From the NCBI GenBank assembly GCA_011605725.1, contig JAAOZP010000012.1:192001-256000 (forward strand): a stretch of DNA of 64,000 nucleotides, in the 5' to 3' direction. This stretch comes from Nitrososphaerota archaeon. GTDB taxonomy: Archaea > Thermoproteota > EX4484-205 > JAAOZP01. The notes under the pieces are model-generated. The model saw only the letters and a list, made by a program, of their open reading frames with translations. It searched no databases and was not told the DNA's origin. This document shows, one piece after another, positions 1-64,000 of this stretch. Numbering within the stretch: position 1 is the first letter of the stretch; every line of letters begins with the position of its first letter. The position numbers were made by a program, and so were the translations under genes.

Positions 1-119
1 CTTGTGGGCCGTCAATGAGCAGTGTAGATTTTTCGAATAAAAGACTTTTAAAAACATTTTGCAACCTAGCCTAGAACAGCCTTTAACGTTATATATAGGT
101 TTAATATTGTCATATTTTC

Positions 120-1430
120 ATGAATAGAAAGCGTGGAAACGGATCATTAAGCGGGGCATGGTACGTAACGCTTGTTTTCTTCATCTTTGTCGTACTTCAT
201 TATGCTGACAAATTCCTTATATCGCCACTCCTGCCCCTGGTAAGGGACGAGTTTAGACTAGGCTACACCGAGTTAGGCGCAATTGAAACAGGCACCATCC
301 TGGTTGCTGTCGCATTCATGCCTCTATGGGGATATCTTTTTGACAAGTATGCTAGACCCCCTTTGGTTGCCCTTGCAAGCGCGGTCTGGGGAGGCACGAC
401 TATCCTCTCCACCTTTTCGCAGAACTACCTGCAGCTTATTGTTACAAGATCCATGACAGGGATTGATAATCAAGCTACTAGTGGATTAATGTCTTTCCTG
501 GGAGACTATTTCCCACCGGAGAAACGAGCCACAGCACTAGGTGTTCTTCAGGCCGCTGAGACTTTTGGAGCTCTAATAGGCGTCATAATAGGTCTCTTAA
601 TCGGAGTTAGCTTCGGATGGCGCAACGCCTTTCTGATTACGGCAGCTCCAGGAGTGCTGTTAGCACTAGTCGTACTTTTTACCGTGAAGGATGTTCCGCG
701 AGGAGGAACCGAACCGGAGCTGGTAAACGTCAGAGATAGGCTTAAGGATACTTTCTCAATAAAATCCCTGAAAAAGCTTTTCGAAAGAAGATCCGTCTTT
801 TTCCTCTACCTTCAAGGATTTTTCGGCGTCTTCCCATGGAACATACTTTCCTACTGGCTATTCACATACATGACTGATGTTAGAGGCTTCGAACCTGGTT
901 CCCAGCTGCTCGTAATGCTGGCCGCCCTACTTTCCATGGTTGCTGGAAACATTTTGGCAGGCATGACTGGAGACTGGGCGTTTAGAAGAAACCGGAGGGG
1001 CAGAGTCGTTTTTGCAACAATAACCGTTATCATAGGACTAATATTTTTCGACATGGCCTTCCTAACTAAAGGAGGCGTGGAGCTCTTCCTGCTGCTTGGC
1101 GCTCTAACCGCCTTATTCATGCCGATGGCTGGGCCATGCGTCTCATCATCTGTCCAAGACGTCGCCCTCCCGGAGGTGAGGGGATCAGCCATGGCTATGC
1201 TACTATTTTTCTACAACGTCGGGTCAGCCTTTGCACCACTCATCACGGGTTATGTAGCAGACAGAATCGGCCTAGAATGGGGAATAGTTACGATAGTAAA
1301 CATCACTTGGTCAATATGCATAATCCTGTTAAGCATGGCAGCTGTCTTCATCCCGAGGGACATTGAGTGGAAAAGAAGAGAACTGGCTGAGAGGGCTAAG
1401 AAGCTGGGCTCTGAGCAGAAGGTTTTATAA
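120..1430 (+). CDS. MFS transporter (spinster-like, probable sugar/glycoside permease)
   Basis: About 12 hydrophobic helices; MFS motif A-like 'WGYLFDKYARP' and 'GYVADRIG'; its stop directly abuts the GH116 start. Confidence 0.9.
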   Translation: MNRKRGNGSLSGAWYVTLVFFIFVVLHYADKFLISPLLPLVRDEFRLGYTELGAIETGTILVAVAFMPLWGYLFDKYARPPLVALASAVWGGTTILSTFSQNYLQLIVTRSMTGIDNQATSGLMSFLGDYFPPEKRATALGVLQAAETFGALIGVIIGLLIGVSFGWRNAFLITAAPGVLLALVVLFTVKDVPRGGTEPELVNVRDRLKDTFSIKSLKKLFERRSVFFLYLQGFFGVFPWNILSYWLFTYMTDVRGFEPGSQLLVMLAALLSMVAGNILAGMTGDWAFRRNRRGRVVFATITVIIGLIFFDMAFLTKGGVELFLLLGALTALFMPMAGPCVSSSVQDVALPEVRGSAMAMLLFFYNVGSAFAPLITGYVADRIGLEWGIVTIVNITWSICIILLSMAAVFIPRDIEWKRRELAERAKKLGSEQKVL

Positions 1431-3998
1431 ATGGCTTTAAACGGGTTTCGTCCAGGCTTGCTTGACAAAAGGATACGTGTCTTCGAAGGCAACGCGCTTT
1501 CCGAGATCGCTTTCCCTTTAGGGGGAATAGGCACCGGAACGATTTCCCTAGGCGGTAGAGGAAACCTTAGAGACTGGGAGATTTTCAACAGGCCTGGTAA
1601 GGGTAAGGACCTGCCGTACACCTTTTTCTCCATCTGGTTCCGCGAAGAAGGTTCGAAACCGGTTTCCAAGGTTCTGGAGTCAAGAATCCCCCCGCCTTAC
1701 CGGGGCAGCTATGGAATCCCATGGTCCTACGTGCCTGGGCTACCTAGGCTTGCGAAAACAAGGTTCAGAGGAGAATACCCTTTCGCATGGATATACTTTG
1801 AAGACAGTATTCCGTTGGAAATCTCTCTAGAAGCCTTTAACCCTTTGATTCCACTTAATGTGAAGGATTCAGGCCTACCTGTAGCGATTTTCAAATGGAG
1901 AGTAAGAAACACGTCTAAGAGAAGGGTTGACCTGACCCTGGCCATGAGTCTCTTGAACGCGGTTGGATACGACGGAGTTTCAAACCTCACAAACAGGTTT
2001 AGCGACCTGTTTGGACAAAATTTGAACGAACTAGTCAGAGAAACAGGTCTCACCGGTATTAGAATGAGCAGTAAAAAGTATTCTGAGGATGATCCGAAGT
2101 ATGGATCAATGGTTCTTGCAACAAGCTGGAAAGATGTAACCTACACGCTTAGATGGGAGAGATCAATATGGTGGGACGATGTCCAGAGCTTCTGGAGAGA
2201 TTTCTCTGAAGACGGGCGGCTAGCTGAGGAACCCTCGCCAGACCTCTCAATGGATGGGGAGACGGATGTAGGCAGTCTAGGGCTTCTAGCCAAGTTGAAC
2301 CCCGGTGAAGAGGTGGTACTCCCGTTCATACTTTCATGGTATTTTCCGAACCTGGTGAACTATTGGAATAAAGAGGATGAGGTGCGGGGGAAGAGGATTG
2401 GAAACTTCTATGCTAAGCTCTTCCACGACGCTTTGGACGTGGCTAAGTATGTTGCTAAGGAATTTGAGAGGCTTGAAGAGGAGACGAGGCTTTTCCACAA
2501 GACGCTTTTCGAAAGCACTCTTCCAAGCTACGTGCTGGACGCAGTCTCCAGCCAAGTTTCAACCATAAGGACCCCCACATGCCTATGGGCGGAAGACGGC
2601 AGGTTCTACGCGTTTGAGGGATGCAACGATAACAGCGGGTGTTGCTGGATGAACTGTACACATGTCTGGAACTATGAGCAAACACTAGCACACCTTTTCC
2701 CAAGCTTGGAGAGAACTATGCGTTTAACAGATTTCTTGAATAACACTGATGACACTGGAAACATGGCCTTCAGAACATTGGTGCCGCTTGTGGGTGCTCG
2801 ATGGAGGTTTAAGCCTGCAGCCGACGGGCAGATGGGCTGCATAATGAAGCTCTACAGGGAGTGGAAGCTGAGCGGTGACGACGAGTTCCTGAAAATGCTT
2901 TGGCCAAGCGCTAAGAAATCGCTTGAATACGCATGGAAAACCTGGGATAAGGACTGCGACGGGCTGATGGAAACAGACCAGCATAACACGTATGACATAG
3001 AGTTCTACGGGCCCAACCCAATGGTTAGCTCGCTATACCTAGGAGCCTTGAGGGCAGCTGAGGAAATTGCAAAATATCTTGGAGACTTTGAATCTGCTAA
3101 AAGATACCGGGAAGTCTTTGAGAAAGGAAGAGACAATTTCATAAAGCTCTTGTGGAACGGTGAGTATTTTGCACAGAGGTCTCGAGGCGACTCAAACACA
3201 AGGTATCAATTTGGAGAAGGCTGTCTTTCAGACCAGTTAATAGGCCAATGGTTCAGCCATGTTGTAGGACTGGGATACATCCTGCCAGAGGAGCAGGTGA
3301 AAACCGCTGTGATGTCGGTTTTCCATTACAACTGGAGGGAAAGCCTTCTGGAACACAATAACTGTCAAAGAACTTATGCTTTGAATGATGAGAGCGGCCT
3401 AGTTCTCTGCTCTTGGCCAAAAGGCGGCAGGCCAAACTATCCATTTCCATACTGCGACGAGGTTTGGACAGGTGTAGAGTACCAGGTTGCAGCCCATTTG
3501 ATTTACGAGGGCTTCGTTGAAGAAGGGCTTAGAATAGTCAAGGGAGTTAGGGATAGGTATGACGGCACTAAGAGAAACCCGTGGGATGAAGTTGAATGTG
3601 GGCACCATTATGCTAGAGCCATGTCAAGCTGGTCTCTGCTTCTAGCTTTAAGCGGGTTCGAGTATAGTGCTCCCGAGAAGATCATAGGATTTGGGCCAAG
3701 AGTGTGTGAAAACAATTTTAAATGCTTCTTTTCCACAGGGGGATGCTGGGGAAGCTACAGCAGGAAAGTCGAGCAAGGTTTCCAGAGGGATTCGATAGAG
3801 GTTCGATATGGAAGGCTTGAACTTCACAAGGTTAAACTGATTGTCGACAAGCCTTCAAACGCAAAGCTGATAGTGAACCATTCGAGAAAGGGGAGACTAA
3901 AAGCCTTCTTGAATGTTGAAGAAAAGCATGGGATTGTTGTACTTGAAGAACCAGTTACCATCGATAGTGGAGAACTCCTTGAAATAGTAATAGCGTAG
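1431..3998 (+). CDS. GH116 beta-glycosidase (non-lysosomal glucosylceramidase family)
   Basis: 'FPLGGIGTG', 'GEYPFA', 'FEG..GCC..NCTHVWNY', 'AADGQMG', 'QHNTYDIE', 'EVWTGVEY', 'ECGHHYARAMSSW'. Confidence 0.92.
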   Translation: MALNGFRPGLLDKRIRVFEGNALSEIAFPLGGIGTGTISLGGRGNLRDWEIFNRPGKGKDLPYTFFSIWFREEGSKPVSKVLESRIPPPYRGSYGIPWSYVPGLPRLAKTRFRGEYPFAWIYFEDSIPLEISLEAFNPLIPLNVKDSGLPVAIFKWRVRNTSKRRVDLTLAMSLLNAVGYDGVSNLTNRFSDLFGQNLNELVRETGLTGIRMSSKKYSEDDPKYGSMVLATSWKDVTYTLRWERSIWWDDVQSFWRDFSEDGRLAEEPSPDLSMDGETDVGSLGLLAKLNPGEEVVLPFILSWYFPNLVNYWNKEDEVRGKRIGNFYAKLFHDALDVAKYVAKEFERLEEETRLFHKTLFESTLPSYVLDAVSSQVSTIRTPTCLWAEDGRFYAFEGCNDNSGCCWMNCTHVWNYEQTLAHLFPSLERTMRLTDFLNNTDDTGNMAFRTLVPLVGARWRFKPAADGQMGCIMKLYREWKLSGDDEFLKMLWPSAKKSLEYAWKTWDKDCDGLMETDQHNTYDIEFYGPNPMVSSLYLGALRAAEEIAKYLGDFESAKRYREVFEKGRDNFIKLLWNGEYFAQRSRGDSNTRYQFGEGCLSDQLIGQWFSHVVGLGYILPEEQVKTAVMSVFHYNWRESLLEHNNCQRTYALNDESGLVLCSWPKGGRPNYPFPYCDEVWTGVEYQVAAHLIYEGFVEEGLRIVKGVRDRYDGTKRNPWDEVECGHHYARAMSSWSLLLALSGFEYSAPEKIIGFGPRVCENNFKCFFSTGGCWGSYSRKVEQGFQRDSIEVRYGRLELHKVKLIVDKPSNAKLIVNHSRKGRLKAFLNVEEKHGIVVLEEPVTIDSGELLEIVIA

Positions 3999-4057
3999 TT
4001 TACATATGCTAATACCCGGTCTTTAAGGAGGAAATTTTAAATACTTACCTCAATATT

Positions 4058-5074
4058 TTGAAAACAGGTATGAAGAGTCTGAATATGGCGGTTATTGGTT
4101 GCGGCAACATCGCTAACTACGCGCACCTACCAAACCTGCTGAAAACAGGACAAAAATTGGTCGCCACATGTGATATAGTGGAGGAAAAGGCGAAGCAGGC
4201 TGCTGAGAAGTTTAAAGCCGACAGGTTTTACACGGACTATAGAAAGGTCCTAGAATTAAAGGATCTTGATGCAGTCATAATAGCTACTCCACCCGATACT
4301 CATAAGGAAATAGCTGTAGACGCGGTGAGAACCAACAAGCACGTATTTCTGGAGAAGCCTTTAGCGGCAAACCTGGAGGATGCATATGAAATTTACAGCC
4401 AGTGGAAGAGAAGCAATGTAAAATTTGCAGTCGGCTTCTGCTTAAGGCACCACGGGATGTTCAAGTATGCTAAGGAACTCGTTGAAAACAATACTGTTGG
4501 AGAACCAGTTGCACTGTGGAGAATAGCAATAGGGACTGCTATCGGCGTTCTACCTCCGATGGGATGGCTTACAGACAGGGAAAGGAGTGGTGGAATGGTG
4601 GTTGAAAACTCTATTCATATGATAGATGCGTTCAGATGGTTCGCTGGCGACATCGCTTCAGCCTTAGCACAGTATAAAACGGAAAGGATTGGAATAAACA
4701 TAGAGGATAATGCTTACATAGTGTTCACTCATCGAAACAATGCTTTTTCCAGCATATTGCAGAGCTGGACTGCTACTCACACCCATGAATCGTGGGGGAT
4801 AGTTGGTAAACAGGGTACTGTAAGCGTGAAAGGATATGTATTAGGGACTATGGAGGTCAGTAGTAGGAGTAGAGGCCTGGAGGAAGTAAAAATAGAGGAA
4901 GACCCCATAGTTATGTATGAGAAGGAGATGGAGGATTTCGTGAAAAGCATACTGGAGGATAAGCCGGTTTTCGCCACGCCCCTAGAAGGATTGAAGGCAA
5001 TGGAGGCAGCAGTGGCTGCTGAGAAAAGCAGTAAGGAAGGGAAACTGATTAAGCTACCTTTGATAGATTACTGA
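4058..5074 (+). CDS. Gfo/Idh/MocA family NAD-dependent oxidoreductase
   Basis: Rossmann 'VIGCGNIA', 'EKPLA', 'SGG..VENSIHMID'. Confidence 0.92.
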   Translation: MKTGMKSLNMAVIGCGNIANYAHLPNLLKTGQKLVATCDIVEEKAKQAAEKFKADRFYTDYRKVLELKDLDAVIIATPPDTHKEIAVDAVRTNKHVFLEKPLAANLEDAYEIYSQWKRSNVKFAVGFCLRHHGMFKYAKELVENNTVGEPVALWRIAIGTAIGVLPPMGWLTDRERSGGMVVENSIHMIDAFRWFAGDIASALAQYKTERIGINIEDNAYIVFTHRNNAFSSILQSWTATHTHESWGIVGKQGTVSVKGYVLGTMEVSSRSRGLEEVKIEEDPIVMYEKEMEDFVKSILEDKPVFATPLEGLKAMEAAVAAEKSSKEGKLIKLPLIDY

Positions 5075-5175
5075 GAAACGCAAGCATACTCTCCAAGTAA
5101 CATGATACAAGGGTTTGCCAATCGTTTAGCTGAAATGGATAAAACATATAAAGATTGGGCAGTAGTAGTCGCTAC

Positions 5176-7251
5176 ATGAGGATCAGTATAAACCGTTACG
5201 GTTTCACGCTGAACAACAAGAAGATTGAATTTCTATCTGGAGAGTTCCATTATTGGCGGGTTAAAAGAGAGAATTGGGATAAAATAATGAATAGACTGAA
5301 AGAGGCTGGTTTAGAGATCATCTCAACCTATATTCCGTGGGATTTTCATAAAATCGGTGACGAGTATGATTTTGAAGGAAACACTGATCCTCAAAGAGCG
5401 TTAAACCACTTTATAGATCTCGTTGAGAGAAAGGACTTCCTAATGATTATTAGACCTGGGCCTTACATATACGCGGAATGGAAGTACGGCGGGGTTCCCG
5501 AGGAAGCCTTCAGGCACCATAGGTTCAGCGAAGAATTCAAGAGGCTCGCATCAAACTATATAAGGGCAGTATGTCAGGAATCCATAGTTCCAAACCAAGT
5601 CACAAAGGGGGGACCAATATTCGTTCTTCAAGTGGATAATGAGGTTGACCCTTGGGTGAGATATTATAGGGAGCAGTTGGGATTATGCAGGGGGAGGGGC
5701 CCGTTTAAGGACTTTCTTATTGAAAAGTATGGAGATATTAGTAAGCTGAATAATGCTTGGGCCTCTAACTATGATAGCTTTGAAGAAATAGAGGCTTTTG
5801 AAGAACACCCTTTAGCAAAGGGGAGCATGCAGCCTCACAGCATGATTAGGTATCTTGATTACAGGGCCTTTCTTGACTGGTGTGTTGAAAAAATAATATC
5901 TTGGGCTAGAGACGAGTATAGGAAGAATGGCGTAAACATCCCGATGTTGGTGAACACTTACGACGACCCGGTTTTTCACGACTTGATAAAGCTAGGTAGA
6001 GTCGTAGACCTACCCAGTATGGACATATACCTGAAGAAGCATTTACCTGAAAGCGAAATGTTGAAGCTTTCATATTGGGTTAAGGCTTACGCTGCCTACA
6101 CGGTTTTCCCAATAGCTACGGAATTTCAATCCGGAATCTGGACTGATGCTCTTTACACGACTGGACCGATTGACGGCACGCATGAGAAGCTTCTAGGATT
6201 TTTTGCAATGGCGTGGGGTCTGAAAGGATGGAACTGGTACATGGCTGTTGGGAGAGACAATTGGACTTGTGCACCGGTAAACGAGTGGGGATTAATAAAT
6301 CCTGATGTTTATGAAGCTATTCAGGGACTCTCGAAAACGTATAAACTTGTTAAGCCCTACGTCCTCGAAAGACTAACTTCTGTTTCACTTGTCCACTATA
6401 GGCCGGAGATGCTGTTGAGACATCCTTCTGATGTGCTCTCTGATAAATGGAACTGGGGACGGTGCTTCTCCAGCCTTCATAAGGCTGGGCTGGATTTCAC
6501 CTTCTACAATCCTGAAGCCGACCGTGAAAGGAGGCCATTTATGATTTATGCTGGAGACGGGTTGATGTGGGCAAAAGATGCGGAAAACCTCGTCAAATCA
6601 TGCTACGAAGGATGCCACGTCATGTTTTTCCGAAAAACACCACTTATGGATTTCGCCGGCGAAGAAGTTAAAGAATTCTCAAAGATACCCAGGCCGATTG
6701 GAAGCAGGTCGGAGCCAAGGGGTTCACCAATGACTCTAGAAATCTCTTTCAGAAACCTTAGGAAGGAGATAAGTACATCAGGCTTCGAGTTCTTTAACCA
6801 GCAATGGGATGAAGCCATAACAGTATCCGGTGTCCAAGTGAAATCACCCTACGTTGACATCGCGCCGACGTTAAAGGAACACGTAGTAGGATTAACGAGA
6901 AAACTTGGAGAAGGCAGGATGACGATAATCGGACTGGACCCAAGCCCTTGCTTGCTGGAATTCCTCATAGAGGCCTTCAACATCAAGCTACCGGCGAGAA
7001 CAACCTCATACATGTGTTATGCTTCGCTGCATAAGGATGTTGAAACAGAGTCAAGATACGTAGCTTTCGCAATAAATGCTGCGCCATATAGACAAATCGT
7101 TTCAATAAGCCTGAACTTGCCTGCCGGAAACTATAATTTTAGGGAGTTAAAATCAGGAAAAGAGGGGACTATAGAAGGAGGAGAAGTAGAGCTACGTCAG
7201 CCGATAGGCCCCGGGGATGCGGAGGTAATCGAATTCATTAGGAAAAAATGA
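5176..7251 (+). CDS. GH35 (GH-A clan) beta-galactosidase / GlmA-like exo-glycosidase
   Basis: 'SGEFHYWR', 'TYIPW..H', 'RPGPYIYAEW..GG.P', acid/base 'QVDNE', nucleophile-like 'TEFQSG'; ATG at 5176 follows a TATA-like box (ORF track starts at 5155). Confidence 0.85.
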   Translation: MRISINRYGFTLNNKKIEFLSGEFHYWRVKRENWDKIMNRLKEAGLEIISTYIPWDFHKIGDEYDFEGNTDPQRALNHFIDLVERKDFLMIIRPGPYIYAEWKYGGVPEEAFRHHRFSEEFKRLASNYIRAVCQESIVPNQVTKGGPIFVLQVDNEVDPWVRYYREQLGLCRGRGPFKDFLIEKYGDISKLNNAWASNYDSFEEIEAFEEHPLAKGSMQPHSMIRYLDYRAFLDWCVEKIISWARDEYRKNGVNIPMLVNTYDDPVFHDLIKLGRVVDLPSMDIYLKKHLPESEMLKLSYWVKAYAAYTVFPIATEFQSGIWTDALYTTGPIDGTHEKLLGFFAMAWGLKGWNWYMAVGRDNWTCAPVNEWGLINPDVYEAIQGLSKTYKLVKPYVLERLTSVSLVHYRPEMLLRHPSDVLSDKWNWGRCFSSLHKAGLDFTFYNPEADRERRPFMIYAGDGLMWAKDAENLVKSCYEGCHVMFFRKTPLMDFAGEEVKEFSKIPRPIGSRSEPRGSPMTLEISFRNLRKEISTSGFEFFNQQWDEAITVSGVQVKSPYVDIAPTLKEHVVGLTRKLGEGRMTIIGLDPSPCLLEFLIEAFNIKLPARTTSYMCYASLHKDVETESRYVAFAINAAPYRQIVSISLNLPAGNYNFRELKSGKEGTIEGGEVELRQPIGPGDAEVIEFIRKK

Positions 7252-7388
7252 TTCTAGTTTCGCAACTATCCGAGTGTTGGAAAAGAATTCATGCTAGCCG
7301 GGATGTTTCAACATAGAAAAACATGTTGCCAAGTAGATTAGCGCCTAGTCAAGCCTGCTAGTTCCTTTCTTGAACCTGAGCCTTTGAA

Positions 7389-7922
7389 TCAAGTAACCAG
7401 CAGCAGCCCAAAGTATCTGGGCTTTTCTCTACGGGTTTTCACCACATCTATTTTGAAACCTGCTCCCCTCGCTGTCGCATAGACGTCTATTCCGCAAGCC
7501 TCCATCGATGGCCTTGCAAGCTCCGGATGAACACAATTCTTCAAGTTGCACTCCTTGCAAAGGGGGCAGGGTCCCGATGTAAGCCCGAACGCAGAGTAAT
7601 ACCCTGAGAGAAATGCCTCCCGCTCAAGACTTGCAACCACTCTATGCACTTTTTCCCATCCCGGCTCGAAGCGCAGCAATATGGCAGAGTTGTAACCGCT
7701 TAGGACACGCCTCATCTGCTCCGGAGTTGGCGAGTAAGGAGGACACGTAAGGCGTTTACCATACCCGTCACAACCATACTGGCATTTAAGCCTAACCCAG
7801 TCCCTTACCACCACGTCGCCAGCTTTAATTACCTTTGCCTCAGCCGCCCCGAGCCTTATCGCTATTTCGCAGAGCTCTTCCAGACTTTTAGATACAGCCA
7901 TAAAATTAAGTTTACCTGACAA
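7389..7922 (-). CDS. DUF2284 Cys-rich predicted metal-binding protein
   Basis: 'WVRLKCQYGC..YG..LTCPP', 'GPCPLCKEC', 'ARPSMEACGIDV'; true start probably the ATG of MAVSKS. Confidence 0.88.
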   Translation of the reverse strand: MSGKLNFMAVSKSLEELCEIAIRLGAAEAKVIKAGDVVVRDWVRLKCQYGCDGYGKRLTCPPYSPTPEQMRRVLSGYNSAILLRFEPGWEKVHRVVASLEREAFLSGYYSAFGLTSGPCPLCKECNLKNCVHPELARPSMEACGIDVYATARGAGFKIDVVKTRREKPRYFGLLLVT

Positions 7923-7955
7923 TACCTATATGTCTTTCCATGCGGCAAGGATGTG

Positions 7956-8792
7956 CTATAGCCTACTCTTCCTCAATGCGGTAAGAACCTCATTAATAAA
8001 TGCCTCTCTATCATCGAGTATGAAGGAACTTATGAGCCTACCGTTTACAATTACACCTTCAGAGATGCCACGTTTCTCAGCCTCGGTAGGCTCCTCCGAA
8101 CTGTTTATCCACCTGATGTGCACGCCCTGTACAGCCTTCCCTACCTCTTGCTCGGACTTCTTTAAGAATAAATAGGACCATGGGCAGAAGGAAGGGCTAT
8201 AGATTATCACCACCTTGCCCTTGTCATCCTCCTGTGGCACGTAGTTTGGTCTTCTTCGCTCAACGGGCCTGTAGACGAAGCCATGCTTAAGAGGATAGTA
8301 TAACAGGCTGGGGTCCTCCTCCACTTGCTTGAAACCCATGTCTACAAAGAAGTTTCTAGCTGGATACTGGCCGGGCTTCTCCCCTGGAAAAGGCTTAGTC
8401 ACGAGTGCTGACGGAGGTTTACCGCCGAACCAGCTTTTAGGACTCCTCATATCTTCAATGAGACTGGTCAAGAGCCGTCTTCCAATACCCTTCCTCCAAT
8501 GCTCCCTGCATGGGACAAATATGCAAATGATGCGAACAACCATCTCGTCAGGAACAGGAGTATATTGGATCAGCCCTGCGGGAGATTCTCCCACATACGC
8601 GATCTTGGCAACCGAACCCCAACGCTTAAGCATGTCTCCCGCCCAAATTTTCTTCAGCTCAACCCCCCTCACGAAGACAGGGTCACTCTTCCTCTCGAGT
8701 GGCACGCATAACTTGCAAAGATCATCAAGATTATTCTCAGACGCTTCAACAACTATTATGCTCTCGCCCACAGAATATTTGCCTTCACTCAT
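7956..8792 (-). CDS. GNAT acetyltransferase with YoaP-like/thioredoxin-like C-terminal domain
   Basis: Acetyl-CoA motif 'HWRKGIGRRLL', 'FFVDMGF', C-terminal 'FCPW'. Confidence 0.75.
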   Translation of the reverse strand: MSEGKYSVGESIIVVEASENNLDDLCKLCVPLERKSDPVFVRGVELKKIWAGDMLKRWGSVAKIAYVGESPAGLIQYTPVPDEMVVRIICIFVPCREHWRKGIGRRLLTSLIEDMRSPKSWFGGKPPSALVTKPFPGEKPGQYPARNFFVDMGFKQVEEDPSLLYYPLKHGFVYRPVERRRPNYVPQEDDKGKVVIIYSPSFCPWSYLFLKKSEQEVGKAVQGVHIRWINSSEEPTEAEKRGISEGVIVNGRLISSFILDDREAFINEVLTALRKSRL

Positions 8793-8852
8793 TATTTAAG
8801 ATTTACTGCTAGAATTTTATTTCAATATGTTAATAGCACATTAAAAAGCACT

Positions 8853-11747
8853 TCACCAGGTGGCTTTAATGCACGCTTTTAAGCCAGCCGGTATTTCAAC
8901 CCTCCAGCGTCCCTTTTCAAACGAGGCCTCTAAGGATCCTTGGCTAGCCTTAATGCTTACTTCTGCTGTCGGAGGCACGAATGAGGGCATTACTGCTTCT
9001 CCATTGAGGCCACTGGGTAAGTCCACCCAAAGCGTGAAACTTTTTTCAGCTCGCCTCCATCTGACATTTACCGTACCCTTGGGTGTCGGAAAACATCCAT
9101 GCGCCCAAACCAGGTCAACGGGCTCAGGCGCTATAATCACGCCACTCGTAATAACGTCTTTTGGTCTAACGCCGAGCACAAAGCTGGTTAGGAAAAACGC
9201 CGGCATGGCGCTCCAAGCGTGACAGTGGCTCCTGGTTTTTGGCGATAAAATCTCCCAAGTGGTTGTTGCACCATAATCCAGCATAGCACCCCATTCCCGC
9301 CTTATTAAATCCAATGCTTTTCCAGCCTCGCCGTCCCTAACACATGCTTCAATAAGAAAGGCTAGTGCAAACGGGCTTCCAAACTTGACAAAGTCGTCTG
9401 GCCAATCGTAGATATACTTGCGCACAATGTTTTTCCTGTCATCCTCAGCCACGTCGCAAAGATAAATCATCGTGTGGGTCTGCAGGCTGAAAACCCTGCT
9501 CCTCGTACCGTCATGATGAACCGCGTCAACGTAAGCTTTCCTCTGCTCATCCCAGAGATACTTGTTGATTGCCTGTTTAACCCTTTCAGCGAGCATTTCA
9601 AACTCTTTAGCGTCATCCTCCTTGCCTATTTTTCTCGCGATAGTTGCTGAACGCCTATATGCTTCTACAAGCATCGCGTTTTGATGTGTCACTACACCTC
9701 TACTGGGAGTATCCATCGGAGCCCAGTCAAGCATGTTCCAAGCCTCGATCTCCATCAGACCATCGTAACGGATAAACTTCTCAGCAATATTGCGCATCTG
9801 TTTTAAAACAAAAGGATAAACTTCTTTCAAAAAAGCCTCATCCCCAGTGTATCGATAGTATTCTTCACATGTCCAAACCCAGAGCAAAGCCCATGCAGTC
9901 AAAACATTCTGCCATCCACTGGGTACCTGGCTCTCAACCAACGGGGAACGGAAAAGAGATTCCCCGGCTAGAAGCCAGCATCTTCTCGCCAGGGCATAAC
10001 AACCATAAGTAGCGTAAGTAATTAGAGCCTCGTGTCGAGCATCACCCACCCAGAAGGTTTGTTCGTAGGCTGGGCAGTCTACATACGTGTCCTCGCTGCA
10101 GAGACGCAAAGTATACTTGCACATTCTCCAAATATTGTTAAGCCTCCAATCGTTGCAAAGGAATTCTCCAACCTCTTCGAAAGGATAAGTGTTTAAAAGA
10201 CATCTTACAAACTTGATGCACACAGGCATCTTCCCACCCTCAGGGAACCTGATTGTTAGAATCAAGTATCGGAACCCTCGGCGAACAACGCTCGTGTAGC
10301 TTTGCCACCCTTCTTTAGTAGTGTAACGCAGCACATTGTTAAGGCCGAAAGTATGCTGTATGTCGAAACAATAATCCTCTCTAGGATGTATCGCTTCAAA
10401 CCCGTAGAAATCAAGCTTAACGCCCCTTGGAGCCTCGATTTCAAAATCTATGAAGCCGGCTAGCTCACGGCCGAAATCTATTAAAAGCTCAGCATCGCCA
10501 TTCTCAGGAGGCCATATGATTGCAGCCTCATCGTTCGCGGAACAAAGATTTCCAATGCCTTCAGAGAAAAGATTCTCCTTAACTTCCTTTGCGAAAACGA
10601 TTCTTGCAAAAACATGGTCTGATGCGAAATACTCTGGCGCGACGGGTTGAACTAAAGCTGTTTTAAGAACGTCTTCAACCGTTCTCGCATCCCAAATAAT
10701 CCTGAAACAGTCCTCATCACGCGACTGAAACGGTCCTGCTATTGCCCACGAGGTACCAGCATTACCCAACGGGTTTTCAAACTCCAGGTTTTCACCTTCC
10801 CATACTGTTGTAAACCACCAGTCGTGATAACGCCCAGTAACATCGAACACAACCAGGTTCTCACCTTTCCTAAGCTTGAGCAGCACCGTGTTACCGTCTA
10901 CCGACATGTCCATACCGTTAACCCTGACACGCCGCGCACCCAGACCAATCCCATTCACACCAGTAACCTTTACTTCTTTAGCTTCAGAAGTTTTCACAAC
11001 TACGATGGCTAATCCAATTATTTCCTGAGGATTTGACAACCGGTCTCCAGGAACGAGGCTTGGACGCAAGTCAAAACTATACACTATGCTGGGAGGAGAA
11101 ACCACGCGTGTGCGCAATACCCGCACGGGATATACTGGTTCATTAGTGAGAAAAGGTATTGGTCTTTTAAACAGGTTAACCCACGGCTTCACCGAAACCT
11201 CGGTAAGCTCGACTGCATTCTGCCAATTGCTGTCGTCGAAGTCAGGATGCTTCCACTCCGGATCTGCTGACGAGTCATAATGTTCAACGAAACCCTGTTG
11301 GCACGATATGCGTGGGGTATGCTGGTCGTATGCTGCGCTAATGCAAACTTTCCAGTTTCGATCTGTCGCGAGAATAATCTCCCTTCCACTCTTAGTCTTC
11401 ATGCTTAACTGTGCAAGTAAGCCGCCGCGTCCCAGTGGATACTGGAAATTGGTTTCACCAGGTTGCCATACGATTATGGAAACAGTATTTACTAGACCAG
11501 CATTTAAATACGGCTTAACATCATACACGTCGTAAAACCATGAATGCTGCCATCCTCTTATAGGACCATTACCAATTCTTTTGCCGTTTATGAAAAGAAC
11601 GTAGCGTGCGTCAGCAGTTATTTTGAGTTCCGCCGCCTCAACATCTAACGGCACTTCAAAGCTCTTACGCGCATAGACGTAAAGGTTTCGCGATGCATCC
11701 TTATTGTTATTCACCCAGATCCATTTTGCTTTCCATTCTTCCGTCAT
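8853..11747 (-). CDS. GH78 alpha-L-rhamnosidase family glycoside hydrolase
   Basis: 'WKAKWIW', 'ITADARYVLFING', 'DFGRELAG', 'YVDCP.YEQ..WVGD', 'GATTTWE', 'SHCHAWS', 'PTPKG'. Confidence 0.9.
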   Translation of the reverse strand: MTEEWKAKWIWVNNNKDASRNLYVYARKSFEVPLDVEAAELKITADARYVLFINGKRIGNGPIRGWQHSWFYDVYDVKPYLNAGLVNTVSIIVWQPGETNFQYPLGRGGLLAQLSMKTKSGREIILATDRNWKVCISAAYDQHTPRISCQQGFVEHYDSSADPEWKHPDFDDSNWQNAVELTEVSVKPWVNLFKRPIPFLTNEPVYPVRVLRTRVVSPPSIVYSFDLRPSLVPGDRLSNPQEIIGLAIVVVKTSEAKEVKVTGVNGIGLGARRVRVNGMDMSVDGNTVLLKLRKGENLVVFDVTGRYHDWWFTTVWEGENLEFENPLGNAGTSWAIAGPFQSRDEDCFRIIWDARTVEDVLKTALVQPVAPEYFASDHVFARIVFAKEVKENLFSEGIGNLCSANDEAAIIWPPENGDAELLIDFGRELAGFIDFEIEAPRGVKLDFYGFEAIHPREDYCFDIQHTFGLNNVLRYTTKEGWQSYTSVVRRGFRYLILTIRFPEGGKMPVCIKFVRCLLNTYPFEEVGEFLCNDWRLNNIWRMCKYTLRLCSEDTYVDCPAYEQTFWVGDARHEALITYATYGCYALARRCWLLAGESLFRSPLVESQVPSGWQNVLTAWALLWVWTCEEYYRYTGDEAFLKEVYPFVLKQMRNIAEKFIRYDGLMEIEAWNMLDWAPMDTPSRGVVTHQNAMLVEAYRRSATIARKIGKEDDAKEFEMLAERVKQAINKYLWDEQRKAYVDAVHHDGTRSRVFSLQTHTMIYLCDVAEDDRKNIVRKYIYDWPDDFVKFGSPFALAFLIEACVRDGEAGKALDLIRREWGAMLDYGATTTWEILSPKTRSHCHAWSAMPAFFLTSFVLGVRPKDVITSGVIIAPEPVDLVWAHGCFPTPKGTVNVRWRRAEKSFTLWVDLPSGLNGEAVMPSFVPPTAEVSIKASQGSLEASFEKGRWRVEIPAGLKACIKATW

Positions 11748-11807
11748 ATTGTGTAAGATTAGGCCGTAATATAAAAATTTAACTATATTAAATAGCGGAC
11801 AGTTCAG

Positions 11808-12983
11808 CTAAGAATCGTAAATCACGCTGGTCTTATAGACATCTGGACCGAAGATCTTGTAGACCACGAGGTCCTCTTTCCCAGTGTTAACTATTTTATG
11901 GGGCTGCGTTGCAGCATCAGCAGATACGAAGACCTCGTCCAAGCCTGGGTTTTGACCTTGAACCGAGATGTTTCCAATCCTGCCCTCCCCCCTCCAAACA
12001 AAGGCGAGGTAAGCATTTTTTTCAACACTTTCAACAGTTTCTCCAGGGAAGATTTTGGTCTCCTTTCCGCAGAATTTTCTCGTTCTGTCAGGAGGAAACA
12101 CCCAGCGTTCAACACCCTTGCCCTCAAACTCGGAAGCCTCAACCTTCGTCGGAACAACATGATACTTCCTGTAGAAAAACGGGTCTCGCGACCTCTTCCA
12201 GTCGATCAGCTTAGCAACAGCCTCTTCATCAGGAAGGCCTCGCAACATGTCTTCCCTTGGAATCCTCCTTCCCCCACATACTGCTTGAAGAATATTGTAA
12301 ACATCAGACTCCTCTTGAATCTCTAGTGTTAAAGCTGTCCCGGGAGCATGAGGAACCCCGGCGAAAACGTAGAAACCCTCCCCAGTATTCAACCTGTAGG
12401 CTGGGGAAAGATCCAGAACCCTATCGTCGTCCCACTTTTTCAACAGCGGGATCAAGTCTTCCTCTCCAACGTGTGGGTGAACAGCTATGTGAGAATAGGG
12501 GAATGGCCCCTTTTCCACTGTTTCTAGGAAGTAATAAGCCTCGTCTTTCCCATTCATGTTCCAGTATTTTTTCGCATCCTCCTCTCTTGCATGCACATGC
12601 CACGGTATGGGGGATCCGATGTCAAGAACCTTAGTTAAAACCCCGAACCGGTTGCCGTGTTCCACCGCATACTTGTCGCCGAGAAGCTCGCCGGGGAGAA
12701 TTTTAAACGCATCCCTAAGAGAAAGCTTTGCATGCTTCTGAGTGAAGGATATGAAGCTTAAACCTTCGTTTTCAACCTTAACTGGGTTAACGGCTTCAAC
12801 CGATGACGCTAGCCATCTTTCACAAATCCAGCCTCTTGAGGCGCCAGCATAATAGTCTCTCAGCCCGAGTCTTCCCATTCCCGGATACAGGGTTCTAGCC
12901 ACGAAGGAGGGAGCTAGTCTCAAAACCCCGCCTGTTGCACTAAGCTCCTCTCTGAGAAGTTTTTCCTCGTCTTTAAAGCACAT
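11808..12983 (-). CDS. Cupin / class-I phosphomannose-isomerase-like protein
   Basis: PMI-type metal motifs 'KVLD...IPWHVH', 'GKDEAYYF', 'GVPHAPG', 'LEIQEESD'. Confidence 0.7.
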   Translation of the reverse strand: MCFKDEEKLLREELSATGGVLRLAPSFVARTLYPGMGRLGLRDYYAGASRGWICERWLASSVEAVNPVKVENEGLSFISFTQKHAKLSLRDAFKILPGELLGDKYAVEHGNRFGVLTKVLDIGSPIPWHVHAREEDAKKYWNMNGKDEAYYFLETVEKGPFPYSHIAVHPHVGEEDLIPLLKKWDDDRVLDLSPAYRLNTGEGFYVFAGVPHAPGTALTLEIQEESDVYNILQAVCGGRRIPREDMLRGLPDEEAVAKLIDWKRSRDPFFYRKYHVVPTKVEASEFEGKGVERWVFPPDRTRKFCGKETKIFPGETVESVEKNAYLAFVWRGEGRIGNISVQGQNPGLDEVFVSADAATQPHKIVNTGKEDLVVYKIFGPDVYKTSVIYDS

Positions 12984-13022
12984 TTTTCACCTCAAACTGT
13001 TAAGGTGGCGCTTTAAAAGTTT

Positions 13023-13853
13023 TCACGTGTTGAGGCCGAGAAGCCTCATTAATTCCTCGGCTCTTGTGAAATCAGGTATTATCGCGTCGGCCCCAGCATC
13101 CATAAGCCGTTTCCTCTTTCTCGGGTTTAACCCTATTCTTCTAACTTCATCCGAGGCGACACCAATGGCTATTGAGCCCCTGGCTTTAGCGCTTCTAATT
13201 TCAACAGGACCGTCTCCAACCACCAGCAGCTCCCTACCATGCAGATTGTTTTCGCTTAAAATCCTCTCAATAATCCTCTCCTTAGAGTTTGCCTCAGTGT
13301 AGTCAAGCGCACCGTATATCCCGCCCCTAAAGTATTCCGTGATTTTGAGAGCAGTGGCCTCTCTTAAAACATACTCATGATCAGTACCGCTTGCCAAATA
13401 CATTACCACGCCCTTTTCATAGAGCTCCTGCAAGAAGCTCCTGGATCCACATATCATCAGGTCGTCTGGGTTTAATTCCCCATTAAACAGTTTTCTAAGC
13501 CTCTCCTCCACGAGCAGCAACATCCGCTGATTATATATTCTCTTATACTCGTAAGCATCCTTAGGGTTTTTCGAGATCCCGTACCTACGAACAGCCTCAG
13601 CAAGCCACTCCATCTGCCTTATGGTTAACATCCCGGTTGAATAGTCGACGTATTCTCTAACCTCTCTCTCTATCTCCGGGGTTGGAGGATTACCGTTGCA
13701 AATCATTTCTATCATGAGTGGAATCATCACATCCTCCCACCCCTGCCTTATCACCGATATTGTTCCGTCGAAATCTATTAACGCATACTTTATGCGTCCC
13801 ACCATAGAATTGAAATCCTGATTGAGAATCTCAAACCATTGGCTCACGGCCAT
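13023..13853 (-). CDS. HAD-superfamily phosphatase
   Basis: Motif I 'DFDGT', motif II 'ASGT', conserved Lys, motif IV 'GDGPVE'. Confidence 0.9.
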   Translation of the reverse strand: MAVSQWFEILNQDFNSMVGRIKYALIDFDGTISVIRQGWEDVMIPLMIEMICNGNPPTPEIEREVREYVDYSTGMLTIRQMEWLAEAVRRYGISKNPKDAYEYKRIYNQRMLLLVEERLRKLFNGELNPDDLMICGSRSFLQELYEKGVVMYLASGTDHEYVLREATALKITEYFRGGIYGALDYTEANSKERIIERILSENNLHGRELLVVGDGPVEIRSAKARGSIAIGVASDEVRRIGLNPRKRKRLMDAGADAIIPDFTRAEELMRLLGLNT

Positions 13854-14890
13854 TCCCCTCCTTTTGAAACCTCATCGAATTTAGCCAATATTTCTCCAGG
13901 GGAAGCTGTTCCAGTAGTGTTTAGCTTTTTAAGAATAACTCCGGCAGCTAGGCTTGCAACTATGCCTGCTTCAACAGGGTCAGCTCCCCCCGCTAAGCCT
14001 GCACCCACTGCAGAGATGAAAGTGTCGCCAGCTCCCACAGGGTCTATTGGCGGCTCTGTTGGCGCAGCTGGAACATGATGGGAGCCGGAGCCTGTAACAA
14101 TTAAGCACCCCTTCTCACTTAACGTTATGTATACTGGTCGCTTCGCCTTCTCCTGCAGCTCTCTTCCTATATGTAGAAGCTCATCCATATCTACTTCAAG
14201 AGGGTTTCTAGATGGTCGTATTGCCCTCACAGCCTCCATCCGATTTGGCTTTAAAACCATGTTTCTGAAAAAACCTATACGCTCCCTCGAGTCAGCTATG
14301 AAAACCCTGTCAGGATTTTTCTCAGCAAGCTGAATCAGGCCGCTCCTAACATTTTCCGTAACCACACCGTTCAGAGACATCTGATCCTCTATTATCACTA
14401 AATCCACTTTTTCAACCGCCTCCTTAACATTTTCAATAATTTTTTCCTCCAAGCTACTGCTTAACGGACTGTAGTTTATAAAGTCAAGCCGGGAATCCTC
14501 CTGTTGAGAATCCCATCCGCACAGTATCGGCTTAACATAGGTCGGCGTAACTCTTTCGGGAGACATTATTAAGAAGTCCAGCCTAACCCCGTTTTCCCTC
14601 AACTTCTCGTTCAAGAGTCTTCCACGCCAGTCGTCTCCAATAACGGTCACCGCAAAAACATCTTCTAAACCTAAAGCCTTAACGTTGCAACATATGTTTC
14701 CTGAGGCACCTGGGGAATACGTTTCCCTGACGACTGGACGTGTATAACGTGGTGTTTCCCTAGAGAGTTCTGAACGCGTCATGTCAGCATACCAATAAAC
14801 GTCTAGAGCATAGTCTCCAATCACCATGCCCTTCAATTTTTTAAAGGAATCCAGTATTTCAACCAGCCTAGAGCGTTTCAGCCCTTCCAT
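13844..14890 (-). CDS. PfkB-family kinase, RfaE/HldE kinase-domain-like (heptose-phosphate kinase-like)
   Basis: 'VIGDYALDVYW', 'SRE.P..PV', 'PGASGN...N', 'KPNRMEA', 'DPVGAGDTF'; no C-terminal adenylyltransferase domain. Confidence 0.8.
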   Translation of the reverse strand: MEGLKRSRLVEILDSFKKLKGMVIGDYALDVYWYADMTRSELSRETPRYTRPVVRETYSPGASGNICCNVKALGLEDVFAVTVIGDDWRGRLLNEKLRENGVRLDFLIMSPERVTPTYVKPILCGWDSQQEDSRLDFINYSPLSSSLEEKIIENVKEAVEKVDLVIIEDQMSLNGVVTENVRSGLIQLAEKNPDRVFIADSRERIGFFRNMVLKPNRMEAVRAIRPSRNPLEVDMDELLHIGRELQEKAKRPVYITLSEKGCLIVTGSGSHHVPAAPTEPPIDPVGAGDTFISAVGAGLAGGADPVEAGIVASLAAGVILKKLNTTGTASPGEILAKFDEVSKGGEWP

Positions 14891-16547
14891 TCAACTCCAG
14901 CCTCCGAACTAGAGAAGCCTCTAGCATTCTGCATAAAACATGGTATATTACGGAGTGCGTCTCCTGCACTCGACTCGTATCGGATGCAGGCGCCCTGATA
15001 GCGATGTCAGAGATTTTCGCCAGCATTCCTCCGTCCCTCCCTGTTAAAGCAATCACAACTAAGCCTAATGCTTTAGCAGTTATCGCAGCATAGATAACAT
15101 TCTGAGAATTACCGCTCGTGCTTATGCCCATCAGAACATCCCCTTTTCTCGCCAAGGAGTATAGTTCCTGTGCGAATGCCATGTTTCTAGTTGGATTATC
15201 GTTTTCAACAGCACTCGAGAGAGAATGGTTTGAACCTAGAACTAGCACGCGTAGGCCCTCCTCCAGGCTTTCCACCAAGAGACTACTGTAAGGAAGCCCT
15301 TCAAACAGCCTCCTACGATGAACCGGCATGGGTCTCTTAAGCTCAAAGGATTTCGAAAGCTCTGCTGAAATATGGAACGCATCCGCGAAACTGCCACCAT
15401 TACCGCATAGGAACAGGGTTCCTCCGACTTTGAGACGCATGTCAATAACTCTAAAAGACCTAACCAAGTCTTCTACGATGACATTCAAATCCGGATGAGA
15501 CCTGGCGAATTCTTCGACAATTTTCCCCACTGACGGCTCAAGACCCTCGGCTTGGCTTCTCAGCGTGGATCCTATCCCACTAGGCTGAAAAACAACATTT
15601 TCCTCCGTTATCATCCTAACCAAGAGATGACGAAGATTAGGTATTGTAACAACATGGTCGCCCGTTATGTGAAAGCCTTTACCCCCCAGCGAGGTTGGTC
15701 TTATAACAATGTTTTTCAGAGGCCTGTAATAATACTCCTCCTCATCCTTCTTTCTGGGACGGGTATACTCCCTTATGGGTTTCAGATCAAAATTTGCGGC
15801 TGTAAACCTCTCCACTTTAAAACCAAGGTTTCTTGCAATGGATAATGCTTTAAGAAAAACTTCAGGACCGATGACGGCTGACCCGAAGTTCAAAAAAACT
15901 CCTTCATCCAGACGGCTGACAGTGTAAACGTATTTCTTGAAATCAATACCACTTGCCTCACCTATGGCGGAGAAATCGCAAGCAGGATGCTGATGGATTA
16001 TGTCCGTTCCAAGAGCCACGTGCACGGTAAATGGTATTCCCAGTCTGTAAGCATGATAGAGAACGCTGTACTTCTTAAACTTGAAACGCTCGTCTTCAGC
16101 AATCATCCTCCCTAGTGATTCACCGTAGCCTAAGCCGTCGCGAACACCACGTTGAATCGCCAAGTTCATTAACAGCCCTGTCTCCTCAGCCATTCCGAAT
16201 GTCCCATCTTCTATGCTTGTAGCAACATCCTCGCTGGTCTCGCCGATTAAAGCAATTTCAAAATCGTGTATCGATGCTGCACCGTTAGACGCTACATGGC
16301 TCACCACACCCCGCTCCATAAGATCTATGAGCACCGGCCCTAATCCACATTTTATAACGTGCGCCCCCATCATCCAGAGAACCGGCCGCCCTTTTCTCCT
16401 CGCATCAACGATCATTCTTGCAACCTCAACCAGCTCCGGGCTTTCAAAAGGCGGCGGAGGCGACTCCGGGTCGACCAAATCCTTCAGCTTCACAAGGTTC
16501 TTTCTCTCAGATATCGGGTAGGTCTTAATTCTGCTGAAATCCAGCAT
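14868..16547 (-). CDS. Fusion of a deoxyhypusine-synthase-like (GSU2086-type) domain and a GmhA-like SIS phosphoheptose isomerase domain
   Basis: N-terminal 'MMGAHVIKCG', 'NGAASIHDFE', 'SEDV', 'GTDIIH', 'GSAVIGPEVFLKA'; C-terminal 'CGNGGS.ADA.H..AEL', 'ISTSGNSQNV', 'TGRDGG', 'RVQETH'. Confidence 0.8.
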   Translation of the reverse strand: MLDFSRIKTYPISERKNLVKLKDLVDPESPPPPFESPELVEVARMIVDARRKGRPVLWMMGAHVIKCGLGPVLIDLMERGVVSHVASNGAASIHDFEIALIGETSEDVATSIEDGTFGMAEETGLLMNLAIQRGVRDGLGYGESLGRMIAEDERFKFKKYSVLYHAYRLGIPFTVHVALGTDIIHQHPACDFSAIGEASGIDFKKYVYTVSRLDEGVFLNFGSAVIGPEVFLKALSIARNLGFKVERFTAANFDLKPIREYTRPRKKDEEEYYYRPLKNIVIRPTSLGGKGFHITGDHVVTIPNLRHLLVRMITEENVVFQPSGIGSTLRSQAEGLEPSVGKIVEEFARSHPDLNVIVEDLVRSFRVIDMRLKVGGTLFLCGNGGSFADAFHISAELSKSFELKRPMPVHRRRLFEGLPYSSLLVESLEEGLRVLVLGSNHSLSSAVENDNPTRNMAFAQELYSLARKGDVLMGISTSGNSQNVIYAAITAKALGLVVIALTGRDGGMLAKISDIAIRAPASDTSRVQETHSVIYHVLCRMLEASLVRRLELNGRAETL

Positions 16548-16678
16548 CTGCGTTTAAAGCCTTCCTTAAAGCCATATATTAACTTAATTCTTTAGTGCGA
16601 AGTAGAAATGGGTTTAAGCTTATACTGTTGGGCGCTGAGGAGCTTTTTAAACCGGGTCTACGCTTATTCTCCAAACCC

Positions 16679-16686
16679 TTTAAATA
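16679..16686 (+). promoter_or_regulatory. Archaeal TATA box (TTTAAATA) about 24 nt upstream of the ATG at 16710; probably a leaderless transcript
   Basis: Sequence and spacing; the same arrangement is seen before many genes in the window (for example 120, 4058, 19896, 36531). Confidence 0.6.
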
Positions 16687-16709
16687 GGCAGGAAAACCGT
16701 TAGATAACT

Positions 16710-17675
16710 ATGAGGACCGTTAAAATAGGAGTAATCGGAGCAGGTTCCCACGCGAATAACGTGCATTATCCTTCACTCTCCATGATAAAGGAGGCTGAGG
16801 TTAAGGCAGTATGCGACCTTAACCCGAATAGGCTTAGGATGACAGCTGAAAAATACTCGATACCGAGCCAGTATACAGATTATAAAAGTATGTTGGAGAA
16901 AGAGGAGTTGGACGCCGTGTACCTGATAATGCCTCCTCACCAACTATACGATATAGCGGTCGACTGCCTTAAGCAGGGTCTTAACCTTTTCATCGAGAAG
17001 CCGCCTGGCATAACTCGCAGTCAAACTGAAAGCCTTGCTTGGTATGCTGAGAAACACGGGTGTAGAACCATGGTTGGCTTTAACAGAAGGTTCATACCAC
17101 TCATGAGAAGAGCCAGGGAGATTGTTGAGGAGAGAGGATTCATAAACCAGTGCGTATCCACTTTCTACAAGAATATTCTTTCCCAAGAACCTCCCTACTA
17201 TTCTGGAGCGGTGGATGTTTTAACCTCCGACGTAATTCATGCTGTAGACACTTTGAGATGGATGGGGGGCGAAGTTAGTAATGTATTCAGCTCCGTCCGA
17301 AGGCTTTTCGTACCTTACGATAACAGTTTCAACGCAATGATTACGTTCCAAAACGGTGCAGTCGGCTTCTTGATGAGTAATTGGGCAGCCGGTTCAAGAG
17401 TACACGTCTTCGAAATGCATAGCAAAGGCATATCTGCCTTTGTGAACCCGAATGACAGAGCCCTGATATACAGAGACGGTTCATCCGAGCCTGAAGTAAT
17501 ATCCACGTTCGAAGCGGCTGAAAGCACTGAGTTTCACGTATACTACGGGTTTCTAAGTGAAAACATGCACTTCATCAGATGCGTGATAGAGGACAGAGAG
17601 CCTGAAACATGCTTCAGGGACGCCGTTAAAACAATGGAGCTTGTGGAGAAGATCTATGCGAACGCGCCTCGTTAA
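16710..17675 (+). CDS. Gfo/Idh/MocA family oxidoreductase
   Basis: 'GVIGAG', 'EKPPG', 'VGFNRRF', 'DVIHAVD'. Confidence 0.92.
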   Translation: MRTVKIGVIGAGSHANNVHYPSLSMIKEAEVKAVCDLNPNRLRMTAEKYSIPSQYTDYKSMLEKEELDAVYLIMPPHQLYDIAVDCLKQGLNLFIEKPPGITRSQTESLAWYAEKHGCRTMVGFNRRFIPLMRRAREIVEERGFINQCVSTFYKNILSQEPPYYSGAVDVLTSDVIHAVDTLRWMGGEVSNVFSSVRRLFVPYDNSFNAMITFQNGAVGFLMSNWAAGSRVHVFEMHSKGISAFVNPNDRALIYRDGSSEPEVISTFEAAESTEFHVYYGFLSENMHFIRCVIEDREPETCFRDAVKTMELVEKIYANAPR

Positions 17676-17686
17676 ACAGCGATAAC

Positions 17687-19804
17687 CTAATCAAAAGGTT
17701 TTTGGCAAGATTCTAGGACAATGACCTCATACTCTTGGAGAACTGGCAACTTTAACACCACGTTCTGATCAACCTCTTCCCAATCCAGCTCCATGTTTAA
17801 CCTCAACGCCTTAGCGTAACGTGGCTTATCAAACCCGTGAAGAACTATTTTTAAATTCCTGATTAGTAGGGTTGATTCTATAGGCCTAGTCATCTCGCCA
17901 GTGAAGTTCACCAGATGTATTAGTATTCTACGTTTATCTGGCTGGTGTCTAAGAGTAACTTCAACAGTCTGAGGACAATCATCAAGCGTTACCAGTTTTC
18001 TAGACATGAGGCGGACAGCGTTAGCAATTATCCTCCTGTAGTCAGGGTTATGATAAGAATAATAGTGCTCAAAGAAGTTTCCAGCGAGGTAGAGGCAGCT
18101 TCCTCTTCCATACTTGTTAATCAGGATCGCGGGATTCTTAGATAAGGGAGGAAGCCTCACGTATCTAGCGGGCATTTTCTCATTATACATGGCTATCGCC
18201 CTTGACGTTACGGGGATCACCTCAACCCCGAAAGCCGGGCATGGAAGAAGCTTTGTGCTCACCCCCTCTACAAAAGGATGGTCGCCGACGATTGACATGT
18301 AGTCCATCATCATTGGGCCGAAGACACCTCTTCCAGCCTTAACGCCGAATACCTCGGCCAACCTGAACTCTTTAAGCATCACTCCGTATTCATCATATCT
18401 TGAACATTCAAAGCTTGCAATAAGGTTACCTCCATCCCTTACGTACTCCCTGATAGTGTCGGCACAATCATTAGAAATGCATGCAGAGTTTGGAGCAATT
18501 ATTAAGTCATACTTGCGAAGATTCTCCAGCTTTACCGACTCCTCATCAATAACGTCGAAGAGAACGTGGGACCTCACCAGTAGCTCGTAACATCCTTGAA
18601 AGCCAGCGAAGTAGTCTGCAGCCTTCCTCTCCTCGATTTTCACCTCCTTCGGATGGAAGTCCGCGAAAGGAATGCTCGCCCTGTAGAAATCAGCCGTCCT
18701 CTTGGACCAGAAGAGCCCAACCCTAGCGATCGACGTAGTGTGCTCCAGATACTCGGCGTTTCCAATTATAAAGCGGTTCATCTCCCCGGCAGCCAACGCT
18801 CCCGGCCCTTCAGCTGATCTCAACGATACACCATACCACGGATTAGCACCGTTAGCAATCGTCTCTGCATAAAGAAGCTTCGTCTCAGCTGGAGTTAAGA
18901 GATACTCATCCCACCCCTTATTAGCACCGGCTATGAAGACAACCGTCGGCTTACCGCCGGATTGTGTTTCCAGGAGCTTAGCCGTCATGCCTGCTTTCCA
19001 AAGCGGTTCAGCCCTCAGGTCATAGTATAGGAAGCCACCCTCAGCCCCCAGCATATCCTGGTAAGATATAAGCCTCCGGTTATCCCTTGCCTCAATCCAA
19101 GTCGGCCACAGGCCTGCAGAATTCATGTAGATTATCGCGTTCTGCTTAACCTTTTTCAGCGTCTTTTCAGCATCTCTAAGGTACTCAGCTATACTGTCAT
19201 ACCTAAACTCTACGAACTTCCTCCAGGAAGGGTCTTTCCAATCCTCCTCGCGGGGAATATCAAATCCATACTTCCGCTTGAACTTCTCTTGGCAGTTCTT
19301 GCAATAGCAAGTTCCCGGATAGTAGGCCGGGCCATCTAAAAATATTCCATCGATATCGTAGGAAGCCAGATCCTCGATACCTTGAAGGGACCACTCTCTC
19401 CAGGAAGGGGAGTTTACGCATGGAGAGTTTCCGGAGCCGTAAAGAAAATCTATTATCTTGCCTTCTTTATTCACCTGAAGCCAGTCCGGATGCTGCTTGC
19501 CAAACTCAACGTTTATCCAGTGCACATTGTAATAGACCAGGACCCTGATTCCTCTTTCACGAGCTTCCGGCAAGTATTCCCCCAAAAAATCCCTCGGCAT
19601 GCTTCTTGCTATCCTAGTCTTAAAGTAGAAGACACCCTTCTCCCCTCCCCAAAAATCGCTGCAACCAAGATGCTCAGCGTTAAAGCCAAGCCTACTCTTG
19701 GCTTCAGCAAGCTCAGCCGGATTTATTTTCAGAATCTCCTCGGCATCAGGTAAAGCGAAGTCCGCGATAGTAAGAGACTTGCGCCACCATTGTTCATCAG
19801 ACAT
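17687..19804 (-). CDS. Putative glycoside hydrolase (GHL6-like TIM barrel plus beta-galactosidase trimerisation / class-I GATase-like domain)
   Basis: 'HPDWLQ', 'CVNS', 'YDIDGIFLDG', Zn-site 'CYCKNC', 'YDLIIAPN', 'YVRDGGNL', 'HLVNFTG'. Confidence 0.75.
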   Translation of the reverse strand: MSDEQWWRKSLTIADFALPDAEEILKINPAELAEAKSRLGFNAEHLGCSDFWGGEKGVFYFKTRIARSMPRDFLGEYLPEARERGIRVLVYYNVHWINVEFGKQHPDWLQVNKEGKIIDFLYGSGNSPCVNSPSWREWSLQGIEDLASYDIDGIFLDGPAYYPGTCYCKNCQEKFKRKYGFDIPREEDWKDPSWRKFVEFRYDSIAEYLRDAEKTLKKVKQNAIIYMNSAGLWPTWIEARDNRRLISYQDMLGAEGGFLYYDLRAEPLWKAGMTAKLLETQSGGKPTVVFIAGANKGWDEYLLTPAETKLLYAETIANGANPWYGVSLRSAEGPGALAAGEMNRFIIGNAEYLEHTTSIARVGLFWSKRTADFYRASIPFADFHPKEVKIEERKAADYFAGFQGCYELLVRSHVLFDVIDEESVKLENLRKYDLIIAPNSACISNDCADTIREYVRDGGNLIASFECSRYDEYGVMLKEFRLAEVFGVKAGRGVFGPMMMDYMSIVGDHPFVEGVSTKLLPCPAFGVEVIPVTSRAIAMYNEKMPARYVRLPPLSKNPAILINKYGRGSCLYLAGNFFEHYYSYHNPDYRRIIANAVRLMSRKLVTLDDCPQTVEVTLRHQPDKRRILIHLVNFTGEMTRPIESTLLIRNLKIVLHGFDKPRYAKALRLNMELDWEEVDQNVVLKLPVLQEYEVIVLESCQKPFD

Positions 19805-19895
19805 ACTCTCGTGCTAAGCTTTTGAAATATTAAACCTTTTCCAGAACAATCGGCTGCAAAAACTTATATTTCAACAGCTGGCGTTATGGGGAGAG

Positions 19896-21017
19896 ATGCT
19901 GCCTGCTGAAAGGCTTGACGCCGCGTTTGAAGGCAAGTATTCAGATGCAATACCGTGGTTTGCTGACCTTACTTACTGGTATCACTCGCACGAGGAAATG
20001 GGAACCTTGCCTACTAGGTATAGGGGCGAGGGAAGAATAAACCTTTACATGGACATGGGTTGTGGTGCGCATGAAGAGCTCTACCGACCAGTTTTCAGGA
20101 TAAAGCGTAGACAGGTGGAAATCAATGTTTACGAGACCAAGGATCATGACGGAAGCATTGTCAGGCACGAAGTTTTTCAAACACCGGTAGGAGAGTTGAG
20201 ACGAGTAAGTAAACACTCATTCAAATCCCACAGTACTGCGACTATAGAGCACCCCGTTAAAACAGAGAGAGACTTAAAGGTCCTGAGATTCATATTGAGA
20301 GACCAGATTGTAGAGAAGGATCCTGAGATTTACGAATGGCAGTCGCGAGCGATGCAGAAATGGAATGGATGGGGAATTGTAAGCTCTCTACCACCGAGAA
20401 CACCGTTGATGAGGATGATAGTGGAATGGGCCGGCTTCTCAAACACTGTAAAACTCCAGTGGAGGTCTAGAGAAGAGTTTGACGAGACAATTCAAGTCAT
20501 GTGCGAGGCGGATGACCCAGTTTATGAAGCAGTCTCAGAAGCACCCGCCAAGTATGTTTATTTCGGGGAAAACCTTTCTAGCGACATGGTTAGTCCACGT
20601 CTTTTCAAAACCTACTTGGAACCCTACTACAGGAAGCGTTCTCTTGAGCTTCACTCTAAAGGGAAGAAGATTTACCTACATATAGATGGTAGCCTTAGAG
20701 GGTTGTTGCCGTTGCTTGCTCAAACCGGCATAGACTGTGCACAATCGCTTACACCAGCGCCGGCAGGCGACGTCGACGTTAAGGATTTTAGGAGGCTCGC
20801 TGGCAATAGCATAGTACTATGGGGAGGATTACCAGGTGTTCTATTCAGTGAAAAATATCCCGTTGAAATGTTGAGACGGATTCTTGAAGACATAATAGAA
20901 ACATATATAAATGATTATAAGTTTATAATAGGAGTTGCTGACCAGGTGCCACCGGATGGAGAGATAGACAGGGTGAAAATGGTTAGCGAGATAGTGAATT
21001 CCAAGGGCAGAAGATAA
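19896..21017 (+). CDS. Uroporphyrinogen decarboxylase / MtaA-CmuA (URO-D fold) family protein
   Basis: 'TP.GEL', 'EHPVKT..DL', 'SPRLF..Y..PYY', 'HIDG', 'LWGGLP', 'ADQVPP'. Confidence 0.8.
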   Translation: MLPAERLDAAFEGKYSDAIPWFADLTYWYHSHEEMGTLPTRYRGEGRINLYMDMGCGAHEELYRPVFRIKRRQVEINVYETKDHDGSIVRHEVFQTPVGELRRVSKHSFKSHSTATIEHPVKTERDLKVLRFILRDQIVEKDPEIYEWQSRAMQKWNGWGIVSSLPPRTPLMRMIVEWAGFSNTVKLQWRSREEFDETIQVMCEADDPVYEAVSEAPAKYVYFGENLSSDMVSPRLFKTYLEPYYRKRSLELHSKGKKIYLHIDGSLRGLLPLLAQTGIDCAQSLTPAPAGDVDVKDFRRLAGNSIVLWGGLPGVLFSEKYPVEMLRRILEDIIETYINDYKFIIGVADQVPPDGEIDRVKMVSEIVNSKGRR

Positions 21018-21102
21018 GAAGGTTCAGAATAAGTGTTCACTCTAACGAGCCACCCACTATTACAAAAAATTTAAGTTCAGGATGATATGATTCTACAGAA
21101 AG

Positions 21103-22134
21103 TTGCCATCTAGGAGGCTTACAGTAGGGCTGGTCCTAATCACAGCTGGAATCACTCTTATATTAAGCTCCCTACTCGTGAAACCAGAGCATCCCGAGGA
21201 AGATCAATATGCCGCGTTAAGAAAGGTTAGGGTAGATTATGCGGAAAGGCAGAGCTGTACCTACTTCCTAGACCAGAGCATCCTCCTTAGAAACCCGTCT
21301 AGCGAGACCGTGGTTGATCTGGTCTATGTGTGGATTCCGGTTAACGAGAGCCACCAGTTCACGCGGTTCCTAAGTTCAACTCTAAAACCATTATTCATGA
21401 AAAGCGATGAGGAGGTTGCCATATTAGTTTATAATGTTAGCTTGACGGAAGGGGAAACGATGTGGCTTAATGTTACGCTCCTAGTAACCGTTGAAGGATA
21501 TAGACTTCTTATGGAGAACATCCCCTGGCTGAACCGTTCTCAGGTTGAGGAGAGCACCGGAGGAAAAGGGTATTGGGCCGTTGAAAACCGGACATACATT
21601 TTAGTAGCGAAAAACATAGGCTTAGATGCTAGGGATCCTGTTGAAGCATGCCGTATTGTTGGAGAATGGATACGCAGGAGGCTTCAATACGACGAGGGGC
21701 CGAGAAAGGGTGCTAACCATGCGTTAATTGAGATGGGTGGCGAGCTGTTTGTCAGGGGCGACTGTGAAGAGATTGCCGATGTATTCGTAACGCTCACGAG
21801 AATACTTGGAATACGTTCAAGAGTAGTACATGGCCTCCGTCTTCTCGGATACAGGGAAGGCTCTGTGACAATGTGGATTAAGAGGACAGAAAGAGGTTAC
21901 GAGTACTCTGAAAATTGGGGTGGACATGCCTGGTCGCAAATGTATCTTCCGCAAGCAGGATGGGTTGATTTTGAACTGGGTGCATATGACGTTAGAATAG
22001 GAGACCTCACTCCATATTACGTTAGGTACAGCTTTGAGGAAAAAGGCAACCTGGGTTCAAACGTGCCTTACTGTTTGACGAGAAATCTGGAGGCAGACCT
22101 CCTGTACTTCGTTTTTAGGTGGGTTCAGCCTTGA
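21103..22134 (+). CDS. Membrane-anchored transglutaminase-like domain protein
   Basis: N-terminal TM helix; 'GDCEEIA' (Cys), 'HAWSQMY' (His), 'GWVDFE'. Confidence 0.8.
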   Translation: MPSRRLTVGLVLITAGITLILSSLLVKPEHPEEDQYAALRKVRVDYAERQSCTYFLDQSILLRNPSSETVVDLVYVWIPVNESHQFTRFLSSTLKPLFMKSDEEVAILVYNVSLTEGETMWLNVTLLVTVEGYRLLMENIPWLNRSQVEESTGGKGYWAVENRTYILVAKNIGLDARDPVEACRIVGEWIRRRLQYDEGPRKGANHALIEMGGELFVRGDCEEIADVFVTLTRILGIRSRVVHGLRLLGYREGSVTMWIKRTERGYEYSENWGGHAWSQMYLPQAGWVDFELGAYDVRIGDLTPYYVRYSFEEKGNLGSNVPYCLTRNLEADLLYFVFRWVQP

Positions 22135-22964
22135 GGATTTTGAGGAAAACTCTCTTAATCATAATCTTAGCCTTGACAGCAGTACCAGCAGCATTCCTCA
22201 TCAAGCTTCAGCCGGATTACCATGTTGAGATCAACATGAAGACAGGGTTTGAAAGGATGGTGATGCTAAAATTTGACATATTCTTAAAAACTATAAGTAG
22301 CTCAGTTCCGCTTGATGAGAATGCCTACTGGCCAGTTGTTGCGGACTATTACAAACTACGGTACCCATCAGGCTGGATAGAAGCGATGAAACTCTTGTCC
22401 AGAGAGGACATTAGGCTGCTGAACTGCCCGGTTAATCCCCCTTGCGTCAAGCCTCCCTACGCCGTGAACGAGGCAGATGCTTCAGACAGCAGTGCTTTCA
22501 CACTCAGAACCCTAGGAGTTGCCCTTCCCAAAGCCTCTTCTAGGCTTAGGGCGAAGATTTATGAATCGAAGTTTCTCAATTCAACATCAACCCTCCTAGT
22601 TACTGTTATGAACACAGGGGACGATGAAGGAGTGTTCATAGTTATTCTTTTTGAGAAAAGCTTTGAACAGGCTAGGAAGGTAGACCTCAAGCCCAGCGAA
22701 AACGCTTCAGTAAGGTTTCCAGTGCACGTCCCCGAGGGAGAAGAGGTAGTGGTAAGGATCTTTGGAGGTGGAGAGCAGCTGGACGGGTGTAAGCTGACCA
22801 TCGGGATGAAGAAGCCCCCGAGCATCTTGCCACTAGTCTTGGGCGCGGTGGGAACAATTCCTATGCTTGTTGGAACCCTCGTAATACTCTCCCACTTTAT
22901 GGGTAAGTTTAGGAAACACGCTTCATTGCAAGAGGATGGCCCTGCTCCATATCCTCCAAGCTAA
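22119..22964 (+). CDS. Hypothetical membrane protein with an Ig-like (CARDB-like) domain, anchored at both ends
   Basis: N- and C-terminal TM helices; 'VTVMNTGD..G', 'LKPSE..SVRF'; overlaps the upstream gene. Confidence 0.55.
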   Translation: MGSALRILRKTLLIIILALTAVPAAFLIKLQPDYHVEINMKTGFERMVMLKFDIFLKTISSSVPLDENAYWPVVADYYKLRYPSGWIEAMKLLSREDIRLLNCPVNPPCVKPPYAVNEADASDSSAFTLRTLGVALPKASSRLRAKIYESKFLNSTSTLLVTVMNTGDDEGVFIVILFEKSFEQARKVDLKPSENASVRFPVHVPEGEEVVVRIFGGGEQLDGCKLTIGMKKPPSILPLVLGAVGTIPMLVGTLVILSHFMGKFRKHASLQEDGPAPYPPS

Positions 22965-23054
22965 ACGGATTGCAGCATGCGCTAATTATGAACAGCCTTA
23001 CCTAAAACCATAATTCTTATAAGGTAGTACAGCATTCCATTCGAATGATGCATA

Positions 23055-24107
23055 TTGGTCGATATAGTTGACGCTCCTCAAATCACTGACAATTTCATAA
23101 GGAAACTGTATGAGAGAACTAGGCCCTCTCTATCCTTCAAAGCCTCCACTAGAGAAGAGTTTTTAGAATGGAGGGAGAAACTAAAGAGTAAGATTAGAGA
23201 GCTTTTAGGGGAATTCCCTGAGCCCGCTGACTTAAATCCCCGTCTGCTTTCTAGAGAGGAGGCTGAGAAGTATGTTAGGGAGAAATGGATCATTCAATCT
23301 GAAGAGGACTGCTGGGTACCATTATACCTTTTAATCCCGAAGGGCTTCAAAGGAAAGCTTCCAGCAATTTTATGTGCACACGGCCATGGCGCATACGGTA
23401 AGGATTCAGTAGCAGGTGTTCATTTTAACGATCCGAATAGGAAGGCTGAGATTGAAAGGTTAAACTATAATTATGCGGAGCAGATGGCTAATGCTGGTTT
23501 CGTTACAATAGCTCCTGATTGGAGAAGTTTTGGTGAAAGAATAGCCTATTATAATCCATATCCCGGGAGGGATATATGCAACATTCATTTCCTCCAGCAC
23601 TTGATACTTGGGAGAACGCTTTTAGGAAGCAACATATTCGACGGCATGCGGGTAATAGACTTCCTAACCACATTAGAATATGTTGATCCCAACCGGATAG
23701 GATGCATGGGTCTATCCTTTGGAGGGACAATGACAACCTACCTGACGCTGCTCGACGAAAGGATAAAAGCAGCAGATATAATATGCTACGCAACCACTAC
23801 TGAGCACTACGCGATATCTAGGCCAAACTTCTGCGGGTCTCAGCTGGTTCCCAACCTTTACAAGTATGCTGACGTGCCCGATGTCATAGCCGCAATAGCT
23901 CCTAAGCCTCTCCTAATAGAGAGCGGAGCCTCCGATACTTGTTTCTGGATTCATTCCACCCTTAAAGCACACAACGTGATAAAAAGGGCCTACGAGGTCG
24001 CCGGGGAGCCGGAGAACCTCTGGATAGAAATCTTCCCGGGGGAACACAGCTTCTCTGGGAGAATGGCCTTCAGCTTCTTCAAAAAATACCTTAAATCTGG
24101 AAACTGA
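23055..24107 (+). CDS. Alpha/beta hydrolase (dienelactone hydrolase / carbohydrate esterase-like)
   Basis: 'AHGHG', 'DWRSFGER', nucleophile elbow 'GLSFGG', 'APKPLL', 'GEHSF'. Confidence 0.85.
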   Translation: MVDIVDAPQITDNFIRKLYERTRPSLSFKASTREEFLEWREKLKSKIRELLGEFPEPADLNPRLLSREEAEKYVREKWIIQSEEDCWVPLYLLIPKGFKGKLPAILCAHGHGAYGKDSVAGVHFNDPNRKAEIERLNYNYAEQMANAGFVTIAPDWRSFGERIAYYNPYPGRDICNIHFLQHLILGRTLLGSNIFDGMRVIDFLTTLEYVDPNRIGCMGLSFGGTMTTYLTLLDERIKAADIICYATTTEHYAISRPNFCGSQLVPNLYKYADVPDVIAAIAPKPLLIESGASDTCFWIHSTLKAHNVIKRAYEVAGEPENLWIEIFPGEHSFSGRMAFSFFKKYLKSGN

Positions 24108-24192
24108 GGCGAATGGCTGTTAAAACTGAAAGCAAATGCCGCTTGGGATACGCAGAGTAAAAATTCTAACATTTAGTGAAGCTAACCATCCA

Positions 24193-24201
24193 CGCGCGCG
24201 C
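24193..24201. repeat. (CG)n tract CGCGCGCGC at a pseudogene junction
   Basis: Read directly from the sequence. Confidence 0.9.
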
Positions 24202-24354
24202 CTTCCGAAGGAAGCGAGAGTAGTCTCCATGATAGCTGTAGGCTATTCTGGTGAGAAAAAGGAGCCCGTGTCAAACTGGAAATCCCTACAGGAGATCGTT
24301 GGATACAACCACTGGCAGCACAGGCTTTTTAAAATCTTAAGGAACCAGGCTTAA
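24202..24354 (+). pseudogene. C-terminal remnant of a nitroreductase-family gene
   Basis: 'LPKEARVVSMIAVGYSGEKKEP..WKSLQEIVGYNHW' parallels the C-terminus of the intact nitroreductase at 31190-31708; similarity starts right after CGCGCGCGC. Confidence 0.7.
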
Positions 24355-25347
24355 TACTTCTGTGGATCTTAAAACCTCTTCTCCATGAAGATTAATGATT
24401 GAGTCAAAGTTCTCCCGGGTAACGTTCGTAGTTGTCCCGACTCCGGTTACGCACGCTGCGCCAGCAGCCTGCCCCGCCATTAAGATCCTCTTTAAATCCT
24501 CAAGAGGGATTTCCGACAGGCCTCCAAACATCCTATTCTTAAGCAGTGTGAATATTATTCCTGCGCTGAACGCGTCCCCGGCGCCAGTCGGGTCAACCAC
24601 TTCAACTTTAAAACCTTTCTGCCTTACGTATTTCCCATTCTTCAAAACAGCCAGCGCACCCTTTTCGCCGAGGGTTATGAAAGTAATGCCGTTAACCCTT
24701 TTACTCGCCTCCCTCATCCCATAGGCCAAACTATCTGTCTTGAATATGTTTTTCAGCTCTATGTCGTTACAGTGGAAAAAATCTGCGTAATCCAAATGCT
24801 CAACAATATAATCCCATTGCCTCCCATATGGCTCCACCATGTCGACGAACGTTAAGCTACCGGTCTTCTTCGCGGTTTTAAGAACCTCTCCAAGCCTTTC
24901 GTCGAATTCACCGCATAATCCGGACGCGGCGTAGAAAATCCGTGGTTTAACCTCAAGCACCTTCTTGGAGACGAAATCCGGGTCGAGATGCAGGCTTGCA
25001 CCCAGGTCCAGGTGGAACCTCCTGTCCTCACCTTTAACCACAAGCGCAATGTTTTTAGTCGTCCCCGTTTCAGCCAGCTCCATCAAGTGTGTGATAACCC
25101 CCTTCTCCTCTAAAACGCTTTTTATGAACCATCCGAAAACATCCCTGCCGATTGCCCCCACTATGCCGACAGAACCCTTTTCAAGGCCCAGCTGGATCAA
25201 ATCTATGGAAACGTTGCAGGGGTGGCCTCCAACAGTCAGCTTAACGCTTTTCTTAGCAAAAACTATGTGACCAGGATCCGCGATTTTAGGCAGTTCAGCC
25301 AGAATCATGTCGGCAACGATGAACCCTGAGGCGAGGACTTTCATCAA
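24337..25347 (-). CDS. PfkB/ribokinase-family carbohydrate kinase
   Basis: 'GGHPCNV', 'GRDVFG', 'TLGEKGA', 'DPTGAGDAFSAG'. Confidence 0.9.
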   Translation of the reverse strand: MMKVLASGFIVADMILAELPKIADPGHIVFAKKSVKLTVGGHPCNVSIDLIQLGLEKGSVGIVGAIGRDVFGWFIKSVLEEKGVITHLMELAETGTTKNIALVVKGEDRRFHLDLGASLHLDPDFVSKKVLEVKPRIFYAASGLCGEFDERLGEVLKTAKKTGSLTFVDMVEPYGRQWDYIVEHLDYADFFHCNDIELKNIFKTDSLAYGMREASKRVNGITFITLGEKGALAVLKNGKYVRQKGFKVEVVDPTGAGDAFSAGIIFTLLKNRMFGGLSEIPLEDLKRILMAGQAAGAACVTGVGTTTNVTRENFDSIINLHGEEVLRSTEVLSLVP

Positions 25348-25388
25348 GACAGATCATGGTTAAGAGTTTTTAATCTTTTCTAAACTTC

Positions 25389-26417
25389 CTAAACCCATTT
25401 CCTGAGGGTAGTATCCTCTGCAACAGACCTGTAGAAGCGCCTCATCCTTTCAATCAGCCTAGTAACCCTATCCCTGGAAAAACCTTTCTCAGAGTGAAGG
25501 AACTCCATCAACCATGCTTCGTCAAGCCCCGAGTACTTGACGGAATACTCTTTTTTAACATCAGGCTGCATGAATACTTTTCTGACCTCAGCGTAATTCT
25601 CCGGAGCCTTTGGAAGAATGCTTCTAGGGATTTCATCTATCCGCCCATACTTCTTAATAAGCTGCAGAGCCTTTTTAGGACCAATCCCCTTAACACCCTC
25701 GTTGAAATCAGTACCCACGAGAATAGCCACATCCACCAGCTGCTCCCTAGTGATGCCCAGCCTACCTAAGGCCTCTCCAGCCTCTATAAGCTCAGGCTTC
25801 AAGACTTTTAAATAGCCCTTGCTCGGGTAGAACTCGGTGCTACGTATAGCCAGGTTTCTAACAAGCCTGGGAGAACCGTAGAGCAAGGTATCATAGTCCC
25901 TACCTGCCACAGCATACGCCTCCCCCCTTTGAACGATAAAGGCCGCCTGAGCCTCAGCATCAGAAGGAGCCTCGACAAACGGAAGGCCCATTGCAGAAAG
26001 CAGGATCTTAGCGTCCTCGACCATCGCCGTCGTCAGCCTAGTGGAAGAAACAGCCTTGGAAAAGGCTTCTGCAAGCCTACCTTCTTTCAACGCTAGCCTC
26101 CACTCCGCCAAAGCCTTCTCCCTCCTGAGCTTCCTCTCCTCCAGCTCCCTCAGCTTAAGCTGAGCAGGCCTTCCGTCGAAGACGAATATGAACCTCATGC
26201 TGTAGTCACACAGTAGCCTTGTAACCCTGAAGGCGAAGCCTATCAGGTGAGAAGTAACGTTGCCCTCAGCATCCGTGAAGAACGTTCCGTCAGGCTTACG
26301 TATCAAAGCGAGAAACTGGTAGAGCATCTGGCTAGCGTCAACAGCGAAGCTTTTCCCTCTAAGGCTTTCAAGACTCGTCGGTTTCCTGCTGATTATGGGT
26401 GTTAAATTAACCCCCAT
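25389..26417 (-). CDS. fen: Flap endonuclease-1 (divergent)
   Basis: 'MGV', 'AVDA...LYQFL..IR..DG', 'TSHL.G', 'FVFDG', 'APSDAEAQAA', 'DYD.LL.GSP', 'GTDFN.GVKGIGPKKAL', PIP-like tail 'TTLRKWV'. Confidence 0.9.
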   Translation of the reverse strand: MGVNLTPIISRKPTSLESLRGKSFAVDASQMLYQFLALIRKPDGTFFTDAEGNVTSHLIGFAFRVTRLLCDYSMRFIFVFDGRPAQLKLRELEERKLRREKALAEWRLALKEGRLAEAFSKAVSSTRLTTAMVEDAKILLSAMGLPFVEAPSDAEAQAAFIVQRGEAYAVAGRDYDTLLYGSPRLVRNLAIRSTEFYPSKGYLKVLKPELIEAGEALGRLGITREQLVDVAILVGTDFNEGVKGIGPKKALQLIKKYGRIDEIPRSILPKAPENYAEVRKVFMQPDVKKEYSVKYSGLDEAWLMEFLHSEKGFSRDRVTRLIERMRRFYRSVAEDTTLRKWV

Positions 26418-26500
26418 CCGAACCTACACCAAGTATTGCTAAAGTCCGAGTAACGTTTATGGTTTTCTGAACATATTCCTAATCTGAATAAAGGCTGTTC

Positions 26501-26608
26501 CGCGCGCGCTCGGTGAACGTGTCTGGGTTGCTCAGCTTACTGGATGCGAAGTACGTGTTTAAACAGTGGGTCGGTTTCTTCAATTCTACGGAAAGCTCGG
26601 CGCGCGCG
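26501..26608. repeat. Two (CG)n tracts (26501-26509 and 26600-26608) within a surface-protein remnant
   Basis: Read directly; the second tract is flanked by the inverted repeat CTCGGC/GCCGAG. Confidence 0.85.
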
Positions 26609-26797
26609 AGCCGAGGCTGGAGACGAGCCATGTACTCTGAGGACTACATGAGCATGATGATCACGGTGGCTGTTATGTCCCTAGTGATAATCGCAGCCAT
26701 CGTCGTATTCTTATGTAGAAGAAGGAAAAAGATTCCTTCCCTGCCACCTTCGCCGCCTCCGCCAACTCCTCCGTCGCATTCCACATCTTTTACATAA
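26510..26797 (+). pseudogene. C-terminal remnant of a cell-surface protein (beta-repeat fragment, TM anchor, basic cluster, Pro-rich tail)
   Basis: 'AKYVFKQWVG', 'YSEDY', TM helix, 'RRRKK', 'PPSPPPPTPP'; no signal peptide or N-terminal body. Confidence 0.6.
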
Positions 26798-26882
26798 ATA
26801 TGTATTCCCCTCTTTTTCCCATGTTTTAAGAACATAAGATTTATTAATTCGAAGAATGGTATTTATCCGGTAAATCTGAAAG

Positions 26883-27116
26883 ATGGCAGAAAGTCGAGTA
26901 GGTTCGAAAGGAGAGCTATTTCTACCTAAGAAGATTAGGGAAGAGCTAGGCCTTCACCCTCATACAAAAGTAATCTATAGGGTTGAGGGAAACAGGCTTG
27001 TGGTTGAACCAATTCCAAGCCTTGAGGAAGTGCTGAAGAAACAGCCATCTGTTGAGATCACCCTTGAAGAATTCCATGAATTCAGAAGGGAGCTGTCTAG
27101 GAGGGCAGAGTCTTGA
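26883..27116 (+). CDS. AbrB/MazE/SpoVT-family antitoxin (VapB-like)
   Basis: 'VGSKGELFLPKKIREELGL'; overlaps the PIN gene by 4 nt. Confidence 0.88.
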   Translation: MAESRVGSKGELFLPKKIREELGLHPHTKVIYRVEGNRLVVEPIPSLEEVLKKQPSVEITLEEFHEFRRELSRRAES

Positions 27117-27574
27117 AGATACTGTTAGATACGACGTATCTTCTACCAGCGATAGGCATCTCTCTTAAGGATTTTCCAAGAGACGTTTTAATTATGTTAA
27201 GGCGTAAAGGAAATCAGGTCTTTATAAGTGACATAAGTATCTTTGAGCTTTCAGCCAAAGGTGCTAAATACGTTAGTGCAAAGAAACTCTCTGCTGAAAG
27301 GGTGATTGAGGGCATAAGAGCCATAGTCTTCGATGAAAACATAGTTAAGATACCCATTCATGAAAGCAGGATTCTGCTCACGGCCTTAAGGATTAGGGAT
27401 TGGCTCAGTGACTTTATAGACTGTCTTATAATCTCATCAGCCCTAAATCAATGCGATGCCTTGATAAGTGAGGATACCGATATTCAAAGCCTAGAAGGAA
27501 ACAGAGCGTTTCACGAATTGTTAGAAATGATAAATCCTAAATTTGAGATCCGTACACTAGCTGAAATCACTTAA
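27113..27574 (+). CDS. PIN-domain toxin (VapC-like)
   Basis: 'ILLDTTYL', 'ISIFEL', 'DFIDCLI', 'LISED'. Confidence 0.88.
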   Translation: MKILLDTTYLLPAIGISLKDFPRDVLIMLRRKGNQVFISDISIFELSAKGAKYVSAKKLSAERVIEGIRAIVFDENIVKIPIHESRILLTALRIRDWLSDFIDCLIISSALNQCDALISEDTDIQSLEGNRAFHELLEMINPKFEIRTLAEIT

Positions 27575-27799
27575 ATCATGTTGAAGCTCTTTTATTGTTA
27601 TTGTATTTAGTGCACCGAGCGATCCTGCAACCTTCGTCTCTCTCCAGCTTCTAAATTCCACCAGCTCTCTCACGAAAAAGCCCTAGTATAAGTCAGCTCG
27701 GCCGATATTTGCCGCGCCCCTGGAAGCTGGACTTCGTTGTGCAGAAGAAGAAAATAACCTAATTTTCCATATTTTTCTCAGCTACCGGTAGGTTTCGCC

Positions 27800-28330
27800 T
27801 TATCCAGTGTATAAATCCGGGTGGAGCTTTCTTGCCATAGCGTATAGAAGAGTGTGTTCCCATGATTCTTGCCTATTTGTAAGCTCATTCGTCAATACTC
27901 CTACGGCCCCCATCTTTCTTTTGGTTCCACTTATGCCAGTAATTTCATCAATCACATCCCCCAGCTCCTTTCCACTCAGAACCTTTTTCACGACGACGTC
28001 TGGCAGCTCAATACCACCGCCACACCCAAGTGCCACTTCGCCTTCCACACCGGCAACAGCACACCAGCCGGTTAGAAAATATCTGCCAGCCCTTCTGGCA
28101 ACTCCGCCCTCGAGACCAACGCCAAGATCGGCTTCAGCTTTTACGATGGCCTCCTTGGCTCGGTATATCGCTCCCTCGGCACACTCCTCGTCCGTTAAAG
28201 GCGTGTGCGAAACCTTTGACGCGACATCCACTGGAATGATCTCGACGTCGCCGTATATTCTTCTCATAATGTTTTCTGTTGCTTTTATTTTAACAGGATT
28301 TGTTGAGCCTACTGCAACTTTTATTACCAT
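27800..28330 (-). CDS. yjjX: Inosine/xanthosine triphosphatase (non-canonical purine NTPase)
   Basis: 'VGSTNPVKI.A', 'GA..RA', 'GVGLEGG', 'ELGDV', 'GAVGVLT...R'. Confidence 0.9.
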   Translation of the reverse strand: MVIKVAVGSTNPVKIKATENIMRRIYGDVEIIPVDVASKVSHTPLTDEECAEGAIYRAKEAIVKAEADLGVGLEGGVARRAGRYFLTGWCAVAGVEGEVALGCGGGIELPDVVVKKVLSGKELGDVIDEITGISGTKRKMGAVGVLTNELTNRQESWEHTLLYAMARKLHPDLYTG

Positions 28331-28510
28331 CGGGCATGATTCCTGAAACAGTTTTAAAAGGCTTACGATTTAAGGAAAACTACATCGCATCATTAGTTAT
28401 TTCTAAGTTTCTCCGCCATCTCTTTCTCTTTTGACTTGAAAACTGCCTTGGCTCTGGAAGGCTTTACGGAAGCGCGCTATGGATGGAACCAGATAGGTTA
28501 ATGTATCACG

Positions 28511-28673
28511 CTAGCCTTCAGGAAAAACATCCTTTGGAGGATTTACAACCGGTTGTATGACCATCTTCTTACCTTTTAACATCTCAATCTTTATCACCCG
28601 GCTTAAGACCATTCTTCTATATGCCTTTAGGGAAAACCATCTGTCCTTTCGTAGATACTTTTACTTCAGCAGT
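28511..28673 (-). pseudogene. Degraded AbrB/MazE-family antitoxin gene
   Basis: Hand translation gives 'TAEVKVSTKGQMVFPKGI*KNGLKPGDK', then a frameshift to 'IEMLKGKKMVIQPVVNPPKDVF'; not in the ORF track. Confidence 0.7.
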
Positions 28674-28713
28674 GCACTAAAGGTTAAATTTTAGGGTAGT
28701 TTACATACTACCG

Positions 28714-29310
28714 TTGGCTAGAGGACAAAGGCTCAGGACTCCTCTCGAAAAAGAGGAGGTTGCTCGGCTTAAGGCTGGGGACATCATATACGTAAGCGGA
28801 GAAGTGTTTACTAGCAGGGATAGGACTCAGAAGTTGATACTGGAGAACCGGGATAAGTTGCCTTTTTCCCCTAAAGGCCTGTTAGAGTTCCACGCTGGCC
28901 CGATAGTTAGGAGAGAAGGTTCAGAATGGAAGGTTGTTTCAATCGGTCCCACTACAAGCTTCAGGATGGAGAACAGTGAATATGGTTTCATTAAAGAGAC
29001 GGGGATTGCAGGCGTCATTGGAAAAGGCGGCATGGGAAGTAAAACCAGAGAAGCATGCAGGGAGTTTAAAGCCTTTTACGGAGTTCTTCCAGGTGGAGCT
29101 GCAGCTCTGATAGCCAAAAGCGTTAAACGCATAATTGGAGTTTACTGGCTTGAAGAGCTTAGTGTTCCCGAGGCCATGTGGCATCTCGAAGTCGAGAACC
29201 TTGGGCCGATAACAGTTGTTATTGATTCTTTCGGAAATGACTTATACGAAGACCTAAGAAAAAGGATTGACGAAAACCTTTCAAGAACTTTGAAAAGCTT
29301 GGGGGAATAG
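28714..29310 (+). CDS. Fe-S hydro-lyase (class I fumarase / L-tartrate dehydratase) beta subunit
   Basis: 'LKAGD...SG...T.RD', 'HAGP', 'GPTTS.RM', 'IGKGG', 'PEAMW'. Confidence 0.9.
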   Translation: MARGQRLRTPLEKEEVARLKAGDIIYVSGEVFTSRDRTQKLILENRDKLPFSPKGLLEFHAGPIVRREGSEWKVVSIGPTTSFRMENSEYGFIKETGIAGVIGKGGMGSKTREACREFKAFYGVLPGGAAALIAKSVKRIIGVYWLEELSVPEAMWHLEVENLGPITVVIDSFGNDLYEDLRKRIDENLSRTLKSLGE

Positions 29311-29314
29311 AGCT

Positions 29315-30187
29315 ATGGAAGGCGGAGACCTTAAAGACCATATTGTTGAAGCAATAAGACTCTGCGAAACATCTCTTCCAATCGACGTGAAGAACCGTTT
29401 GAAAAAAACATACGAGAATGAGGATAGAGAGGTTCCGAAGAAAATACTGGGTGCTCTGTTGAAAAATGTTGAAATTGCTGAAAAGGAGGGTAGACCGATA
29501 TGTCAAGATACGGGCATATTAACCTTCTACGTTAAGAGAGGCGAATGGAAGGAGAATGAGCTACATAGAATCATCGTTGAAGCAGTTAAAGAAGCCAGTA
29601 GTAAAATACCGTTAAGGCCGAACGCCATAGACTTCCCGTCTAAGAAGAACTCTGGAAACAATACCGGAAGATTCATTCCATGGATTGTCTGGGAGCCAGG
29701 TGGAGAACATTTGGAAATAACCATAATAGCTAAGGGCGGTGGCTCTGAGGCTGTTTCAAGCCTAAGAGTTTTACCGGCTACTGTTGAGGAAAAAGAGATT
29801 TTCCGAGCGGTGCTTGAAAGCGTTGCTCAAGCCGGGGCAAGACCATGTCCTCCGATTATTCTCGGAGTCGGAATCGGGCCTTCTTCGGAAATAGCTCTTG
29901 AACTGGCTAAGAAAGCTGTTTATCTGCGGCCTCTGGGAGAAAGGCATGAGGACAGTGTTATCGCAAGAATAGAGGAAGAACTCTTAAGAATGGTTAACCG
30001 TCTTGATATAGGTGTCCACGGCTTCGGAGGCTTAACGGCGATGGATGTTCATTTGGAGTATGCGTCCATTCATCCTTCATCCATGGTTGTTGGAGTCGTT
30101 GCAAGCTGCTGGGCATTGAGGAAAGCCACGCTGAAGGAATGCGGCGGTATTGTGAAGATTACAAGCCACAAGATGTATCTAACATGA
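29315..30187 (+). CDS. Fe-S hydro-lyase (class I fumarase / L-tartrate dehydratase) alpha subunit
   Basis: 'PICQDTG', 'LRPN', 'KGGGSE', 'CPP...GVGIG', 'SCWALR'. Confidence 0.9.
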
Positions 30188-30253
30188 TTATTATCTGAAG
30201 CGAACATTACTAGCGAAACGCTTTTATGCAAGATGTGGAAATCAGTTTGGAAT

Positions 30254-31156
30254 TCAGGTTTCAGATATTATCTTCCTGACGAATTCCACGTCTTTTTTCA
30301 AAACCGCTTTTCTTTCTTCCCCAACATATTTCCCCAGAGACTCGTCTTCAATCGTTAAATCACCAGCATACCCTGCTTTTCTTAAAACCTGAACTACTCT
30401 TTTCAAGTCGACATCTCCCTCGTAAAGAGGTACTCCGACCTGAGGATAATCTTCCCCGGGACGCCTCTGCTTCTCCCTTTTAGCTTCAGGATACTTCAGA
30501 TTTTTAAGGTGAGTATGTTTAACTAGCTTCGCATATTTTTCTATGAGCTCATGAACCTTGCTCAACGGATAACCATACCAATAGAAGTTTCCAGTATCCA
30601 GCGTTATGCCTACTCTTTCATCATCTATCTCTTTAAACGCGTAGTCTAAAAACCGCTCATCGTTGCTAACATAGCCATGGTTTTCAACAGCATAAGCTAC
30701 CCTACTACCCTCTGTTTCCTTTAAGAGGCGTTTCATTATTTCAACAAAATGCTTAGCATACTCTTCAACAGGTTTCTCTTCTCTTATTTGCATATGCGAG
30801 TTTATTCTTATGATTTCAACCCCGATTTCATCCGCAAGCTGCGTCGCCTTTCTAATGTAATCCAACTCCTCTTCAAGATTTTCGTTTGAAAAATCGTTCT
30901 CCAGCAATATTGTGCATGGTTTTAAACCTGTTTTTTTAGAAAAATCTAGAAATTGTCTTCTCTCATCAGCGTCTCTCAGGTTAAAACCTAGCTTAATTAC
31001 ATGATCCATATCTTCATACGTATTTTGAGTCAATGTTTTGTTGACATACATTTCATATCTGTCTAAACCTAAATCCTTCAGACCCTTAACCAGATCCTCA
31101 TAACCGACCCATATTACCGTGAAATCCCTAACCGCGACGTACATTTTTGGCTTCAC
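30254..31156 (-). CDS. Sugar phosphate isomerase/epimerase (xylose-isomerase-like TIM barrel)
   Basis: 'AVENHG', 'LDTGNFYWYG', 'HTHLK', 'GDVD', 'TIEDE'. Confidence 0.85.
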   Translation of the reverse strand: MKPKMYVAVRDFTVIWVGYEDLVKGLKDLGLDRYEMYVNKTLTQNTYEDMDHVIKLGFNLRDADERRQFLDFSKKTGLKPCTILLENDFSNENLEEELDYIRKATQLADEIGVEIIRINSHMQIREEKPVEEYAKHFVEIMKRLLKETEGSRVAYAVENHGYVSNDERFLDYAFKEIDDERVGITLDTGNFYWYGYPLSKVHELIEKYAKLVKHTHLKNLKYPEAKREKQRRPGEDYPQVGVPLYEGDVDLKRVVQVLRKAGYAGDLTIEDESLGKYVGEERKAVLKKDVEFVRKIISET

Positions 31157-31189
31157 TGGTAGAAAGCATTTTACAAGGATTATCGCGCA

Positions 31190-31708
31190 CTAGTTTTTTG
31201 ATTTAAACCCATATTTTTCCCAATGCGTCACTTCTTCAAGCGGTCTTCTGTTTCTACTGGGCTTCTCATCAGGATAGCCGACTGAAACAGTGCATAGGAC
31301 TCTAAGCCCCTCAGGTATTCCAAGTAGCTTCTTTATAGGTTCTTCAAAGGGAGTATTCAGCACACCCATCCAGCATGTCCCAAGCCCCATAGAATGGGCT
31401 GCAAGAAGGAAGTTTTGCACGGAAACCGCAACATCCCCATGGTACCAGTTGCTGCTCCTCCCGGGGTCAGCTATGAAAACCACTACGACAGGACTGTCAG
31501 CCATGAATCTCCCGTACCTATGTATTTCTGCAAGCTTCCTCCTGGTTTCTGGATTCTTCACCACTAGGAACTCCCATGGCTGGGAGTTGTTAGCCGATGG
31601 AGCCCATCTGGCTGCTTCAAGACACTCGATTATCTTCTCATCCTCCACCGGCGTCGACTTATACTTTCTAATGCTCCGCCTTGTTTTAATCGCTTCCATC
31701 ACGTCCAT
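31190..31708 (-). CDS. Nitroreductase family protein
   Basis: 'RRSIRKY', 'APSANNSQPWEF', 'LAAHSMGLGTCW', 'VGYP'. Confidence 0.92.
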   Translation of the reverse strand: MDVMEAIKTRRSIRKYKSTPVEDEKIIECLEAARWAPSANNSQPWEFLVVKNPETRRKLAEIHRYGRFMADSPVVVVFIADPGRSSNWYHGDVAVSVQNFLLAAHSMGLGTCWMGVLNTPFEEPIKKLLGIPEGLRVLCTVSVGYPDEKPSRNRRPLEEVTHWEKYGFKSKN

Positions 31709-31838
31709 CTTTAAACACCTAGGAAGATTTCACGAAACATCTTAATATGTTTTACTGTAATCGATAGGAATCATTATAACGTCAGAATCACAGTAATGAG
31801 GGGAAAACAGTAAACTAGATTTGTAAACCAGAAAGTTT

Positions 31839-33056
31839 TTAAGACCCACCCGCTTCGGCCTCGAAGACCCAGCCATCAAGGTTTCTACAAATCAGCGTAA
31901 GTATTCGCATAGACTCCTCCGGTTTCATGGCGAGAAAAAGCGCGGCAACGTGCTTGCAAAACTGTTTTTGACCAATTCTTTTAACCCAGTCCTCACAGTA
32001 ATGCTTCAGCCTCCTTTCAGAAAGACTTATCGCAACAGTATACTCCTTGATCCTGGCTTTAACATTCTCTTCTCCAGCCTCCTCGATAATCACTCTCCCA
32101 ATCAGTTCCCTAGCCCTCTCCAGCCTACCGCCCTCCAAGAAGGCCGAGACCAGTTTCTCAACATCCTTCCCACCGGAAGAAAGAGCTGCTTCAACCCTGC
32201 TAACCGTCCTCCTTAAGCCCTCTTCTCTGAAGTAGCTGAGAATCTTGTTCAAAGCCTCTTCCTGAGGCTTCTCAGCAACCCCAATGATCTTCATCATTTG
32301 AAGCGCGTTCTTTACCGCATAGCCTCTGAAATGGTTGTTAAAGTACACGTAAACCTTCTTAGCCCTGGAGGAAAGCTCCGTCAGCCTCCCCTTCCACTCC
32401 TCAAGCTCCTCAACCCTGTAATCGTAATAGTACCATGGTTCTTTCCCCCTACCGTGAAACCTTACGTAGGAGAATTCGCTGGTAACTTTCAATAATGCAG
32501 GTAGAAGAGGCTCGTCGACAACACAGTACCCCACGTTATTCTCAGCAAGGGTTTTGAAAGCCTCGTCATTCATCCAAGTCGGATGCCTGAATTCAACAGC
32601 AAAATCATAATCTTCAGGAAGACTTCTTAAGAATTCGTTGAAGCCTTTGAATGCTTGGGCAGGCTTTGGTGGAAGCTGGAGAAGCAGAGGTCCAAGCTTC
32701 CCACTTTCCTTGAGAGGAGTAAGTAAGCTTAAGAAGAGTTTTAAATCTCTCACAGCACCTTTTTCCAGATCCATTAGTTTCACATGGGTTACTGTTTTAG
32801 GAACTTTAAGGGAGAACGTGAAGCCTTTAGGCGAGGATCTTGCGAGAGCACGTATCAAGCCCGGATTAGGCTGTTTATAGAAGGAGGAATCTACTTCAAC
32901 CGTTTTAAAAACACTCGCATACTGCTGAAACATCTTCTCACTACTCGTGTAGAACACGTTAAGCCAATCCTTATAGCTCCAGCCTGAAGTCCCTATAACG
33001 ACGTTGTTCAAACCCCTTAAACAACTTATCCACAAGTGATAAACTTTTAGTAGCAC
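31839..33056 (-). CDS. DUF72 (YecE-like TIM barrel) protein with C-terminal SWIM-type Zn finger
   Basis: 'IGTSGWSYKDW', 'VEVDSSFY', 'LLQLPP', 'VEFRH..W', 'YVRFHGR', 'YFNNH'; C-terminal 'HYCEDW...FCKHV'; likely start is the TTG at 33011. Confidence 0.85.
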   Translation of the reverse strand: MLLKVYHLWISCLRGLNNVVIGTSGWSYKDWLNVFYTSSEKMFQQYASVFKTVEVDSSFYKQPNPGLIRALARSSPKGFTFSLKVPKTVTHVKLMDLEKGAVRDLKLFLSLLTPLKESGKLGPLLLQLPPKPAQAFKGFNEFLRSLPEDYDFAVEFRHPTWMNDEAFKTLAENNVGYCVVDEPLLPALLKVTSEFSYVRFHGRGKEPWYYYDYRVEELEEWKGRLTELSSRAKKVYVYFNNHFRGYAVKNALQMMKIIGVAEKPQEEALNKILSYFREEGLRRTVSRVEAALSSGGKDVEKLVSAFLEGGRLERARELIGRVIIEEAGEENVKARIKEYTVAISLSERRLKHYCEDWVKRIGQKQFCKHVAALFLAMKPEESMRILTLICRNLDGWVFEAEAGGS

Positions 33057-33412
33057 GAGTTATAATGCTTATAAGCAAGACGGGAGAATCAGGGAAAATG
33101 TCCGGGTTTACTCTAGAGCTACAGGATTCCCTAATTCTTTTCTTCACACTTATAGGGTTCCTGCAACTATACTATCTCTCCTGCTACCTTTAAGCAGCGC
33201 GTGCTTTTACCATCTATTATCCTTTCGGCTTTATTGTCCACACGTCCTACTACGTAGCTGAGCTCCTTACACTTTGTCTTTACGTAGTACGAAACTAATA
33301 ATCATAAATGCTATATTTAATCAGTTGTACGCTTCTAGAAGAGGAAGAAGCATTTAACAGCTCTTAGAGAAAAAGTTATAAGCGTACAACTGATTAAAGA
33401 AACGGGTTAGGA

Positions 33413-34189
33413 TTGCTTTGGGAGTGTTTAACAAGCCCCGATATAAAGGAAGCAGCTGAGAAAAAACTTGTTGCAATTCTTCCAGTAGGCTCGATTGAAA
33501 TACATGGGCCTCACATGCCGACAGGAACAGACTCCATAACTATCCGCGAGATAACTAGGATGGCTGCTGAAAAAGAGCCGGCAGTAGTGCTGCCAACACT
33601 CTACTATGCTTATGTTCCTGAAAACCGACATTTCCCTGGAACAATATCGCTAAGCGCGAGGACAATACTCACTATTCTCGAGGAAATATGCGACGAGGTT
33701 GCGAGAAACGGTTTTAAAAAAATACTTATCGTAAACGGTCATGGGGGAAACAATAATCTTCTAAGGGTTTTCCTGAGGGAAAGCCTGCATAGGAAGAAGG
33801 ACTATGTTATTTACGCGTTGATCGAGCCATGGTCTTCGATAGAGGAGATTGCTGAGAAAATATGTGAAAGCAAGGTAACTGGTCATGCTTGCGAGCGTGA
33901 GACCAGCATGGGGTTATACTTGTTTGAAAACCTGATTAAGATGGAGAATGTTAAGCAGGAGGCGAAGACAGGGGGGACGAACCTCCCCGGCGTCGAAACA
34001 CCTGTCGACTGGCAGGCTTACGCGGTCCAGCTCTATCTCGGCGACCCAAGGCTGGCGACGAGGGAGAAGGGTAAAACATTGGTTGAGGGGATTGTTGATT
34101 TCGTAGCGGAAGCGATAAGAAGAATTAAACAGGATGAGAAGGTTCCGTTAATACTTGACGATTTCTACCGGAAGGCTTACGGACAGTAG
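33413..34189 (+). CDS. Creatininase / creatinine amidohydrolase family protein
   Basis: 'PVGSIEIHGPHMPTGTD', 'HFPGT', 'NGHGGN', 'HACERETS', 'ATREKG'. Confidence 0.9.
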   Translation: MLWECLTSPDIKEAAEKKLVAILPVGSIEIHGPHMPTGTDSITIREITRMAAEKEPAVVLPTLYYAYVPENRHFPGTISLSARTILTILEEICDEVARNGFKKILIVNGHGGNNNLLRVFLRESLHRKKDYVIYALIEPWSSIEEIAEKICESKVTGHACERETSMGLYLFENLIKMENVKQEAKTGGTNLPGVETPVDWQAYAVQLYLGDPRLATREKGKTLVEGIVDFVAEAIRRIKQDEKVPLILDDFYRKAYGQ

Positions 34190-34214
34190 GGAATACCGAT
34201 TTAAAACTGGCTTG

Positions 34215-35336
34215 CTAGAACCAGTCTGAGTGCCAGATGTGAGGATTTCCTGCTGGAAACAATATTTCCAGTGCTTTTTCAACCCTTCCCTCATGCTTCA
34301 CAGTCTGATCTATCAGAGCGTTTCCAGGATGCCTGTATCCGAGGATAAGCTGCATTAATACCCATTGTGGGAGCTCAATCCAGTTCTCCGACAGGGCTTC
34401 TGAAAAAGAAACCCCGGAGTCGGAAACCTCAAGCGTGATTAAGCCTATGTCTGTCTTGAAAGAAATATGTGAGGGCAGTTCTCTAACACAAGCATTCCTC
34501 AAGCGGTCTTCAAACACGGGGGCGAGCTTTTCAAATGTCGATTTGAGATTAATGATTCTCCCCATGCCGTCGGAAGCATAGGGATAGTCAATGCTGATAG
34601 TGCAGCCGAGGCTTTTACAAAGCTCTGTGAAAGGATGGTCGAACGGGGCGTATACTTCAAGCTCAGCAGCCTTCTTCTGAAGAGCAGTATCGTACGCGAA
34701 CCGGAGCACATGCTCGTATAGAGCAACGTCTACAGCACCAACCTCAGTTATCCTCATTACCCTCGGCCACCGGTCAGCAGCGCAGTAGGCAACTATTCTG
34801 CCATACTCGTCTTCGAAGACTGTTCCGTCAGCAGGTATTCCCCACCAGCTTCCCTTTCTAAACCTAAACCATTCCCCCCTATACCTTTTTAAAGGACCCG
34901 TCCTACGCTCATTCGTAAACTCGTAGATTTCCAAGACTGCGGAAGCGTCCTCCTTCACCATAGGGCGGGCGTTAAGCCCGGGCCTAGCCCTCTCAGCATT
35001 TCTAAGAGGCATTGTTATCTTGCAATTGGGAAGCGTCGAAGCATAGCCCCACCTAAAATAGTAATCAGGTATGCCGAAGAGCATTGATACATCATAGCCG
35101 TTTCTAATCATGTATTCGATCGAAAACTCCATAACCTTTCTCGAATACCCCTTCATCCTGTGCTCCTCGAGTGTCCCAACCCCGCCGATCCCTCCAGTTT
35201 TCAAGAATACTTTCCCAACCTTTACTTCAAGATCGTTAATGGTGAGCCAGCTAACCGGCGATCCTCCCAGCTCATCTAGAAGAAGCTCAACCTTATGCGT
35301 CCTCGCCGAGTCGGTAACCCTTATCTCGCTTCCCAT
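34215..35336 (-). CDS. Eis-like tandem GNAT acetyltransferase
   Basis: 'GGIGGVGT..EHRMKGYS', 'LFGIPDYYFRWGY', SCP2-like C-terminus. Confidence 0.82.
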   Translation of the reverse strand: MGSEIRVTDSARTHKVELLLDELGGSPVSWLTINDLEVKVGKVFLKTGGIGGVGTLEEHRMKGYSRKVMEFSIEYMIRNGYDVSMLFGIPDYYFRWGYASTLPNCKITMPLRNAERARPGLNARPMVKEDASAVLEIYEFTNERRTGPLKRYRGEWFRFRKGSWWGIPADGTVFEDEYGRIVAYCAADRWPRVMRITEVGAVDVALYEHVLRFAYDTALQKKAAELEVYAPFDHPFTELCKSLGCTISIDYPYASDGMGRIINLKSTFEKLAPVFEDRLRNACVRELPSHISFKTDIGLITLEVSDSGVSFSEALSENWIELPQWVLMQLILGYRHPGNALIDQTVKHEGRVEKALEILFPAGNPHIWHSDWF

Positions 35337-35379
35337 GAAGCCCCTCTAGACACGAACTCTTAAAAAACTTAGCCCTCAA

Positions 35380-36378
35380 TCACTTAGACTCAATATAGTA
35401 TAGATCCTGCCTCGGATCCCTTATTAAGGGTCTTTTCTTGACGAAATTGTTTCCGACAAGTATCGCGAGAGCATGGCGTACAGTCCTAGCAGGGAGCATC
35501 GTCTTCTTAACAATGTCTTTCTGAGTTAAAGCCCCCTCGTATTCAAGAACCTTCAAAATAAGTTTTGCACTCGGAGGCAGACTGCTTACGTCGAGAGACA
35601 TGCGAGCCTTCTTCTCAAGCCTCCTTGCGAGAAGCGCTTCGCTAAGCCTTACGAAGCCTATGTCCTCACCTTTTTTAATAATAACCTTCTCAGTCACCCT
35701 CATTCTGTATCCACCGTCAACGATGACTTCGCAAGCCGAGTTGCTGACTATGTCCCGGATCTCTATAAGGCTTTCAAGAGGAGTTACTAATGGCCTTCTA
35801 GTAAGATTTAAAGAGTTAACTGGAACTATGCTTACAACCCTGGCCTGCGGATGAATTATCGGCCCCCCTGTTGAAAGAGCATAAGCTGTTGAACCTATGG
35901 GTGTGGAAACTATCAGGCCGTCGCCTATGTCCCTCCAGACGAACTCGCCGTCAACGTAAAGACTGTATTCAAGAATCGTGGCGCTTTTCCGCGGGAAGAT
36001 TGCAAGCTCGTTAAGTGCACACGGTGTTTCAGCATCATCCACCATAGCCTTAAGCCTCGAAGAATACTCCACACTATATTCTCTTCTCAGAAAAGCCCTT
36101 AAAGCTTCGCCGAGCCTATCTAGCGTCGTCTCCATCAGGAAACTATTATTCTCAGTCTTGCTGACCCCTAGGATGAGGACATCCCTAGATTTAACATGAT
36201 GCAACGCTTTCAAAACATCCTTATCCTCACCCAAGATGAGAAGGAGGCCCTCGTTAAGCTTCTCAAGTTCTTCAAGACGTTTGACTCGCGTAACCTCCAC
36301 CCCGACGCGATTGACTGTTCTCAAGCATTCCTTTAGAAGACCACGCTCGAACCTTGCTGGAGCTAGCACTATGTTCAA
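35380..36378 (-). CDS. NAD-kinase-fold protein (degenerate GGDG) fused to a C-terminal winged HTH
   Basis: 'ALNE', 'GDGLIVSTPIGSTAYALSTGGP', 'VDG'; the GGDG position reads 'LGEDKD'; HTH 'LPPSAKLILKVLEYEGALTQKDIVKKTMLPARTVRHAL...DPRQ.LY'. Confidence 0.85.
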   Translation of the reverse strand: MNIVLAPARFERGLLKECLRTVNRVGVEVTRVKRLEELEKLNEGLLLILGEDKDVLKALHHVKSRDVLILGVSKTENNSFLMETTLDRLGEALRAFLRREYSVEYSSRLKAMVDDAETPCALNELAIFPRKSATILEYSLYVDGEFVWRDIGDGLIVSTPIGSTAYALSTGGPIIHPQARVVSIVPVNSLNLTRRPLVTPLESLIEIRDIVSNSACEVIVDGGYRMRVTEKVIIKKGEDIGFVRLSEALLARRLEKKARMSLDVSSLPPSAKLILKVLEYEGALTQKDIVKKTMLPARTVRHALAILVGNNFVKKRPLIRDPRQDLYYIESK

Positions 36379-36470
36379 CTGGTTTCACCAGTGTATTAGA
36401 AGGACTATTTATTGTTTTCAACGGTTTAAAAACATGTGGTCCTATTTTTGCCTTTAAACGAAATATTCAT

Positions 36471-36481
36471 GCAATTATTGC
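36471..36481. promoter_or_regulatory. Candidate operator palindrome GCAAT-T-ATTGC upstream of the nadA TATA box (TTAAATA, 36496-36502)
   Basis: Palindrome read directly in the divergent intergenic region; function inferred. Confidence 0.35.
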
Positions 36482-36530
36482 CTAAACAGAACCACTTAAA
36501 TAAGGGAGTTTAAGGCTTCAAGGGAAGCTG

Positions 36531-37466
36531 ATGGAAGACCTTAGCCGTAGAATACGTGAAAAAGCGAGGGAGACGGGAGCCGTAATACTAGCCCACAATT
36601 ATCAGAGACCAGAGGTGCAGGACGTTGCTGATTTCGTCGGCGACAGTCTGGAACTCTCCATCAAGGCTATGGAGACCGATGCTAAAACGATAGTTTTCGC
36701 GGGCGTAGATTTCATGGTTGAGCAAGCAGCTTTTTTAAACCCCGGTAAGAAAGTGTTGACGCCTGAGCCAGGCTCCATCTGCCCGATGGCGTGGCAGCTT
36801 GACCCACCTGTGGTTGAAGAATACCGTAGGAAAAACCCGGATGCGCCACTCGTGGTTTACGTGAATTCCTTCATCGAGGTCAAGTCTATGGCGGACTACG
36901 TGGTTACCAGCAGCAGCGCCTCAAAGCTAGTGTCTAAACTTGATTCAGAGAAGATTCTTTTTGGACCAGACAGAAACCTAGCATCATACGTTGCCGAAAC
37001 AACCGGGAAGGAGGTTATCGCTGTCCCATTGAACAGCTACTGCCCGGTTCACGTAAACATCACGGCAGATAAAATATTGGCGGTTAAAAGGGGAGTGCCA
37101 GATGCGAAAGTACTTGCGCACCCGGAGTGTCCACCTGAAACAAGGAGGCTTGCGGATTTCATAGGTAGTACGAGTCAAATAATAAGAGCGGTAGGAGAGA
37201 TTAATGCGAAGCGTTTTATAATAGGCACTGAGAATGGAGTGGTTTACAGAATATCAAAGCTTTATCCTGATAAGGAGGCTTATCCTGTTGGCGAAGACAC
37301 AGTATGTCCTAACATGAAAAAGATAACGCTTGAAAAAGTATATAGGAGCCTAATCAGCGGCGAGACTGTTGTAAAGATCGATGAGAAACTTGCCGAGAAA
37401 GCGAGAAGAGTTCTTGAAAGAAGCTTTGCTCTCCTGGGGGTTGAAACACCTTGGTCGAGGAAGTAG
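36531..37466 (+). CDS. nadA: Quinolinate synthase
   Basis: 'ILAHNYQRPEVQDVADFVGDS', 'CPMA', 'YVNS', 'CPVH', 'AHPEC', 'CPNMK'. Confidence 0.96.
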   Translation: MEDLSRRIREKARETGAVILAHNYQRPEVQDVADFVGDSLELSIKAMETDAKTIVFAGVDFMVEQAAFLNPGKKVLTPEPGSICPMAWQLDPPVVEEYRRKNPDAPLVVYVNSFIEVKSMADYVVTSSSASKLVSKLDSEKILFGPDRNLASYVAETTGKEVIAVPLNSYCPVHVNITADKILAVKRGVPDAKVLAHPECPPETRRLADFIGSTSQIIRAVGEINAKRFIIGTENGVVYRISKLYPDKEAYPVGEDTVCPNMKKITLEKVYRSLISGETVVKIDEKLAEKARRVLERSFALLGVETPWSRK

Positions 37467-38305
37467 TTTTCAAAAAATTTATCGAGTGGCTATGTGAAGA
37501 TGTCCCATACTGGGATGTGACTTCTGAGATAATACCTCCAGAGGTAACATGTGAGGCGGTTGTAATAGCTAAGGAGAATGGTGTTGCAGCCTGCTGCGAG
37601 GATCTTGCTCTAATACTTGAGAAGATGGGTTTCACAGTTAGGGTTTTGAAGAAGAGTGGCGAGGAATTCAGAAAAATGGATCAAATAATGTGGATTAAAG
37701 GCAATATGCGTAGACTCATGGAGATTGAGAGACTATTATTAAACATTCTTTCACAAGCCTTCGGAGTGGCAACTTTAACTAGAGCCTTCGTCGAGAAAGC
37801 GAGAAGAATAAGCCCGAACGTGAAGATAGCCGCAACTAGAAAGGTTAAACCAGGCTTCCAGTATTTCGAGAAGAAAGCCATTGCAGCAGCCGGCGGGGAT
37901 ACTCATAGGCTGAATCTGTCGGATATGATTCTCATCAAGGAGAACCATCTAAAGTATTTTAACTCAGTTGGCGAGGCTGTGAAGAAGGCTAGGGAGATAG
38001 CAAGCTTCAGCAAGAAGATAGAAGTGGAGGTGGCTGAGGCTGAAGATGCTGTAGAGGCTGCTGAAGCCGGTGCAGACATAATCATGCTTGACAATTGCAC
38101 CCCTGAAAGAGCAAGGAGAACGATTGAAATGCTTAGAGAGAAAGGCTTGAGGGACAAGGTTCTAATAGAAGTCTCGGGTGGAGTGAAGCTTGAAAACCTT
38201 GAAGAATACGTTGAAACCGGCCCGGACATAATAAGCTCTGGAGAGTTAACGCATTCAGCAAAAGCTATAGATATCTCGCTTGAAGTTACGAGGGTGGAGA
38301 AATGA
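37451..38305 (+). CDS. nadC: Quinolinate phosphoribosyltransferase
   Basis: 'EDVP..DVT', 'ER..LN', 'TRK..PG', 'HR..LSD..LIKENH', 'IEVEV', 'IMLDN', 'SGG'. Confidence 0.96.
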   Translation: MVEEVVFKKFIEWLCEDVPYWDVTSEIIPPEVTCEAVVIAKENGVAACCEDLALILEKMGFTVRVLKKSGEEFRKMDQIMWIKGNMRRLMEIERLLLNILSQAFGVATLTRAFVEKARRISPNVKIAATRKVKPGFQYFEKKAIAAAGGDTHRLNLSDMILIKENHLKYFNSVGEAVKKAREIASFSKKIEVEVAEAEDAVEAAEAGADIIMLDNCTPERARRTIEMLREKGLRDKVLIEVSGGVKLENLEEYVETGPDIISSGELTHSAKAIDISLEVTRVEK

Positions 38306-39093
38306 AGAGAATAGGTTTGATAGGGTGTGGCGCGATAGGCTCTCTCATAGCCACGGCTGTGGACGAGGGCAAGGTTAACGCAAAACTAGTTTACGTGTAT
38401 GATTCTCGTAAAGAGGCTGCGATGAAGCTGGTTGAGAAGCTGAAGAACAAGCCGAAGATTCTGGATGGAATAGAGGAAATGTTGAAAGACAGGAGGGTAA
38501 AAATTATTGTCGAGGCTGCCAGCGACGAGGCTGTCCTAAAATATCTTAAACCCATTGTTGAGGCAGGTAAAGAGATGCTTGTGATGAGCATAGGTGGGCT
38601 CCTTTTCCCAGAGACGAGAAAAATATATGAGGAAAACGCTAGCAAGATACATGTTCCGGCTGGAGCAATCGCTGGACTGGATGCCATCCAAGCCATAAGC
38701 CTAGTCGGTGTTGACAGGGTTGTTCTAACCACAAGGAAGCCTCCTGAAGCATTAGCATACTCCAATTATTTTAAGGAGAAAGGGATTGAACTGGATAGGA
38801 TCAAGGAGCCTACGCTAGTCTACGACGGGCCTGTTGAAGACGCTTTAATACATTTTCCCAGAAGCGTGAACGTGGCGGCAGCATTAGCCTTATACTCTAA
38901 ATCCGGGGTTGAAGTTAGAATAATAGCAGACCCGGCTAGGAAGGAGATATTGCATGAGATAGATGTCGAATCCAAGGTTTCCAACCTAAAGATACTGGTT
39001 GAAAACATCCCGCATCCAGATAACCCTAGGACGAGCTATTTGGCAGCATTATCCTGCATTCAGAAACTTAAAGAGATTTGCGCTAAGCAGTAA
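38302..39093 (+). CDS. nadX: L-aspartate dehydrogenase
   Basis: 'IGCGAIG', 'VEAAS', 'GAIAGLD', 'TRKPP', 'NVAAAL', 'NPRTSYLAALS'; in an operon with nadA and nadC. Confidence 0.93.
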   Translation: MKRIGLIGCGAIGSLIATAVDEGKVNAKLVYVYDSRKEAAMKLVEKLKNKPKILDGIEEMLKDRRVKIIVEAASDEAVLKYLKPIVEAGKEMLVMSIGGLLFPETRKIYEENASKIHVPAGAIAGLDAIQAISLVGVDRVVLTTRKPPEALAYSNYFKEKGIELDRIKEPTLVYDGPVEDALIHFPRSVNVAAALALYSKSGVEVRIIADPARKEILHEIDVESKVSNLKILVENIPHPDNPRTSYLAALSCIQKLKEICAKQ

Positions 39094-39299
39094 AATACGT
39101 TTAAACTCATGCAACAGGTGGAAAAATCTACATATAAAGCCTATTCAAATACTTGCATCGCAGCATTATTCAAACAATATGACGAGTAGATGAGCGGGGT
39201 TGAACGTCTGCGACTGGGCCAGAACGCTTCCAAGCCTGGGCGTCGAAAAGTTTATAACCATGTTTCTGAGAAGTCCTTCGAAGCCGAGAAGAGACAGTT

Positions 39300-40856
39300 A
39301 TGAGTAATAATGCGGTTAAAGTCTATGTTCTAGACCCTGCTTCAATACTTACCGGAGTAGCCGCTAGGGCGGTTGAAAACGGTGAGGTAGTTGGCAGGAT
39401 AATAGTGCATAAGGCCATTGTGTCGGAGTTTGAAAGAAAAGCCAGAGTTGGAGATGAAACAGGGTTAAACGGTTTAAAATCGCTGAAGGATGCTGCTTCA
39501 GCGAAGCGGCTTAGTGTGGAATTCATAGGCTCTTCAAACACTCCTGAAGAAGTTTCCACAGCATTGAGGGATCTAGCGATAAATATGAACGGCACACTTG
39601 TCTCATGCGACCCAGTTTTAACGAAGACTGCGAAAGCAATGGGGATTGAGGCACTCTATCTTAGCCCGGTTGGAAAAGCTAAGCTTGAAGAATTCTTTAA
39701 ACCAGGCATAATGTCTATACATCTCAAGGAGAATGTTGTTCCGAAGGCGAAGGAAGGAGTTCCAGGCAAATGGGTTTACAGGGATGTTGGGGAGAAGCCA
39801 ATAAGCAAGTCTGAGCTTGAATCAATAATAGCTGACATAATGGAGAGAGTCCAGTTTACAAACCAGGGTTTTGTGGAAATAGACAAGTCTGGCTCGACAA
39901 TAATACAGCTTAAAGACCTTAGAATAGTCATAACTAGACCACCTTTCTCCGACGGACTTGAAATAACCGCTGTTAAACCGCTTGTCAAGAGAAGCCTTGA
40001 AGAATATAATTTGGCTGACAAGCTTGTTGAAAGGCTTAGGACTCAAGCTGAGGGAATACTAATAGCTGGAGCCCCTGGAATGGGAAAGTCGACTTTCGCC
40101 CAGGCTCTCGCAGAGTTCTACAGGTCGATGAACAAGGTTGTTAAAACAATAGAGAGCCCGAGAGACCTTCAACTCCCTCCTGACGTGACACAGTATTCTA
40201 AGACTGCTGCCGAACCGAGTGAGCTCCACGACGTATTACTGTTAAGCAGACCGGACTACACGATATACGATGAGCTTAGAGACACTAACGACTTCAACAT
40301 TTTCATAGATCTTAGGCTCGCAGGCATAGGGATGGTTGGCGTCATACATGCTACAACACCCATGGACGCTATTCAACGCTTCACCGGCAGGACTGATCTT
40401 GGACTCATACCCTCCATCATAGACACAGTCATATTCATGAAGGAGGGAGAGGTTTCTAAAATATACACGCTTGAAACAGTCGTGAAAATACCTAAGGGGA
40501 TGAGGAACGCAGACCTAGCTAGGCCGACGATAATCGTTAAAAACTTCTTAACGGGGGAGGTGGAGTACGAGCTTTATGTCTTCGGAGAGCAAACCTTCAT
40601 AGTACCGGTTCGTAAGAAGAAGACAGGGTATGAGGAGAAGCTTAAGGAGGAGGTTCAGGCAATAGTGCATAACCAGATTTCAGACTTCGACATCAGGGTA
40701 GAGGGAGACAGGCTAATTCTCTATGCGAACAAGGAGGACATACCCATACTTGTAAAGAAGTACAATAAGAAGCTAAACAGGTTTGCAAAGAGGATAAACA
40801 TGAATATTGAGATAAGCCCCCAGAGTAGGCGTGAAACCGGGAACAGAGAACAATAG
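39300..40856 (+). CDS. PINA-type ATPase (PIN-like N-terminus, PilT/VirB11-like ATPase, KH-like C-terminus)
   Basis: 'MSIHLKE', 'RPPFSDGLEITAVKP', Walker A 'GAPGMGKSTFAQALAE', 'ESPRDL', 'RPDYTIYDE', 'DLRLAGIGMVGVIHA'. Confidence 0.88.
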   Translation: MSNNAVKVYVLDPASILTGVAARAVENGEVVGRIIVHKAIVSEFERKARVGDETGLNGLKSLKDAASAKRLSVEFIGSSNTPEEVSTALRDLAINMNGTLVSCDPVLTKTAKAMGIEALYLSPVGKAKLEEFFKPGIMSIHLKENVVPKAKEGVPGKWVYRDVGEKPISKSELESIIADIMERVQFTNQGFVEIDKSGSTIIQLKDLRIVITRPPFSDGLEITAVKPLVKRSLEEYNLADKLVERLRTQAEGILIAGAPGMGKSTFAQALAEFYRSMNKVVKTIESPRDLQLPPDVTQYSKTAAEPSELHDVLLLSRPDYTIYDELRDTNDFNIFIDLRLAGIGMVGVIHATTPMDAIQRFTGRTDLGLIPSIIDTVIFMKEGEVSKIYTLETVVKIPKGMRNADLARPTIIVKNFLTGEVEYELYVFGEQTFIVPVRKKKTGYEEKLKEEVQAIVHNQISDFDIRVEGDRLILYANKEDIPILVKKYNKKLNRFAKRINMNIEISPQSRRETGNREQ

Positions 40857-40902
40857 TTTCAAGAAAGCTTCAGCCTAGAAACAACTTAAACCACGGTCTT
40901 TT

Positions 40903-41274
40903 CTAACGTATTACTCCACCAACAGCCCCACCGATTATTGACATTATTGATCCGAATGCCAGCGACACTATGATTGCTCCACCAGCAACAACGCCTCCTA
41001 GAAGACCCAGTAAACCGCCGAGAACCCCTCCAAGCAGGCCTCCGACTCCAACGAAGCCGATGACTAGAAGTATGGTTGCGATTATTCCGCCGAATACTCC
41101 TGCCAGAAGTCCAGCTAGAGCACCCCTACCGGCTCCACCCCCAGCTATTAAGCCGGCGATTAAGCCACCGATCAAAGAGCCGAAAACTGGAAAGCATACT
41201 CCTAAAAGAGAGTTTACTATAAATCCTAAGAATGCTCCAAGCCACAGGTTTCCTTCCCTCCCCATACATACCAC
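40903..41274 (-). CDS. Small Gly-rich membrane protein (DUF5518-like)
   Basis: Gly-rich hydrophobic helices; 'GSLIGGLIAGLIAGGG..RGALAG'. Confidence 0.7.
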   Translation of the reverse strand: MVCMGREGNLWLGAFLGFIVNSLLGVCFPVFGSLIGGLIAGLIAGGGAGRGALAGLLAGVFGGIIATILLVIGFVGVGGLLGGVLGGLLGLLGGVVAGGAIIVSLAFGSIMSIIGGAVGGVIR

Positions 41275-41304
41275 TGAGGAAGTTTAGCATTAGCTGTGAT
41301 TTAA

Positions 41305-43191
41305 TCATTTCTTCTCAGCAACAGGCTTCTTTCTGGCTAAGTATAAAGTAGCGAAGCATAAAACTGCTAAAGCAACAGCCATGAGGATAAGCATGAGCTT
41401 CGAGCTCAATCCTGATCCCTTTAGTATTACTGATTCATTTCTAATGAGGTTGACATTCCTGCTTTCGACAGAATTACTAACGGTGTAGTTTCCAGTGGGA
41501 ATGTTTGAGAAAACGACATGGCCGTTGGCGTCGGTCTTTCCGTTTGCTTGAGAGGCCGATGAAGCTATACGGACATCGATGCCTCCCATGGGCTCTCCGA
41601 ATTCGTTGACTACGTAAACGCTTAGGGAATACGTTTTCGTCTTTAATTCGATCATCAACGGATTACTTGTCAGCGGAAGCGGGAATTCAACGCTCATACC
41701 AGAGTTCAGGGAAATACTTTTATTCGTTACATGTAGAGAGCCCTTGAATACCTCAACGTCGTCCTTTTTCACCGAGACTTCATAATCCCCTAGAGCCAAG
41801 GTTGCCGTCAATTCGCCGGATCCAGAAGCGATGACCTCTCCATCATGTTTCAATTCTACGACTCCATCCAGCAGCCCACCAGTTGAGTTAACAGCCCTGA
41901 GCGTCACCTTCCCAAGAACTACCGCTATGCTGAAATTGCTCACCCTTGACAATCTCTTCCCGCTGGTCTCAAGCACCAGCACGTAGATTCCGGGCGACTC
42001 GGGCCTATAGCTTATCGTGAAGCTCCCGTTTGGAAACGGCCTTAGCCTAAGGACCTTGACTTCCCTCTCGCCTTGGTAGATGTGTAACGTCAACTCAGCG
42101 GTTTCTGGCTCCATAGTGCCGATGAGAACCCCATTAACGATTATTTCCCTCCCGATACTGACCACTGATTCTTCAATCCATGACCTTAAAGTACATACGC
42201 TCGGCACTACTGTCTGAAACCTCCCGTACGCAACTGACCCAATGTAAGTGTCATTGCCAGGCCATTCGGCCTTTATGAAAACATCCCCGAAAACCCTCGG
42301 CTTCCAGACCATGGAGAAGACTCCGGTGGTGGCTTTCAACTCGGCAAACAGTGTCCATGAGATGTTGTCAAGCGAATAGCATAACGAGACGTTTTTGGCG
42401 CTTGGAGGATAAAGGGTTCCGTTTATCTTAATATCCTCAGCTCCCGCAATAATCACGGCCGGGCTTACGGTTAAGTTAAGGATTGACACTCCTTTTACAT
42501 GAAGAGCATACTCTGGTGTTGAAGCAGACTCGTACTCCGCATCCCTCGGGAAGTAGGCTGAAACCTTGTAGAGGCCCAGAAGCCTTGGCGTAAAATTGAA
42601 CGAGAAGATTCCGTTAGAAGAAACCGATAATTGATACTCCTTCAAATCGCCTTTGGGATCCTTAACCTTAAAGTATACTGGTGAAACGCTGGGACTGACT
42701 TTCCCGGTTATCATGACGCTAGCGTTAACGACCGCCTCGCTTGGAACGTTGAGCTGAATGCTGACCGGCTTCTTTTCCGGCGGAGGTGGTGGGGGCGGGG
42801 GAGGCGCTGCGGAAAGATAAACATTTATTAGTAAAGCTTCCCCATGTTGTGATGTTCCAGAGCTACTACCCGAGTAATCGCCCTTGGATGCGCTGACGGT
42901 CACTGTCACTGGAACTGCGTTGACATTTAACGTAGTATCGTAGTATCCATCGTTATCAGTTGTCCCTGACCAAGAATCCCCACCTCCGGAGACATGGACG
43001 GAAGCCCCTACTGCCTTGCTTCCATCGGGCATGTATACATACCCATACACAGGCACCGACACCCCTCCCCTTACCTTGATGGTATTTATCGCGATTGAGA
43101 CGAATATTGAGATGAATACCAATGAGGAGACTAAATAGAATGAAAACCTTCTAATTTTATCTGCATACATCTGTTGTCTCAACCTCCACAA
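41305..43191 (-). CDS. Cell-surface protein with carboxypeptidase-regulatory-like/Ig-like domains, poly-Pro linker and C-terminal TM anchor
   Basis: N-terminal signal/TM, 'VYGYV...GASV.V', 'TTDNDGYY', a run of 10 prolines, 'TDANG.V.F.NIP.GNY', C-terminal TM plus 'RKK'. Confidence 0.75.
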   Translation of the reverse strand: MWRLRQQMYADKIRRFSFYLVSSLVFISIFVSIAINTIKVRGGVSVPVYGYVYMPDGSKAVGASVHVSGGGDSWSGTTDNDGYYDTTLNVNAVPVTVTVSASKGDYSGSSSGTSQHGEALLINVYLSAAPPPPPPPPPEKKPVSIQLNVPSEAVVNASVMITGKVSPSVSPVYFKVKDPKGDLKEYQLSVSSNGIFSFNFTPRLLGLYKVSAYFPRDAEYESASTPEYALHVKGVSILNLTVSPAVIIAGAEDIKINGTLYPPSAKNVSLCYSLDNISWTLFAELKATTGVFSMVWKPRVFGDVFIKAEWPGNDTYIGSVAYGRFQTVVPSVCTLRSWIEESVVSIGREIIVNGVLIGTMEPETAELTLHIYQGEREVKVLRLRPFPNGSFTISYRPESPGIYVLVLETSGKRLSRVSNFSIAVVLGKVTLRAVNSTGGLLDGVVELKHDGEVIASGSGELTATLALGDYEVSVKKDDVEVFKGSLHVTNKSISLNSGMSVEFPLPLTSNPLMIELKTKTYSLSVYVVNEFGEPMGGIDVRIASSASQANGKTDANGHVVFSNIPTGNYTVSNSVESRNVNLIRNESVILKGSGLSSKLMLILMAVALAVLCFATLYLARKKPVAEKK

Positions 43192-46165
43192 ACTTCTTCG
43201 GAGAAGTTAGGAAAACGAAGTATCCGAAACCTTTCTCTATTTGGAAGTTTTTCGGTTTGGGGGCACTGGGCACATAACTTTCATATCTTTGGCTTGTCGA
43301 ATTCCATCTGTCTATGTGATTTACCACGTTAATCCCTATGGCTTCTGCCATATCCTTAGCGGAATATCCGGATGGAGGGTTGAAAATGAGGGCAATTAAA
43401 TTATAATATTTCACTAGATCCCTCACATAAAACCTCACTAGGAGCCAATCGCTCGTTCCCTTAGTATCGTTAGTCCTTATGTAAATTTTATGGCATCCAT
43501 CAGCATAGGTTGAACCGTTGAAGCTTATTCTGATGAACTCTATGCTTGAATCCCAAGAGCCGTCTATAGGATAAGGTATCACAACTGAGGAGTTAACGTC
43601 GTCAACCGCGTATCTTGCACCAGTAATATTGTTGGGAGAAATTATTTTAACTGTTAGGTTAACTATGCCTGCTCGAACAGTACTGTTTAAAAGTATTAAC
43701 GTTAAGTTTGCAACCTCGACGGTGAAGTTGGCTGTTATCGCGCCTGGTCCGTTTATAGTAGCCATGGTATTCGGCGAATTGGGATTGGCTATTGTTATCT
43801 TCGGAGTACTGGAGAACCAGTTCCTGAAAACGCAGCCGAGACTAGGGGTGGCGGATATTTGGATTGTTAAACTCTCGTTATACCAACCTGATCCGGAGGG
43901 GGTTACAATGCCGTAGCCTGGCGGCTTAACGTCGAAGGTTACATTATACTGTTTTTTAAAGAAGGCTGCTACAGTGGTATTGTAGCTTGGAACAATATAG
44001 TTATGACTCTGTGCTCCGCCGCTGCTCCAACCATACCAAGCATACCTTGTCCAGTCATCTAAGTAGAATGGGGAAATCGCCTCTAACAGATGGATTGAGC
44101 CTGCTTCCCAGATGAATTTAGCGGGCGTCGTAACAGGCTGACCATCAACCTTGACCAAGCTCGATCCTTGAGGATTAGAGTCGATCGTGACTTCCGACAT
44201 AGCGTTGAACAACGATACACTCGGATCACCGTAAAGATTGAAGTCGAACAGATTCATCCACCAGACAGCATCGTTACTGGGAAGCAGGCTCTTAGCCTCA
44301 TAGAGAGCAACCCCAGTACTAAGCCTATTCTTTAACAGTTTCTCGACATAGCGATAACCTATTTCAACATTATCTGCAAGCATCCTTGGCCTCCAGTATC
44401 CAACTATGTACCAGCTTACTCTCGAGGATGAAACTGTTGCTATTGCACCATTTTTAAGCAGAGAATAGCCAACGTTATTCCTGTCCTCTGGATACCCGTT
44501 GTTACAGGAGCATTGGAATGTGAGTGAAGGAGCTGAATCGTTAAGGCCAGGAGTATCAGAAGAGCTTAAAAACGATACCCAACTCATCTCGCTAGACTCC
44601 GGCACACCGTCACCATCGTCAAAACCCCAATATTTTCTATAGGTCCCTTGAGAGCTTCCGTGGCCAAACCAGAATACCACCCCATAACCCTTCTTCCACT
44701 CGTTAGCAACATTATCCCTTGTCAACGGTGCGGAGTAGTAGGGTGCAGTCTCAGGCACCGGGTCTCGACCAGCCCTTTCGTAAAGCACGTAGTGTGACCA
44801 GCCTGAGGGGAGAATGTTCTCAACTATGTATTTCGGCAGGTCTAATCCGTCAGTTCTTGGCCAGCCGGAATTGTCTTCATTCGCATAGTTGCTTATGGCT
44901 ACTGGAAGCATTACCCTGTTTCTCCAATCTGTCCCTGAAAACACGTAATACATCGTCTTTCGAAGAATCCTATCTAGCGTAGCGTAATCGTTATCATAAA
45001 CAGGTATTCTTCCCACATACACTTCCGGGGTGAAGTCTACTCCAGTATCTTGACCATACTCCCCGTAATAATTATCTCCATCAGTATTCCAGTTTCCAGT
45101 AAGGTCAGCGTAGAAATAGTCTGTAGGAGCTTCATTATAACCCTGAATCCCCGGCCAGCACATCATCATTGGAACATCGCCGTACGAGTCATATGGATCG
45201 CTCGGATCATCAGGATCAGGATTACCTATGAGAAGAACATATGTAAACCCCAGTGTTAGATAATTATTCTTCAGCCAGTCCCTTATTTTTACTGCCCTCT
45301 GCTGGCCTGATGCCGACCCGTAATCATCTTCCGTAACCATTTTAACCTTGAAACCCTTAATACTCTGAAGATGGTTCACGAAATTGTTTAGCTCCCTGCT
45401 TCCCGTTTTTATAGCGTTTGTGGTGATTATAATATAATCGTATTGTGAGCCCAATGTTTGAAAAGACTGGGAATACCACTCTTTAGCATTGTTCCAGTTT
45501 ACAAATTGTTTCTCAGCAATTTTCTCAACCATCGTGTTTTTAACAATGACTACTCGTCGACCTGTAAGCCGATAGGTGATCTTGAAAGATACGTACCGAT
45601 GTATCTTAAGCCTGCCTTTTAACGGGTTATACTGCACGGGGTTATAGTGTATCCTTGCGAAAACATATATTCCTCTGTTAGAAATCTGGAAAACCTCCAC
45701 AACTTTCTCTGGATAATACTCCTCCACTTCATATACGAGAAGATTCTTACCATCACGTATCTTCTTGCCGGAACCCCATTCCAATTTTTCACCGCACGCT
45801 AAGGGTGGTGCCGGCATTACTTCTGCAGTAACGTTAACCTCATAGTTTTCATCTCGTAGAACATCTATAGCCACAGTGCTCGTGTTTACATCTGGTGGAA
45901 GTAATACATCTAAAAACTTAGTAGGAAGCTCCGGGTTGCCGGGTTCCCCAGAACTGTCGAAACCATCAAGCTCAATCATAAGATAACCTTTATAATTGGA
46001 AATTTTTGGACTGCCGCAACCTATGCTTAATTCTACTTCACCATACTGTGCCCCAGAAACCATTATAGTAGGCATCCACCTTACAGTGAAAACAGCCGAG
46101 AAACAGAATTCGATTAAAATTAGAGTAGCAAGTAGCCCATTGCCCTCTACACGCCTATCCACCAA
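43157..46165 (-). CDS. Peptidase family C25 (gingipain-like) cysteine protease, secreted/surface
   Basis: Propeptide 'PGNPELP', 'YNPVQYNP'; catalytic domain 'YDYIIIT', 'YVLLIG', 'PTDYFYADL.GNW..DGD..YGE', 'PEVYVGRIP', His in 'GHG', Cys in 'CSCNNG', 'FNLYGDP'; C-terminal beta-repeats. Confidence 0.88.
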   Translation of the reverse strand: MVDRRVEGNGLLATLILIEFCFSAVFTVRWMPTIMVSGAQYGEVELSIGCGSPKISNYKGYLMIELDGFDSSGEPGNPELPTKFLDVLLPPDVNTSTVAIDVLRDENYEVNVTAEVMPAPPLACGEKLEWGSGKKIRDGKNLLVYEVEEYYPEKVVEVFQISNRGIYVFARIHYNPVQYNPLKGRLKIHRYVSFKITYRLTGRRVVIVKNTMVEKIAEKQFVNWNNAKEWYSQSFQTLGSQYDYIIITTNAIKTGSRELNNFVNHLQSIKGFKVKMVTEDDYGSASGQQRAVKIRDWLKNNYLTLGFTYVLLIGNPDPDDPSDPYDSYGDVPMMMCWPGIQGYNEAPTDYFYADLTGNWNTDGDNYYGEYGQDTGVDFTPEVYVGRIPVYDNDYATLDRILRKTMYYVFSGTDWRNRVMLPVAISNYANEDNSGWPRTDGLDLPKYIVENILPSGWSHYVLYERAGRDPVPETAPYYSAPLTRDNVANEWKKGYGVVFWFGHGSSQGTYRKYWGFDDGDGVPESSEMSWVSFLSSSDTPGLNDSAPSLTFQCSCNNGYPEDRNNVGYSLLKNGAIATVSSSRVSWYIVGYWRPRMLADNVEIGYRYVEKLLKNRLSTGVALYEAKSLLPSNDAVWWMNLFDFNLYGDPSVSLFNAMSEVTIDSNPQGSSLVKVDGQPVTTPAKFIWEAGSIHLLEAISPFYLDDWTRYAWYGWSSGGAQSHNYIVPSYNTTVAAFFKKQYNVTFDVKPPGYGIVTPSGSGWYNESLTIQISATPSLGCVFRNWFSSTPKITIANPNSPNTMATINGPGAITANFTVEVANLTLILLNSTVRAGIVNLTVKIISPNNITGARYAVDDVNSSVVIPYPIDGSWDSSIEFIRISFNGSTYADGCHKIYIRTNDTKGTSDWLLVRFYVRDLVKYYNLIALIFNPPSGYSAKDMAEAIGINVVNHIDRWNSTSQRYESYVPSAPKPKNFQIEKGFGYFVFLTSPKKFVEVETTDVCR

Positions 46166-46290
46166 TTCCCTTCCGCTTTTTATACCGCTACCAGCCGCAT
46201 ATAAAATTTTTTAATTAATTTTTTAAAAAGACATATAATTTAATACTAATCATTGAACCTCCTCTGACTAATCATCTGGTTCCCTAAGCA

Positions 46291-46791
46291 TCAATCTTTA
46301 GGGATCGAATCGACAATCAGTCTGGACCCATTAGGAGTTATTCTTTTCTCTCTGAAAAACCCTGCTGGGGCTTCAATAGCATACTTGAAACTCTCATTTG
46401 CACCGTAAAGCCTACTTGGATCCGGATCCATCTGCATTATCTCTACTATCGTCCCGTCAGCCTTAATGAAAGCTATGTCTAGGCTTGCCTCAACATTACG
46501 CATATGGAATAAACTGTTAACCTCGTTAGGGAAAACGAATAGTATGAGAGTCTTCTCCACAATGCTTCTGCTAATGTTCTGGAAGCCTGCTGCACGTTCA
46601 TCCGGCTCATCCGCAACCTTAACCTCAAGCTCAAGAATCTGACCCTCGTCGTTAACAACCTTGATCCTTGCAGTACTCATTTTTTGAAACTCCTTGGTAA
46701 CCCTTAAACCCTCATTATTGAAGAATATGAAAAAACAGAGTAAAACTGGAGCGGAAACCAGCAGGATTATGAGAATCTTTCCTCGTCCCAA
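46291..46791 (-). CDS. DUF192 family membrane-anchored protein
   Basis: N-terminal TM; 'VAD...ER..G', 'LFVF', 'FHM.NV...LDIAFI', 'YAIE.PAG'. Confidence 0.88.
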   Translation of the reverse strand: MGRGKILIILLVSAPVLLCFFIFFNNEGLRVTKEFQKMSTARIKVVNDEGQILELEVKVADEPDERAAGFQNISRSIVEKTLILFVFPNEVNSLFHMRNVEASLDIAFIKADGTIVEIMQMDPDPSRLYGANESFKYAIEAPAGFFREKRITPNGSRLIVDSIPKD

Positions 46792-46871
46792 GCTCTCCTA
46801 TACTGTTTGAGGCGGCTGAAAAAGCTTTAGCACCTCTTTAACCAGAAGCCTAAAACTGTTTTTCAAGGAAT

Positions 46872-48134
46872 TCACCCTATCGGATTGCAAATCCTTCCAA
46901 TGAAGAGAATAGCTCCTGTCTCCTTATCTTGAATTATGAAAATGAAGGGGCGGTCTGCCCTAAAGACCTTAGTCTCCGGTATAGCGGTTAGCCTCATGAC
47001 TACAGCTGTTGCGGCTGCCACTTCAGTTCCCTTCTCATCAACTTTAACATAGGCTTGGTGAACAACCTGGCTGATAAACAAGTCTCTTCCTCCAGTTATT
47101 CCTGAGAAGTCGGCTTCCCCGGTGAACGCAGTGGGCATACCCAGGCTGCTTAAAGTCTCTCGCATAAAATATTTGGTTTCAACCTCGAATTTCGGCAAGC
47201 AGATCTCGTCCAGCCTCTCCTCCCTCATTTGAGCCTTATACTCTTCAAGCTTCTCCGGCGTTAACGATGCTTCTGCAGACTTAATGTTTTCCGGCAGTAT
47301 TATCAGCATCGAGACATTCTCACCCTTGTACGGCAGCTCTAAGATTTGCAAATTCCCAGTATCAACGTAGTTGAACCTTACTGTTTCATTTGGACGCATA
47401 TGCATCATTTGAACCTTTACGCTTACATTAGGAGCCACCCAGAAATCCTCTTCCACGGTTAGGGATTCGTTGAACGCTATCTTCCAATCGCCTTTGAAGT
47501 AGATAGCATTGGTCAGAACAAGTCGCGTAAGCTCGTCGAGAACACCAGGAGGGATCAAGTCTTTAATCTTATGATTCGTCTGCTCCTCTATGAAGACGTT
47601 GATTGTTTCACGCGATTTTTCAGATTCATGAATAAAGTCTAAGGTTGCAGCCTTCCCACCGTAATATTTTTCAACTGTATCCAAATATTCCTCGAGAAAA
47701 GAATAGTCCTTCTGAATCCAGAGCGCGTTTCCAGTCCTCAACTCATATTCTTCAGCAGCCCTATTAATACGGTTATAGAGCGCTGCGAAGTTCGGCCTTA
47801 ACACACTGCTTTCCGGGAAGTTGAACACGTTTTCCATCTCCTCCGCGGTTTTTCCCCTCGCACCCTCGTACGTCATTGCCAGAGCAGAGAAGATGCTGTA
47901 AGGAGAGCAGATAACATTACCTGTTTCGGTTTTAACTAACTCAGAATAAAGCTTGAAGGCAAATTGATTATTAGCCCTAACGACCTCCAGAATCCCCTGC
48001 GGCGTTGAACCAGCCTCGTTTGCCTGCGGAGGTCGAGTTGGAGAATACGGGTAGGGGAAGAACATTGCTGCGAGCGGAACCATAGTAATAATTAGGAGCA
48101 CTACCCCAATCATCCGTAATCTTCGTCTGTCCAT
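46872..48134 (-). CDS. Serpin (protease inhibitor) with N-terminal membrane anchor
   Basis: 'NNQFAFKLY', 'SPYSI..AL.M.YEGARGKT', 'LTNAIYFKGDW', 'LPKF', hinge/RCL 'DEKGTEVAAATAVVMRLTAIP', signature 'FRADRPFIFII'. Confidence 0.96.
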   Translation of the reverse strand: MDRRRLRMIGVVLLIITMVPLAAMFFPYPYSPTRPPQANEAGSTPQGILEVVRANNQFAFKLYSELVKTETGNVICSPYSIFSALAMTYEGARGKTAEEMENVFNFPESSVLRPNFAALYNRINRAAEEYELRTGNALWIQKDYSFLEEYLDTVEKYYGGKAATLDFIHESEKSRETINVFIEEQTNHKIKDLIPPGVLDELTRLVLTNAIYFKGDWKIAFNESLTVEEDFWVAPNVSVKVQMMHMRPNETVRFNYVDTGNLQILELPYKGENVSMLIILPENIKSAEASLTPEKLEEYKAQMREERLDEICLPKFEVETKYFMRETLSSLGMPTAFTGEADFSGITGGRDLFISQVVHQAYVKVDEKGTEVAAATAVVMRLTAIPETKVFRADRPFIFIIQDKETGAILFIGRICNPIG

Positions 48135-48274
48135 TACTGAGGAAAACTCTTGACGAGATTAGTTAAACATTGTGTTGTTCGACTTTTTAGAAAAGACATC
48201 TTAAGGAAAGAGCATGCTGTACAGTTTTTCGAACAGTTGTTTCAGAATATGAGAAACAAGAAAAATAACTTCTA

Positions 48275-49426
48275 TTAGAACGAGACCTCTATCTTTCTAC
48301 CTGTTTCAGCTGACTTCAATATGGCGTCCATGATCACATTGTTTCTATACCCGTCTTCGAAAGTAGCTCCTAGTGGGGCAATATCCTCATCCTTAACAAC
48401 CGCCTTGATGAAGTGGTATATTTCATTTATGAAGGTATGCTCCCATCCTATTATGTGTCCAGACGGCCAGTATCTTTCTATGTAGGGCTGAGTCTTCTCA
48501 GTAACCAGAATAGTGTTCCAGCCGCCTATCGCCTTACCCTCCCATTCTTTCAGGTACAGTTTCAACTCGTTCAGCCGCTCCAAGTTGAACTCTATAGAAC
48601 CCTTCTCCCCATTAATCTCGAAGTTGTTATAGTTCTTCCTACCAGTTGCGAACCTGGATGCTTCAAGAGTGCCTATTGCCCCATTATCAAGCTCTATAAC
48701 AGCTTCAAACGCATCGTCAACCGTTACCCTACCCTTCCTGCTAGGATCCTCAGGCAAAGGCCTCTCCTCGATGAACGTCTTAACCATGCCCATTACTGAT
48801 TTAAACTCTCCTACGATAAACCTTCCAAGGTCTATAATATGGCTCCCAAGATCGCCTAAAGGACCGCTTCCAGCCTCCTCCTTCTTAAGCCTCCAAACCA
48901 ACGGGAAGTTCGGGTCAACAATCCAGTCTTGAAGATACCTAGCCCTGAAATGGTATATTCTGCCAAGCAAGCCTGATTTAACTATATTTCTGGCAAGTTG
49001 AACCGCTGGGACAAACCTATAGTTGAAAGCAACCATGGTTTTAACCCTAGCCCTCTTCGCAGCATCTCTTAGAATCCTCGCCTCTTCAGCATTTCTAGCG
49101 AGAGGCTTCTCACATAACACATGCTTACCCTTCTCGATAGCCTCAACCGTCGGCTCCACATGCATGTTGTTCGGAAGACAGTTATCGACCACCTCTATCT
49201 CAGGGTCTCCAACAGCTTTCCTCCAATCAGTAACGTACCTTCTAAATCCATAGTTTATAGCAGCCTCCTTAACTTTTTCCTCAGTCCTACCATATATCAC
49301 AACCAAGTCAGGTATGGCTGGCGGAGGATAGAAGAAGTGAGGCATGCTTTTGAAACCATGAGAATGCGCCTTACCCATAAACGCATAACCCAGTAACGCC
49401 ACCCCTATTTTGCGAGCAGCACTCAT
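48275..49426 (-). CDS. Gfo/Idh/MocA oxidoreductase (levoglucosan dehydrogenase-like subgroup)
   Basis: 'LGYAFMGKAHS', 'CEKPLA', 'FNYRFVPA', 'YLQDW', 'GDLGSHIIDL', 'PSGHIIGWEHTF'; ATG at 49426 preferred over the ORF-track start at 49567. Confidence 0.88.
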   Translation of the reverse strand: MSAARKIGVALLGYAFMGKAHSHGFKSMPHFFYPPPAIPDLVVIYGRTEEKVKEAAINYGFRRYVTDWRKAVGDPEIEVVDNCLPNNMHVEPTVEAIEKGKHVLCEKPLARNAEEARILRDAAKRARVKTMVAFNYRFVPAVQLARNIVKSGLLGRIYHFRARYLQDWIVDPNFPLVWRLKKEEAGSGPLGDLGSHIIDLGRFIVGEFKSVMGMVKTFIEERPLPEDPSRKGRVTVDDAFEAVIELDNGAIGTLEASRFATGRKNYNNFEINGEKGSIEFNLERLNELKLYLKEWEGKAIGGWNTILVTEKTQPYIERYWPSGHIIGWEHTFINEIYHFIKAVVKDEDIAPLGATFEDGYRNNVIMDAILKSAETGRKIEVSF

Positions 49427-50196
49427 TTTTACATCATTTTTATTGAACAGAGACCTATAATTTAAGTGTTGTGGAAGTTTCTGGAACCCTATAGGAATGG
49501 ATCCCTCCAGCAACATAGGAAAGTTAAGAAAAGCATAAAAGAAGTCTAAGGAAAATTCGCTCCTCACCCATTTTTTCCCCGGTCTTCGACCATTTGCTTA
49601 ACCTCGCTTAAGCTCCCCTTCAATATAAATCTTCAGCGGAACGTTCTTGGCCTCGTGCAGCTCTATCGCAAGCCTCACATAGTCCTTAGCCCCTTCTCCC
49701 GTGAGACCTTTTCCTATGAAAAGACGTATCCCGATCTTCTTGCCATGCGATCTATGATAATATGATAATCCACATATGTGAAGAAATCCTCTATCTGCCC
49801 TAAATCTATCCCTAATCAGCTTGAAATTCGCTCCTCATAAGGATTGGATGAATCTAATCATTGAGATACCACTAGAAACCACATTTCAGCATCATACTTT
49901 CCATGGATCCCGGCTACCGTAGCGACGGCAAGGCATGTCGTGCTCGAGAAACGTTTAATGCGAAGACTAAGGCAGGTTTAATCGAGTATGCACTGAAGGT
50001 TTTAACACGCATCCTCCGATAACAATATGGAATAAAGGGTGAAGATGTTGAATAAAAACTCCAACGAGACGAAATTAGATAGCATCAAAACTTCTGCGGT
50101 AGTGGATATAGCACGCACACTATTACTTAGCTAAGACTCTTTCTTCCGGTTTGAAAAGCTTAGGCTTCTTTATGATTTTTATAAACTGTTCTCGAA

Positions 50197-50204
50197 GCGC
50201 GCGC
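50197..50204. repeat. (CG)n tract GCGCGCGC in a degenerate intergenic region
   Basis: Read directly from the sequence. Confidence 0.85.
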
Positions 50205-50297
50205 TCTCACTTCTCTATGGCTTCTAGTATTATAACGTTCCCTGTAAGAATACGGATTATTGAAAATTCTTATAAGCCTCAATATTGTCGGATATAA

Positions 50298-50636
50298 GTG
50301 ACGATGACCGAGATAAGAATACCGGTTAAGATTAAGTATGCTGAAGACTTCAGGAGAATATATGCGACAGGGGCTCTGGGCGGTTTTAATGGCTTCGACT
50401 TCAGGGTATCTTTCTTCAACGATATTGTGAACCATCCTGAGGAGCCGACTCAACCCCCTACTGTTACGAGGGAGATTAAGGTTGAGGTAATCCTTACGCC
50501 AGTTGCGTTAAAACAGCTTACTAAATGGTTGAATCAACACTTGAATGAGCTGGAGAAAATTATTGGAGAGATTAAGGATCAGTATCCACCTCAACCAAGC
50601 CAGCGTAGAGAGCCTCACTCAGGCTATTACGTTTAA
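50298..50636 (+). CDS. DUF3467-like small protein
   Basis: 'IYATGA.GG...DF...F', 'VILTP..LK.L..WL...L...E...GEI'. Confidence 0.7.
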   Translation: MTMTEIRIPVKIKYAEDFRRIYATGALGGFNGFDFRVSFFNDIVNHPEEPTQPPTVTREIKVEVILTPVALKQLTKWLNQHLNELEKIIGEIKDQYPPQPSQRREPHSGYYV

Positions 50637-50649
50637 AGATAACGATGGA

Positions 50650-51996
50650 ATGGTAAAGATGAACGTTAATACAGCTAAACATGAAGGTGTCAGGCTTGGT
50701 ATTCTAGGTGGCGGGCTCTCCGGAATGGCTTATGCCTACTTTTCCTCCCGAATTGGTTTCAACACTACTGTGCTGGAAAAAAACGTTGCTCCCGGTGGTT
50801 TGATGAGGAGCATTTTTGAGGAGGGGTTTACTTTCGACACTGGCGGTTCACACGTAATTTTCTCAAAAGACACTGATGTTCTAAGCTTTATGCTTAGCCT
50901 TTTAGGAAATAACAGGGTTGAGAACAAGAGGAATACTGCAATACTCTACAAAGGCAGGCTTGTAAAATATCCTTTTGAAAACGGCTTATCTGACTTACCG
51001 TTTCTGGAAAACCTTTCGTGTCTCCTGCATTTTCTCTATGCCAGGATGTGGAGAAAACGCAACGCTGGAAACCTTAGAGAATTTTTCTACAGTTCTCTGG
51101 GAAGAGCTATTTCCGAGAAATACCTGATCCCATATAATGAGAAAATCTGGAAGATGAGCATAGATGACATGTCTCTCGGCTTCATAGGCAGAATCCCTAA
51201 CCCTAGCGTAATGGATGTTGTCAAGGCTTCTCTTGGGATAGGTTCTGAGGGATACGTTCACCAGCTTTTCTTCCACTACCCTAGAAAGGGAGGGATCCAA
51301 GCACTCATAGAATCCTTGAGAGACAGGGTGCAAGGCGATGTTTTAACAGGCTTCGAGGTGAAGCGTGTCGAAAAAGAATCAGGTGAATGGGTTGTTTCAA
51401 ACGGTAGTGTAGAGAAGGTTTTCGACCGAATCGTCTGTACAATTCCTTTACATGATGCTGCCAGAATATTCGATGTTCCCCAGGATGTGAAGAGGGATGT
51501 TGAGAGATTAAGGTTCAACTCTCTTGTGACGGTTGCAATAGGGCTGGAGGAGCTTAACGTTAAGGGTTTAAGCTGGATGTATATTCCTGACAGGGATATT
51601 CACCCGCATAGGGTTAGTTTTCCCTCCAACTTTAGCCCGGAAAACGCTCCTGAAGGCAGGTCGTCCATCCTTGCAGAGATAACTGTCAAGCCTGATGATC
51701 CTCTCCTTAAGACTAGTAGCGATGAGGTTGCGAGCATAGTGGTTGACGAGCTCGATAGGCTTAAGATTCTTTCTAAGGACAAGGTTATCTTTAAGAATGT
51801 TTTTCAACACAAGTATGCGTATCCTATTCTAGATTCGAATTATCAAGAATGCGTTGAAAGAATAAGAGTCTTCTTTAACAGGATGGGTGTAGAGCTTGTT
51901 GGAAGATTTGCAGAGTTCAAGTATATTAACATGGACGACGCTATAAGAAACGTGGCAAACCATCTGGGCATACAGAGGATAAGCGAATATTCATAG
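50650..51996 (+). CDS. FAD-dependent oxidoreductase (HemY-like fold, UDP-galactopyranose-mutase-like subgroup)
   Basis: 'ILGGGLSG', 'GGLMRS', 'FDTGGSHVIFS', 'PYNEKIW', 'FHYPRKGG', 'YAYP', 'GRFAEFKYINMD'; start at 50650 avoids overlap with the upstream gene. Confidence 0.8.
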   Translation: MVKMNVNTAKHEGVRLGILGGGLSGMAYAYFSSRIGFNTTVLEKNVAPGGLMRSIFEEGFTFDTGGSHVIFSKDTDVLSFMLSLLGNNRVENKRNTAILYKGRLVKYPFENGLSDLPFLENLSCLLHFLYARMWRKRNAGNLREFFYSSLGRAISEKYLIPYNEKIWKMSIDDMSLGFIGRIPNPSVMDVVKASLGIGSEGYVHQLFFHYPRKGGIQALIESLRDRVQGDVLTGFEVKRVEKESGEWVVSNGSVEKVFDRIVCTIPLHDAARIFDVPQDVKRDVERLRFNSLVTVAIGLEELNVKGLSWMYIPDRDIHPHRVSFPSNFSPENAPEGRSSILAEITVKPDDPLLKTSSDEVASIVVDELDRLKILSKDKVIFKNVFQHKYAYPILDSNYQECVERIRVFFNRMGVELVGRFAEFKYINMDDAIRNVANHLGIQRISEYS

Positions 51997-52005
51997 CACG
52001 CACTG

Positions 52006-54195
52006 TTAACGTTTTTTCAGAATAATGCTTGCAACCTTATCTTTGAAAGGCGGTATTTCAACCACTAGCTTTCCATGAACCAGCCTAGCATTTAGATCAG
52101 CATCCTGACCGTCAACAGTGTAGAGTTTACATTCCACTTCACCAGTAAAGCTATAGAAATCAGCGTCAACCTCTATTAGAAAACAACTATTTTTCTCAGA
52201 TCTGTAATCAATAATGTTTATCAACAAGCTTCTTCCATCACAACCTTTAAACGCTTTCACAACCACCTTCTCAGAGTAACACTTTAACCCCAAGTCATCC
52301 ATGAACCTTGAATCATACTGTAGCCATTTAATCCTCTTCCTGAGAGCTATCAGTCTCCTCACATACTCAGTTAACGGCTCACCCCTGTTAATCCTTGACC
52401 CCAGTGGAAGCGGTGTCACGTCGAACCTGAATCCGAGCAGGTATACCCTGTTTATAAGGTCTTCCAAGCCAACTTCACCACCCATGTCAGGGTAGTAGCA
52501 CTTGCCTATCCATTCGACAGGCGGGTTAGCGAAGCCGTCAATTATAATATACTCTGGGAAACTGTATGCAAAAACTTCTGGGGCAGGATACATGGTTTGG
52601 CTTGAGAAACTAGTATAGAGATGGAGACTACAGTACTGCCCCACTGAATCCCCGTTTCCCTCGATACATATGGAGAAGTCTTGGTTATGCTTCCTACCTT
52701 CTTCAGAGAGCCTCCGTATTGTCTTAACTCTTCCCTGAGCTGAACAACCATGATGCTTATGACCATGTGCAAAGTTGAAACAGTAGGAAACAGGTGGGGA
52801 AAAAGTTTGATCTATATAGGCGAAGTCTGCACCATACTCCTTCAAGTATTTTTCCACAACCCAGTGAACCAAGTAATTCTGCCATCCCTCAGAGTACGTG
52901 CACATTATTCTGAAACCATCGTTTTCGAATTCTCTTCCAGGATACTGCACGGTCACTGACCCGTCGAAATTGGTTTGAGCATAATTCCTGAACTCGCCCA
53001 TCCAGTCCGGGATCTTCTCAGATTCAGGAATCCTGATGCGTCTCGCGGAAAGGTATTCTTTTACAAACGGCGAGAATGCTTGAATGTTGAAGTAGAAACC
53101 TACTGTACCACCTTTACTTTTAACCGAAGATATTGCTTTCTTAAGCTCTTCAACAGTCCCCAGTCTTGGATCAGGATAGTAGAACCTGTAGCAACACCCG
53201 TCTCCAACCATCTGACCCCATAGCTGAACATGGTTTAACCCGAGATATTGAGCATCCCTGAAAAAATCTTCAATATCTTTAAATTTGAACTTTATCTCTC
53301 CCCCAGCCTTAAAATGCACACCATACCATCCGTCGCTCCATTTCAGCTTTTCAGGAATATTGGGCTTTACCATCCAGGACTCAGCCCATTCCCTATATTT
53401 GTCAGCAGCCCAGTGCCAATCTCCTTCATGCACCCCGATTACAAACGGGCTTGACCTCCAAGAGCTTCCAGCAGGAACATATGCATACTTCCTCATGCCA
53501 AGGTTCATCACTCCTCTTGAGCAGTCAGGAATCGATTCTAAGGCAGTAAGTATCAGCTCCTTATCATAACTGGCAATATAGAGGCCTGCTTTCTCATCAT
53601 AAATATCCATCCACATCATTGAAGCAAAGCCGCCGTAAAGCAATGTTCTATGATAGGTCCCACATTTCTCGACAGGGTTCTTGATTTTCTCCCCGAAGCG
53701 ATTTGGCCTAACCAGTATATCGTCTTCACTAGAATCGCCTATGCATACTCCTTTTAACTGTGGAAAGCCTACTCCGACAACATCGTCTGAACAACCTGGA
53801 TTAAGAGTGTTGTCCACCTCAACATCACAGCTTATAAGCTGACTTTCACCCTCAAGCATAAAACTGCATTTAACATCTACTGACTCTATCCTATGGAGGA
53901 TCTCTACTGAAGAACGTGAACCATCCTTGCTTAAACGGATTCCCCTCAGGGTCTCAGGTCCAGATGAAACAACTCTAAACGGCTCATCGTCATTCGCATA
54001 GACTGATGATTTCTTTCCCTTCTGAAGAAGCCAAATGTAAACCAGCTGGTCGGCGGAATGTTTTAGATATGTGGTTGAAACCGTCTTGTTAAGGATCTGT
54101 CTTATCCCTCCGCTTTCAGTGCTGAACACCACCTCAACCTTACTGTTGCTTAGAATTAAATCATGATCCTCCTTTTCATCATACGATGAAACCAT
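52006..54195 (-). CDS. DUF6259-like putative glycoside hydrolase (beta-sandwich plus TIM barrel)
   Basis: 'SMMWMD.YD', 'HEGDWH.AAD.YR.W', 'YYPDPRLG..EEL', 'MC.....WQ', 'YGAD..YIDQ', 'CF...HGH'. Confidence 0.7.
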   Translation of the reverse strand: MVSSYDEKEDHDLILSNSKVEVVFSTESGGIRQILNKTVSTTYLKHSADQLVYIWLLQKGKKSSVYANDDEPFRVVSSGPETLRGIRLSKDGSRSSVEILHRIESVDVKCSFMLEGESQLISCDVEVDNTLNPGCSDDVVGVGFPQLKGVCIGDSSEDDILVRPNRFGEKIKNPVEKCGTYHRTLLYGGFASMMWMDIYDEKAGLYIASYDKELILTALESIPDCSRGVMNLGMRKYAYVPAGSSWRSSPFVIGVHEGDWHWAADKYREWAESWMVKPNIPEKLKWSDGWYGVHFKAGGEIKFKFKDIEDFFRDAQYLGLNHVQLWGQMVGDGCCYRFYYPDPRLGTVEELKKAISSVKSKGGTVGFYFNIQAFSPFVKEYLSARRIRIPESEKIPDWMGEFRNYAQTNFDGSVTVQYPGREFENDGFRIMCTYSEGWQNYLVHWVVEKYLKEYGADFAYIDQTFSPPVSYCFNFAHGHKHHGCSAQGRVKTIRRLSEEGRKHNQDFSICIEGNGDSVGQYCSLHLYTSFSSQTMYPAPEVFAYSFPEYIIIDGFANPPVEWIGKCYYPDMGGEVGLEDLINRVYLLGFRFDVTPLPLGSRINRGEPLTEYVRRLIALRKRIKWLQYDSRFMDDLGLKCYSEKVVVKAFKGCDGRSLLINIIDYRSEKNSCFLIEVDADFYSFTGEVECKLYTVDGQDADLNARLVHGKLVVEIPPFKDKVASIILKKR

Positions 54196-54292
54196 GCTTC
54201 TTTAAAAAGCCGTCAAGCATAAATGTTTTTCCCGGCTGCCGAAAACACGCTAAATTTTTAAGCCCATTGAGAAGAAAACAATAGGTTGAATA

Positions 54293-55060
54293 TTGAAGAT
54301 AGATTGTCATTCCCACATTAACGGCAGGTTCTTTAAATGGGGAGTGGAGTTGAAAAATCTTGTAGAGGCTGCTGATAAACTCCGTATCGATAAACTGTGC
54401 TGCTCAATACCCTTCGTTGAAGGCATGCCTACACCTAGCGAGTTTAAAACCTGTAATGACGAGATGGTTAGAGCGATGAAGGAATACCCTGGCAAGATTC
54501 TCGGTTACTGTTTCGTTAACCCCGGTTATCAACAGGAATCTCTTGAAGAGGTTGAGAAGAGGGTTCTGGAAGAAGGGATGATCGGCGTAAAACTGTACAA
54601 CCAGTATAAATGTTCCGATCCAATTGTTTTCCCAATTGTTAAGAAGACTGTAGAGCTTAAGGTTCCAATCCTGCAGCATGCAGGACATCTTACAGATCCT
54701 GCTGAAGCCTCCAGGCAGCCAAATATTTCTGATGCTCGCGACATCTCCTACTTGGCCTCTCTGTTTCCGGAAGCAGTGATAATAGAGGCTCATCTTGGTG
54801 GAGGAGGAGACTGGGAGTGGGCTTTGAAGATTTTGAGAAACACTCGTAACGTTTACGTTGATACGAGCGGCAGCGTAATAGATTGCGGGATGATAGAGAA
54901 AGCAGTTAAACTCTTAGGTGCGGAAAGACTGCTGTTCGGCACTGATTTAAGCATGGAAGAAGGAGTTGGTAAAATATTGGACGCTGAAATAAGTGAGCAC
55001 GATAGGAGCCTCATATTTGGGGAAAACATGCGGCAGATCCTAGAGGCGAGGTTCAGATGA
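54293..55060 (+). CDS. Amidohydrolase_2 family metallohydrolase
   Basis: 'IDCHSH', 'GVKLY', 'QH', 'AHLGGG', 'DTSGS', 'LFGTD'. Confidence 0.88.
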   Translation: MKIDCHSHINGRFFKWGVELKNLVEAADKLRIDKLCCSIPFVEGMPTPSEFKTCNDEMVRAMKEYPGKILGYCFVNPGYQQESLEEVEKRVLEEGMIGVKLYNQYKCSDPIVFPIVKKTVELKVPILQHAGHLTDPAEASRQPNISDARDISYLASLFPEAVIIEAHLGGGGDWEWALKILRNTRNVYVDTSGSVIDCGMIEKAVKLLGAERLLFGTDLSMEEGVGKILDAEISEHDRSLIFGENMRQILEARFR

Positions 55061-55860
55061 TTATAGACTTCAACACGTATCTTGGGCAGTGGCCATTCAG
55101 AAGGCTTTGCGCTAGAACAGCGTTAGAAGCCTTAAAGTGGATGGATAAGAATAGGATAAGCATTGCAGTAGTCTCATCCCTCAACTCTGTGCTCTACATG
55201 GATCCGCACGATGGGAATTATGAACTCTTAGAGGAGGTTGAACAATACGGTGAAAGATTTGTTCCGCTTGCTGTTGTTAACCCCAAATACCCGGGTTGGG
55301 AGAACGAGTTAGAGGAATGCATTAGCCTCGGTTTCAGAGGGTTGAGGCTATACCCGCAGTACCATAACTATTTGTTAACGGATGAAGATTGTTTAAGACT
55401 TGTTAAAAAAGCCTCTGAGAAGAATCTTGTCGTCTCGATACCGGTTAGGCTTAGAGACGGTAGGGGGCGTCATTGGATGGATTTGGCGAGAGATATTAGT
55501 CTAGACGAGTTAAAACAGCTTGCGGAGAAATCTCCGGAAACGAAGATAGTGGTTCTAGAGGCAAGGGGGGTTGTCGACACCCCATTAATCAATTATTCCA
55601 ACGTGTATTTCGAAATATCTAGGATGAATGCTGCTTTCGGCGAGATTGACAGGTTGATTGAACAGGCCGGTGATTCTAGGGTGGTTTTCGGATCCGGATT
55701 TCCATTGAAATACTTGCAGAGTGCCATCTTAAAAACTAAACTTATTAAGAAGCCGAGGGAAACCATTGAGAAAATACTATGGAGGAATGCGTGCAGCCTC
55801 CTGGGCTTAGATCAAAAAGAACTCCGGTTAGGATCTATTGAAAACATGTTCCTTCCGTAG
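55057..55860 (+). CDS. Amidohydrolase_2-fold protein with degenerate metal ligands
   Basis: 'IIDFNTYLGQWPFR' (no HxH), 'GLRLYPQYHNY', 'VFGSGFP' (no Asp), 'ILWRNA'. Confidence 0.8.
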   Translation: MIIDFNTYLGQWPFRRLCARTALEALKWMDKNRISIAVVSSLNSVLYMDPHDGNYELLEEVEQYGERFVPLAVVNPKYPGWENELEECISLGFRGLRLYPQYHNYLLTDEDCLRLVKKASEKNLVVSIPVRLRDGRGRHWMDLARDISLDELKQLAEKSPETKIVVLEARGVVDTPLINYSNVYFEISRMNAAFGEIDRLIEQAGDSRVVFGSGFPLKYLQSAILKTKLIKKPRETIEKILWRNACSLLGLDQKELRLGSIENMFLP

Positions 55861-56644
55861 TATGTTAGAAGAGTGCCTATAGCCTCACCAGCCCCCACGT
55901 TCGAAGAGACTACAGGCGTAGCCATAATCCCAATATCGCTGCGAGCAATGTTTCCTGTTGCAGCACTCATGCATTCCCAGACGCTTGGATGTTTCAGGAG
56001 AAATCTTACGGTCGAGTTTTTCACAGCCTTTAAAAGATCAGGATAGTAGTTGAACGCTGCAGCCATTGCTAGAGAGCATGATTTTGCCCATACTGGGCCT
56101 CTCCAATAAACATCTTCCTCAAAACCAGGTTGGCTGGGAGCGAGAGTATAAACCCCGTAGTCCCCGATCAGTCTGAGAAAATTCTTTCTAGCTTGCCGAG
56201 CCTTCTCGGGATCAACTAGTCCGTATGCAAATGGGAAAAGCCCATCCACACCTATCCTAGTGTCTAGAGAACCATCCTGGTGGAGTACACCGTACCAGTG
56301 TAAGTCTTCATCCCAAAGGATTCGATTCATGGCCCGCCTAGTTTCCTCAGCGCGCGCGACGGTTGATACTTCATCGTCCTGAAATGGAAAACGTTTCTAG
56401 ACAGCCTCCTGCCTGACAAGTCTGGGAAACTGTATTCTCCGAATTTTAAAGCAGCGACTGGAGCTTCTTCATAAGTTGTTTCCTCCCTGTTGTCAAGGAA
56501 CCAGTCGGTAGAACCGAAGTCAGAAGGATATGCAAACGAAATAGAGAAGTCATCCTCCTTCACAAGGATAGCAGTACACCGGGGCAGCTTCTCATTAAAA
56601 CTATCTTTCACTAGATTCCAAACATCCTGCCTTCTCGATAACAT
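55812..56644 (-). pseudogene. Internally deleted six-hairpin glycosidase (GH63/trehalase-like) gene
   Basis: N-terminal fragment of about 97 codons, then GCGCGCGCG (56350-56358), then in a new frame 'AEETRRAMNRILWDED..WY', 'YWRGPVW', 'WEC....G'. Confidence 0.75.
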
Positions 56645-56743
56645 TACCTGAATAATAAAGCCAGCTTAGTATTAAGGCTTATTTTAAGAATTATTAACAA
56701 ATCTTTAAATAATGCTTACAAAGACTTTTTAAGAGGGCGAACA

Positions 56744-57958
56744 TTGGCAAAAGTTTCAGTTGTAAAGATTCCGCGAAAATGTTTCGACGAAGATGTATTC
56801 AATGGCGTGGAGCATAGCATAGAGCTACTAGGGGGACCGGAGGCATTTGCAAAAAGTGGTGACAAGGTGGTTGTGAAACCTAACGTTTTAAACGCTAGTG
56901 ACGTTGAGACAACAGACCCCCGCGTAATATATGCTGTTTCGAAAATATTTAGGAATATTGGATGCGACGTAATCATTGGTGAGAACCCGCTTGTTGGAAC
57001 AATATCCAGCGAGGTCTTTGAAAAGATGCGGATGAGAGAAATCGCTGAGAAGGCTGGAGTCAGATTTGTCGATTTCCGTAAGGATGAGCAGGTAACTGTA
57101 GATGTTCCAAACGCAAGAGGCTGCCACACGTTAAGAATAGCTAAAACAGTAATGGATGCTGACCTCATAATTAGTCTACCAGTTATGAAGCATCATGGAT
57201 TATGCAACGTTACGCTGGGATTGAAAAACATGTGGGGCGTTATAGGACCATCTCAACGGCGACTCGGCCACCTTAACAGTCTTAATTGGACGCTTGCAGA
57301 GTTAAACAGAATCCTACGAGTGAGACTAACTGTTATAGATGGTTTAATAGGAGTTGGCTACAGTGAGGCTTTCCCACTGGGGCTTATAATAGCTGGCGAT
57401 GATCCTGTTGCAACAGACGCCGTAGCCTGCCTTAGAATGGGTTTCAATCCAATGAATATCGAGCATATTCGTTATGCTCACGAGCTCGGATTGGGAGAGA
57501 TAGACCCACAGAAAATAGAACTGACGGGAATAACGCTTGACCAGCTTGTTAGAGATGGAAAAGCTGCGAGAAAAATGTTTGTAATGCCTCTTGCGAAGCC
57601 TGCGAGGCTTCTTAAAAAGGCTAGGAACGTTAAGCTAGTTCAGGGGGATGTCTGCTCCGGCTGTGAGAAAAAGCTCTCAATAGCGATAAAAAAGATTGGC
57701 GTAAGGCAGATTGCTGAAGGTCCTAGAATGGCGATCGTTATTGGCAGGGGTGCTAAGCCTTTAGCTGGACGTATAAACATTATCATAGGCAGGTGTCTCC
57801 AAGAATACAGAGACAAAGGGATCTTTGTAGATTATTGTCCAGCCTATGATTCGGATATACAGCAGGCTATTGAAGTTGCTCTCGGAAAACGAGAGAAAAT
57901 CACATATCTCTGGGACGAGCTTGAGCAGAAGATGGAGAAGGGATTACCCGGAGCCTGA
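56744..57958 (+). CDS. DUF362 family (Fe-S associated) protein
   Basis: 'VVVKPN', 'TTDPRV', 'SLPVMKHH', 'TLGLKNMWG', 'D.VA.DAV', C-terminal 'CSGC', 'GRC', 'YCP'. Confidence 0.85.
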   Translation: MAKVSVVKIPRKCFDEDVFNGVEHSIELLGGPEAFAKSGDKVVVKPNVLNASDVETTDPRVIYAVSKIFRNIGCDVIIGENPLVGTISSEVFEKMRMREIAEKAGVRFVDFRKDEQVTVDVPNARGCHTLRIAKTVMDADLIISLPVMKHHGLCNVTLGLKNMWGVIGPSQRRLGHLNSLNWTLAELNRILRVRLTVIDGLIGVGYSEAFPLGLIIAGDDPVATDAVACLRMGFNPMNIEHIRYAHELGLGEIDPQKIELTGITLDQLVRDGKAARKMFVMPLAKPARLLKKARNVKLVQGDVCSGCEKKLSIAIKKIGVRQIAEGPRMAIVIGRGAKPLAGRINIIIGRCLQEYRDKGIFVDYCPAYDSDIQQAIEVALGKREKITYLWDELEQKMEKGLPGA

Positions 57959-58039
57959 GTGGTTTAAAGGGATTAAGCGCGTGCTAAACTGAGTAGAACA
58001 GGTTCCAATAGTATGTTTTGGCGATTGAGACTACTGTCC

Positions 58040-59316
58040 TTAGGAAGACTCATCACGGGCCCCCTTCGATGACCTAAGGCAGTCAATAATCGCTTGAAAT
58101 ATTTGGTCTCCAGCATCTGGTGTTACTCTGCTCCAGCGTGCAAGCCTGGTTTCATAAGACCCTTTTTCAAAAGCTGCCTTATCAGGAATATATCCAACAT
58201 AATCCTCCGAGTATGCGGAGATTATTGTAGACCCATATCTCATTGTATTCGCCTCCTTATTTATCTTCAACCAGAATTCGACGAACAGTTCCCCGGGAAC
58301 AGATATGAATGCGACCTCGCTCCCCAGAGTCAGAGTCTGAACCAGCGTTTCAACCGCTCTCTTACTCTCCTTCGCAATTTCATACTCCTCATCAGCATAG
58401 AGAAGACTTGTGGCACACATTTGATCGTCCAACTTACTCTTACAAAGCTCATACTGCTCTAAGAATCTTCTCCTCGCCACTTCGAAGGGAGGCGGTCCCT
58501 AAGCTTCAACCTTACGATTCTATTCTGAACACTTATCCCATCGGGGACAAGTTCAACGGTGTTTCTCACCGCATCCATTAACGCGTGTTCCATACTTAAG
58601 CCCATTTTCGACATGAACCCCCTGCCCTTCTCCACAGGGTCAATATCTCCTGCCGATCCGGTTGTGAAAAAGACTTCAAAACCGTTTCTAAGCATCCTGG
58701 CGTAAAGTTCGCCAGGGTAGTCTGCGGAAACACCAAGATCAGTATTGCATACAGGGTGGCAGCAATAATTCGTCAAAACAATGTTAGAATCTCTATTTCT
58801 GATAAGCATGAAAGGCATGCGTTCATCGACAACATCATTCTTATACGTCCTATTGTAGGTTAAGCCCAAGACCTGAGTCATTCCGAGCCTAATGGAGGCG
58901 GGTATAGAGTTTTCACATGCTTCAGCCGCGGCTTCGACAATGCTCCCCATGAAGAAGCCCTCCCATTGTTTAAAAACCCTTTTCTCTTGACTCGTATATG
59001 GAAAAGTGTTTGGCCACATTGGAGTTATTGTCTCAGGCCCCGAGTGAGTATGCGTTGTTGTTAAAAATATTCGGGTTGAACTTATCCCAACCTTCTCTTG
59101 AATAATCCTCTTGACGCTGTCTGCAAAGTCCCTGTAAACTCCAAGCACATCGCAATGTATTAGAAGCACGGCTTCACCACGCGACTCCATATGTATAACG
59201 CTGACCATAAGAGGATCATGGATTGATTTAGAAGGACGGCCTAATCTATGCGCATAACCACCCAGCCTCAACCCTATGGGAGGCGTCACATCCCTCTTCG
59301 CATAACCAATCTTCAT
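58040..59316 (-). pseudogene. Neutral/alkaline ceramidase-like protein split by a single frameshift near 58485
   Basis: 'DVTPP.G..LGGY', 'HDPL', 'THTHSGP', 'NYCCHP', 'SADYPG', 'G.AGDI'; the second frame carries 'PGELF', 'YVGYIP', 'YE'. Confidence 0.8.
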
Positions 59317-59486
59317 ACCTATACGCCCTCTGGAAACGAGCCTCAACCGATTTTCAGCTTCGCAACATATTAAGTTTTTCGCGAAACATCATTTCCCCAT
59401 CTTTTTGAAATCCTGATCACTATCAGAAGAAAGGTCTTAAAAAGTCGTCCAGCTAAGAACGCGTGTTGTTGAACCAGCCTGCTACT

Positions 59487-60806
59487 TTAGTCGAGCTCTC
59501 TGATCTGCCGTTTCCTAGCGCCTCTAAGCCTCAATCCGTATTGAATCGTTAGAAGCTTCTCCGGCGTGAGCAACATACTGGTAGCGTAGAGGACGAGGAC
59601 CGTTAAGGCTGCGGAATACGGTATCCCGAGAATAGTTTCTAAAGGCACTGACGTCATCATGTCTCTAGCTATCATTATTGGGTATGATGTTGGTAAAGCA
59701 TATACTAGAAGCTGGAGAGCTAGAGGCAGCGTGCCTAGGTCCCCGTACATCATAAGGAAAGAGGGAACCATTATTGGGACTATTACTACTACCAGAAGAG
59801 AGTTCGCCATCCTGACATCGCTGCTTAGCGCTCCAATCGCCACGCCGAGAGAAGTTACGAAAAGTATTGCAAGTATCAGGCTGACGGCGAGAAGTATAAA
59901 GCTTTCTGGCGGTGGCGAAGGAAGTAATTGGGAAATGTTTCCAATGGGAAAGCCGAAACCTTGCATTGAAAGCATATTGTTAAAGTATAGGATGAACCCG
60001 CCTGTAAACAGGATGCTTCCAATCACAGCCAAGATGGAAGAGCCAAGCAGCTTTGCCAGCAGAATTTCATAGCGTGTCACTGGAAAGGTTAACAGCGTCT
60101 CCAACGTTTTCTCCTCGTTCTCAACCGCGGTTGCGGTAGCGGCGAACTGAACAACGGTAATCGATAAAATTAAAAGCAGCAGTGGAATCATAATACTGTA
60201 TCCCATTAGGAGTTGATTGAAAAATATTTGAGGAGGAACTTCAATTATTTTGTCCTTAAGTATTGAACGGGCTGAAATATTGAACGGGTCTCGAACAACA
60301 TCCGGAGAAATATTCGGATTAAGCTTCGACACTAACATGTTGCTGAAAAATTTCGAAGATAAGGTTAACATTCCCTCGATAGACGTGTAAACTCCTATTG
60401 AAGCTAGGCTCACGCTCTCCATTACCACATACACCTCAATGCTTGCCTTCCTGTAGTTAACTAGATCATTCTCAAACCCTTTTCTTATAACTAGCAAGGC
60501 TTTTGAACCGAGGTTTCTCGCTTCACCGATCGCAACCTCCAAGTCAGGAACATCTATTTTTACAATATCTGCACCTAGGCTGACGGACAGGTTTAAGAGG
60601 GTGTTGCTTAACGCAGTCTTATCACAGTCAAGCACAGCTATCTTCACACTCCTAGCGCCGGCTTCGATAGAGCTGCTCATCGAGGTTGAAATCAGGAAGC
60701 CGAGCAGCGGCATCAGTATCACTGGTATTACAAGGCCTATGTATATCCTAGGGTCTCTCAGAAGATCCTTAACCTCCTTCTCAACCAGTGGAAAAAGCCT
60801 CCTCAT
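59487..60806 (-). CDS. ABC-2 type exporter permease (NatB-like)
   Basis: 'KEVKDLLRDPR', 'ENEEKTLETLLT.PVTR..IL.AK', multiple TM helices. Confidence 0.88.
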   Translation of the reverse strand: MRRLFPLVEKEVKDLLRDPRIYIGLVIPVILMPLLGFLISTSMSSSIEAGARSVKIAVLDCDKTALSNTLLNLSVSLGADIVKIDVPDLEVAIGEARNLGSKALLVIRKGFENDLVNYRKASIEVYVVMESVSLASIGVYTSIEGMLTLSSKFFSNMLVSKLNPNISPDVVRDPFNISARSILKDKIIEVPPQIFFNQLLMGYSIMIPLLLLILSITVVQFAATATAVENEEKTLETLLTFPVTRYEILLAKLLGSSILAVIGSILFTGGFILYFNNMLSMQGFGFPIGNISQLLPSPPPESFILLAVSLILAILFVTSLGVAIGALSSDVRMANSLLVVVIVPIMVPSFLMMYGDLGTLPLALQLLVYALPTSYPIMIARDMMTSVPLETILGIPYSAALTVLVLYATSMLLTPEKLLTIQYGLRLRGARKRQIRELD

Positions 60807-61534
60807 CTACTGGCCACCTCGATAAAAGCCTCTTCCAGATTCGAAGCTCCAAGCTCATTTTTAATCTTCTTCGGCTCTCCTTCAAAAAGAACGTGACCCC
60901 GATGTATGAAAGCAACTCTGGTACACAGGTATTCTACTTCAAGCATATTATGGCTCGAAAGAACTATCGTTCCCCCCTCTTTGACATGTCTGCTTATAAC
61001 CTCCCTTATGTGCTTCGCATGGAAAACATCTAAGCCTGAAGTAGGCTCGTCTAAAATCGCCAGCTTCGGCCTCGTCATCAATGCTCTAGCTATCTGGAGC
61101 CTCCTCTTCATACCCTTGCTGTAAGTCTTCATCCTATCATCCACCCTTTCACCAAGTCCTGAGATGCTTATTGCCTCCTCAACAGCCCTGGATGCTTCAA
61201 CATTTGAATCAAAATATATTCTTGCAACTATAGACAAGTATTCGCGTCCACTCAGGTTTCTATACGTGCCAGCATCTTCAGCCAAGTATGAGATTAAAGG
61301 CCTGATTTTACTAGCTTCTTTAACAGCATCATAGCCAAGTATTTCGACGTAGCCTCTTGTCGGCAGAAGCAGTGCCGCCATTATTCTGAGAATAGTTGTC
61401 TTGCCCGCGCCGTTCGGCCCTATTAACCCATATATTTCACCTTTCTCAATCTGTAGCGAAACCCCGTCGACAGCCACTAGATCCCCGAAGCGTTTAACAA
61501 GGTTTCTGACTACAACTATGCTTCCAGCCCTCAC
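60803..61534 (-). CDS. ABC transporter ATP-binding protein (NatA-like)
   Basis: Walker A 'GPNGAGKTT', signature 'YSKGMKRR', Walker B 'ILDEPTSGLD', 'SSH'. Confidence 0.95.
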   Translation of the reverse strand: MRAGSIVVVRNLVKRFGDLVAVDGVSLQIEKGEIYGLIGPNGAGKTTILRIMAALLLPTRGYVEILGYDAVKEASKIRPLISYLAEDAGTYRNLSGREYLSIVARIYFDSNVEASRAVEEAISISGLGERVDDRMKTYSKGMKRRLQIARALMTRPKLAILDEPTSGLDVFHAKHIREVISRHVKEGGTIVLSSHNMLEVEYLCTRVAFIHRGHVLFEGEPKKIKNELGASNLEEAFIEVASR

Positions 61535-61685
61535 CGTGAACTCGTCCTATCGTAAGAAGGAAACTATTTAATTCTTATGTGGAAGGATACGGAGGCTGTT
61601 CAAAAGGTAGCGCGCGACCTCAGATTCCAGGTGCAAACAACCTCTAAGAAAGGTTTAATAGCATGCGAGTAACTAAACATTAAGA

Positions 61686-62117
61686 ATGAGCGAATTACGG
61701 TATTATAGAGACTTCTCTTTAATCATGATGAGCCGGATTCTTGAGAAAGAATTTGGGAAGGAGGCACTGGACGTTTTGATAGACTGGAGGAATAGGAGGA
61801 TCGAGGAGGAATGGAGAAAGCGAAGCCTAGAGGCGAAGGACAGGACTCCCAGATACTTTCTAACATTGTTCAGCAAGGAGGCTCATGAATTTGAAGTCTT
61901 AGAAGAAAGCGAGAAAGCTTTGGAAGTTATCGTTAAGAAGTGTATTCATGCGGAAATCTTTAAAAAGTTTAACGCAACAGACATTGGGGAAAAACTTATC
62001 TGCAGCGGGGATCATTATGTTGTAAAAGGATTCAATCATGGGATAGAACTTGTTAGAGATAAGCTTTTAATGAGAGGAGACGACTGTTGCCATTTCCTTT
62101 TTAGGTTGAAAAAATAA
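61686..62117 (+). CDS. L-2-amino-thiazoline-4-carboxylate hydrolase-like (V4R-like) protein
   Basis: 'VKKCIHAE.FK', 'IG..LICSGD', 'FN..IEL.R...LM.GD.CC.F'. Confidence 0.78.
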   Translation: MSELRYYRDFSLIMMSRILEKEFGKEALDVLIDWRNRRIEEEWRKRSLEAKDRTPRYFLTLFSKEAHEFEVLEESEKALEVIVKKCIHAEIFKKFNATDIGEKLICSGDHYVVKGFNHGIELVRDKLLMRGDDCCHFLFRLKK

Positions 62118-62161
62118 TGATTCTGAAAAAACTTATAAAGCGATTGCAGTCGACCGTTCAC

Positions 62162-63031
62162 ATGGTTTACAAAATAGGAATAGTTGGATCAGACAATTCC
62201 CACGCGATTACTTTTTCACAGATTGCAAACGGAATAGACCAGGAAAATTACGTCCCGGGTTTTCGAGTAACCTATCTCTTCGGGTTCGACGAAACTAGAA
62301 ATAGAGAGGTTGCGGAGAAAGGCGGTATTGAAAAAATTGTTTCAGATATAAATGAGATGATTGGAAACATTGATATCGCGTTTATTGAATTTAGACACGG
62401 CGGGCTACATTTGGAATACGCTAAGCCATTCATAGAAAACAGGATTCCGGTTTTCGTGGATAAGCCGCTAGCAGCCACGGTAGCGGACGCTGTAAAAATC
62501 ATCGAGTTAGCGAAGGAGAAACAGACTCTTCTAACGAGCTTTTCAACCCTGAGGTTTACGGATGCTGTGCAAGACCTCAAAAAAATTTTTAGAAACGAGG
62601 AGCCGGTTTTCCTAAGCGTACTAGGCCCGGGAGACCTTGAAAGCGAGTATGGCGGATTAATCTTCTACGGGGTGCATTGCACAGAGATTTTTAATGAGGT
62701 TGCGGGAACCGGAGTGAGAGAGGTCTATGCAACCATGAAGAATAAAAACATAATCGCGACGCTGATTCATGAGAAGTTGATTGGAACAATAAAGATCGCT
62801 CCTGAAATGCCCTATGTTTTTTCACTAGAAGGCCTAACTAAGAAAACCCATTTCTCAGCCAAGGTCGACTATAAGGATTGCTACAAGAAGGGGATGATGA
62901 AGATCAAGGAGATGCTTGACAACAAGCAGTGGATTCTTTCAGGAGAAGAGATGCTTGAGCCAGTAGCAATCGTTAAAGCAATTGAGGAAAGCATTAGGGA
63001 ATCGTCCAGAAAACCTGTCTTACAGCCTTAA
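62162..63031 (+). CDS. Gfo/Idh/MocA family oxidoreductase (short type)
   Basis: 'IGIVGSDNSHA..F', 'FVDKPLA', 'SFSTLRF', 'FYGVH..E'; the ATG at 62162 is preferred. Confidence 0.85.
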   Translation: MVYKIGIVGSDNSHAITFSQIANGIDQENYVPGFRVTYLFGFDETRNREVAEKGGIEKIVSDINEMIGNIDIAFIEFRHGGLHLEYAKPFIENRIPVFVDKPLAATVADAVKIIELAKEKQTLLTSFSTLRFTDAVQDLKKIFRNEEPVFLSVLGPGDLESEYGGLIFYGVHCTEIFNEVAGTGVREVYATMKNKNIIATLIHEKLIGTIKIAPEMPYVFSLEGLTKKTHFSAKVDYKDCYKKGMMKIKEMLDNKQWILSGEEMLEPVAIVKAIEESIRESSRKPVLQP

Positions 63032-63603
63032 CCCATTTTAACGCTTATCGAGACTCCTGCCCCAGTAGGTACTATGGCGGTTCTCCATATTCCATCAGAA
63101 GCCTCGTTTAGAAAATCCGCTATGGCCCCATACGGATGCTTAACGTTATGTGCGATTATCACTCCGCCTGTAAGGATCCTGCTCTTAATTAGGTTGAAAA
63201 ACTCTAAGTATTGTTCTTTTTCAATATCCATGAAGACTAGATTCAGCCCAGTAACTTTCCCGACATACTTCAACGCATCTCCATTAACCGGTGTGATCAG
63301 ATGCTCCAAACGATACTTGGCAACAAGCTCCTTGAGCCTTCTGAATCGTCGAATATTCTTCTCAACAGCATAGACATTACCATCAACCCCTGACTCTAAA
63401 ATAGCTTTAGCAATCCATACCGTTGAAAAACCTACGCCCGCACCAGCGTCCATGGCTTTCAAACATCCAAACCGTGTAGCCGTCAGAAAGGCTGTTGAGA
63501 AAAGCACGTAACCATCCTCCATCCCTATCGCGGGAACCCCTAGGTCCTTAGAAGCATCGTGAGCCTCCAGAATAATATGGTTCCAAGCGTAATCTTCCCG
63601 CAT
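63028..63603 (-). CDS. Class I SAM-dependent O-methyltransferase
   Basis: 'DAGAGVGFSTVWIA', 'GDAL', 'VFMDIEKEQY', 'GGVIIAHN'. Confidence 0.88.
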   Translation of the reverse strand: MREDYAWNHIILEAHDASKDLGVPAIGMEDGYVLFSTAFLTATRFGCLKAMDAGAGVGFSTVWIAKAILESGVDGNVYAVEKNIRRFRRLKELVAKYRLEHLITPVNGDALKYVGKVTGLNLVFMDIEKEQYLEFFNLIKSRILTGGVIIAHNVKHPYGAIADFLNEASDGIWRTAIVPTGAGVSISVKMG

Positions 63604-63659
63604 TGCTGCTCAGCATAGTCCATGGTTTAAACCTATAAACTTAGCGGAGGACTCGCAGA

Positions 63660-64000
63660 TTAATGTTTATGACGAGCCTGACGACAACCTTCAGTCAACT
63701 CTTCAAGCTCATCTTTAACACAGGATGAAACCAGGTCTCTGACAATGTTTGAATTAGCTTTTAAGACAGCTATCTTCGCCTGCTGGAATATGGCCAGTGC
63801 CCTCGGCCCCATTCCGTAGGCGATTACTGCGTCAGGCTTAAGTTGCAGAATACGGTCAGCAGGCCGTCCTGTTCCTCCGAAATGTTCACCCTCATTGCGC
63901 ACAGTCTCCTGCTTCAGGATTTTACCCTCCTCATCCAGCTCAAAGACCATGAAGAAGGGAGCTCTGCCGAAATGTTCGGATAAGCGTGAATCCAAGCCAC
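63660..64000 (-). CDS. NifB/NifX (FeMo-cofactor-binding fold) family protein, 5' end probably outside the window
   Basis: 'SEHFGRAPFF', 'GMGPRA...F', C-terminal 'C...RHKH'. Confidence 0.85.
   Translation of the reverse strand, partial: GLDSRLSEHFGRAPFFMVFELDEEGKILKQETVRNEGEHFGGTGRPADRILQLKPDAVIAYGMGPRALAIFQQAKIAVLKANSNIVRDLVSSCVKDELEELTEGCRQARHKH

Follow-up and report, generated by a model that had tools for sequence, protein, structure and literature searches.

Genes that resemble those for the first steps of bacterial heptose (seven-carbon sugar) synthesis, in an archaeon without lipopolysaccharide (LPS), raise the question of what their enzymes do when the gene for the sugar-activating step is not among them. 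Such a gene set was found in the window, the 64,000-nucleotide stretch of DNA analysed here, and represents a widespread module of heptose-phosphate type that has no nucleotide-activating enzyme.

Organisation and distribution of the locus

Four ORFs are located on the minus strand between positions 11808 and 16547 (Table 1). Overlaps of 23 nt between genes 1 and 2 and of 10 nt between genes 2 and 3 confirmed the tight coupling described in an earlier note on this DNA. Gene 4 follows after a 39-nt gap, is preceded by a ribosome-binding site (GAGGTGA, 12987-12993) and is probably co-transcribed with the other three. A TATA-like box (TTAATATAT) falls inside the 162-nt divergent intergenic region and is a putative operon promoter, and the GH78-like gene has its own A/T-rich TATA-like stretch at 11766-11793. 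The divergent Gfo/Idh/MocA gene adjoins the module within the genus only (locus L017). The catabolic neighbourhood reported in the earlier note was also found, the window being a glycosidase island (GH116, GH35, GH78-like and GHL6) with an MFS transporter, and GH38 just upstream. The host is a hot-spring archaeon.

Table 1 Features of the locus and its flanking genes, in window coordinates
Feature	Position	Strand	Description
Gene 1, fusion protein P0001	14868..16547	-	559 aa, GSU2086-family DHS-fold domain + GmhA-type SIS domain
GSU2086-family domain of P0001	15630..16544	-	aa 2-306, deoxyhypusine-synthase / ornithine-cyclodeaminase fold
GmhA-type sedoheptulose-7-phosphate isomerase domain of P0001	14904..15491	-	aa about 353-548
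Gene 2, P0002	13844..14890	-	348 aa, HldA-like PfkB kinase, remodelled substrate pocket
Gene 3, P0003	13023..13853	-	276 aa, C1-capped HAD enzyme (phosphatase or phosphomutase), not GmhB
Gene 4, P0004	11808..12983	-	391 aa, divergent class-I phosphomannose-isomerase-like protein
TATA-like box TTAATATAT	16574..16582	-	Putative promoter, read from sequence, ~30 nt upstream of fusion-gene ATG
GH78-like six-hairpin glycosidase	8853..11747	-	Context gene, same strand, after gene 4
Gfo/Idh/MocA oxidoreductase	16710..17675	+	Context gene, divergent from fusion gene

The four-gene operon originally proposed was narrowed to a conserved module of the first three genes, shared by Firmicutes, Chloroflexi and a small number of archaea, with the phosphomannose isomerase (PMI)-like and GH78-like genes outside it. 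P0004 is a weak class-I PMI match (TIGR00218, 38 bits; PDB 1qwr) that adjoins the module in this genus only (L017, L019, L020), whereas in other organisms its homologues belong to different sugar loci, of which one has GHL6 and URO-D-like genes, like the window; it is probably an add-on from a separate sugar-utilisation set. The module is an accessory trait: 8 of 17 genomes in the genus carry it, as do 2 of the 109 genera sampled across the phylum. It was probably acquired by the genus from bacteria by horizontal transfer. Seven carriers within the genus have genomes of about 2.0-2.3 Mb and the eighth is a 70%-complete 1.2-Mb assembly; one 2.0-Mb genome of the genus has no module.

Glycosidases and transporters are often found beside the module. 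GH38 directly adjoins it in two Bathyarchaeia loci and in one Oscillospiraceae locus that also has an ABC importer, and one database ORF joins GH38 and the module, while the Paenibacillus locus contains BNR glycosidases, a DHDPS-type lyase, a ROK regulator and kinase, and a mutarotase-like DUF4432 gene. Neighbourhood comparison gave the catabolic setting partial support, as the nucleotide-free module recurs in HldC-less Firmicutes and has GH38, ABC importers or BNR glycosidases as neighbours, but its flanking genes are not conserved across lineages, some loci lying among housekeeping genes.

Enzymes of the three-gene module

The N-terminal part of P0001, earlier called DHS-like, has a deoxyhypusine synthase (DHS) fold but belongs to the catalogued GSU2086 family, which has no characterised activity, as a full-length, above-cut-off member (NF052581, aa 2-306, 419 bits, cut-off 250). 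The type member, Geobacter sulfurreducens GSU2086, is encoded between hldE and gmhA, whereas here the domain is fused to GmhA in a nucleotide-free module; the fused form has over 7800 homologues, in Bathyarchaeia, Chloroflexi and other groups. Foldseek comparison of the AF2 model (pLDDT 96) gave the AgrE/ArgZ C-domain, LOR/SDH (3c2q) and DHS as top matches, with TM scores of 0.5-0.57 but only 13-17% identity. Against the genome's own DHS, hhalign gave 85% probability over aa 52-212, with the first two dinucleotide-binding loops aligned, but the C-terminal part bearing the DHS catalytic lysine does not align. In DHS and the AgrE cyclodeaminase NAD serves as a transient oxidant; the substrates of these relatives are amines, not sugars. 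About 40 polar or charged positions, including H63, K66, H94, D95, E97, T104, S105, E106, E122, H176, K233, R275 and R283, are nearly invariant in the GSU2086 family across phyla. Elsewhere the domain is fused to SIS, PfkB, HAD and HldC-type domains, and it would thus supply a fifth function.

GSU2086 and HldD are nearly mutually exclusive in Desulfobacterota (counts 8, 93, 24 and 26; OR 0.093, p = 5e-8) and in Acidobacteriota (counts 1, 32, 17 and 51; OR 0.094, p = 0.006), which suggests that GSU2086 is a catalytic replacement, but this anticorrelation is confounded by phylogeny and many of the compared genomes have neither gene. An HldA-type kinase is present in nearly all of them. Of the 24 Desulfobacterota genomes with HldD and without GSU2086, 12 are small (1.5-2.6 Mb) and have no LarC either, and these may mark a single clade.

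The SIS domain of P0001 scored 127 bits on TIGR00441, under its cut-off of 209, with GmhA structures (1tk9 and 5i01) as best PDB matches. It keeps the zinc ligands H392, E396, Q528 and H536 and the phosphate loop GISTSGNS (474-481). Every position with 85% or higher conservation across the comparison GmhA genes (mostly Gram-negative and DPANN/CPR genes beside GSU2086, with six module copies mislabelled into the set) is likewise retained in the 12 labelled module copies. From this conservation, sedoheptulose-7-phosphate or heptose-7-phosphate is very probably a pathway intermediate.

P0002 is a PfkB kinase nearest to HldA/HldE (best profile match rfaE_dom_I, 161 bits, cut-off 345; best PDB match HldA, 4e84) that retains the GAGD motif. 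Three basic residues (R, K, K) invariant in 13 compared HldA/HldE-type kinases correspond to E41, Y118 and a variable position in the module kinase, in which R44 and K214 are newly conserved; the loss of these residues argues for a different substrate. In P0003 the position of GmhB is taken by a HAD enzyme of beta-phosphoglucomutase fold. Domain searches of P0003 for a GmhB signal gave none, and the best folds of its structure model (pLDDT 92) were beta-phosphoglucomutase (6hdk, 2wf5; TM 0.75 on target) and subfamily-IA phosphatases. The DFDGT, ASGTD, K191 and GDGxVE motifs are invariant in the alignment, and the basic residues R36, K104, R110 and R118 of the cap are conserved. Motif IV (GDGxVE) is more phosphatase-like.

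Genes absent from the genome

No match above cut-off for HldC, HddC, GmhB, HldD or a GT9 heptosyltransferase was found in the whole genome, which is 93% complete, and neither an HldE adenylyltransferase nor LarC is present in it. The absence of a nucleotidyltransferase near the locus, noted earlier, thus holds, and for the HldC type extends to the whole genome, to 17 of 17 genomes of the genus and to three Firmicute module carriers, including one isolate Paenibacillus genome.

The locus resembles the ADP-heptose pathway in its GmhA-type isomerase, whose conserved residues are all the same, its HldA/HldE-like kinase, its HAD-superfamily enzyme and their tight coupling in one operon. It differs in the absence of an adenylyltransferase, HldD, GmhB and heptosyltransferase from the genome, in the remodelled kinase pocket, in a HAD enzyme of the C1-capped beta-PGM-like subfamily, in the additional GSU2086 domain and in an archaeal host without LPS. 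The GDP-D-glycero-alpha-D-manno-heptose pathway of S-layer and capsule glycans (GmhA, HddA, GmhB, HddC) likewise starts from sedoheptulose-7-phosphate via GmhA and is found in organisms without LPS, but its kinase, HddA, is a GHMP enzyme and its guanylyltransferase, HddC, belongs to PF00483, whereas the kinase here is of PfkB type and no PF00483 gene reaches the HddC cut-off.

Proposed route and alternatives

The favoured but tentative reading is that heptose is converted to sedoheptulose-7-phosphate without nucleotide activation and that the DHS-fold domain acts as an epimerase. The module would link glycero-manno-heptose and sedoheptulose-7-phosphate with no NDP-sugar intermediate, and in this glycan-degrading archaeon the direction would be towards sedoheptulose-7-phosphate. 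Heptose released by glycosidases would be phosphorylated by the kinase; it counts against this step that GH38 enzymes are not known to have alpha-heptosidase activity. The GSU2086 domain, with a tightly bound nicotinamide cofactor, would then carry out a redox-neutral epimerisation, likely at C6, the job that HldD does on ADP-heptose, and the HAD enzyme would shift or trim the phosphate, as a mutase or as a phosphatase acting on a bisphosphate. Substrate, step order, direction and the epimerase role are inferred. Simple catabolism offers no clear task for a phosphatase, and the proposed mutase activity draws on fold similarity only, against the phosphatase-like motif IV.

A strong rival, possible but somewhat doubtful, is that the module makes beta-heptose-1-phosphate from sedoheptulose-7-phosphate through the isomerase, kinase and phosphatase, that GSU2086 modifies or epimerises it, and that a surface glycan or small molecule is built from the product, either directly or after activation by a nucleotidyltransferase that is generic or has escaped recognition. 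The sequence of isomerase, anomeric-type kinase and phosphatase is exactly that of ADP-heptose pathway steps 1-3, and GSU2086 lies in LPS heptose operons of Gram-negatives with HldA, GmhB and Kdo genes, with HldC-type fusions in bacteria; both points, like the variable flanks, in which GT2/GT4 glycosyltransferases, an SDR epimerase and a TMEM260-like gene adjoin some module loci, count against the catabolic route. The Geobacter GSU2086 mutant has the phenotype of hldE and gmhA mutants (PMC5585712), and NDP-heptose enzymes are known in archaea (PMC11461863). The genome also has four generic PF00483 sugar-1-P nucleotidyltransferases, but the best reaches 92 bits against the HddC cut-off of 300. 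HddC acts on the alpha-anomer from a GHMP kinase, not from a PfkB kinase. Biosynthesis is further opposed by the absence of HldC-type enzymes and GT9, by the departure of the kinase pocket and the phosphatase, but not of GmhA, from their canonical counterparts, and by the recurrence of the module beside glycosidases and importers.

It is unlikely that the substrate is another manno-configured sugar, such as mannose-6-phosphate or phosphorylated mannosides as in E. coli MngB, with the kinase phosphorylating an imported mannoside, GH38 cleaving it and the SIS domain isomerising mannose-6-P to fructose-6-P. In favour of it, three lineages have GH38 alpha-mannosidases next to the module, the operon here has a PMI-like gene, ROK glucokinase-like kinases are frequent module neighbours in bacteria, and GmhA chemistry is the C7 counterpart of that of phosphomannose isomerase. 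The SIS domain, however, keeps all the residues conserved in the comparison GmhA genes and has none of the changes peculiar to the module that a shorter substrate would lead one to expect, the GSU2086 family is tied to heptose and Kdo LPS genes, and a PMI-like gene would be redundant beside a mannose-6-P-isomerising SIS domain.

Lower still in probability, GSU2086 might be a non-enzymatic nucleotide-binding regulator or scaffold that assembles or controls the heptose enzymes, given that it is fused to every other pathway enzyme in some lineage, in both orders, and that ADP-containing dinucleotides are ligands of members of the DHS-like fold superfamily; its nearly invariant positions, which look like an active site, its single-copy occurrence at about 400 bits across Desulfobacterota and its exclusivity with HldD speak against this. 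An ordinary ADP- or GDP-heptose pathway completed elsewhere in the genome has in its favour that the genome is incomplete and that a RibL-like cytidylyltransferase scores 84 bits on rfaE_dom_II, but it is very improbable. Besides the RibL-like gene, NMNAT and PPAT are the only genes of cytidylyltransferase fold in the genome; the RibL-like gene adjoins ribK and occurs in 15 of 17 genus genomes with or without the module, and the isolate Paenibacillus genome equally lacks HldC.

The favoured heptose-to-sedoheptulose-7-phosphate route is not the literal reversal of synthesis that the earlier note proposed, because neither kinases nor phosphatases can simply be driven backwards and catabolism needs another order and other substrates; the altered pocket of the kinase and a HAD enzyme that is not GmhB are compatible with this. 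Heptose catabolism as such was partly supported, by the heptose-type enzymes with their intact GmhA active site, the gene absences, the context and the accessory distribution. By functional analogy only, the proposed logic follows the Leloir pathway (GalM, GalK, GalT, GalE, PGM), in which a released sugar is phosphorylated, epimerised with a bound nicotinamide cofactor and, after its phosphate is moved, passed to central metabolism, and the mutarotase-like DUF4432 is next after the kinase in two bacterial loci; unlike Leloir, there would be no nucleotide-sugar intermediate, and no enzymes are homologous. As the sugar-activating step is absent, the handling of heptose phosphates in this archaeon probably follows a course not yet described, and the module perhaps feeds scavenged heptose into central metabolism.

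Operon structure and genomic setting

The four minus-strand ORFs described in the earlier note were recovered as reported, and their identities are backed by domain matches. Gene 1 overlaps gene 2 by 23 nt and gene 2 overlaps gene 3 by 10 nt, and these three genes are referred to below as the module; gene 4 starts 39 nt past gene 3, with GAGGTGA just before it. A TTAATATAT box precedes the fusion gene ATG by ~30 nt, within a 162-nt intergenic region common to the operon and the divergent Gfo/Idh/MocA gene, and a separate A/T-rich TATA-like stretch belongs to the GH78-like gene that follows the operon. From this layout, the four genes are read as a putative single transcription unit. The window is a glycosidase island containing GH116, GH35, GH78-like and GHL6/GH42-like genes and an MFS transporter, with a GH38 gene just upstream of the window and five or six GH38 genes in the genome overall. 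The names of homologues assign the organism to Bathyarchaeia/Thermoproteota, and the DNA is present in 17 datasets, mostly metagenomes of hot springs, that come from at least nine studies. At a distance of 8 kb from the operon there is a second PfkB kinase, weakly ribokinase/fructokinase-like, whose orthologue (L018:7369-8400) is found directly upstream of the fusion gene on another Bathyarchaeia contig; by analogy with the ROK kinase of bacterial loci, it is a possible partner kinase.

Features of the operon and its surroundings, in window coordinates
Feature	Position	Strand	Basis
Gene 1, GSU2086::GmhA fusion (P0001)	14868-16547	-	ORF + domain match
~28-residue insertion after conserved Arg405 (aa 406-435 of fusion)	15240-15333		
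Gene 2, HldA-like PfkB kinase (P0002)	13844-14890	-	ORF + domain match
Gene 3, HAD enzyme, 276 aa (P0003)	13023-13853	-	ORF + domain match
Gene 4, PMI-like (P0004)	11808-12983	-	ORF + domain match
GHL6/GH42-like + URO-D-like gene pair	17687-21017		
Second PfkB kinase	24337-25347	-	

The gene 4 product is a weak relative of class-I phosphomannose isomerases (TIGR00218, 38 bits against a cut-off of 116). Its local alignment to 1qwr retains the LTKxLD, HVH, KDE and PHA motifs, and in the Atlas it falls among ‘putative M6P isomerase’ clusters with no Pfam family. Among the loci compared, the PMI-like gene stands beside the module in this genus only, and on one bacterial contig its homologue is adjoined by the same GHL6 and URO-D-like pair together with a LacI regulator. 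The operon is therefore regarded as the module with one gene added to it from another sugar-utilisation set, and the recurring pair suggests a conserved sugar-utilisation unit with a uroporphyrinogen-decarboxylase-fold enzyme. On a Bathyarchaeia-like contig of 172 kb (L111), PTS IIA, IIB and EIIC genes, components unusual in archaea, occur near a PMI-like homologue, a GH38 gene and a gene for a 254-aa SIS_2 protein.

Enzymes and distribution of the module

The GmhA-like part occupies the C-terminal 200 residues of P0001. When aligned to 5i01 and 1tk9, its Zn/catalytic residues are H392, E396, Q528 and H536; the Zn ligands of Neisseria gonorrhoeae GmhA are H61, E65, Q175 and H183 (PMC5387315). 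The Ser/Thr phosphate loop is retained (GISTSGNS, residues 474-481), and all positions conserved across the comparison GmhA genes, an imperfectly labelled set in which six module copies had been placed, are also present in the module SIS domains. The TIGR00441 score of 127 bits is under the 209-bit equivalog cut-off and the match is split into two stretches, both because of the insertion of ~28 residues, which falls at the site of the disordered active-site loop in GmhA crystal structures and may touch the GSU2086 domain. The score and the insertion together identify the SIS domain as a diverged GmhA subfamily; the standalone SIS protein of Paenibacillus likewise matches GmhA in two stretches. 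Sedoheptulose-7-phosphate/heptose-7-phosphate probably remains an intermediate of the module.

The kinase P0002 matches PF00294 with 121 bits and has the GAGDT catalytic motif. Its best NCBIfam match is rfaE_dom_I, at a score of 161 bits that is below the 345-bit HldE kinase equivalog cut-off, and its best PDB match is HldA 4e84. The pocket of canonical HldA/HldE is marked by a RISPEAP motif, TxxKxR and a conserved K; the first of these reads ELSRETP in P0002. In a pocket comparison built on group-specific conservation, the R, K and K that are invariant in 13 HldA/HldE-type kinases are replaced in 15 module kinases by E41, Y118 and a variable position, while R44 and K214 are gained. The HAD enzyme P0003 gave no match to the GmhB models TIGR00213 and NF006506; its structural model has a C1 helical cap as opposed to the capless HAD-IIIA architecture of GmhB, in fold it comes closest to beta-phosphoglucomutase and to sugar phosphatases of subfamily IA, and basic cap residues are conserved. 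From these features we infer that kinase substrate and phosphate handling differ from those of the biosynthetic pathway.

More than 7800 homologues of the fusion protein were found, and the order fusion, kinase, 27x-aa HAD is repeated in other Bathyarchaeia and in bacteria with varying flanks. Two arrangements were distinguished in a survey of 80 named genome loci, with neighbourhood counts made by tblastn, since simple ORF calling overlooks GSU2086 at some loci of high GC content. The first, in Gram-negative, DPANN and CPR loci, combines SIS, GSU2086 and an HldA/HldE with canonical features. The second, in Firmicutes, Chloroflexi, Bryobacteraceae and Bathyarchaeia, combines GSU2086, the 27x-aa HAD, the diverged kinase and the GmhA-like SIS, often with a ROK kinase (8 loci) and with no cytidylyltransferase in the neighbourhood. 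No HldC-like gene at E <= 1e-10 was found in three Firmicutes with the module, one of them the isolate Paenibacillus qinlingensis; in two further carriers such a gene lies away from the module locus. In two Bathyarchaeia a GH38 gene lies immediately ahead of the module, and in an Oscillospiraceae locus that starts with an ABC importer a GH38 gene stands between the kinase and HAD genes. The Paenibacillus locus additionally holds two BNR glycosidases (one SLH-anchored), a DHDPS-type lyase, a ROK regulator and kinase, and a mutarotase-like DUF4432 gene. Other module loci are placed among housekeeping genes or adjoin an SDR epimerase, a GT4 and a TMEM260-like gene.

Within the archaeal genus the module is present in 8 of 17 genomes, seven of about 2.0-2.3 Mb and the eighth a 1.2-Mb assembly that is 70% complete; one 2.0-Mb genome of the genus is without it. 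Sampling across the phylum found it in 8/251 genomes and 2/109 genera, and among the best matches listed the fusion protein is 56-60% identical to Anaerolineae and Chloroflexi proteins. The module is an accessory trait and was probably acquired from bacteria.

The GSU2086 family and HldD

Residues 2-306 of P0001 match NF052581 (‘GSU2086 family’) with 419.5 bits (cut-off 250) over profile positions 2-299 of 301. The family has 2448 relatives among 1.8 billion cluster representatives, most of them standalone proteins of ~310 aa. Where fused, the partners are SIS (in either order), PfkB, HAD, a cytidylyltransferase-like domain, or an ARMT1-phosphatase plus cytidylyltransferase, and the family is therefore regarded as a fifth function, one linked with each step of a heptose nucleotide-sugar pathway. 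The Geobacter type gene GSU2086 lies between hldE and gmhA, and a transposon mutant phenotype is common to all three (PMC5585712). Downstream of the family gene come HldA and GmhB in Akkermansia, and HldA-like, KdsB, KdsA, KdsD and KdsC genes in Omnitrophota. The family was not found in the 14 model organisms searched, which accounts for its being uncharacterised; the literature search returned a Tn-seq table alone for the family, and nothing pairing a deoxyhypusine-synthase-like protein with phosphoheptose isomerase. Tandem double GSU2086 proteins of ~660 aa occur in Paenibacillus and Cohnella (L039:9986-11962 and L042:9986-11974), and the Paenibacillus tandem locus is the one with SLH-anchored BNR glycosidases and the DHDPS-type lyase.

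The AlphaFold model of the GSU2086 domain (pLDDT 96) matched the AgrE/ArgZ cyclodeaminase domain, a LOR/SDH protein and deoxyhypusine synthase (DHS) at TM 0.5-0.57. P0001 gave no Pfam match to PF01916 at E <= 0.01. Against the genome's own DHS, hhalign gave a probability of 85% over aa 52-212 with the first dinucleotide-binding loops aligned and the C-terminal catalytic lysine region of DHS unaligned. As far as the model and profile alignment indicate, the relationship to DHS is one of shared fold and distant homology only. About 40 polar positions of the family are nearly invariant, which suggests an active site; that the domain is instead non-catalytic is a smaller rival reading. Three full-length DHS paralogues (C8:34691-35545, C11:125585-126463 and C4:3178-4107; 327-355 bits on PF01916) are encoded in the genome besides the GSU2086 domain, where one would be expected to suffice for hypusination.

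Among 151 Desulfobacterota genomes, an HldA-type kinase was found in 147, GSU2086 in 101 and HldD above cut-off in 32. Both GSU2086 and HldD were present in 8, GSU2086 only in 93, HldD only in 24 and neither in 26 (odds ratio 0.093, p = 5e-8). The corresponding counts for 101 Acidobacteriota were 1, 32, 17 and 51 (odds ratio 0.094, p = 0.006), the last cell including one unpublished genome, G438, and becoming 50 without it; relatedness of genomes inflates both tests. Half of the Desulfobacterota HldD-only genomes (12/24) are also without LarC and small (1.5-2.6 Mb), and these may be one clade. Near-exclusivity in two phyla fits a DHS-fold enzyme standing in place of the NADP-dependent 6-epimerase HldD, and in enzymes of this fold NAD serves as a transient oxidant. 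GSU2086 as a replacement for GmhB was rejected, GmhB-like genes being present in 5/5 Gram-negative carriers. A need for the nickel-pincer cofactor, raised by a weak TIGR00300 match, was rejected for this lineage, since LarC (PF01969), the insertase of that cofactor, is absent from 17/17 genus genomes (8 with the module) as well as from two Firmicute carriers. In Desulfobacterota, LarC was found in 100/101 GSU2086 carriers against 36/50 non-carriers (odds ratio 39), an association that may stem from clade structure or from a cofactor link particular to the lineage.

Missing pathway genes and direction of the pathway

The earlier note had seen no nucleotidyltransferase nearby and had proposed a genome search for HldC/HddC. 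The absence extends genome-wide: judged against a completeness of 93%, no gene scores above the HldC/HldE domain II or HddC cut-offs. The three cytidylyltransferase-fold genes encode NMN adenylyltransferase, phosphopantetheine adenylyltransferase and a 147-aa protein on contig C8, which is the best TIGR02199 (HldE domain II) match at 84 bits against 181.5. The 147-aa protein was rejected as the missing HldC: its gene adjoins a wHTH-riboflavin kinase gene (ribK) and occurs in 15/17 genus genomes irrespective of the module, and is therefore a housekeeping gene, probably RibL, and not a cognate heptose enzyme. The neighbouring RbkR-like wHTH-riboflavin-kinase fusion (L004:782-1935 on C8) is convergent with it. 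Four PF00483 genes reach at most 92 bits for HddC against a cut-off of 300. The genome gave no TIGR00213 match for GmhB, no HldD above cut-off and, for heptosyltransferases of the GT9 family, no PF01075 match. An ordinary pathway whose other genes lie at distant sites of the genome is accorded a small probability.

The suggestion that the pathway runs in reverse did not hold as a literal reversal of the biosynthetic steps, which is rejected on thermodynamic grounds, the kinase and phosphatase being unable to run backwards; reworded as a nucleotide-free route from heptose to sedoheptulose-7-phosphate, it is tentatively preferred. The kinase would be retargeted to a new substrate, an epimerase step would be included, the HAD enzyme would shift the phosphate, and GmhA would close the route to sedoheptulose-7-phosphate. 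This nucleotide-free route would account for the lack of a nucleotidyltransferase as well as for the selective remodelling, the gene contexts and the patchy distribution. The main rival, somewhat less probable, is biosynthesis of beta-heptose-1-phosphate, possibly epimerised and of unspecified use; gene order, the LPS role of the GSU2086 family and the glycosyltransferases at some loci speak for it. A mannose or mannoside substrate is a smaller rival.

A broader and distinctly speculative proposal is that GSU2086 is a nucleotide-independent heptose-phosphate epimerase, serving as the missing HldD counterpart across most Desulfobacterota, many Acidobacteriota and further phyla. In monoderms and a few archaea it would form the core of a Leloir-like nucleotide-free pathway for consuming glycero-manno-heptose from LPS cores and other glycans, and the GH38 neighbours would be alpha-heptosidases.

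In its textbook form, heptose metabolism is regarded as a closed pathway of five enzymes. It serves as a target for antibiotic adjuvants, and the innate-immune agonists ADP-heptose and heptose bisphosphate derive from it. Two thirds of the Desulfobacterota and one third of the Acidobacteriota sampled carry the GSU2086 family, as do an Akkermansia genome and gut Clostridia, and with a very conserved extra enzyme family so widespread, the heptose pathway has an unrecognised component or variant. We know of no route described so far for heptoses as food. If the module is catabolic, it would be the first, with a bearing on how bacterial necromass is recycled in hot springs, sediments and guts, and would represent a new activity for the deoxyhypusine-synthase fold.

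Follow-up and report, generated by a model that had tools for sequence, protein, structure and literature searches.

A short fixed CG filler at deletion junctions in an archaeal genome points to an undescribed way of rejoining DNA

The window, that is the whole 64-kb stretch of DNA analysed here, comes from an uncultured hot-spring archaeon and carries seven alternating CG tracts together with the remnants of genes that some of them interrupt. The features are as follows, with the strand given for gene remnants.

24192..24201: new filler of 8 nt, an A followed by a CG repeat, replacing 504 bp (alignment)
24199..24318, + strand: 3' remnant of a nitroreductase gene, reading from LPKEARV onward
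26501..26509: new filler, 7 nt long, in place of 5,651 bp (alignment)
26513..26797, + strand: remnant of a PKD surface-protein gene, by similarity to the intact gene
26600..26608: new 7-nt filler, replacing 23 bp within the PKD-protein remnant (alignment)
26941..27754: segment with an antitoxin-like ORF and a PIN gene, missing in other strains of the population (runs X3 and X5), which have GC filler instead
28472..28477: 6-nt tract, inside which homology to G002 ends
50197..50204: A(GC)4T tract, both flanking stretches being without homologs in the genomes fetched
55812..56644, - strand: two remnants of a GH63-like gene, by comparison with the long form
56350..56358: new 6-nt filler where the 660-aa GH63-like (MGH1) gene has lost 1,164 bp of its middle part
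61610..61616: 7-nt tract, scar or drift, in an intergenic spacer that has diverged from its counterpart in relatives and is about 15-38 bp shorter

An earlier note on this DNA had listed the seven tracts, and re-reading of the window returned exactly the same coordinates and lengths. It had also judged them too numerous for chance, which the counts bear out: GCGCGCGC is seen five times in the window against 0.21 ± 0.48 expected from 100 dinucleotide shuffles, and five copies were reached in none of these (0/100). Alternating C/G runs number 3990, 807, 120 and 20 at 2, 3, 4 and 5 nt, and 1, 1, 1 and 4 at 6, 7, 8 and 9 nt. The tracts do lie outside intact genes, as had been claimed, but those at 26600 and 56350 fall within short remnant ORFs (26513-26797 and 56327-56644). 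An Rfam search of the window gave no match.

Base-level alignment at 24193, 26501, 26600 and 56350 places the tract at the junction of a broken gene. Compared with sister genomes, these four tracts are new fillers of 6-8 nt, which took the place of about 0.5 kb, 5.65 kb, 23 bp and 1.16 kb of deleted DNA; the ancestral alleles have no tract and an overlap of at most 0-3 nt, and the longer alleles, seen in 2-4 relatives or strains, carry a tract at neither end. At the first junction the promoter and the first ~150 codons of the nitroreductase gene are gone, the gene being intact in G008 (186 aa). In G002 the 5,651 bp lost at 26501 hold a CARDB/C25 surface-protein gene of 1352 aa together with most of a PKD gene of 590 aa, and the ancestral continuation is present as a loose end in sequencing runs X3 and X5. 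Run X3 has 16 extra letters at the 26600 junction, and the long form of the GH63-like gene is kept in G002, G007 and G010. At 28472 the left homology stops within the tract but the right side is only ~72% alike; some few hundred bp were probably lost at this tract. At the 61610 position a similar purine-rich word occurs in relatives. In the window, neither end of the segment 26941..27754 carries a tract.

Counted on both strands, GCGCGCGC is found 458 times genome-wide where an order-3 Markov model predicts 15.9, a 29-fold excess that makes it the most enriched 8-mer of the genome under this model. In most cases its flanks extend it to (T)A(GC)nT(A). Long ORFs, as defined by our own ORF caller, cover 58% of the genome and hold 11 of 131 8-mers, 2 of 35 9-mers and 1 of 31 10-mers; the excess and the rarity in long genes are confirmed. 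The tracts cluster in islands. Copy counts follow lineage and the distribution is patchy: close relatives that share the core machinery have 0-3 copies, the word is present in a single-contig 1.75-Mb genome, and the phase of the filler varies by lineage (TA-CG... in G455). The scar is present in several lineages, with a cultured Thermofilum apparently among them.

Was the tract there before the deletion, or did it come with it? The earlier note had left this to ortholog alignment, which showed insertion not only at the four window junctions: of 120 tract halves that could be aligned, 101 have no tract at the relative or source locus, while 19 are common to the relative (the comparison with G002 covers about 70% of G002, and in G427 it is the PriS locus that was examined). 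Breakpoints fall mainly between -2 and +3 relative to the tract and show no fixed target, and both the length of the filler and its A/TA flanks vary; among the flanking bases, 41/76 A's and 15/46 T's are non-ancestral. In 29 of the 101 halves 1-3 ancestral nucleotides overlap the tract, and most halves are without a G/C seed. Filler marks 16 of 27 large indels (≥100 bp), 12 of them clean and 4 decayed, against backgrounds of 0.4% and 1.2%, and is also carried by tiny replacements of 17-23 bp. The remaining 11 large indels have no filler, hence other joining routes coexist; none of the four microhomology deletions carries it. Filler junctions show extra bases and no overlap of the ancestral ends, and microhomology deletions form a separate class. 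Some tracts are common to species and others have decayed between species, mostly by transitions, with C-to-T change.

The filler also marks translocations, and copies of distant loci, 60-170 bp long, sit between two fillers. For instance, C9:60796-60865 is 97% like C20:865-933 and C16:244-406 is 99% like C1:24874-25035, each with fillers on both sides. A periodicity of ~30 bp in the spacing of tract pairs, as histone-protected fragments would give, was considered and dropped: it appeared post hoc in G000 (p = 0.005) and was not repeated in G002 or at other loci, and histones are present in scar-positive and scar-negative genomes alike.

The filler is thus new DNA, seen where sequence was deleted or translocated and on either side of captured fragments of 60-170 bp; no homology is needed between the joined ends, and the filler afterwards decays by C-to-T change. 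The ortholog alignments support the earlier proposal that the tracts mark, as stereotyped scars, the deletion junctions in broken genes and, among the origins then offered, fit newly written CG filler. It is likely that the scars reflect an end-joining route in which broken ends receive a short, self-complementary and fixed sequence, part of TA(GC)nTA; this patch of about 6-12 bases, with GCGCGCGC as its core, points to an undescribed way of rejoining DNA. Under such a route each 3' end would gain a (T)A-GCGC... tail, either by direct tailing or through pairing over 0-3 nt with a small self-complementary oligonucleotide. Two tailed ends could anneal in any 2-nt register, which would give 3-6 GC units and two-fold symmetry, and fill-in and ligation would then complete the join. 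The first reading is extended by the A/TA flanks, by the marked captures and translocations, and by the share of large indels concerned, which is the majority and not all. Present on the majority of large indels of recent date, such a mutational signature lends itself to counting in any genome, shows when and where genes were lost and DNA was captured, and bears on how Ku-less archaea rejoin double-strand breaks.

Real repair DNA could also arise with no dedicated system, if snap-back or slippage of a replicative polymerase or primase seeded a GC pair at the break, which then expanded. The preference of archaeal PriSL for G/C insertions (PMC12019639), the 1-3 nt overlaps and the existence of scar-rich genomes without the candidate gene described below suit this explanation. 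We regard it as unlikely, since most halves lack a G/C seed, a non-ancestral A or TA recurs, the phase varies by lineage, and close relatives sharing the core machinery have next to none of the copies.

A mobile element or site-specific recombinase that inserts, deletes its neighbours and leaves GC-rich ends or a target as its footprint had been offered as an excised element in the earlier note and is disfavoured, its probability being low. The word is symmetric and stereotyped, and patchiness, typical of mobile agents, and island clustering speak for it. Against this, no multi-copy repeat of G000 ends in the word on self-comparison (unassembled repeats could hide elements), the filler varies in length and flanks with no fixed breakpoint target, arbitrary genome fragments are captured between fillers, and even 17-23 bp replacements carry one.

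Pre-existing GC palindromes (HIP1-like, Z-DNA or a protein-binding site), fragile or recombinogenic and seeding deletions, are rejected as the origin, where the earlier note had allowed for microhomology or Z-DNA hot spots. At the four window junctions the longer alleles are without tract, in a set of 62 indels just 2 have one at long-allele ends, and the tracts avoid genes and decay, unlike HIP1 (PMC5861425). This highly improbable explanation survives only as secondary reuse: besides the halves common to a relative, a deletion at C5:37450 lies between two older tracts, so old scars can later serve as microhomology.

A library or assembly artefact (ligation chimeras, gap filler) is conceivable for genomes that are all metagenome assemblies, but is very improbable, since three window junctions are spanned by contigs of runs X1 and X2 (Logan contigs, themselves assemblies), the same junctions lying inside 4-kb contigs of two independent studies (2017, 2025), tracts are common to or decayed between species, counts follow lineage, and the word occurs in a single-contig genome. 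Runs X3 and X5 (also Logan contigs, i.e., assemblies) show a further independent deletion, of 812-832 bp, with the same filler.

Returning to end joining by added filler, which enzyme could write it? An archaeo-eukaryotic primase (AEP) is most likely, although we know of no primase that writes a fixed alternating repeat. Archaeal PriSL is capable of terminal transfer, can anneal ends over 2-4 GC pairs and tends to insert G/C at breaks (PMC12019639). Given end joining, a stand-alone short PriS-like family (C7:378918-379796 in G000) is the leading possibility, another enzyme is a substantial one, and the replicative PriSL a lesser one. The short PriS-like protein has invariant D112, D114, S162, G166, H168 and D220, corresponding to DxD, SGxxGxH and a third Asp, and its structure model (pLDDT 86) has PriS and LigD PolDom as top folds, which suggests a PriS/LigD-PolDom fold with the catalytic motifs kept. 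It forms a clade separate from PriS in a quick tree (SH-aLRT 99) and is distinct from the replicative PriS of G000 at C11:22886; the gene is patchy and often fragmented, whereas a replicative PriS would be expected as one stable copy per genome. No conserved partner was found, except a radA paralog within the genus, and no ligase is among its recurrent neighbours.

Where loci were chosen solely because they carry the short PriS-like gene, the number of tracts per 100 kb is 33.6 in genomes and 35.3 in metagenomes, against 1.5 at PriS loci and 0 in two other control sets; a small and weak replacement control, HEPN-MNT, gave 0 tracts in 8 loci, and a genome-wide accessory-gene control based on MNT homologs yielded hardly any Bathyarchaeia. 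In this genus, every genome in which the gene was found also bears the scar. Among 301 genomes of the Bathyarchaeia-type class, in which kin are not independent, 9 of 15 carriers have at least 95 copies of the word against 19 of 286 others, and six carriers have just 9-25. The gene was not found in single-contig G427 (601 copies, 86% complete) and G488 (250 copies, 92%), nor in G105, G375, G380 and G009, and carriers and non-carriers do not differ in how fresh their scars are (p = 0.59). The gene may be cargo picked up by scar-rich genomes. The mobile stand-alone PriS-like primase-polymerase is the best candidate writer, unproven as it is. An AEP fusion (G000 C1:1195-2535) was rejected as the writer. 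Scar-free G003 has an intact copy at 73% identity, scar-free families commonly carry the fusion, it was not found in G140, G375 and G380, which are rich in scars, and its homolog loci hold 0 tracts in 86 kb. The Ku-type system suggested earlier was likewise not found, PF02735 giving no match in G000 (93% complete) and four other scar-bearing genomes with a positive B. subtilis control. Reverse transcriptase (PF00078) was not found in five scar-bearing genomes, where a divergent one could escape.

Only tentatively, then, may one picture a mobile stand-alone primase-polymerase that writes one fixed self-complementary sequence on any DNA end without a nucleic-acid template, the universal sticky ends allowing Ku-free and homology-free joining, deletion, shuffling and capture of arbitrary DNA, and, in several lineages of archaea, driving the loss of genes and the formation of mosaic islands. 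If a primase does write filler without template, this would be new polymerase chemistry and possibly a tool for homology-free ligation.

Literature searches, with most subscription papers outside their reach, found no description of this filler, and as far as they reach a fixed-sequence self-complementary filler has no prokaryotic precedent. Ku and LigD end joining, with its AEP polymerase domain, likewise joins unrelated ends and adds nucleotides, and the candidate writer has the same fold, but Ku was not found in the five scar-bearing genomes searched here. LigD additions are short and their sequence is not fixed. PriSL-dependent MMEJ of Saccharolobus islandicus is archaeal and Ku-independent, with a terminal-transfer primase, 2-4 GC pairs and G/C-biased insertions, but its indels are mostly 1-2 bp and use existing microhomology (PMC12019639), whereas here a fixed 6-12 nt palindrome is added and arbitrary fragments are captured; microhomology common to both ancestral ends, which defines MMEJ for PriSL and Haloferax, is absent from filler junctions. 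The IS-excision enhancer of E. coli, an AEP-helicase, is a mobile AEP promoting end joining and deletions, but needs ≥4 bp of homology and its helicase domain and leaves no fixed filler (PMC9943667). In DRT3 a protein alone dictates an alternating dinucleotide repeat, protein-templated poly(AC), but with a reverse-transcriptase fold and an antiphage product in place of repair filler (PMC13174585, PMC13314766). HIP1 of cyanobacteria is an over-represented GC-rich 8-bp palindrome, as is the 29-fold enriched word, but is conserved in coding and non-coding DNA (PMC5861425), whereas the word here avoids genes (8% in long ORFs against 58% coverage), is lineage-new at junctions and decays. Vertebrate interstitial telomeric sequences need telomerase and its RNA, whereas no reverse transcriptase was found here, and the present filler is self-complementary and much shorter; yet there too a fixed repeat is newly inserted at double-strand breaks, as shown by the same comparison of empty and filled orthologs (PMC2246262, PMC7215372), and by analogy this insertion may be the nearest to how the archaeal filler works.

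On recount, all seven alternating CG tracts that the earlier note had described in the window were exact in position. GCGCGCGC was seen 5 times in the window against 0.21 expected. The assembly is archaeal, 2.23 Mb long and 46% GC, and its near relatives come from hot springs. Across this source genome (G000), alternating C/G runs of 6, 7, 8, 9 and 10 nt number 223, 108, 131, 35 and 31, a peak at 8 nt that no other dinucleotide pair has. The most enriched 8-mer is GCGCGCGC itself (458 against 15.9 expected, both strands); for A(GC)4T the enrichment is about 100-fold. The 8-nt tracts are preceded by A and followed by T in 85% of cases, the next bases out being T and A in 52%. Where A(GC)4T differs by a single change, that change is usually a transition, as expected if scars decay. 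Only 8% of the 8-mers fall in long ORFs, though these make up 58% of the genome.

Four window junctions were resolved against sister genomes of 80–95% identity that retain longer intact alleles:

24193: 8 nt in place of 504 bp, a stretch that takes in most of a nitroreductase gene
26501: 7 nt in place of 5,651 bp from two surface-protein genes
26600: 7 nt in place of 23 bp
56350: 6 nt in place of 1,164 bp of a GH63-like gene (660 aa), whole in G002, G007 and G010

These four tracts thus mark deletion junctions, as had been proposed, and were inserted rather than inherited, since the longer allele has no tract at either end at any of the four. The tract at 28472 shows a consistent pattern. Separately, a 271-bp segment between 14-bp direct repeats (49566-49835) is missing from G002, and related sequence lies at other places in G007 and in G016.

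The junction test was carried genome-wide by comparing G000 with about 1.58 Mb of G002 and with intragenomic copies. The homolog lacked the tract in 101 of 120 alignable halves (tracts of at least 8 nt), which fits the first option of the earlier note, that the CG filler was added. Breakpoints concentrate in an interval that runs from 2 nt ahead of the tract to 3 nt into it. Of the bases flanking the tracts, 41 of 76 A's and 15 of 46 T's are non-ancestral, thus implying that the inserted unit is a sub-string of TA(GC)nTA, beyond the GC run alone. In the converse census of indels of at least 100 bp with the shorter allele in G000 (n = 27), filler was present in 12 clean and 4 once-mutated cases (background 0.4% and 1.2%), microhomology was used in 4, none with filler, and the remaining 7 were blunt or unclear; some filler-free events may instead be insertions in G002. 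With indels of all sizes, 16 of 62 events carry a tract and filler is uncommon among the small ones, so that the filler route is a major one for large events, yet not exclusive.

The junctions are not an assembly artefact. Contigs of 4 kb from two sequencing runs of different studies, X1 (2025) and X2 (2017), examined as assembled contigs and not as raw reads, extend across the tracts at 24193, 26501 and 26600. In the assembled contigs of two further runs, X3 and X5, the sites 26501 and 26600 are still ancestral in some strains. A different deletion is also present there, running from 26941 to about 27754 and closed by ten new letters that include (GC)4; the window itself has no tract at either end of it. 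This polymorphism implies that the filler process has acted within the present population. Some of the X3 and X5 strains have lost a PIN gene and an antitoxin-like ORF (26885-27574).

Tract pairs no more than 150 bp apart number 35 in G000 against about 6 expected, a six-fold excess inflated by island clustering. Several bracket a copy of a distant locus that is itself tract-free:

C9:60796-60865: captured fragment, 97% like C20:865-933
C16:244-406: captured fragment, 99% like C1:24874-25035
C1:25191, C4:194882 and C20:36753: further captured fragments

Such two-sided fillers around arbitrary fragments are explained by a process that renders all ends compatible. Pre-existing fragile sites, the second option, do not account for them, and the ancestors are tract-free at the four window junctions. 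The footprint of an excised transposon, the third option, is made unlikely by the same fragments and by the multi-copy elements of G000, none of which ends in the GC word. One repeat of about 375 bp, also without the word at its ends, occurs in about four copies (C4:210608-210981, C7:437913-438288, C17:625-1000 and C19:164232-164604), several near contig ends, and is probably part of an insertion element.

The filler signature is well supported and very probably real, and its best reading, which we consider likely, is a dedicated route of end joining via a fixed self-complementary filler. Each 3′ end would gain (T)A-GCGC..., whether tailed directly or paired across 0-3 nt to a short self-complementary oligonucleotide, and the GC repeats of any two such ends could then anneal in registers 2 nt apart. 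This model predicts two-fold symmetry, 3-6 GC units, A/TA flanks that are only partly new, and free fragments being captured; all four are observed.

As to the enzyme, neither Ku nor reverse transcriptase was found in the scar-bearing genomes searched; one fusion of an archaeo-eukaryotic primase (AEP) was tried as writer and rejected. The candidate is as follows:

C7:378918-379796: short PriS-like AEP, adjoining dinB and a radA paralog

It retains the catalytic motifs, its modelled fold resembles PriS and the LigD PolDom, and a quick tree places such proteins in a clade separate from replicative PriS. Within the genus, seven scar-bearing genomes have the gene, extra fragments being common, and it was not found in any of six with 0-9 tract copies. 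Loci picked solely for carrying it (mostly Bathyarchaeia, some being the same DNA in two collections) have 33.6-35.3 tracts per 100 kb, with 18/22 and 48/74 loci positive, against 0-1.5 at control loci. In a sample of 301 genomes from the class of G140, scar-rich genomes make up 9 of the 15 that carry the gene or a relic of it, compared with 19 of the 286 without (odds ratio 21, related genomes not being independent). On the other side, G427 and G488, single contigs with many fresh scars, show ordinary PriS only, six carriers have few scars, and scar freshness does not track with the gene. Granted end joining, the chance that this gene is the writer seems a little below even; it may be a writer that comes and goes or resides on unbinned elements, one writer among several, or cargo.

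In most members of the scar-bearing subclade, the radA paralog and the PriS-like gene overlap (C7:377873-379796 in G000; locus L167:5874-7797), and a truncated radA-AEP relic (C12:18265-18860) starts immediately after an A(GC)4T tract. Two other non-replicative AEPs, related to each other (C1:1195-2535, 446 aa; C7:146131-147045, 304 aa), are phylum-wide but patchy, with little or no Pfam match. A second PriS-like clade (about 260 aa, motif YSGRGFH) stands beside PriS in many genomes of the Bathyarchaeia-type class, in scar-rich and scar-poor ones alike (L343, L347-L349, L352, L529, L545, L546).

Within the genus, tract counts are 0-9 in seven genomes and 22-339 in ten. A survey of 401 genomes from the phylum gave high A(GC)4T counts in just three groups: the G000 subclade, three genomes belonging to one other family, and some members of yet another. 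One of these last members, G105, is a single contig of 1,750,259 bp with 22 A(GC)4T against 0 control words (L566-L568), and the candidate gene was not found in it. A search of all prokaryotes with a 14-base form of the word matched many Bathyarchaeia. At least 95 copies of GCGCGCGC occur in 28 of 301 genomes of the class of G140, which we take to be Bathyarchaeia, high GC alone accounting for some. The filler of G455 has the opposite phase, TA-(CG)n-TA (L558, G455:C3:64000-82000), the candidate gene being intact there; the word written may differ by lineage. G009 and G010, in which the gene was not found, have many decayed tracts (43-51) and few fresh ones (37-38), as if the process had stopped, yet G006 has the same ratio and an intact gene.

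Literature searches found no paper describing this GC-repeat filler. By their defining tests, the archaeal process falls outside Ku/LigD NHEJ, microhomology joining (PMC12019639) and telomerase, the filler outside element footprints, and the tract word outside HIP1 (PMC5861425). The process works in the manner of end joining with filler DNA, its closest likeness being to vertebrate break sites into which telomeric repeats were inserted (PMC2246262, PMC7215372).

What the first reader, a model, noticed from the sequence alone, without database searches (positions are those of the whole stretch)
35380..39093. NAD-kinase-fold sensor plus winged HTH divergent from nadA-nadC-nadX: candidate NAD(P)-responsive transcription factor
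Seen: the protein keeps the NAD-binding elements of NAD kinases (NE motif; DG-x-STP-x-GSTAY-x-SxGGP). The GGDG(T) catalytic signature reads LGEDKD, and an approximately 65-aa MarR/TrmB-like wHTH is fused at the C-terminus. The gene shares a 152-bp divergent promoter region with the complete de novo NAD operon. Established: known NAD regulators (NadR, NrtR, NiaR, NadQ) reuse enzyme or ligand-binding folds as sensors. I know of none built on an NAD-kinase fold. Inference: this is a pseudo-kinase that senses NAD/NADP and controls nadACX. Automated pipelines would probably label it just 'NAD kinase'.
Basis: partly seen in the sequence, partly recalled or inferred. Interest (0 to 1): 0.82.

Follow-up and report, generated by a model that had tools for sequence, protein, structure and literature searches.

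The report
NAD-kinase-derived regulator of archaeal NAD synthesis
This archaeal gene fuses a remodelled spare copy of NAD kinase to a DNA-binding winged helix and faces the NAD-synthesis genes across a conserved 13-bp DNA palindrome, so it is very probably an undescribed transcription factor, likely an activator, that adjusts NAD synthesis to the cell's NAD level.

Summary
Observation confirmed. In this Brockarchaeota-type genome a 332-aa NAD-kinase-fold + winged-helix protein lies 152 bp head-to-head with nadA-nadC-nadX; a normal GGDGT NAD kinase lies elsewhere. The fusion is a broad family (Thermoproteota, Asgard, some Thermoplasmatota/DPANN-type), repeatedly adjacent to nadA, pncB, nadE/nadM or a NiaP-like transporter. 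De novo motif search without Brockarchaeota gave GGCAA-N3-TTGCC; its best site in the whole 2.23-Mb genome is this nadA promoter (36470-36482). Where the gene is unlinked, the box still precedes nadA (15/21 genomes, against 1/18 lacking the gene; lineages not independent). Its centre lies about 20 or 50 bp upstream of the TATA box, an activator geometry like RbkR. Correction: 'pseudo-kinase' is not shown. The catalytic Asp and the NAD-binding residues are kept; only the glycine loops are remodelled. DNA binding, ligand and sign of regulation are inferred, not tested. I found no paper on it. This scan has reported the same family before on other DNA.

The parts
35380..36378 (-). NAD-kinase-fold + winged-helix gene (332 aa), candidate regulator
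35389..35580 (-). C-terminal winged helix-turn-helix (residues 267-330), the most conserved part of the family
   Evidence: mean column conservation 0.59, against 0.53 for the NAD-binding domain and 0.31 for the N-domain
36217..36231 (-). Remodelled GGDGT motif, G-E-D-K-D (residues 50-54); catalytic Asp kept
36406..36419 (-). Tentative BRE/TATA of the regulator's own, near-leaderless promoter
   Evidence: sequence and partial conservation in the genus alignment; inference, low confidence
36440..36452 (.). Distal half box; its TTGCC lies exactly 30 bp upstream of the TTGCC of the proximal box
   Evidence: repeat D5; last 7 bases 98% conserved in 13 genus members, against 57% for the spacer
36470..36482 (.). 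Proximal operator box TGCAATTATTGCC (consensus GGCAA-N3-TTGCC), centre 20 bp upstream of the nadA TATA box
   Evidence: rank 1 in the genome with a matrix trained without Brockarchaeota; 98% conserved
36487..36503 (+). Predicted BRE + TATA box (TTAAATAA from 36496) of the nad operon
   Evidence: 90% conserved in the genus
36531..37466 (+). nadA, quinolinate synthase
37451..38305 (+). nadC, quinolinate phosphoribosyltransferase
38302..39093 (+). nadX, aspartate dehydrogenase

Best explanation
The protein is a transcription factor for NAD supply, built from a duplicate NAD kinase. Its winged helices bind the palindrome GGCAA-N3-TTGCC upstream of nadA (and, in other lineages, of a NiaP-like transporter, pncB or a nadC-nadX-nadE-nadM operon). 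The kinase body serves as the pyridine-dinucleotide sensor. Most likely it is an activator: bound just upstream of BRE/TATA when NAD is low, released or inactivated when NAD (or NADP) fills the site. Shown: architecture, synteny, box, box position, coexistence with a normal kinase. Inferred: that this protein binds the box (about 0.88); that the signal is NAD(H)/NADP(H) (about 0.8); activator rather than repressor (about 0.7); little or no kinase activity (about 0.65). That an oligomer spans the two boxes 30 bp apart is a guess from NAD kinases being dimers or tetramers.
For: (1) Synteny in distant lineages: divergent from nadA in 12 genus members besides this genome, Thermofilaceae, Nitrososphaerales, other Thermoproteota families and Thorarchaeota; 12 of 20 Asgard loci have nadA and 6 have pncB beside it; divergent from a NiaP-like PF00083 transporter in 9 loci (family features in PMC2330245); divergent from nadC-nadX-nadE-nadM in L343. 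(2) EM on 21 non-Brockarchaeota regions gives the palindrome at log-likelihood 104, against 25-32 on shuffles. (3) Held-out: top site of 2,227,263 positions is this promoter. (4) With the gene unlinked, the box precedes nadA in 15/21 genomes against 1/18 lacking the gene; in complete genome G036 the only perfect palindrome is at nadA; in G286, which has no nadA hit, a perfect box precedes the NiaP-like gene. (5) Box centre to TATA is 19-22 or 49-52 bp in most lineages; RbkR sites 1-12 nt upstream of promoter elements were read as activation (PMC5397151). (6) NAD-binding residues are 93-100% conserved (N123, E/D124, D153, Y166; T/S164) while G51, G53, T54 and the GxxG motif are not. (7) All 61 carrier genomes tested hold a second NAD-kinase-domain gene.
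Against: No binding or expression data. The genome counts are not independent: 12 of the 21 unlinked genomes are one family of ammonia oxidisers; by family it is 3 of 5 against 1 of 10. Some carriers lack the box (GRDRD-type members next to nadA or niaP, G021, G220, G160, G284), and G065 lacks the gene yet has an 11.8-bit site. Many carriers have no nadA hit at all (families f18 and f30), so their targets are mostly unknown. The perfect palindrome also occurs often inside coding sequence (14 in G113), so only its position is informative. The catalytic Asp is kept (91%), which does not fit a simple dead enzyme.
Confidence: 0.82

Rival explanations
1. Same regulator and box, but a repressor: NAD(P)-bound protein occupies the boxes and hinders TFB/TBP loading at the adjacent BRE, as bacterial NadR and NiaR repress with a co-repressor.
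For: The proximal box ends about 6 bp from the predicted BRE, close enough for steric clash; bacterial NAD regulators NadR, NiaR and NrtR are repressors (PMC2330245, PMC2330246; own knowledge).
Against: In the nadA promoters examined the box lies upstream of, not on, the TATA or start region. In ammonia oxidisers the strong box is about 50 bp upstream of TATA, too far to block by itself. A fixed, helically phased spacing (20 and 50) fits contact with the initiation complex.
Confidence: 0.25
2. A bifunctional enzyme-regulator like RbkR: it still phosphorylates NAD(H), and substrate or product turnover is the signal.
For: D52, N123, E124, D153, T164 and Y166 are all kept (roles in PMC8553519). 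A Micrarchaeota-type subclade keeps GGDGT and GINCGxxG intact. Two carriers have only a long-type (about 360 aa) second homolog and two MAGs show no second homolog.
Against: G51/G53/T54 vary freely (dozens of variants, often G-x-D-R-D) and the GxxG motif is degenerate, against 95% conservation in canonical enzymes; a second NAD-kinase homolog is present in 61 of 61 carriers, unlike RbkR, which is the only RibK ortholog in most of its genomes (PMC5397151).
Confidence: 0.3
3. Not a regulator of these genes: a second NAD kinase or NAD-binding protein clustered with NAD genes for metabolic reasons, while the box belongs to another factor.
For: The box is present in G065 without the gene, and absent in some carriers; binding is untested.
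Against: The box tracks the gene even when it is unlinked, follows it to different target genes, and the winged helix with its R-T-V-R recognition helix is the most conserved part of the protein.
Confidence: 0.08

Closest known systems
RbkR, archaeal riboflavin kinase/wHTH regulator (PMC5397151)
   Same: Cofactor kinase fused to a MarR-type winged helix in archaea; palindromic sites just upstream of BRE/TATA of cofactor synthesis and uptake genes; proposed activator released by the cofactor.
   Different: Different kinase fold and cofactor; HTH is C-terminal here, N-terminal in RbkR; RbkR is the active and usually only kinase, whereas this protein is a paralog beside another NAD kinase and has remodelled phosphate loops; RbkR was tested in vitro, this was not.
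NAD kinase (NadK/PpnK; PF01513 + PF20143)
   Same: Fold (Foldseek E about 1e-25), NE motif, conserved region II, catalytic Asp.
   Different: GGDGT and GxxG glycine motifs remodelled; below every NCBIfam NadK cut-off (best 139 against 326 bits); extra helix and winged helix; family-specific W148, D150, N188, S189, R225.
Bacterial NAD regulators NrtR, NiaR, NadR (PMC2330246, PMC2330245) and NadQ (own knowledge)
   Same: Regulon content (nadA, nadC, pncB, niaP, nadE/M); enzyme-like or ligand-binding domain fused to an HTH.
   Different: Sensor domains are Nudix, 3H or NMNAT/kinase, not NAD kinase; no such domain was found in this protein; the three named in the papers act as repressors in bacteria.

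Membership tests
NAD kinase (NadK) | Two-domain NAD-kinase fold | tested here: met
NAD kinase (NadK) | GGDG(T/S/N) motif intact | tested here: not met
   reads GEDKD; family G-x-D-x-x
NAD kinase (NadK) | Catalytic Asp, NE/D motif and conserved region II (D, T, Y) | tested here: met
   D52, N123, E124, D153, T164, Y166, mapped by motif to the residues in PMC8553519
NAD kinase (NadK) | Score above a curated NadK equivalog cut-off | tested here: not met
NAD kinase (NadK) | Phosphorylates NAD(H) | not testable with these tools
   needs an enzyme assay
RbkR | CTP-dependent riboflavin kinase domain with N-terminal wHTH | tested here: not met
   no such Pfam or NCBIfam hit; HTH is C-terminal
NrtR / NiaR / NadR | Nudix, 3H or NMNAT-RNK sensor domain | tested here: not met
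Enzyme-derived cofactor-sensing transcription factor (the kind) | Enzyme fold fused to a conserved DNA-binding domain | tested here: met
Enzyme-derived cofactor-sensing transcription factor (the kind) | Conserved operator upstream of the cofactor's genes that co-occurs with the factor | tested here: met
   (lineages not independent; exceptions noted)
Enzyme-derived cofactor-sensing transcription factor (the kind) | Ligand-dependent DNA binding and effect on transcription | not testable with these tools
   needs EMSA and genetics

The most novel reading that the evidence does not exclude
An undescribed, widespread archaeal NAD-sensing activator (in all 45 sampled genomes of the ammonia-oxidiser family, in Asgard and in Metallosphaera), in which a NAD-kinase oligomer has become a sensor that reads two boxes 30 bp apart; the Micrarchaeota-type subclade with intact GGDGT would preserve the earlier, still catalytic state.
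Probability: 0.5. Interest if true: 0.8.

Novelty: new variant of a known kind. Interest (0 to 1): 0.7.

Why it matters
[quoted passage not shown] This gives a named protein, a 13-bp operator and its promoter geometry, ready for EMSA and genetics in cultured hosts (Metallosphaera, Nitrosopumilus). It would also correct a common mis-annotation ('NAD kinase', 'sugar kinase') in ammonia-oxidising archaea and Asgard, help assign NiaP-like niacin transporters, and offer a scaffold for an NAD-responsive biosensor.

Tried and rejected
Complex prediction (two copies + NAD): no verdict, used neither for nor against. The look-up of sequencing runs: no RNA holder listed. The first related-loci scan was swamped by ordinary NAD kinases; a diverse HTH-only alignment had no usable pattern. 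The sigma-70 promoter scan is not suited to archaea and gave chance levels. Other NAD genes of this genome (nadE, nadM, pncB, canonical nadK) have no convincing box (best 7.5 bits), so the local regulon seems limited to nadACX and perhaps the gene itself. Two supposed control genomes (G042, G063) turned out to carry divergent family members: G042 was excluded and G063 moved to the carriers. My first TATA pattern missed TTAAAT and was redone. Strict monophyly of the family was not established: a FastTree of the kinase domain puts 151 of 153 fusions in one group (support 0.85) that also holds 11 rows without a detected HTH, several of them fragments or one frameshifted copy; no formal test was run. 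Paper searches for this protein gave nothing relevant; the library lacks most subscription journals and databases such as RegPrecise or arCOG notes, so prior mention is not excluded.

Full report
Observation. The window is C1:192001-256000 of a 2.23-Mb, 93% complete assembly whose nearest relatives are named Candidatus Brockarchaeota. ORF 35380-36378 (-) encodes 332 aa. It hits PF20143 (E=5.6e-27) and weak HTH_9/MarR models at 267-323, and all NCBIfam NAD-kinase models below their cut-offs. The AlphaFold2 model (pLDDT 91.8) shows the kinase body, a linker helix at 248-265 and a three-helix, two-strand winged helix; Foldseek returns NAD kinases. nadA, nadC and nadX follow on the + strand after 152 bp and pass curated cut-offs. 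nadE and nadM are on other contigs, so the operon is the aspartate-to-NaMN branch.

Second kinase. The genome has a 268-aa NAD kinase with GGDGT on contig C12. All 61 carrier genomes tested have at least two PF20143 matches. In two of them the second is a longer (about 360 aa) GGDGT protein. Two MAGs reached through loci showed only the fusion.

Family. The fusion is not a one-off. It was found in 98 of 301 sampled genomes of the phylum, including 45 of 45 in the family that the locus titles and gene order identify as ammonia oxidisers, in 20 of 71 Asgard genomes, and in Metallosphaera, Thermoplasmatota and Micrarchaeota records. Databases name members 'NAD kinase', 'sugar kinase' or 'MarR regulator'.

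Is it a pseudo-kinase? Not shown. Aligning 153 fusions with 116 HTH-less homologs: G50 99%, D52 91%, N123 100%, E/D124 100%, D153 98%, T/S164 100%, Y166 93% are kept. By motif these are the residues that PMC8553519 lists as catalytic (Asp45 of Listeria NADK1, Asp85 of Ppnk) or as NAD-binding. What changed is the glycine-rich part: G51 35% (96% in canonical), G53 21% (95%), T54 25% (73%), and the GxxG motif near 76-79. The family gained W148, D150, N188, S189 and R225. From general knowledge of the GGDG kinase superfamily the glycines accommodate phosphates, so reduced phosphoryl transfer with retained NAD binding is the likely reading, but it is inference. One subclade (support 0.99, a member named Micrarchaeota) keeps GGDGT; its two inspected loci have no NAD genes or box.

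Neighbourhood. In this genus the gene is divergent from nadA in 12 other genomes; a 13th copy sits at a contig end. The same divergent layout recurs in Thermofilaceae, Nitrososphaerales, other Thermoproteota families and Thorarchaeota. Of 20 Asgard loci, 12 have nadA and 6 have pncB next to it (pncB confirmed). Nine loci have a divergent PF00083 transporter with aromatic-acid/SV2-type hits, the features given for NiaP in PMC2330245; the NiaP label is an inference. L343 is divergent from nadC-nadX-nadE-nadM and L342 lies near nadA and nadX. In ammonia oxidisers it sits between a pfkB gene and pyrG, unlinked to nad genes.

Operator. Palindromic EM on 21 non-Brockarchaeota upstream regions converged on GGCAA-N3-TTGCC (log-likelihood 104 against 25-32 for shuffles). 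With that matrix, the best site in the whole held-out genome is 36468-36484, 19.2 bits; it also ranks first among 1,998 upstream regions, of which 1.9% reach 10 bits. In 13 genus members the box and a half box 30 bp upstream are 98% conserved, against 57% for the spacer. Independent test: upstream of nadA in genomes where the gene is unlinked, 15 of 21 reach 10 bits; in genomes without the intact gene, 1 of 18 (Fisher p=4e-5). That p overstates, because 12 carriers are one family; by family it is 3 of 5 against 1 of 10. In complete genome G036 the only perfect palindrome lies at nadA. In G286, with no nadA hit, a perfect intergenic box precedes the NiaP-like gene. L343 has a 16.9-bit box. Exceptions: the GRDRD-type members and a few others lack the box; G065 has a site without the gene; perfect palindromes are common inside genes.

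Geometry and mechanism. The distance from box centre to a TATA-like element is 19-22 bp (Brockarchaeota, Thermofilaceae, some Thorarchaeota) or 49-52 bp (all 14 ammonia oxidisers examined, most Thorarchaeota), and several promoters have both, 29-30 bp apart. Here: centre 36476, TATA from 36496, distal half box at 36440-36452. The sites lie upstream of BRE/TATA, not on them. The same arrangement led to RbkR being called a likely activator that FMN releases from DNA (PMC5397151). I therefore commit to: a dimer or tetramer binds the boxes and helps TFB/TBP load when NAD is scarce, and NAD (or NADP) binding switches it off. Binding, ligand and sign are inferred. A repressor (0.25) or a still active kinase-regulator (0.3) are compatible with the same sequence data.

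Comparison. It works like RbkR and regulates the same gene set as bacterial NrtR, NiaR and NadR, but it has none of their sensor domains. It fails the GGDG and cut-off tests for NadK while keeping the fold. Eight paper searches aimed at it found no description; the library is incomplete. This scan has noted the same family on other genomes with a similar conclusion. I had derived the motif and its tests before reading those notes, and they are not counted as evidence.

Verdict. A real, well-supported candidate transcription factor family with a new sensor fold and a testable operator: new variant of a known kind, interest 0.7.

Noticed in passing
P0144, P0153, P0172, P0174, P0199; loci L340:5001-5999, L341:5001-6047: A Micrarchaeota-type subclade of the fusion keeps GGDGT and GINCGxxG intact, has a more divergent winged helix, and in two loci shows no NAD genes or box; possibly an active kinase with an HTH.
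   Followed up: partly
L120, L121, L150, L262, L297: GRDRD-type members sit directly upstream of nadA-nadC or divergent from the NiaP-like transporter but lack the GGCAA-N3-TTGCC box; their operator has probably diverged.
   Followed up: partly
L122, L140, L151, L123, L141: In family f30 (no nadA hit) the gene is divergent from or upstream of a liv-type ABC transporter, with GGCAAAA and TTG(A)CC half-sites about 37 bp apart; in L123 it is divergent from a VTT gene and a YjeF-type NAD(P)HX repair gene. The transporter may import a niacin-type precursor.
   Followed up: no
L004-L013, L135-L139, L180-L231: In ammonia-oxidising archaea the gene lies in a conserved pfkB > regulator > < pyrG block; the box lies between nadX and nadA rather than upstream of nadX.
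   Followed up: partly
L261 (G065), about 129 bases upstream of nadA: An 11.8-bit box with a second GGCAA half-site about 40 bp downstream in a genome where the gene was not found.
   Followed up: partly
L097:1495-2496 (G013) and G052:C12:63956-64240: One genus member has a broken copy (frameshift or assembly error); G052 holds only a stop-ridden remnant of the winged helix and has no box at nadA.
   Followed up: no
window 39300-40856 (+): PINA-type Holliday-junction branch-migration ATPase right after nadX, conserved there in the genus, with its own upstream gap; not part of the regulon as far as tested.
   Followed up: no
window 34215-35336 (-): GNAT (Eis-like) acetyltransferase 43 bp downstream of the regulator on the same strand, conserved only within the genus.
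   Followed up: no
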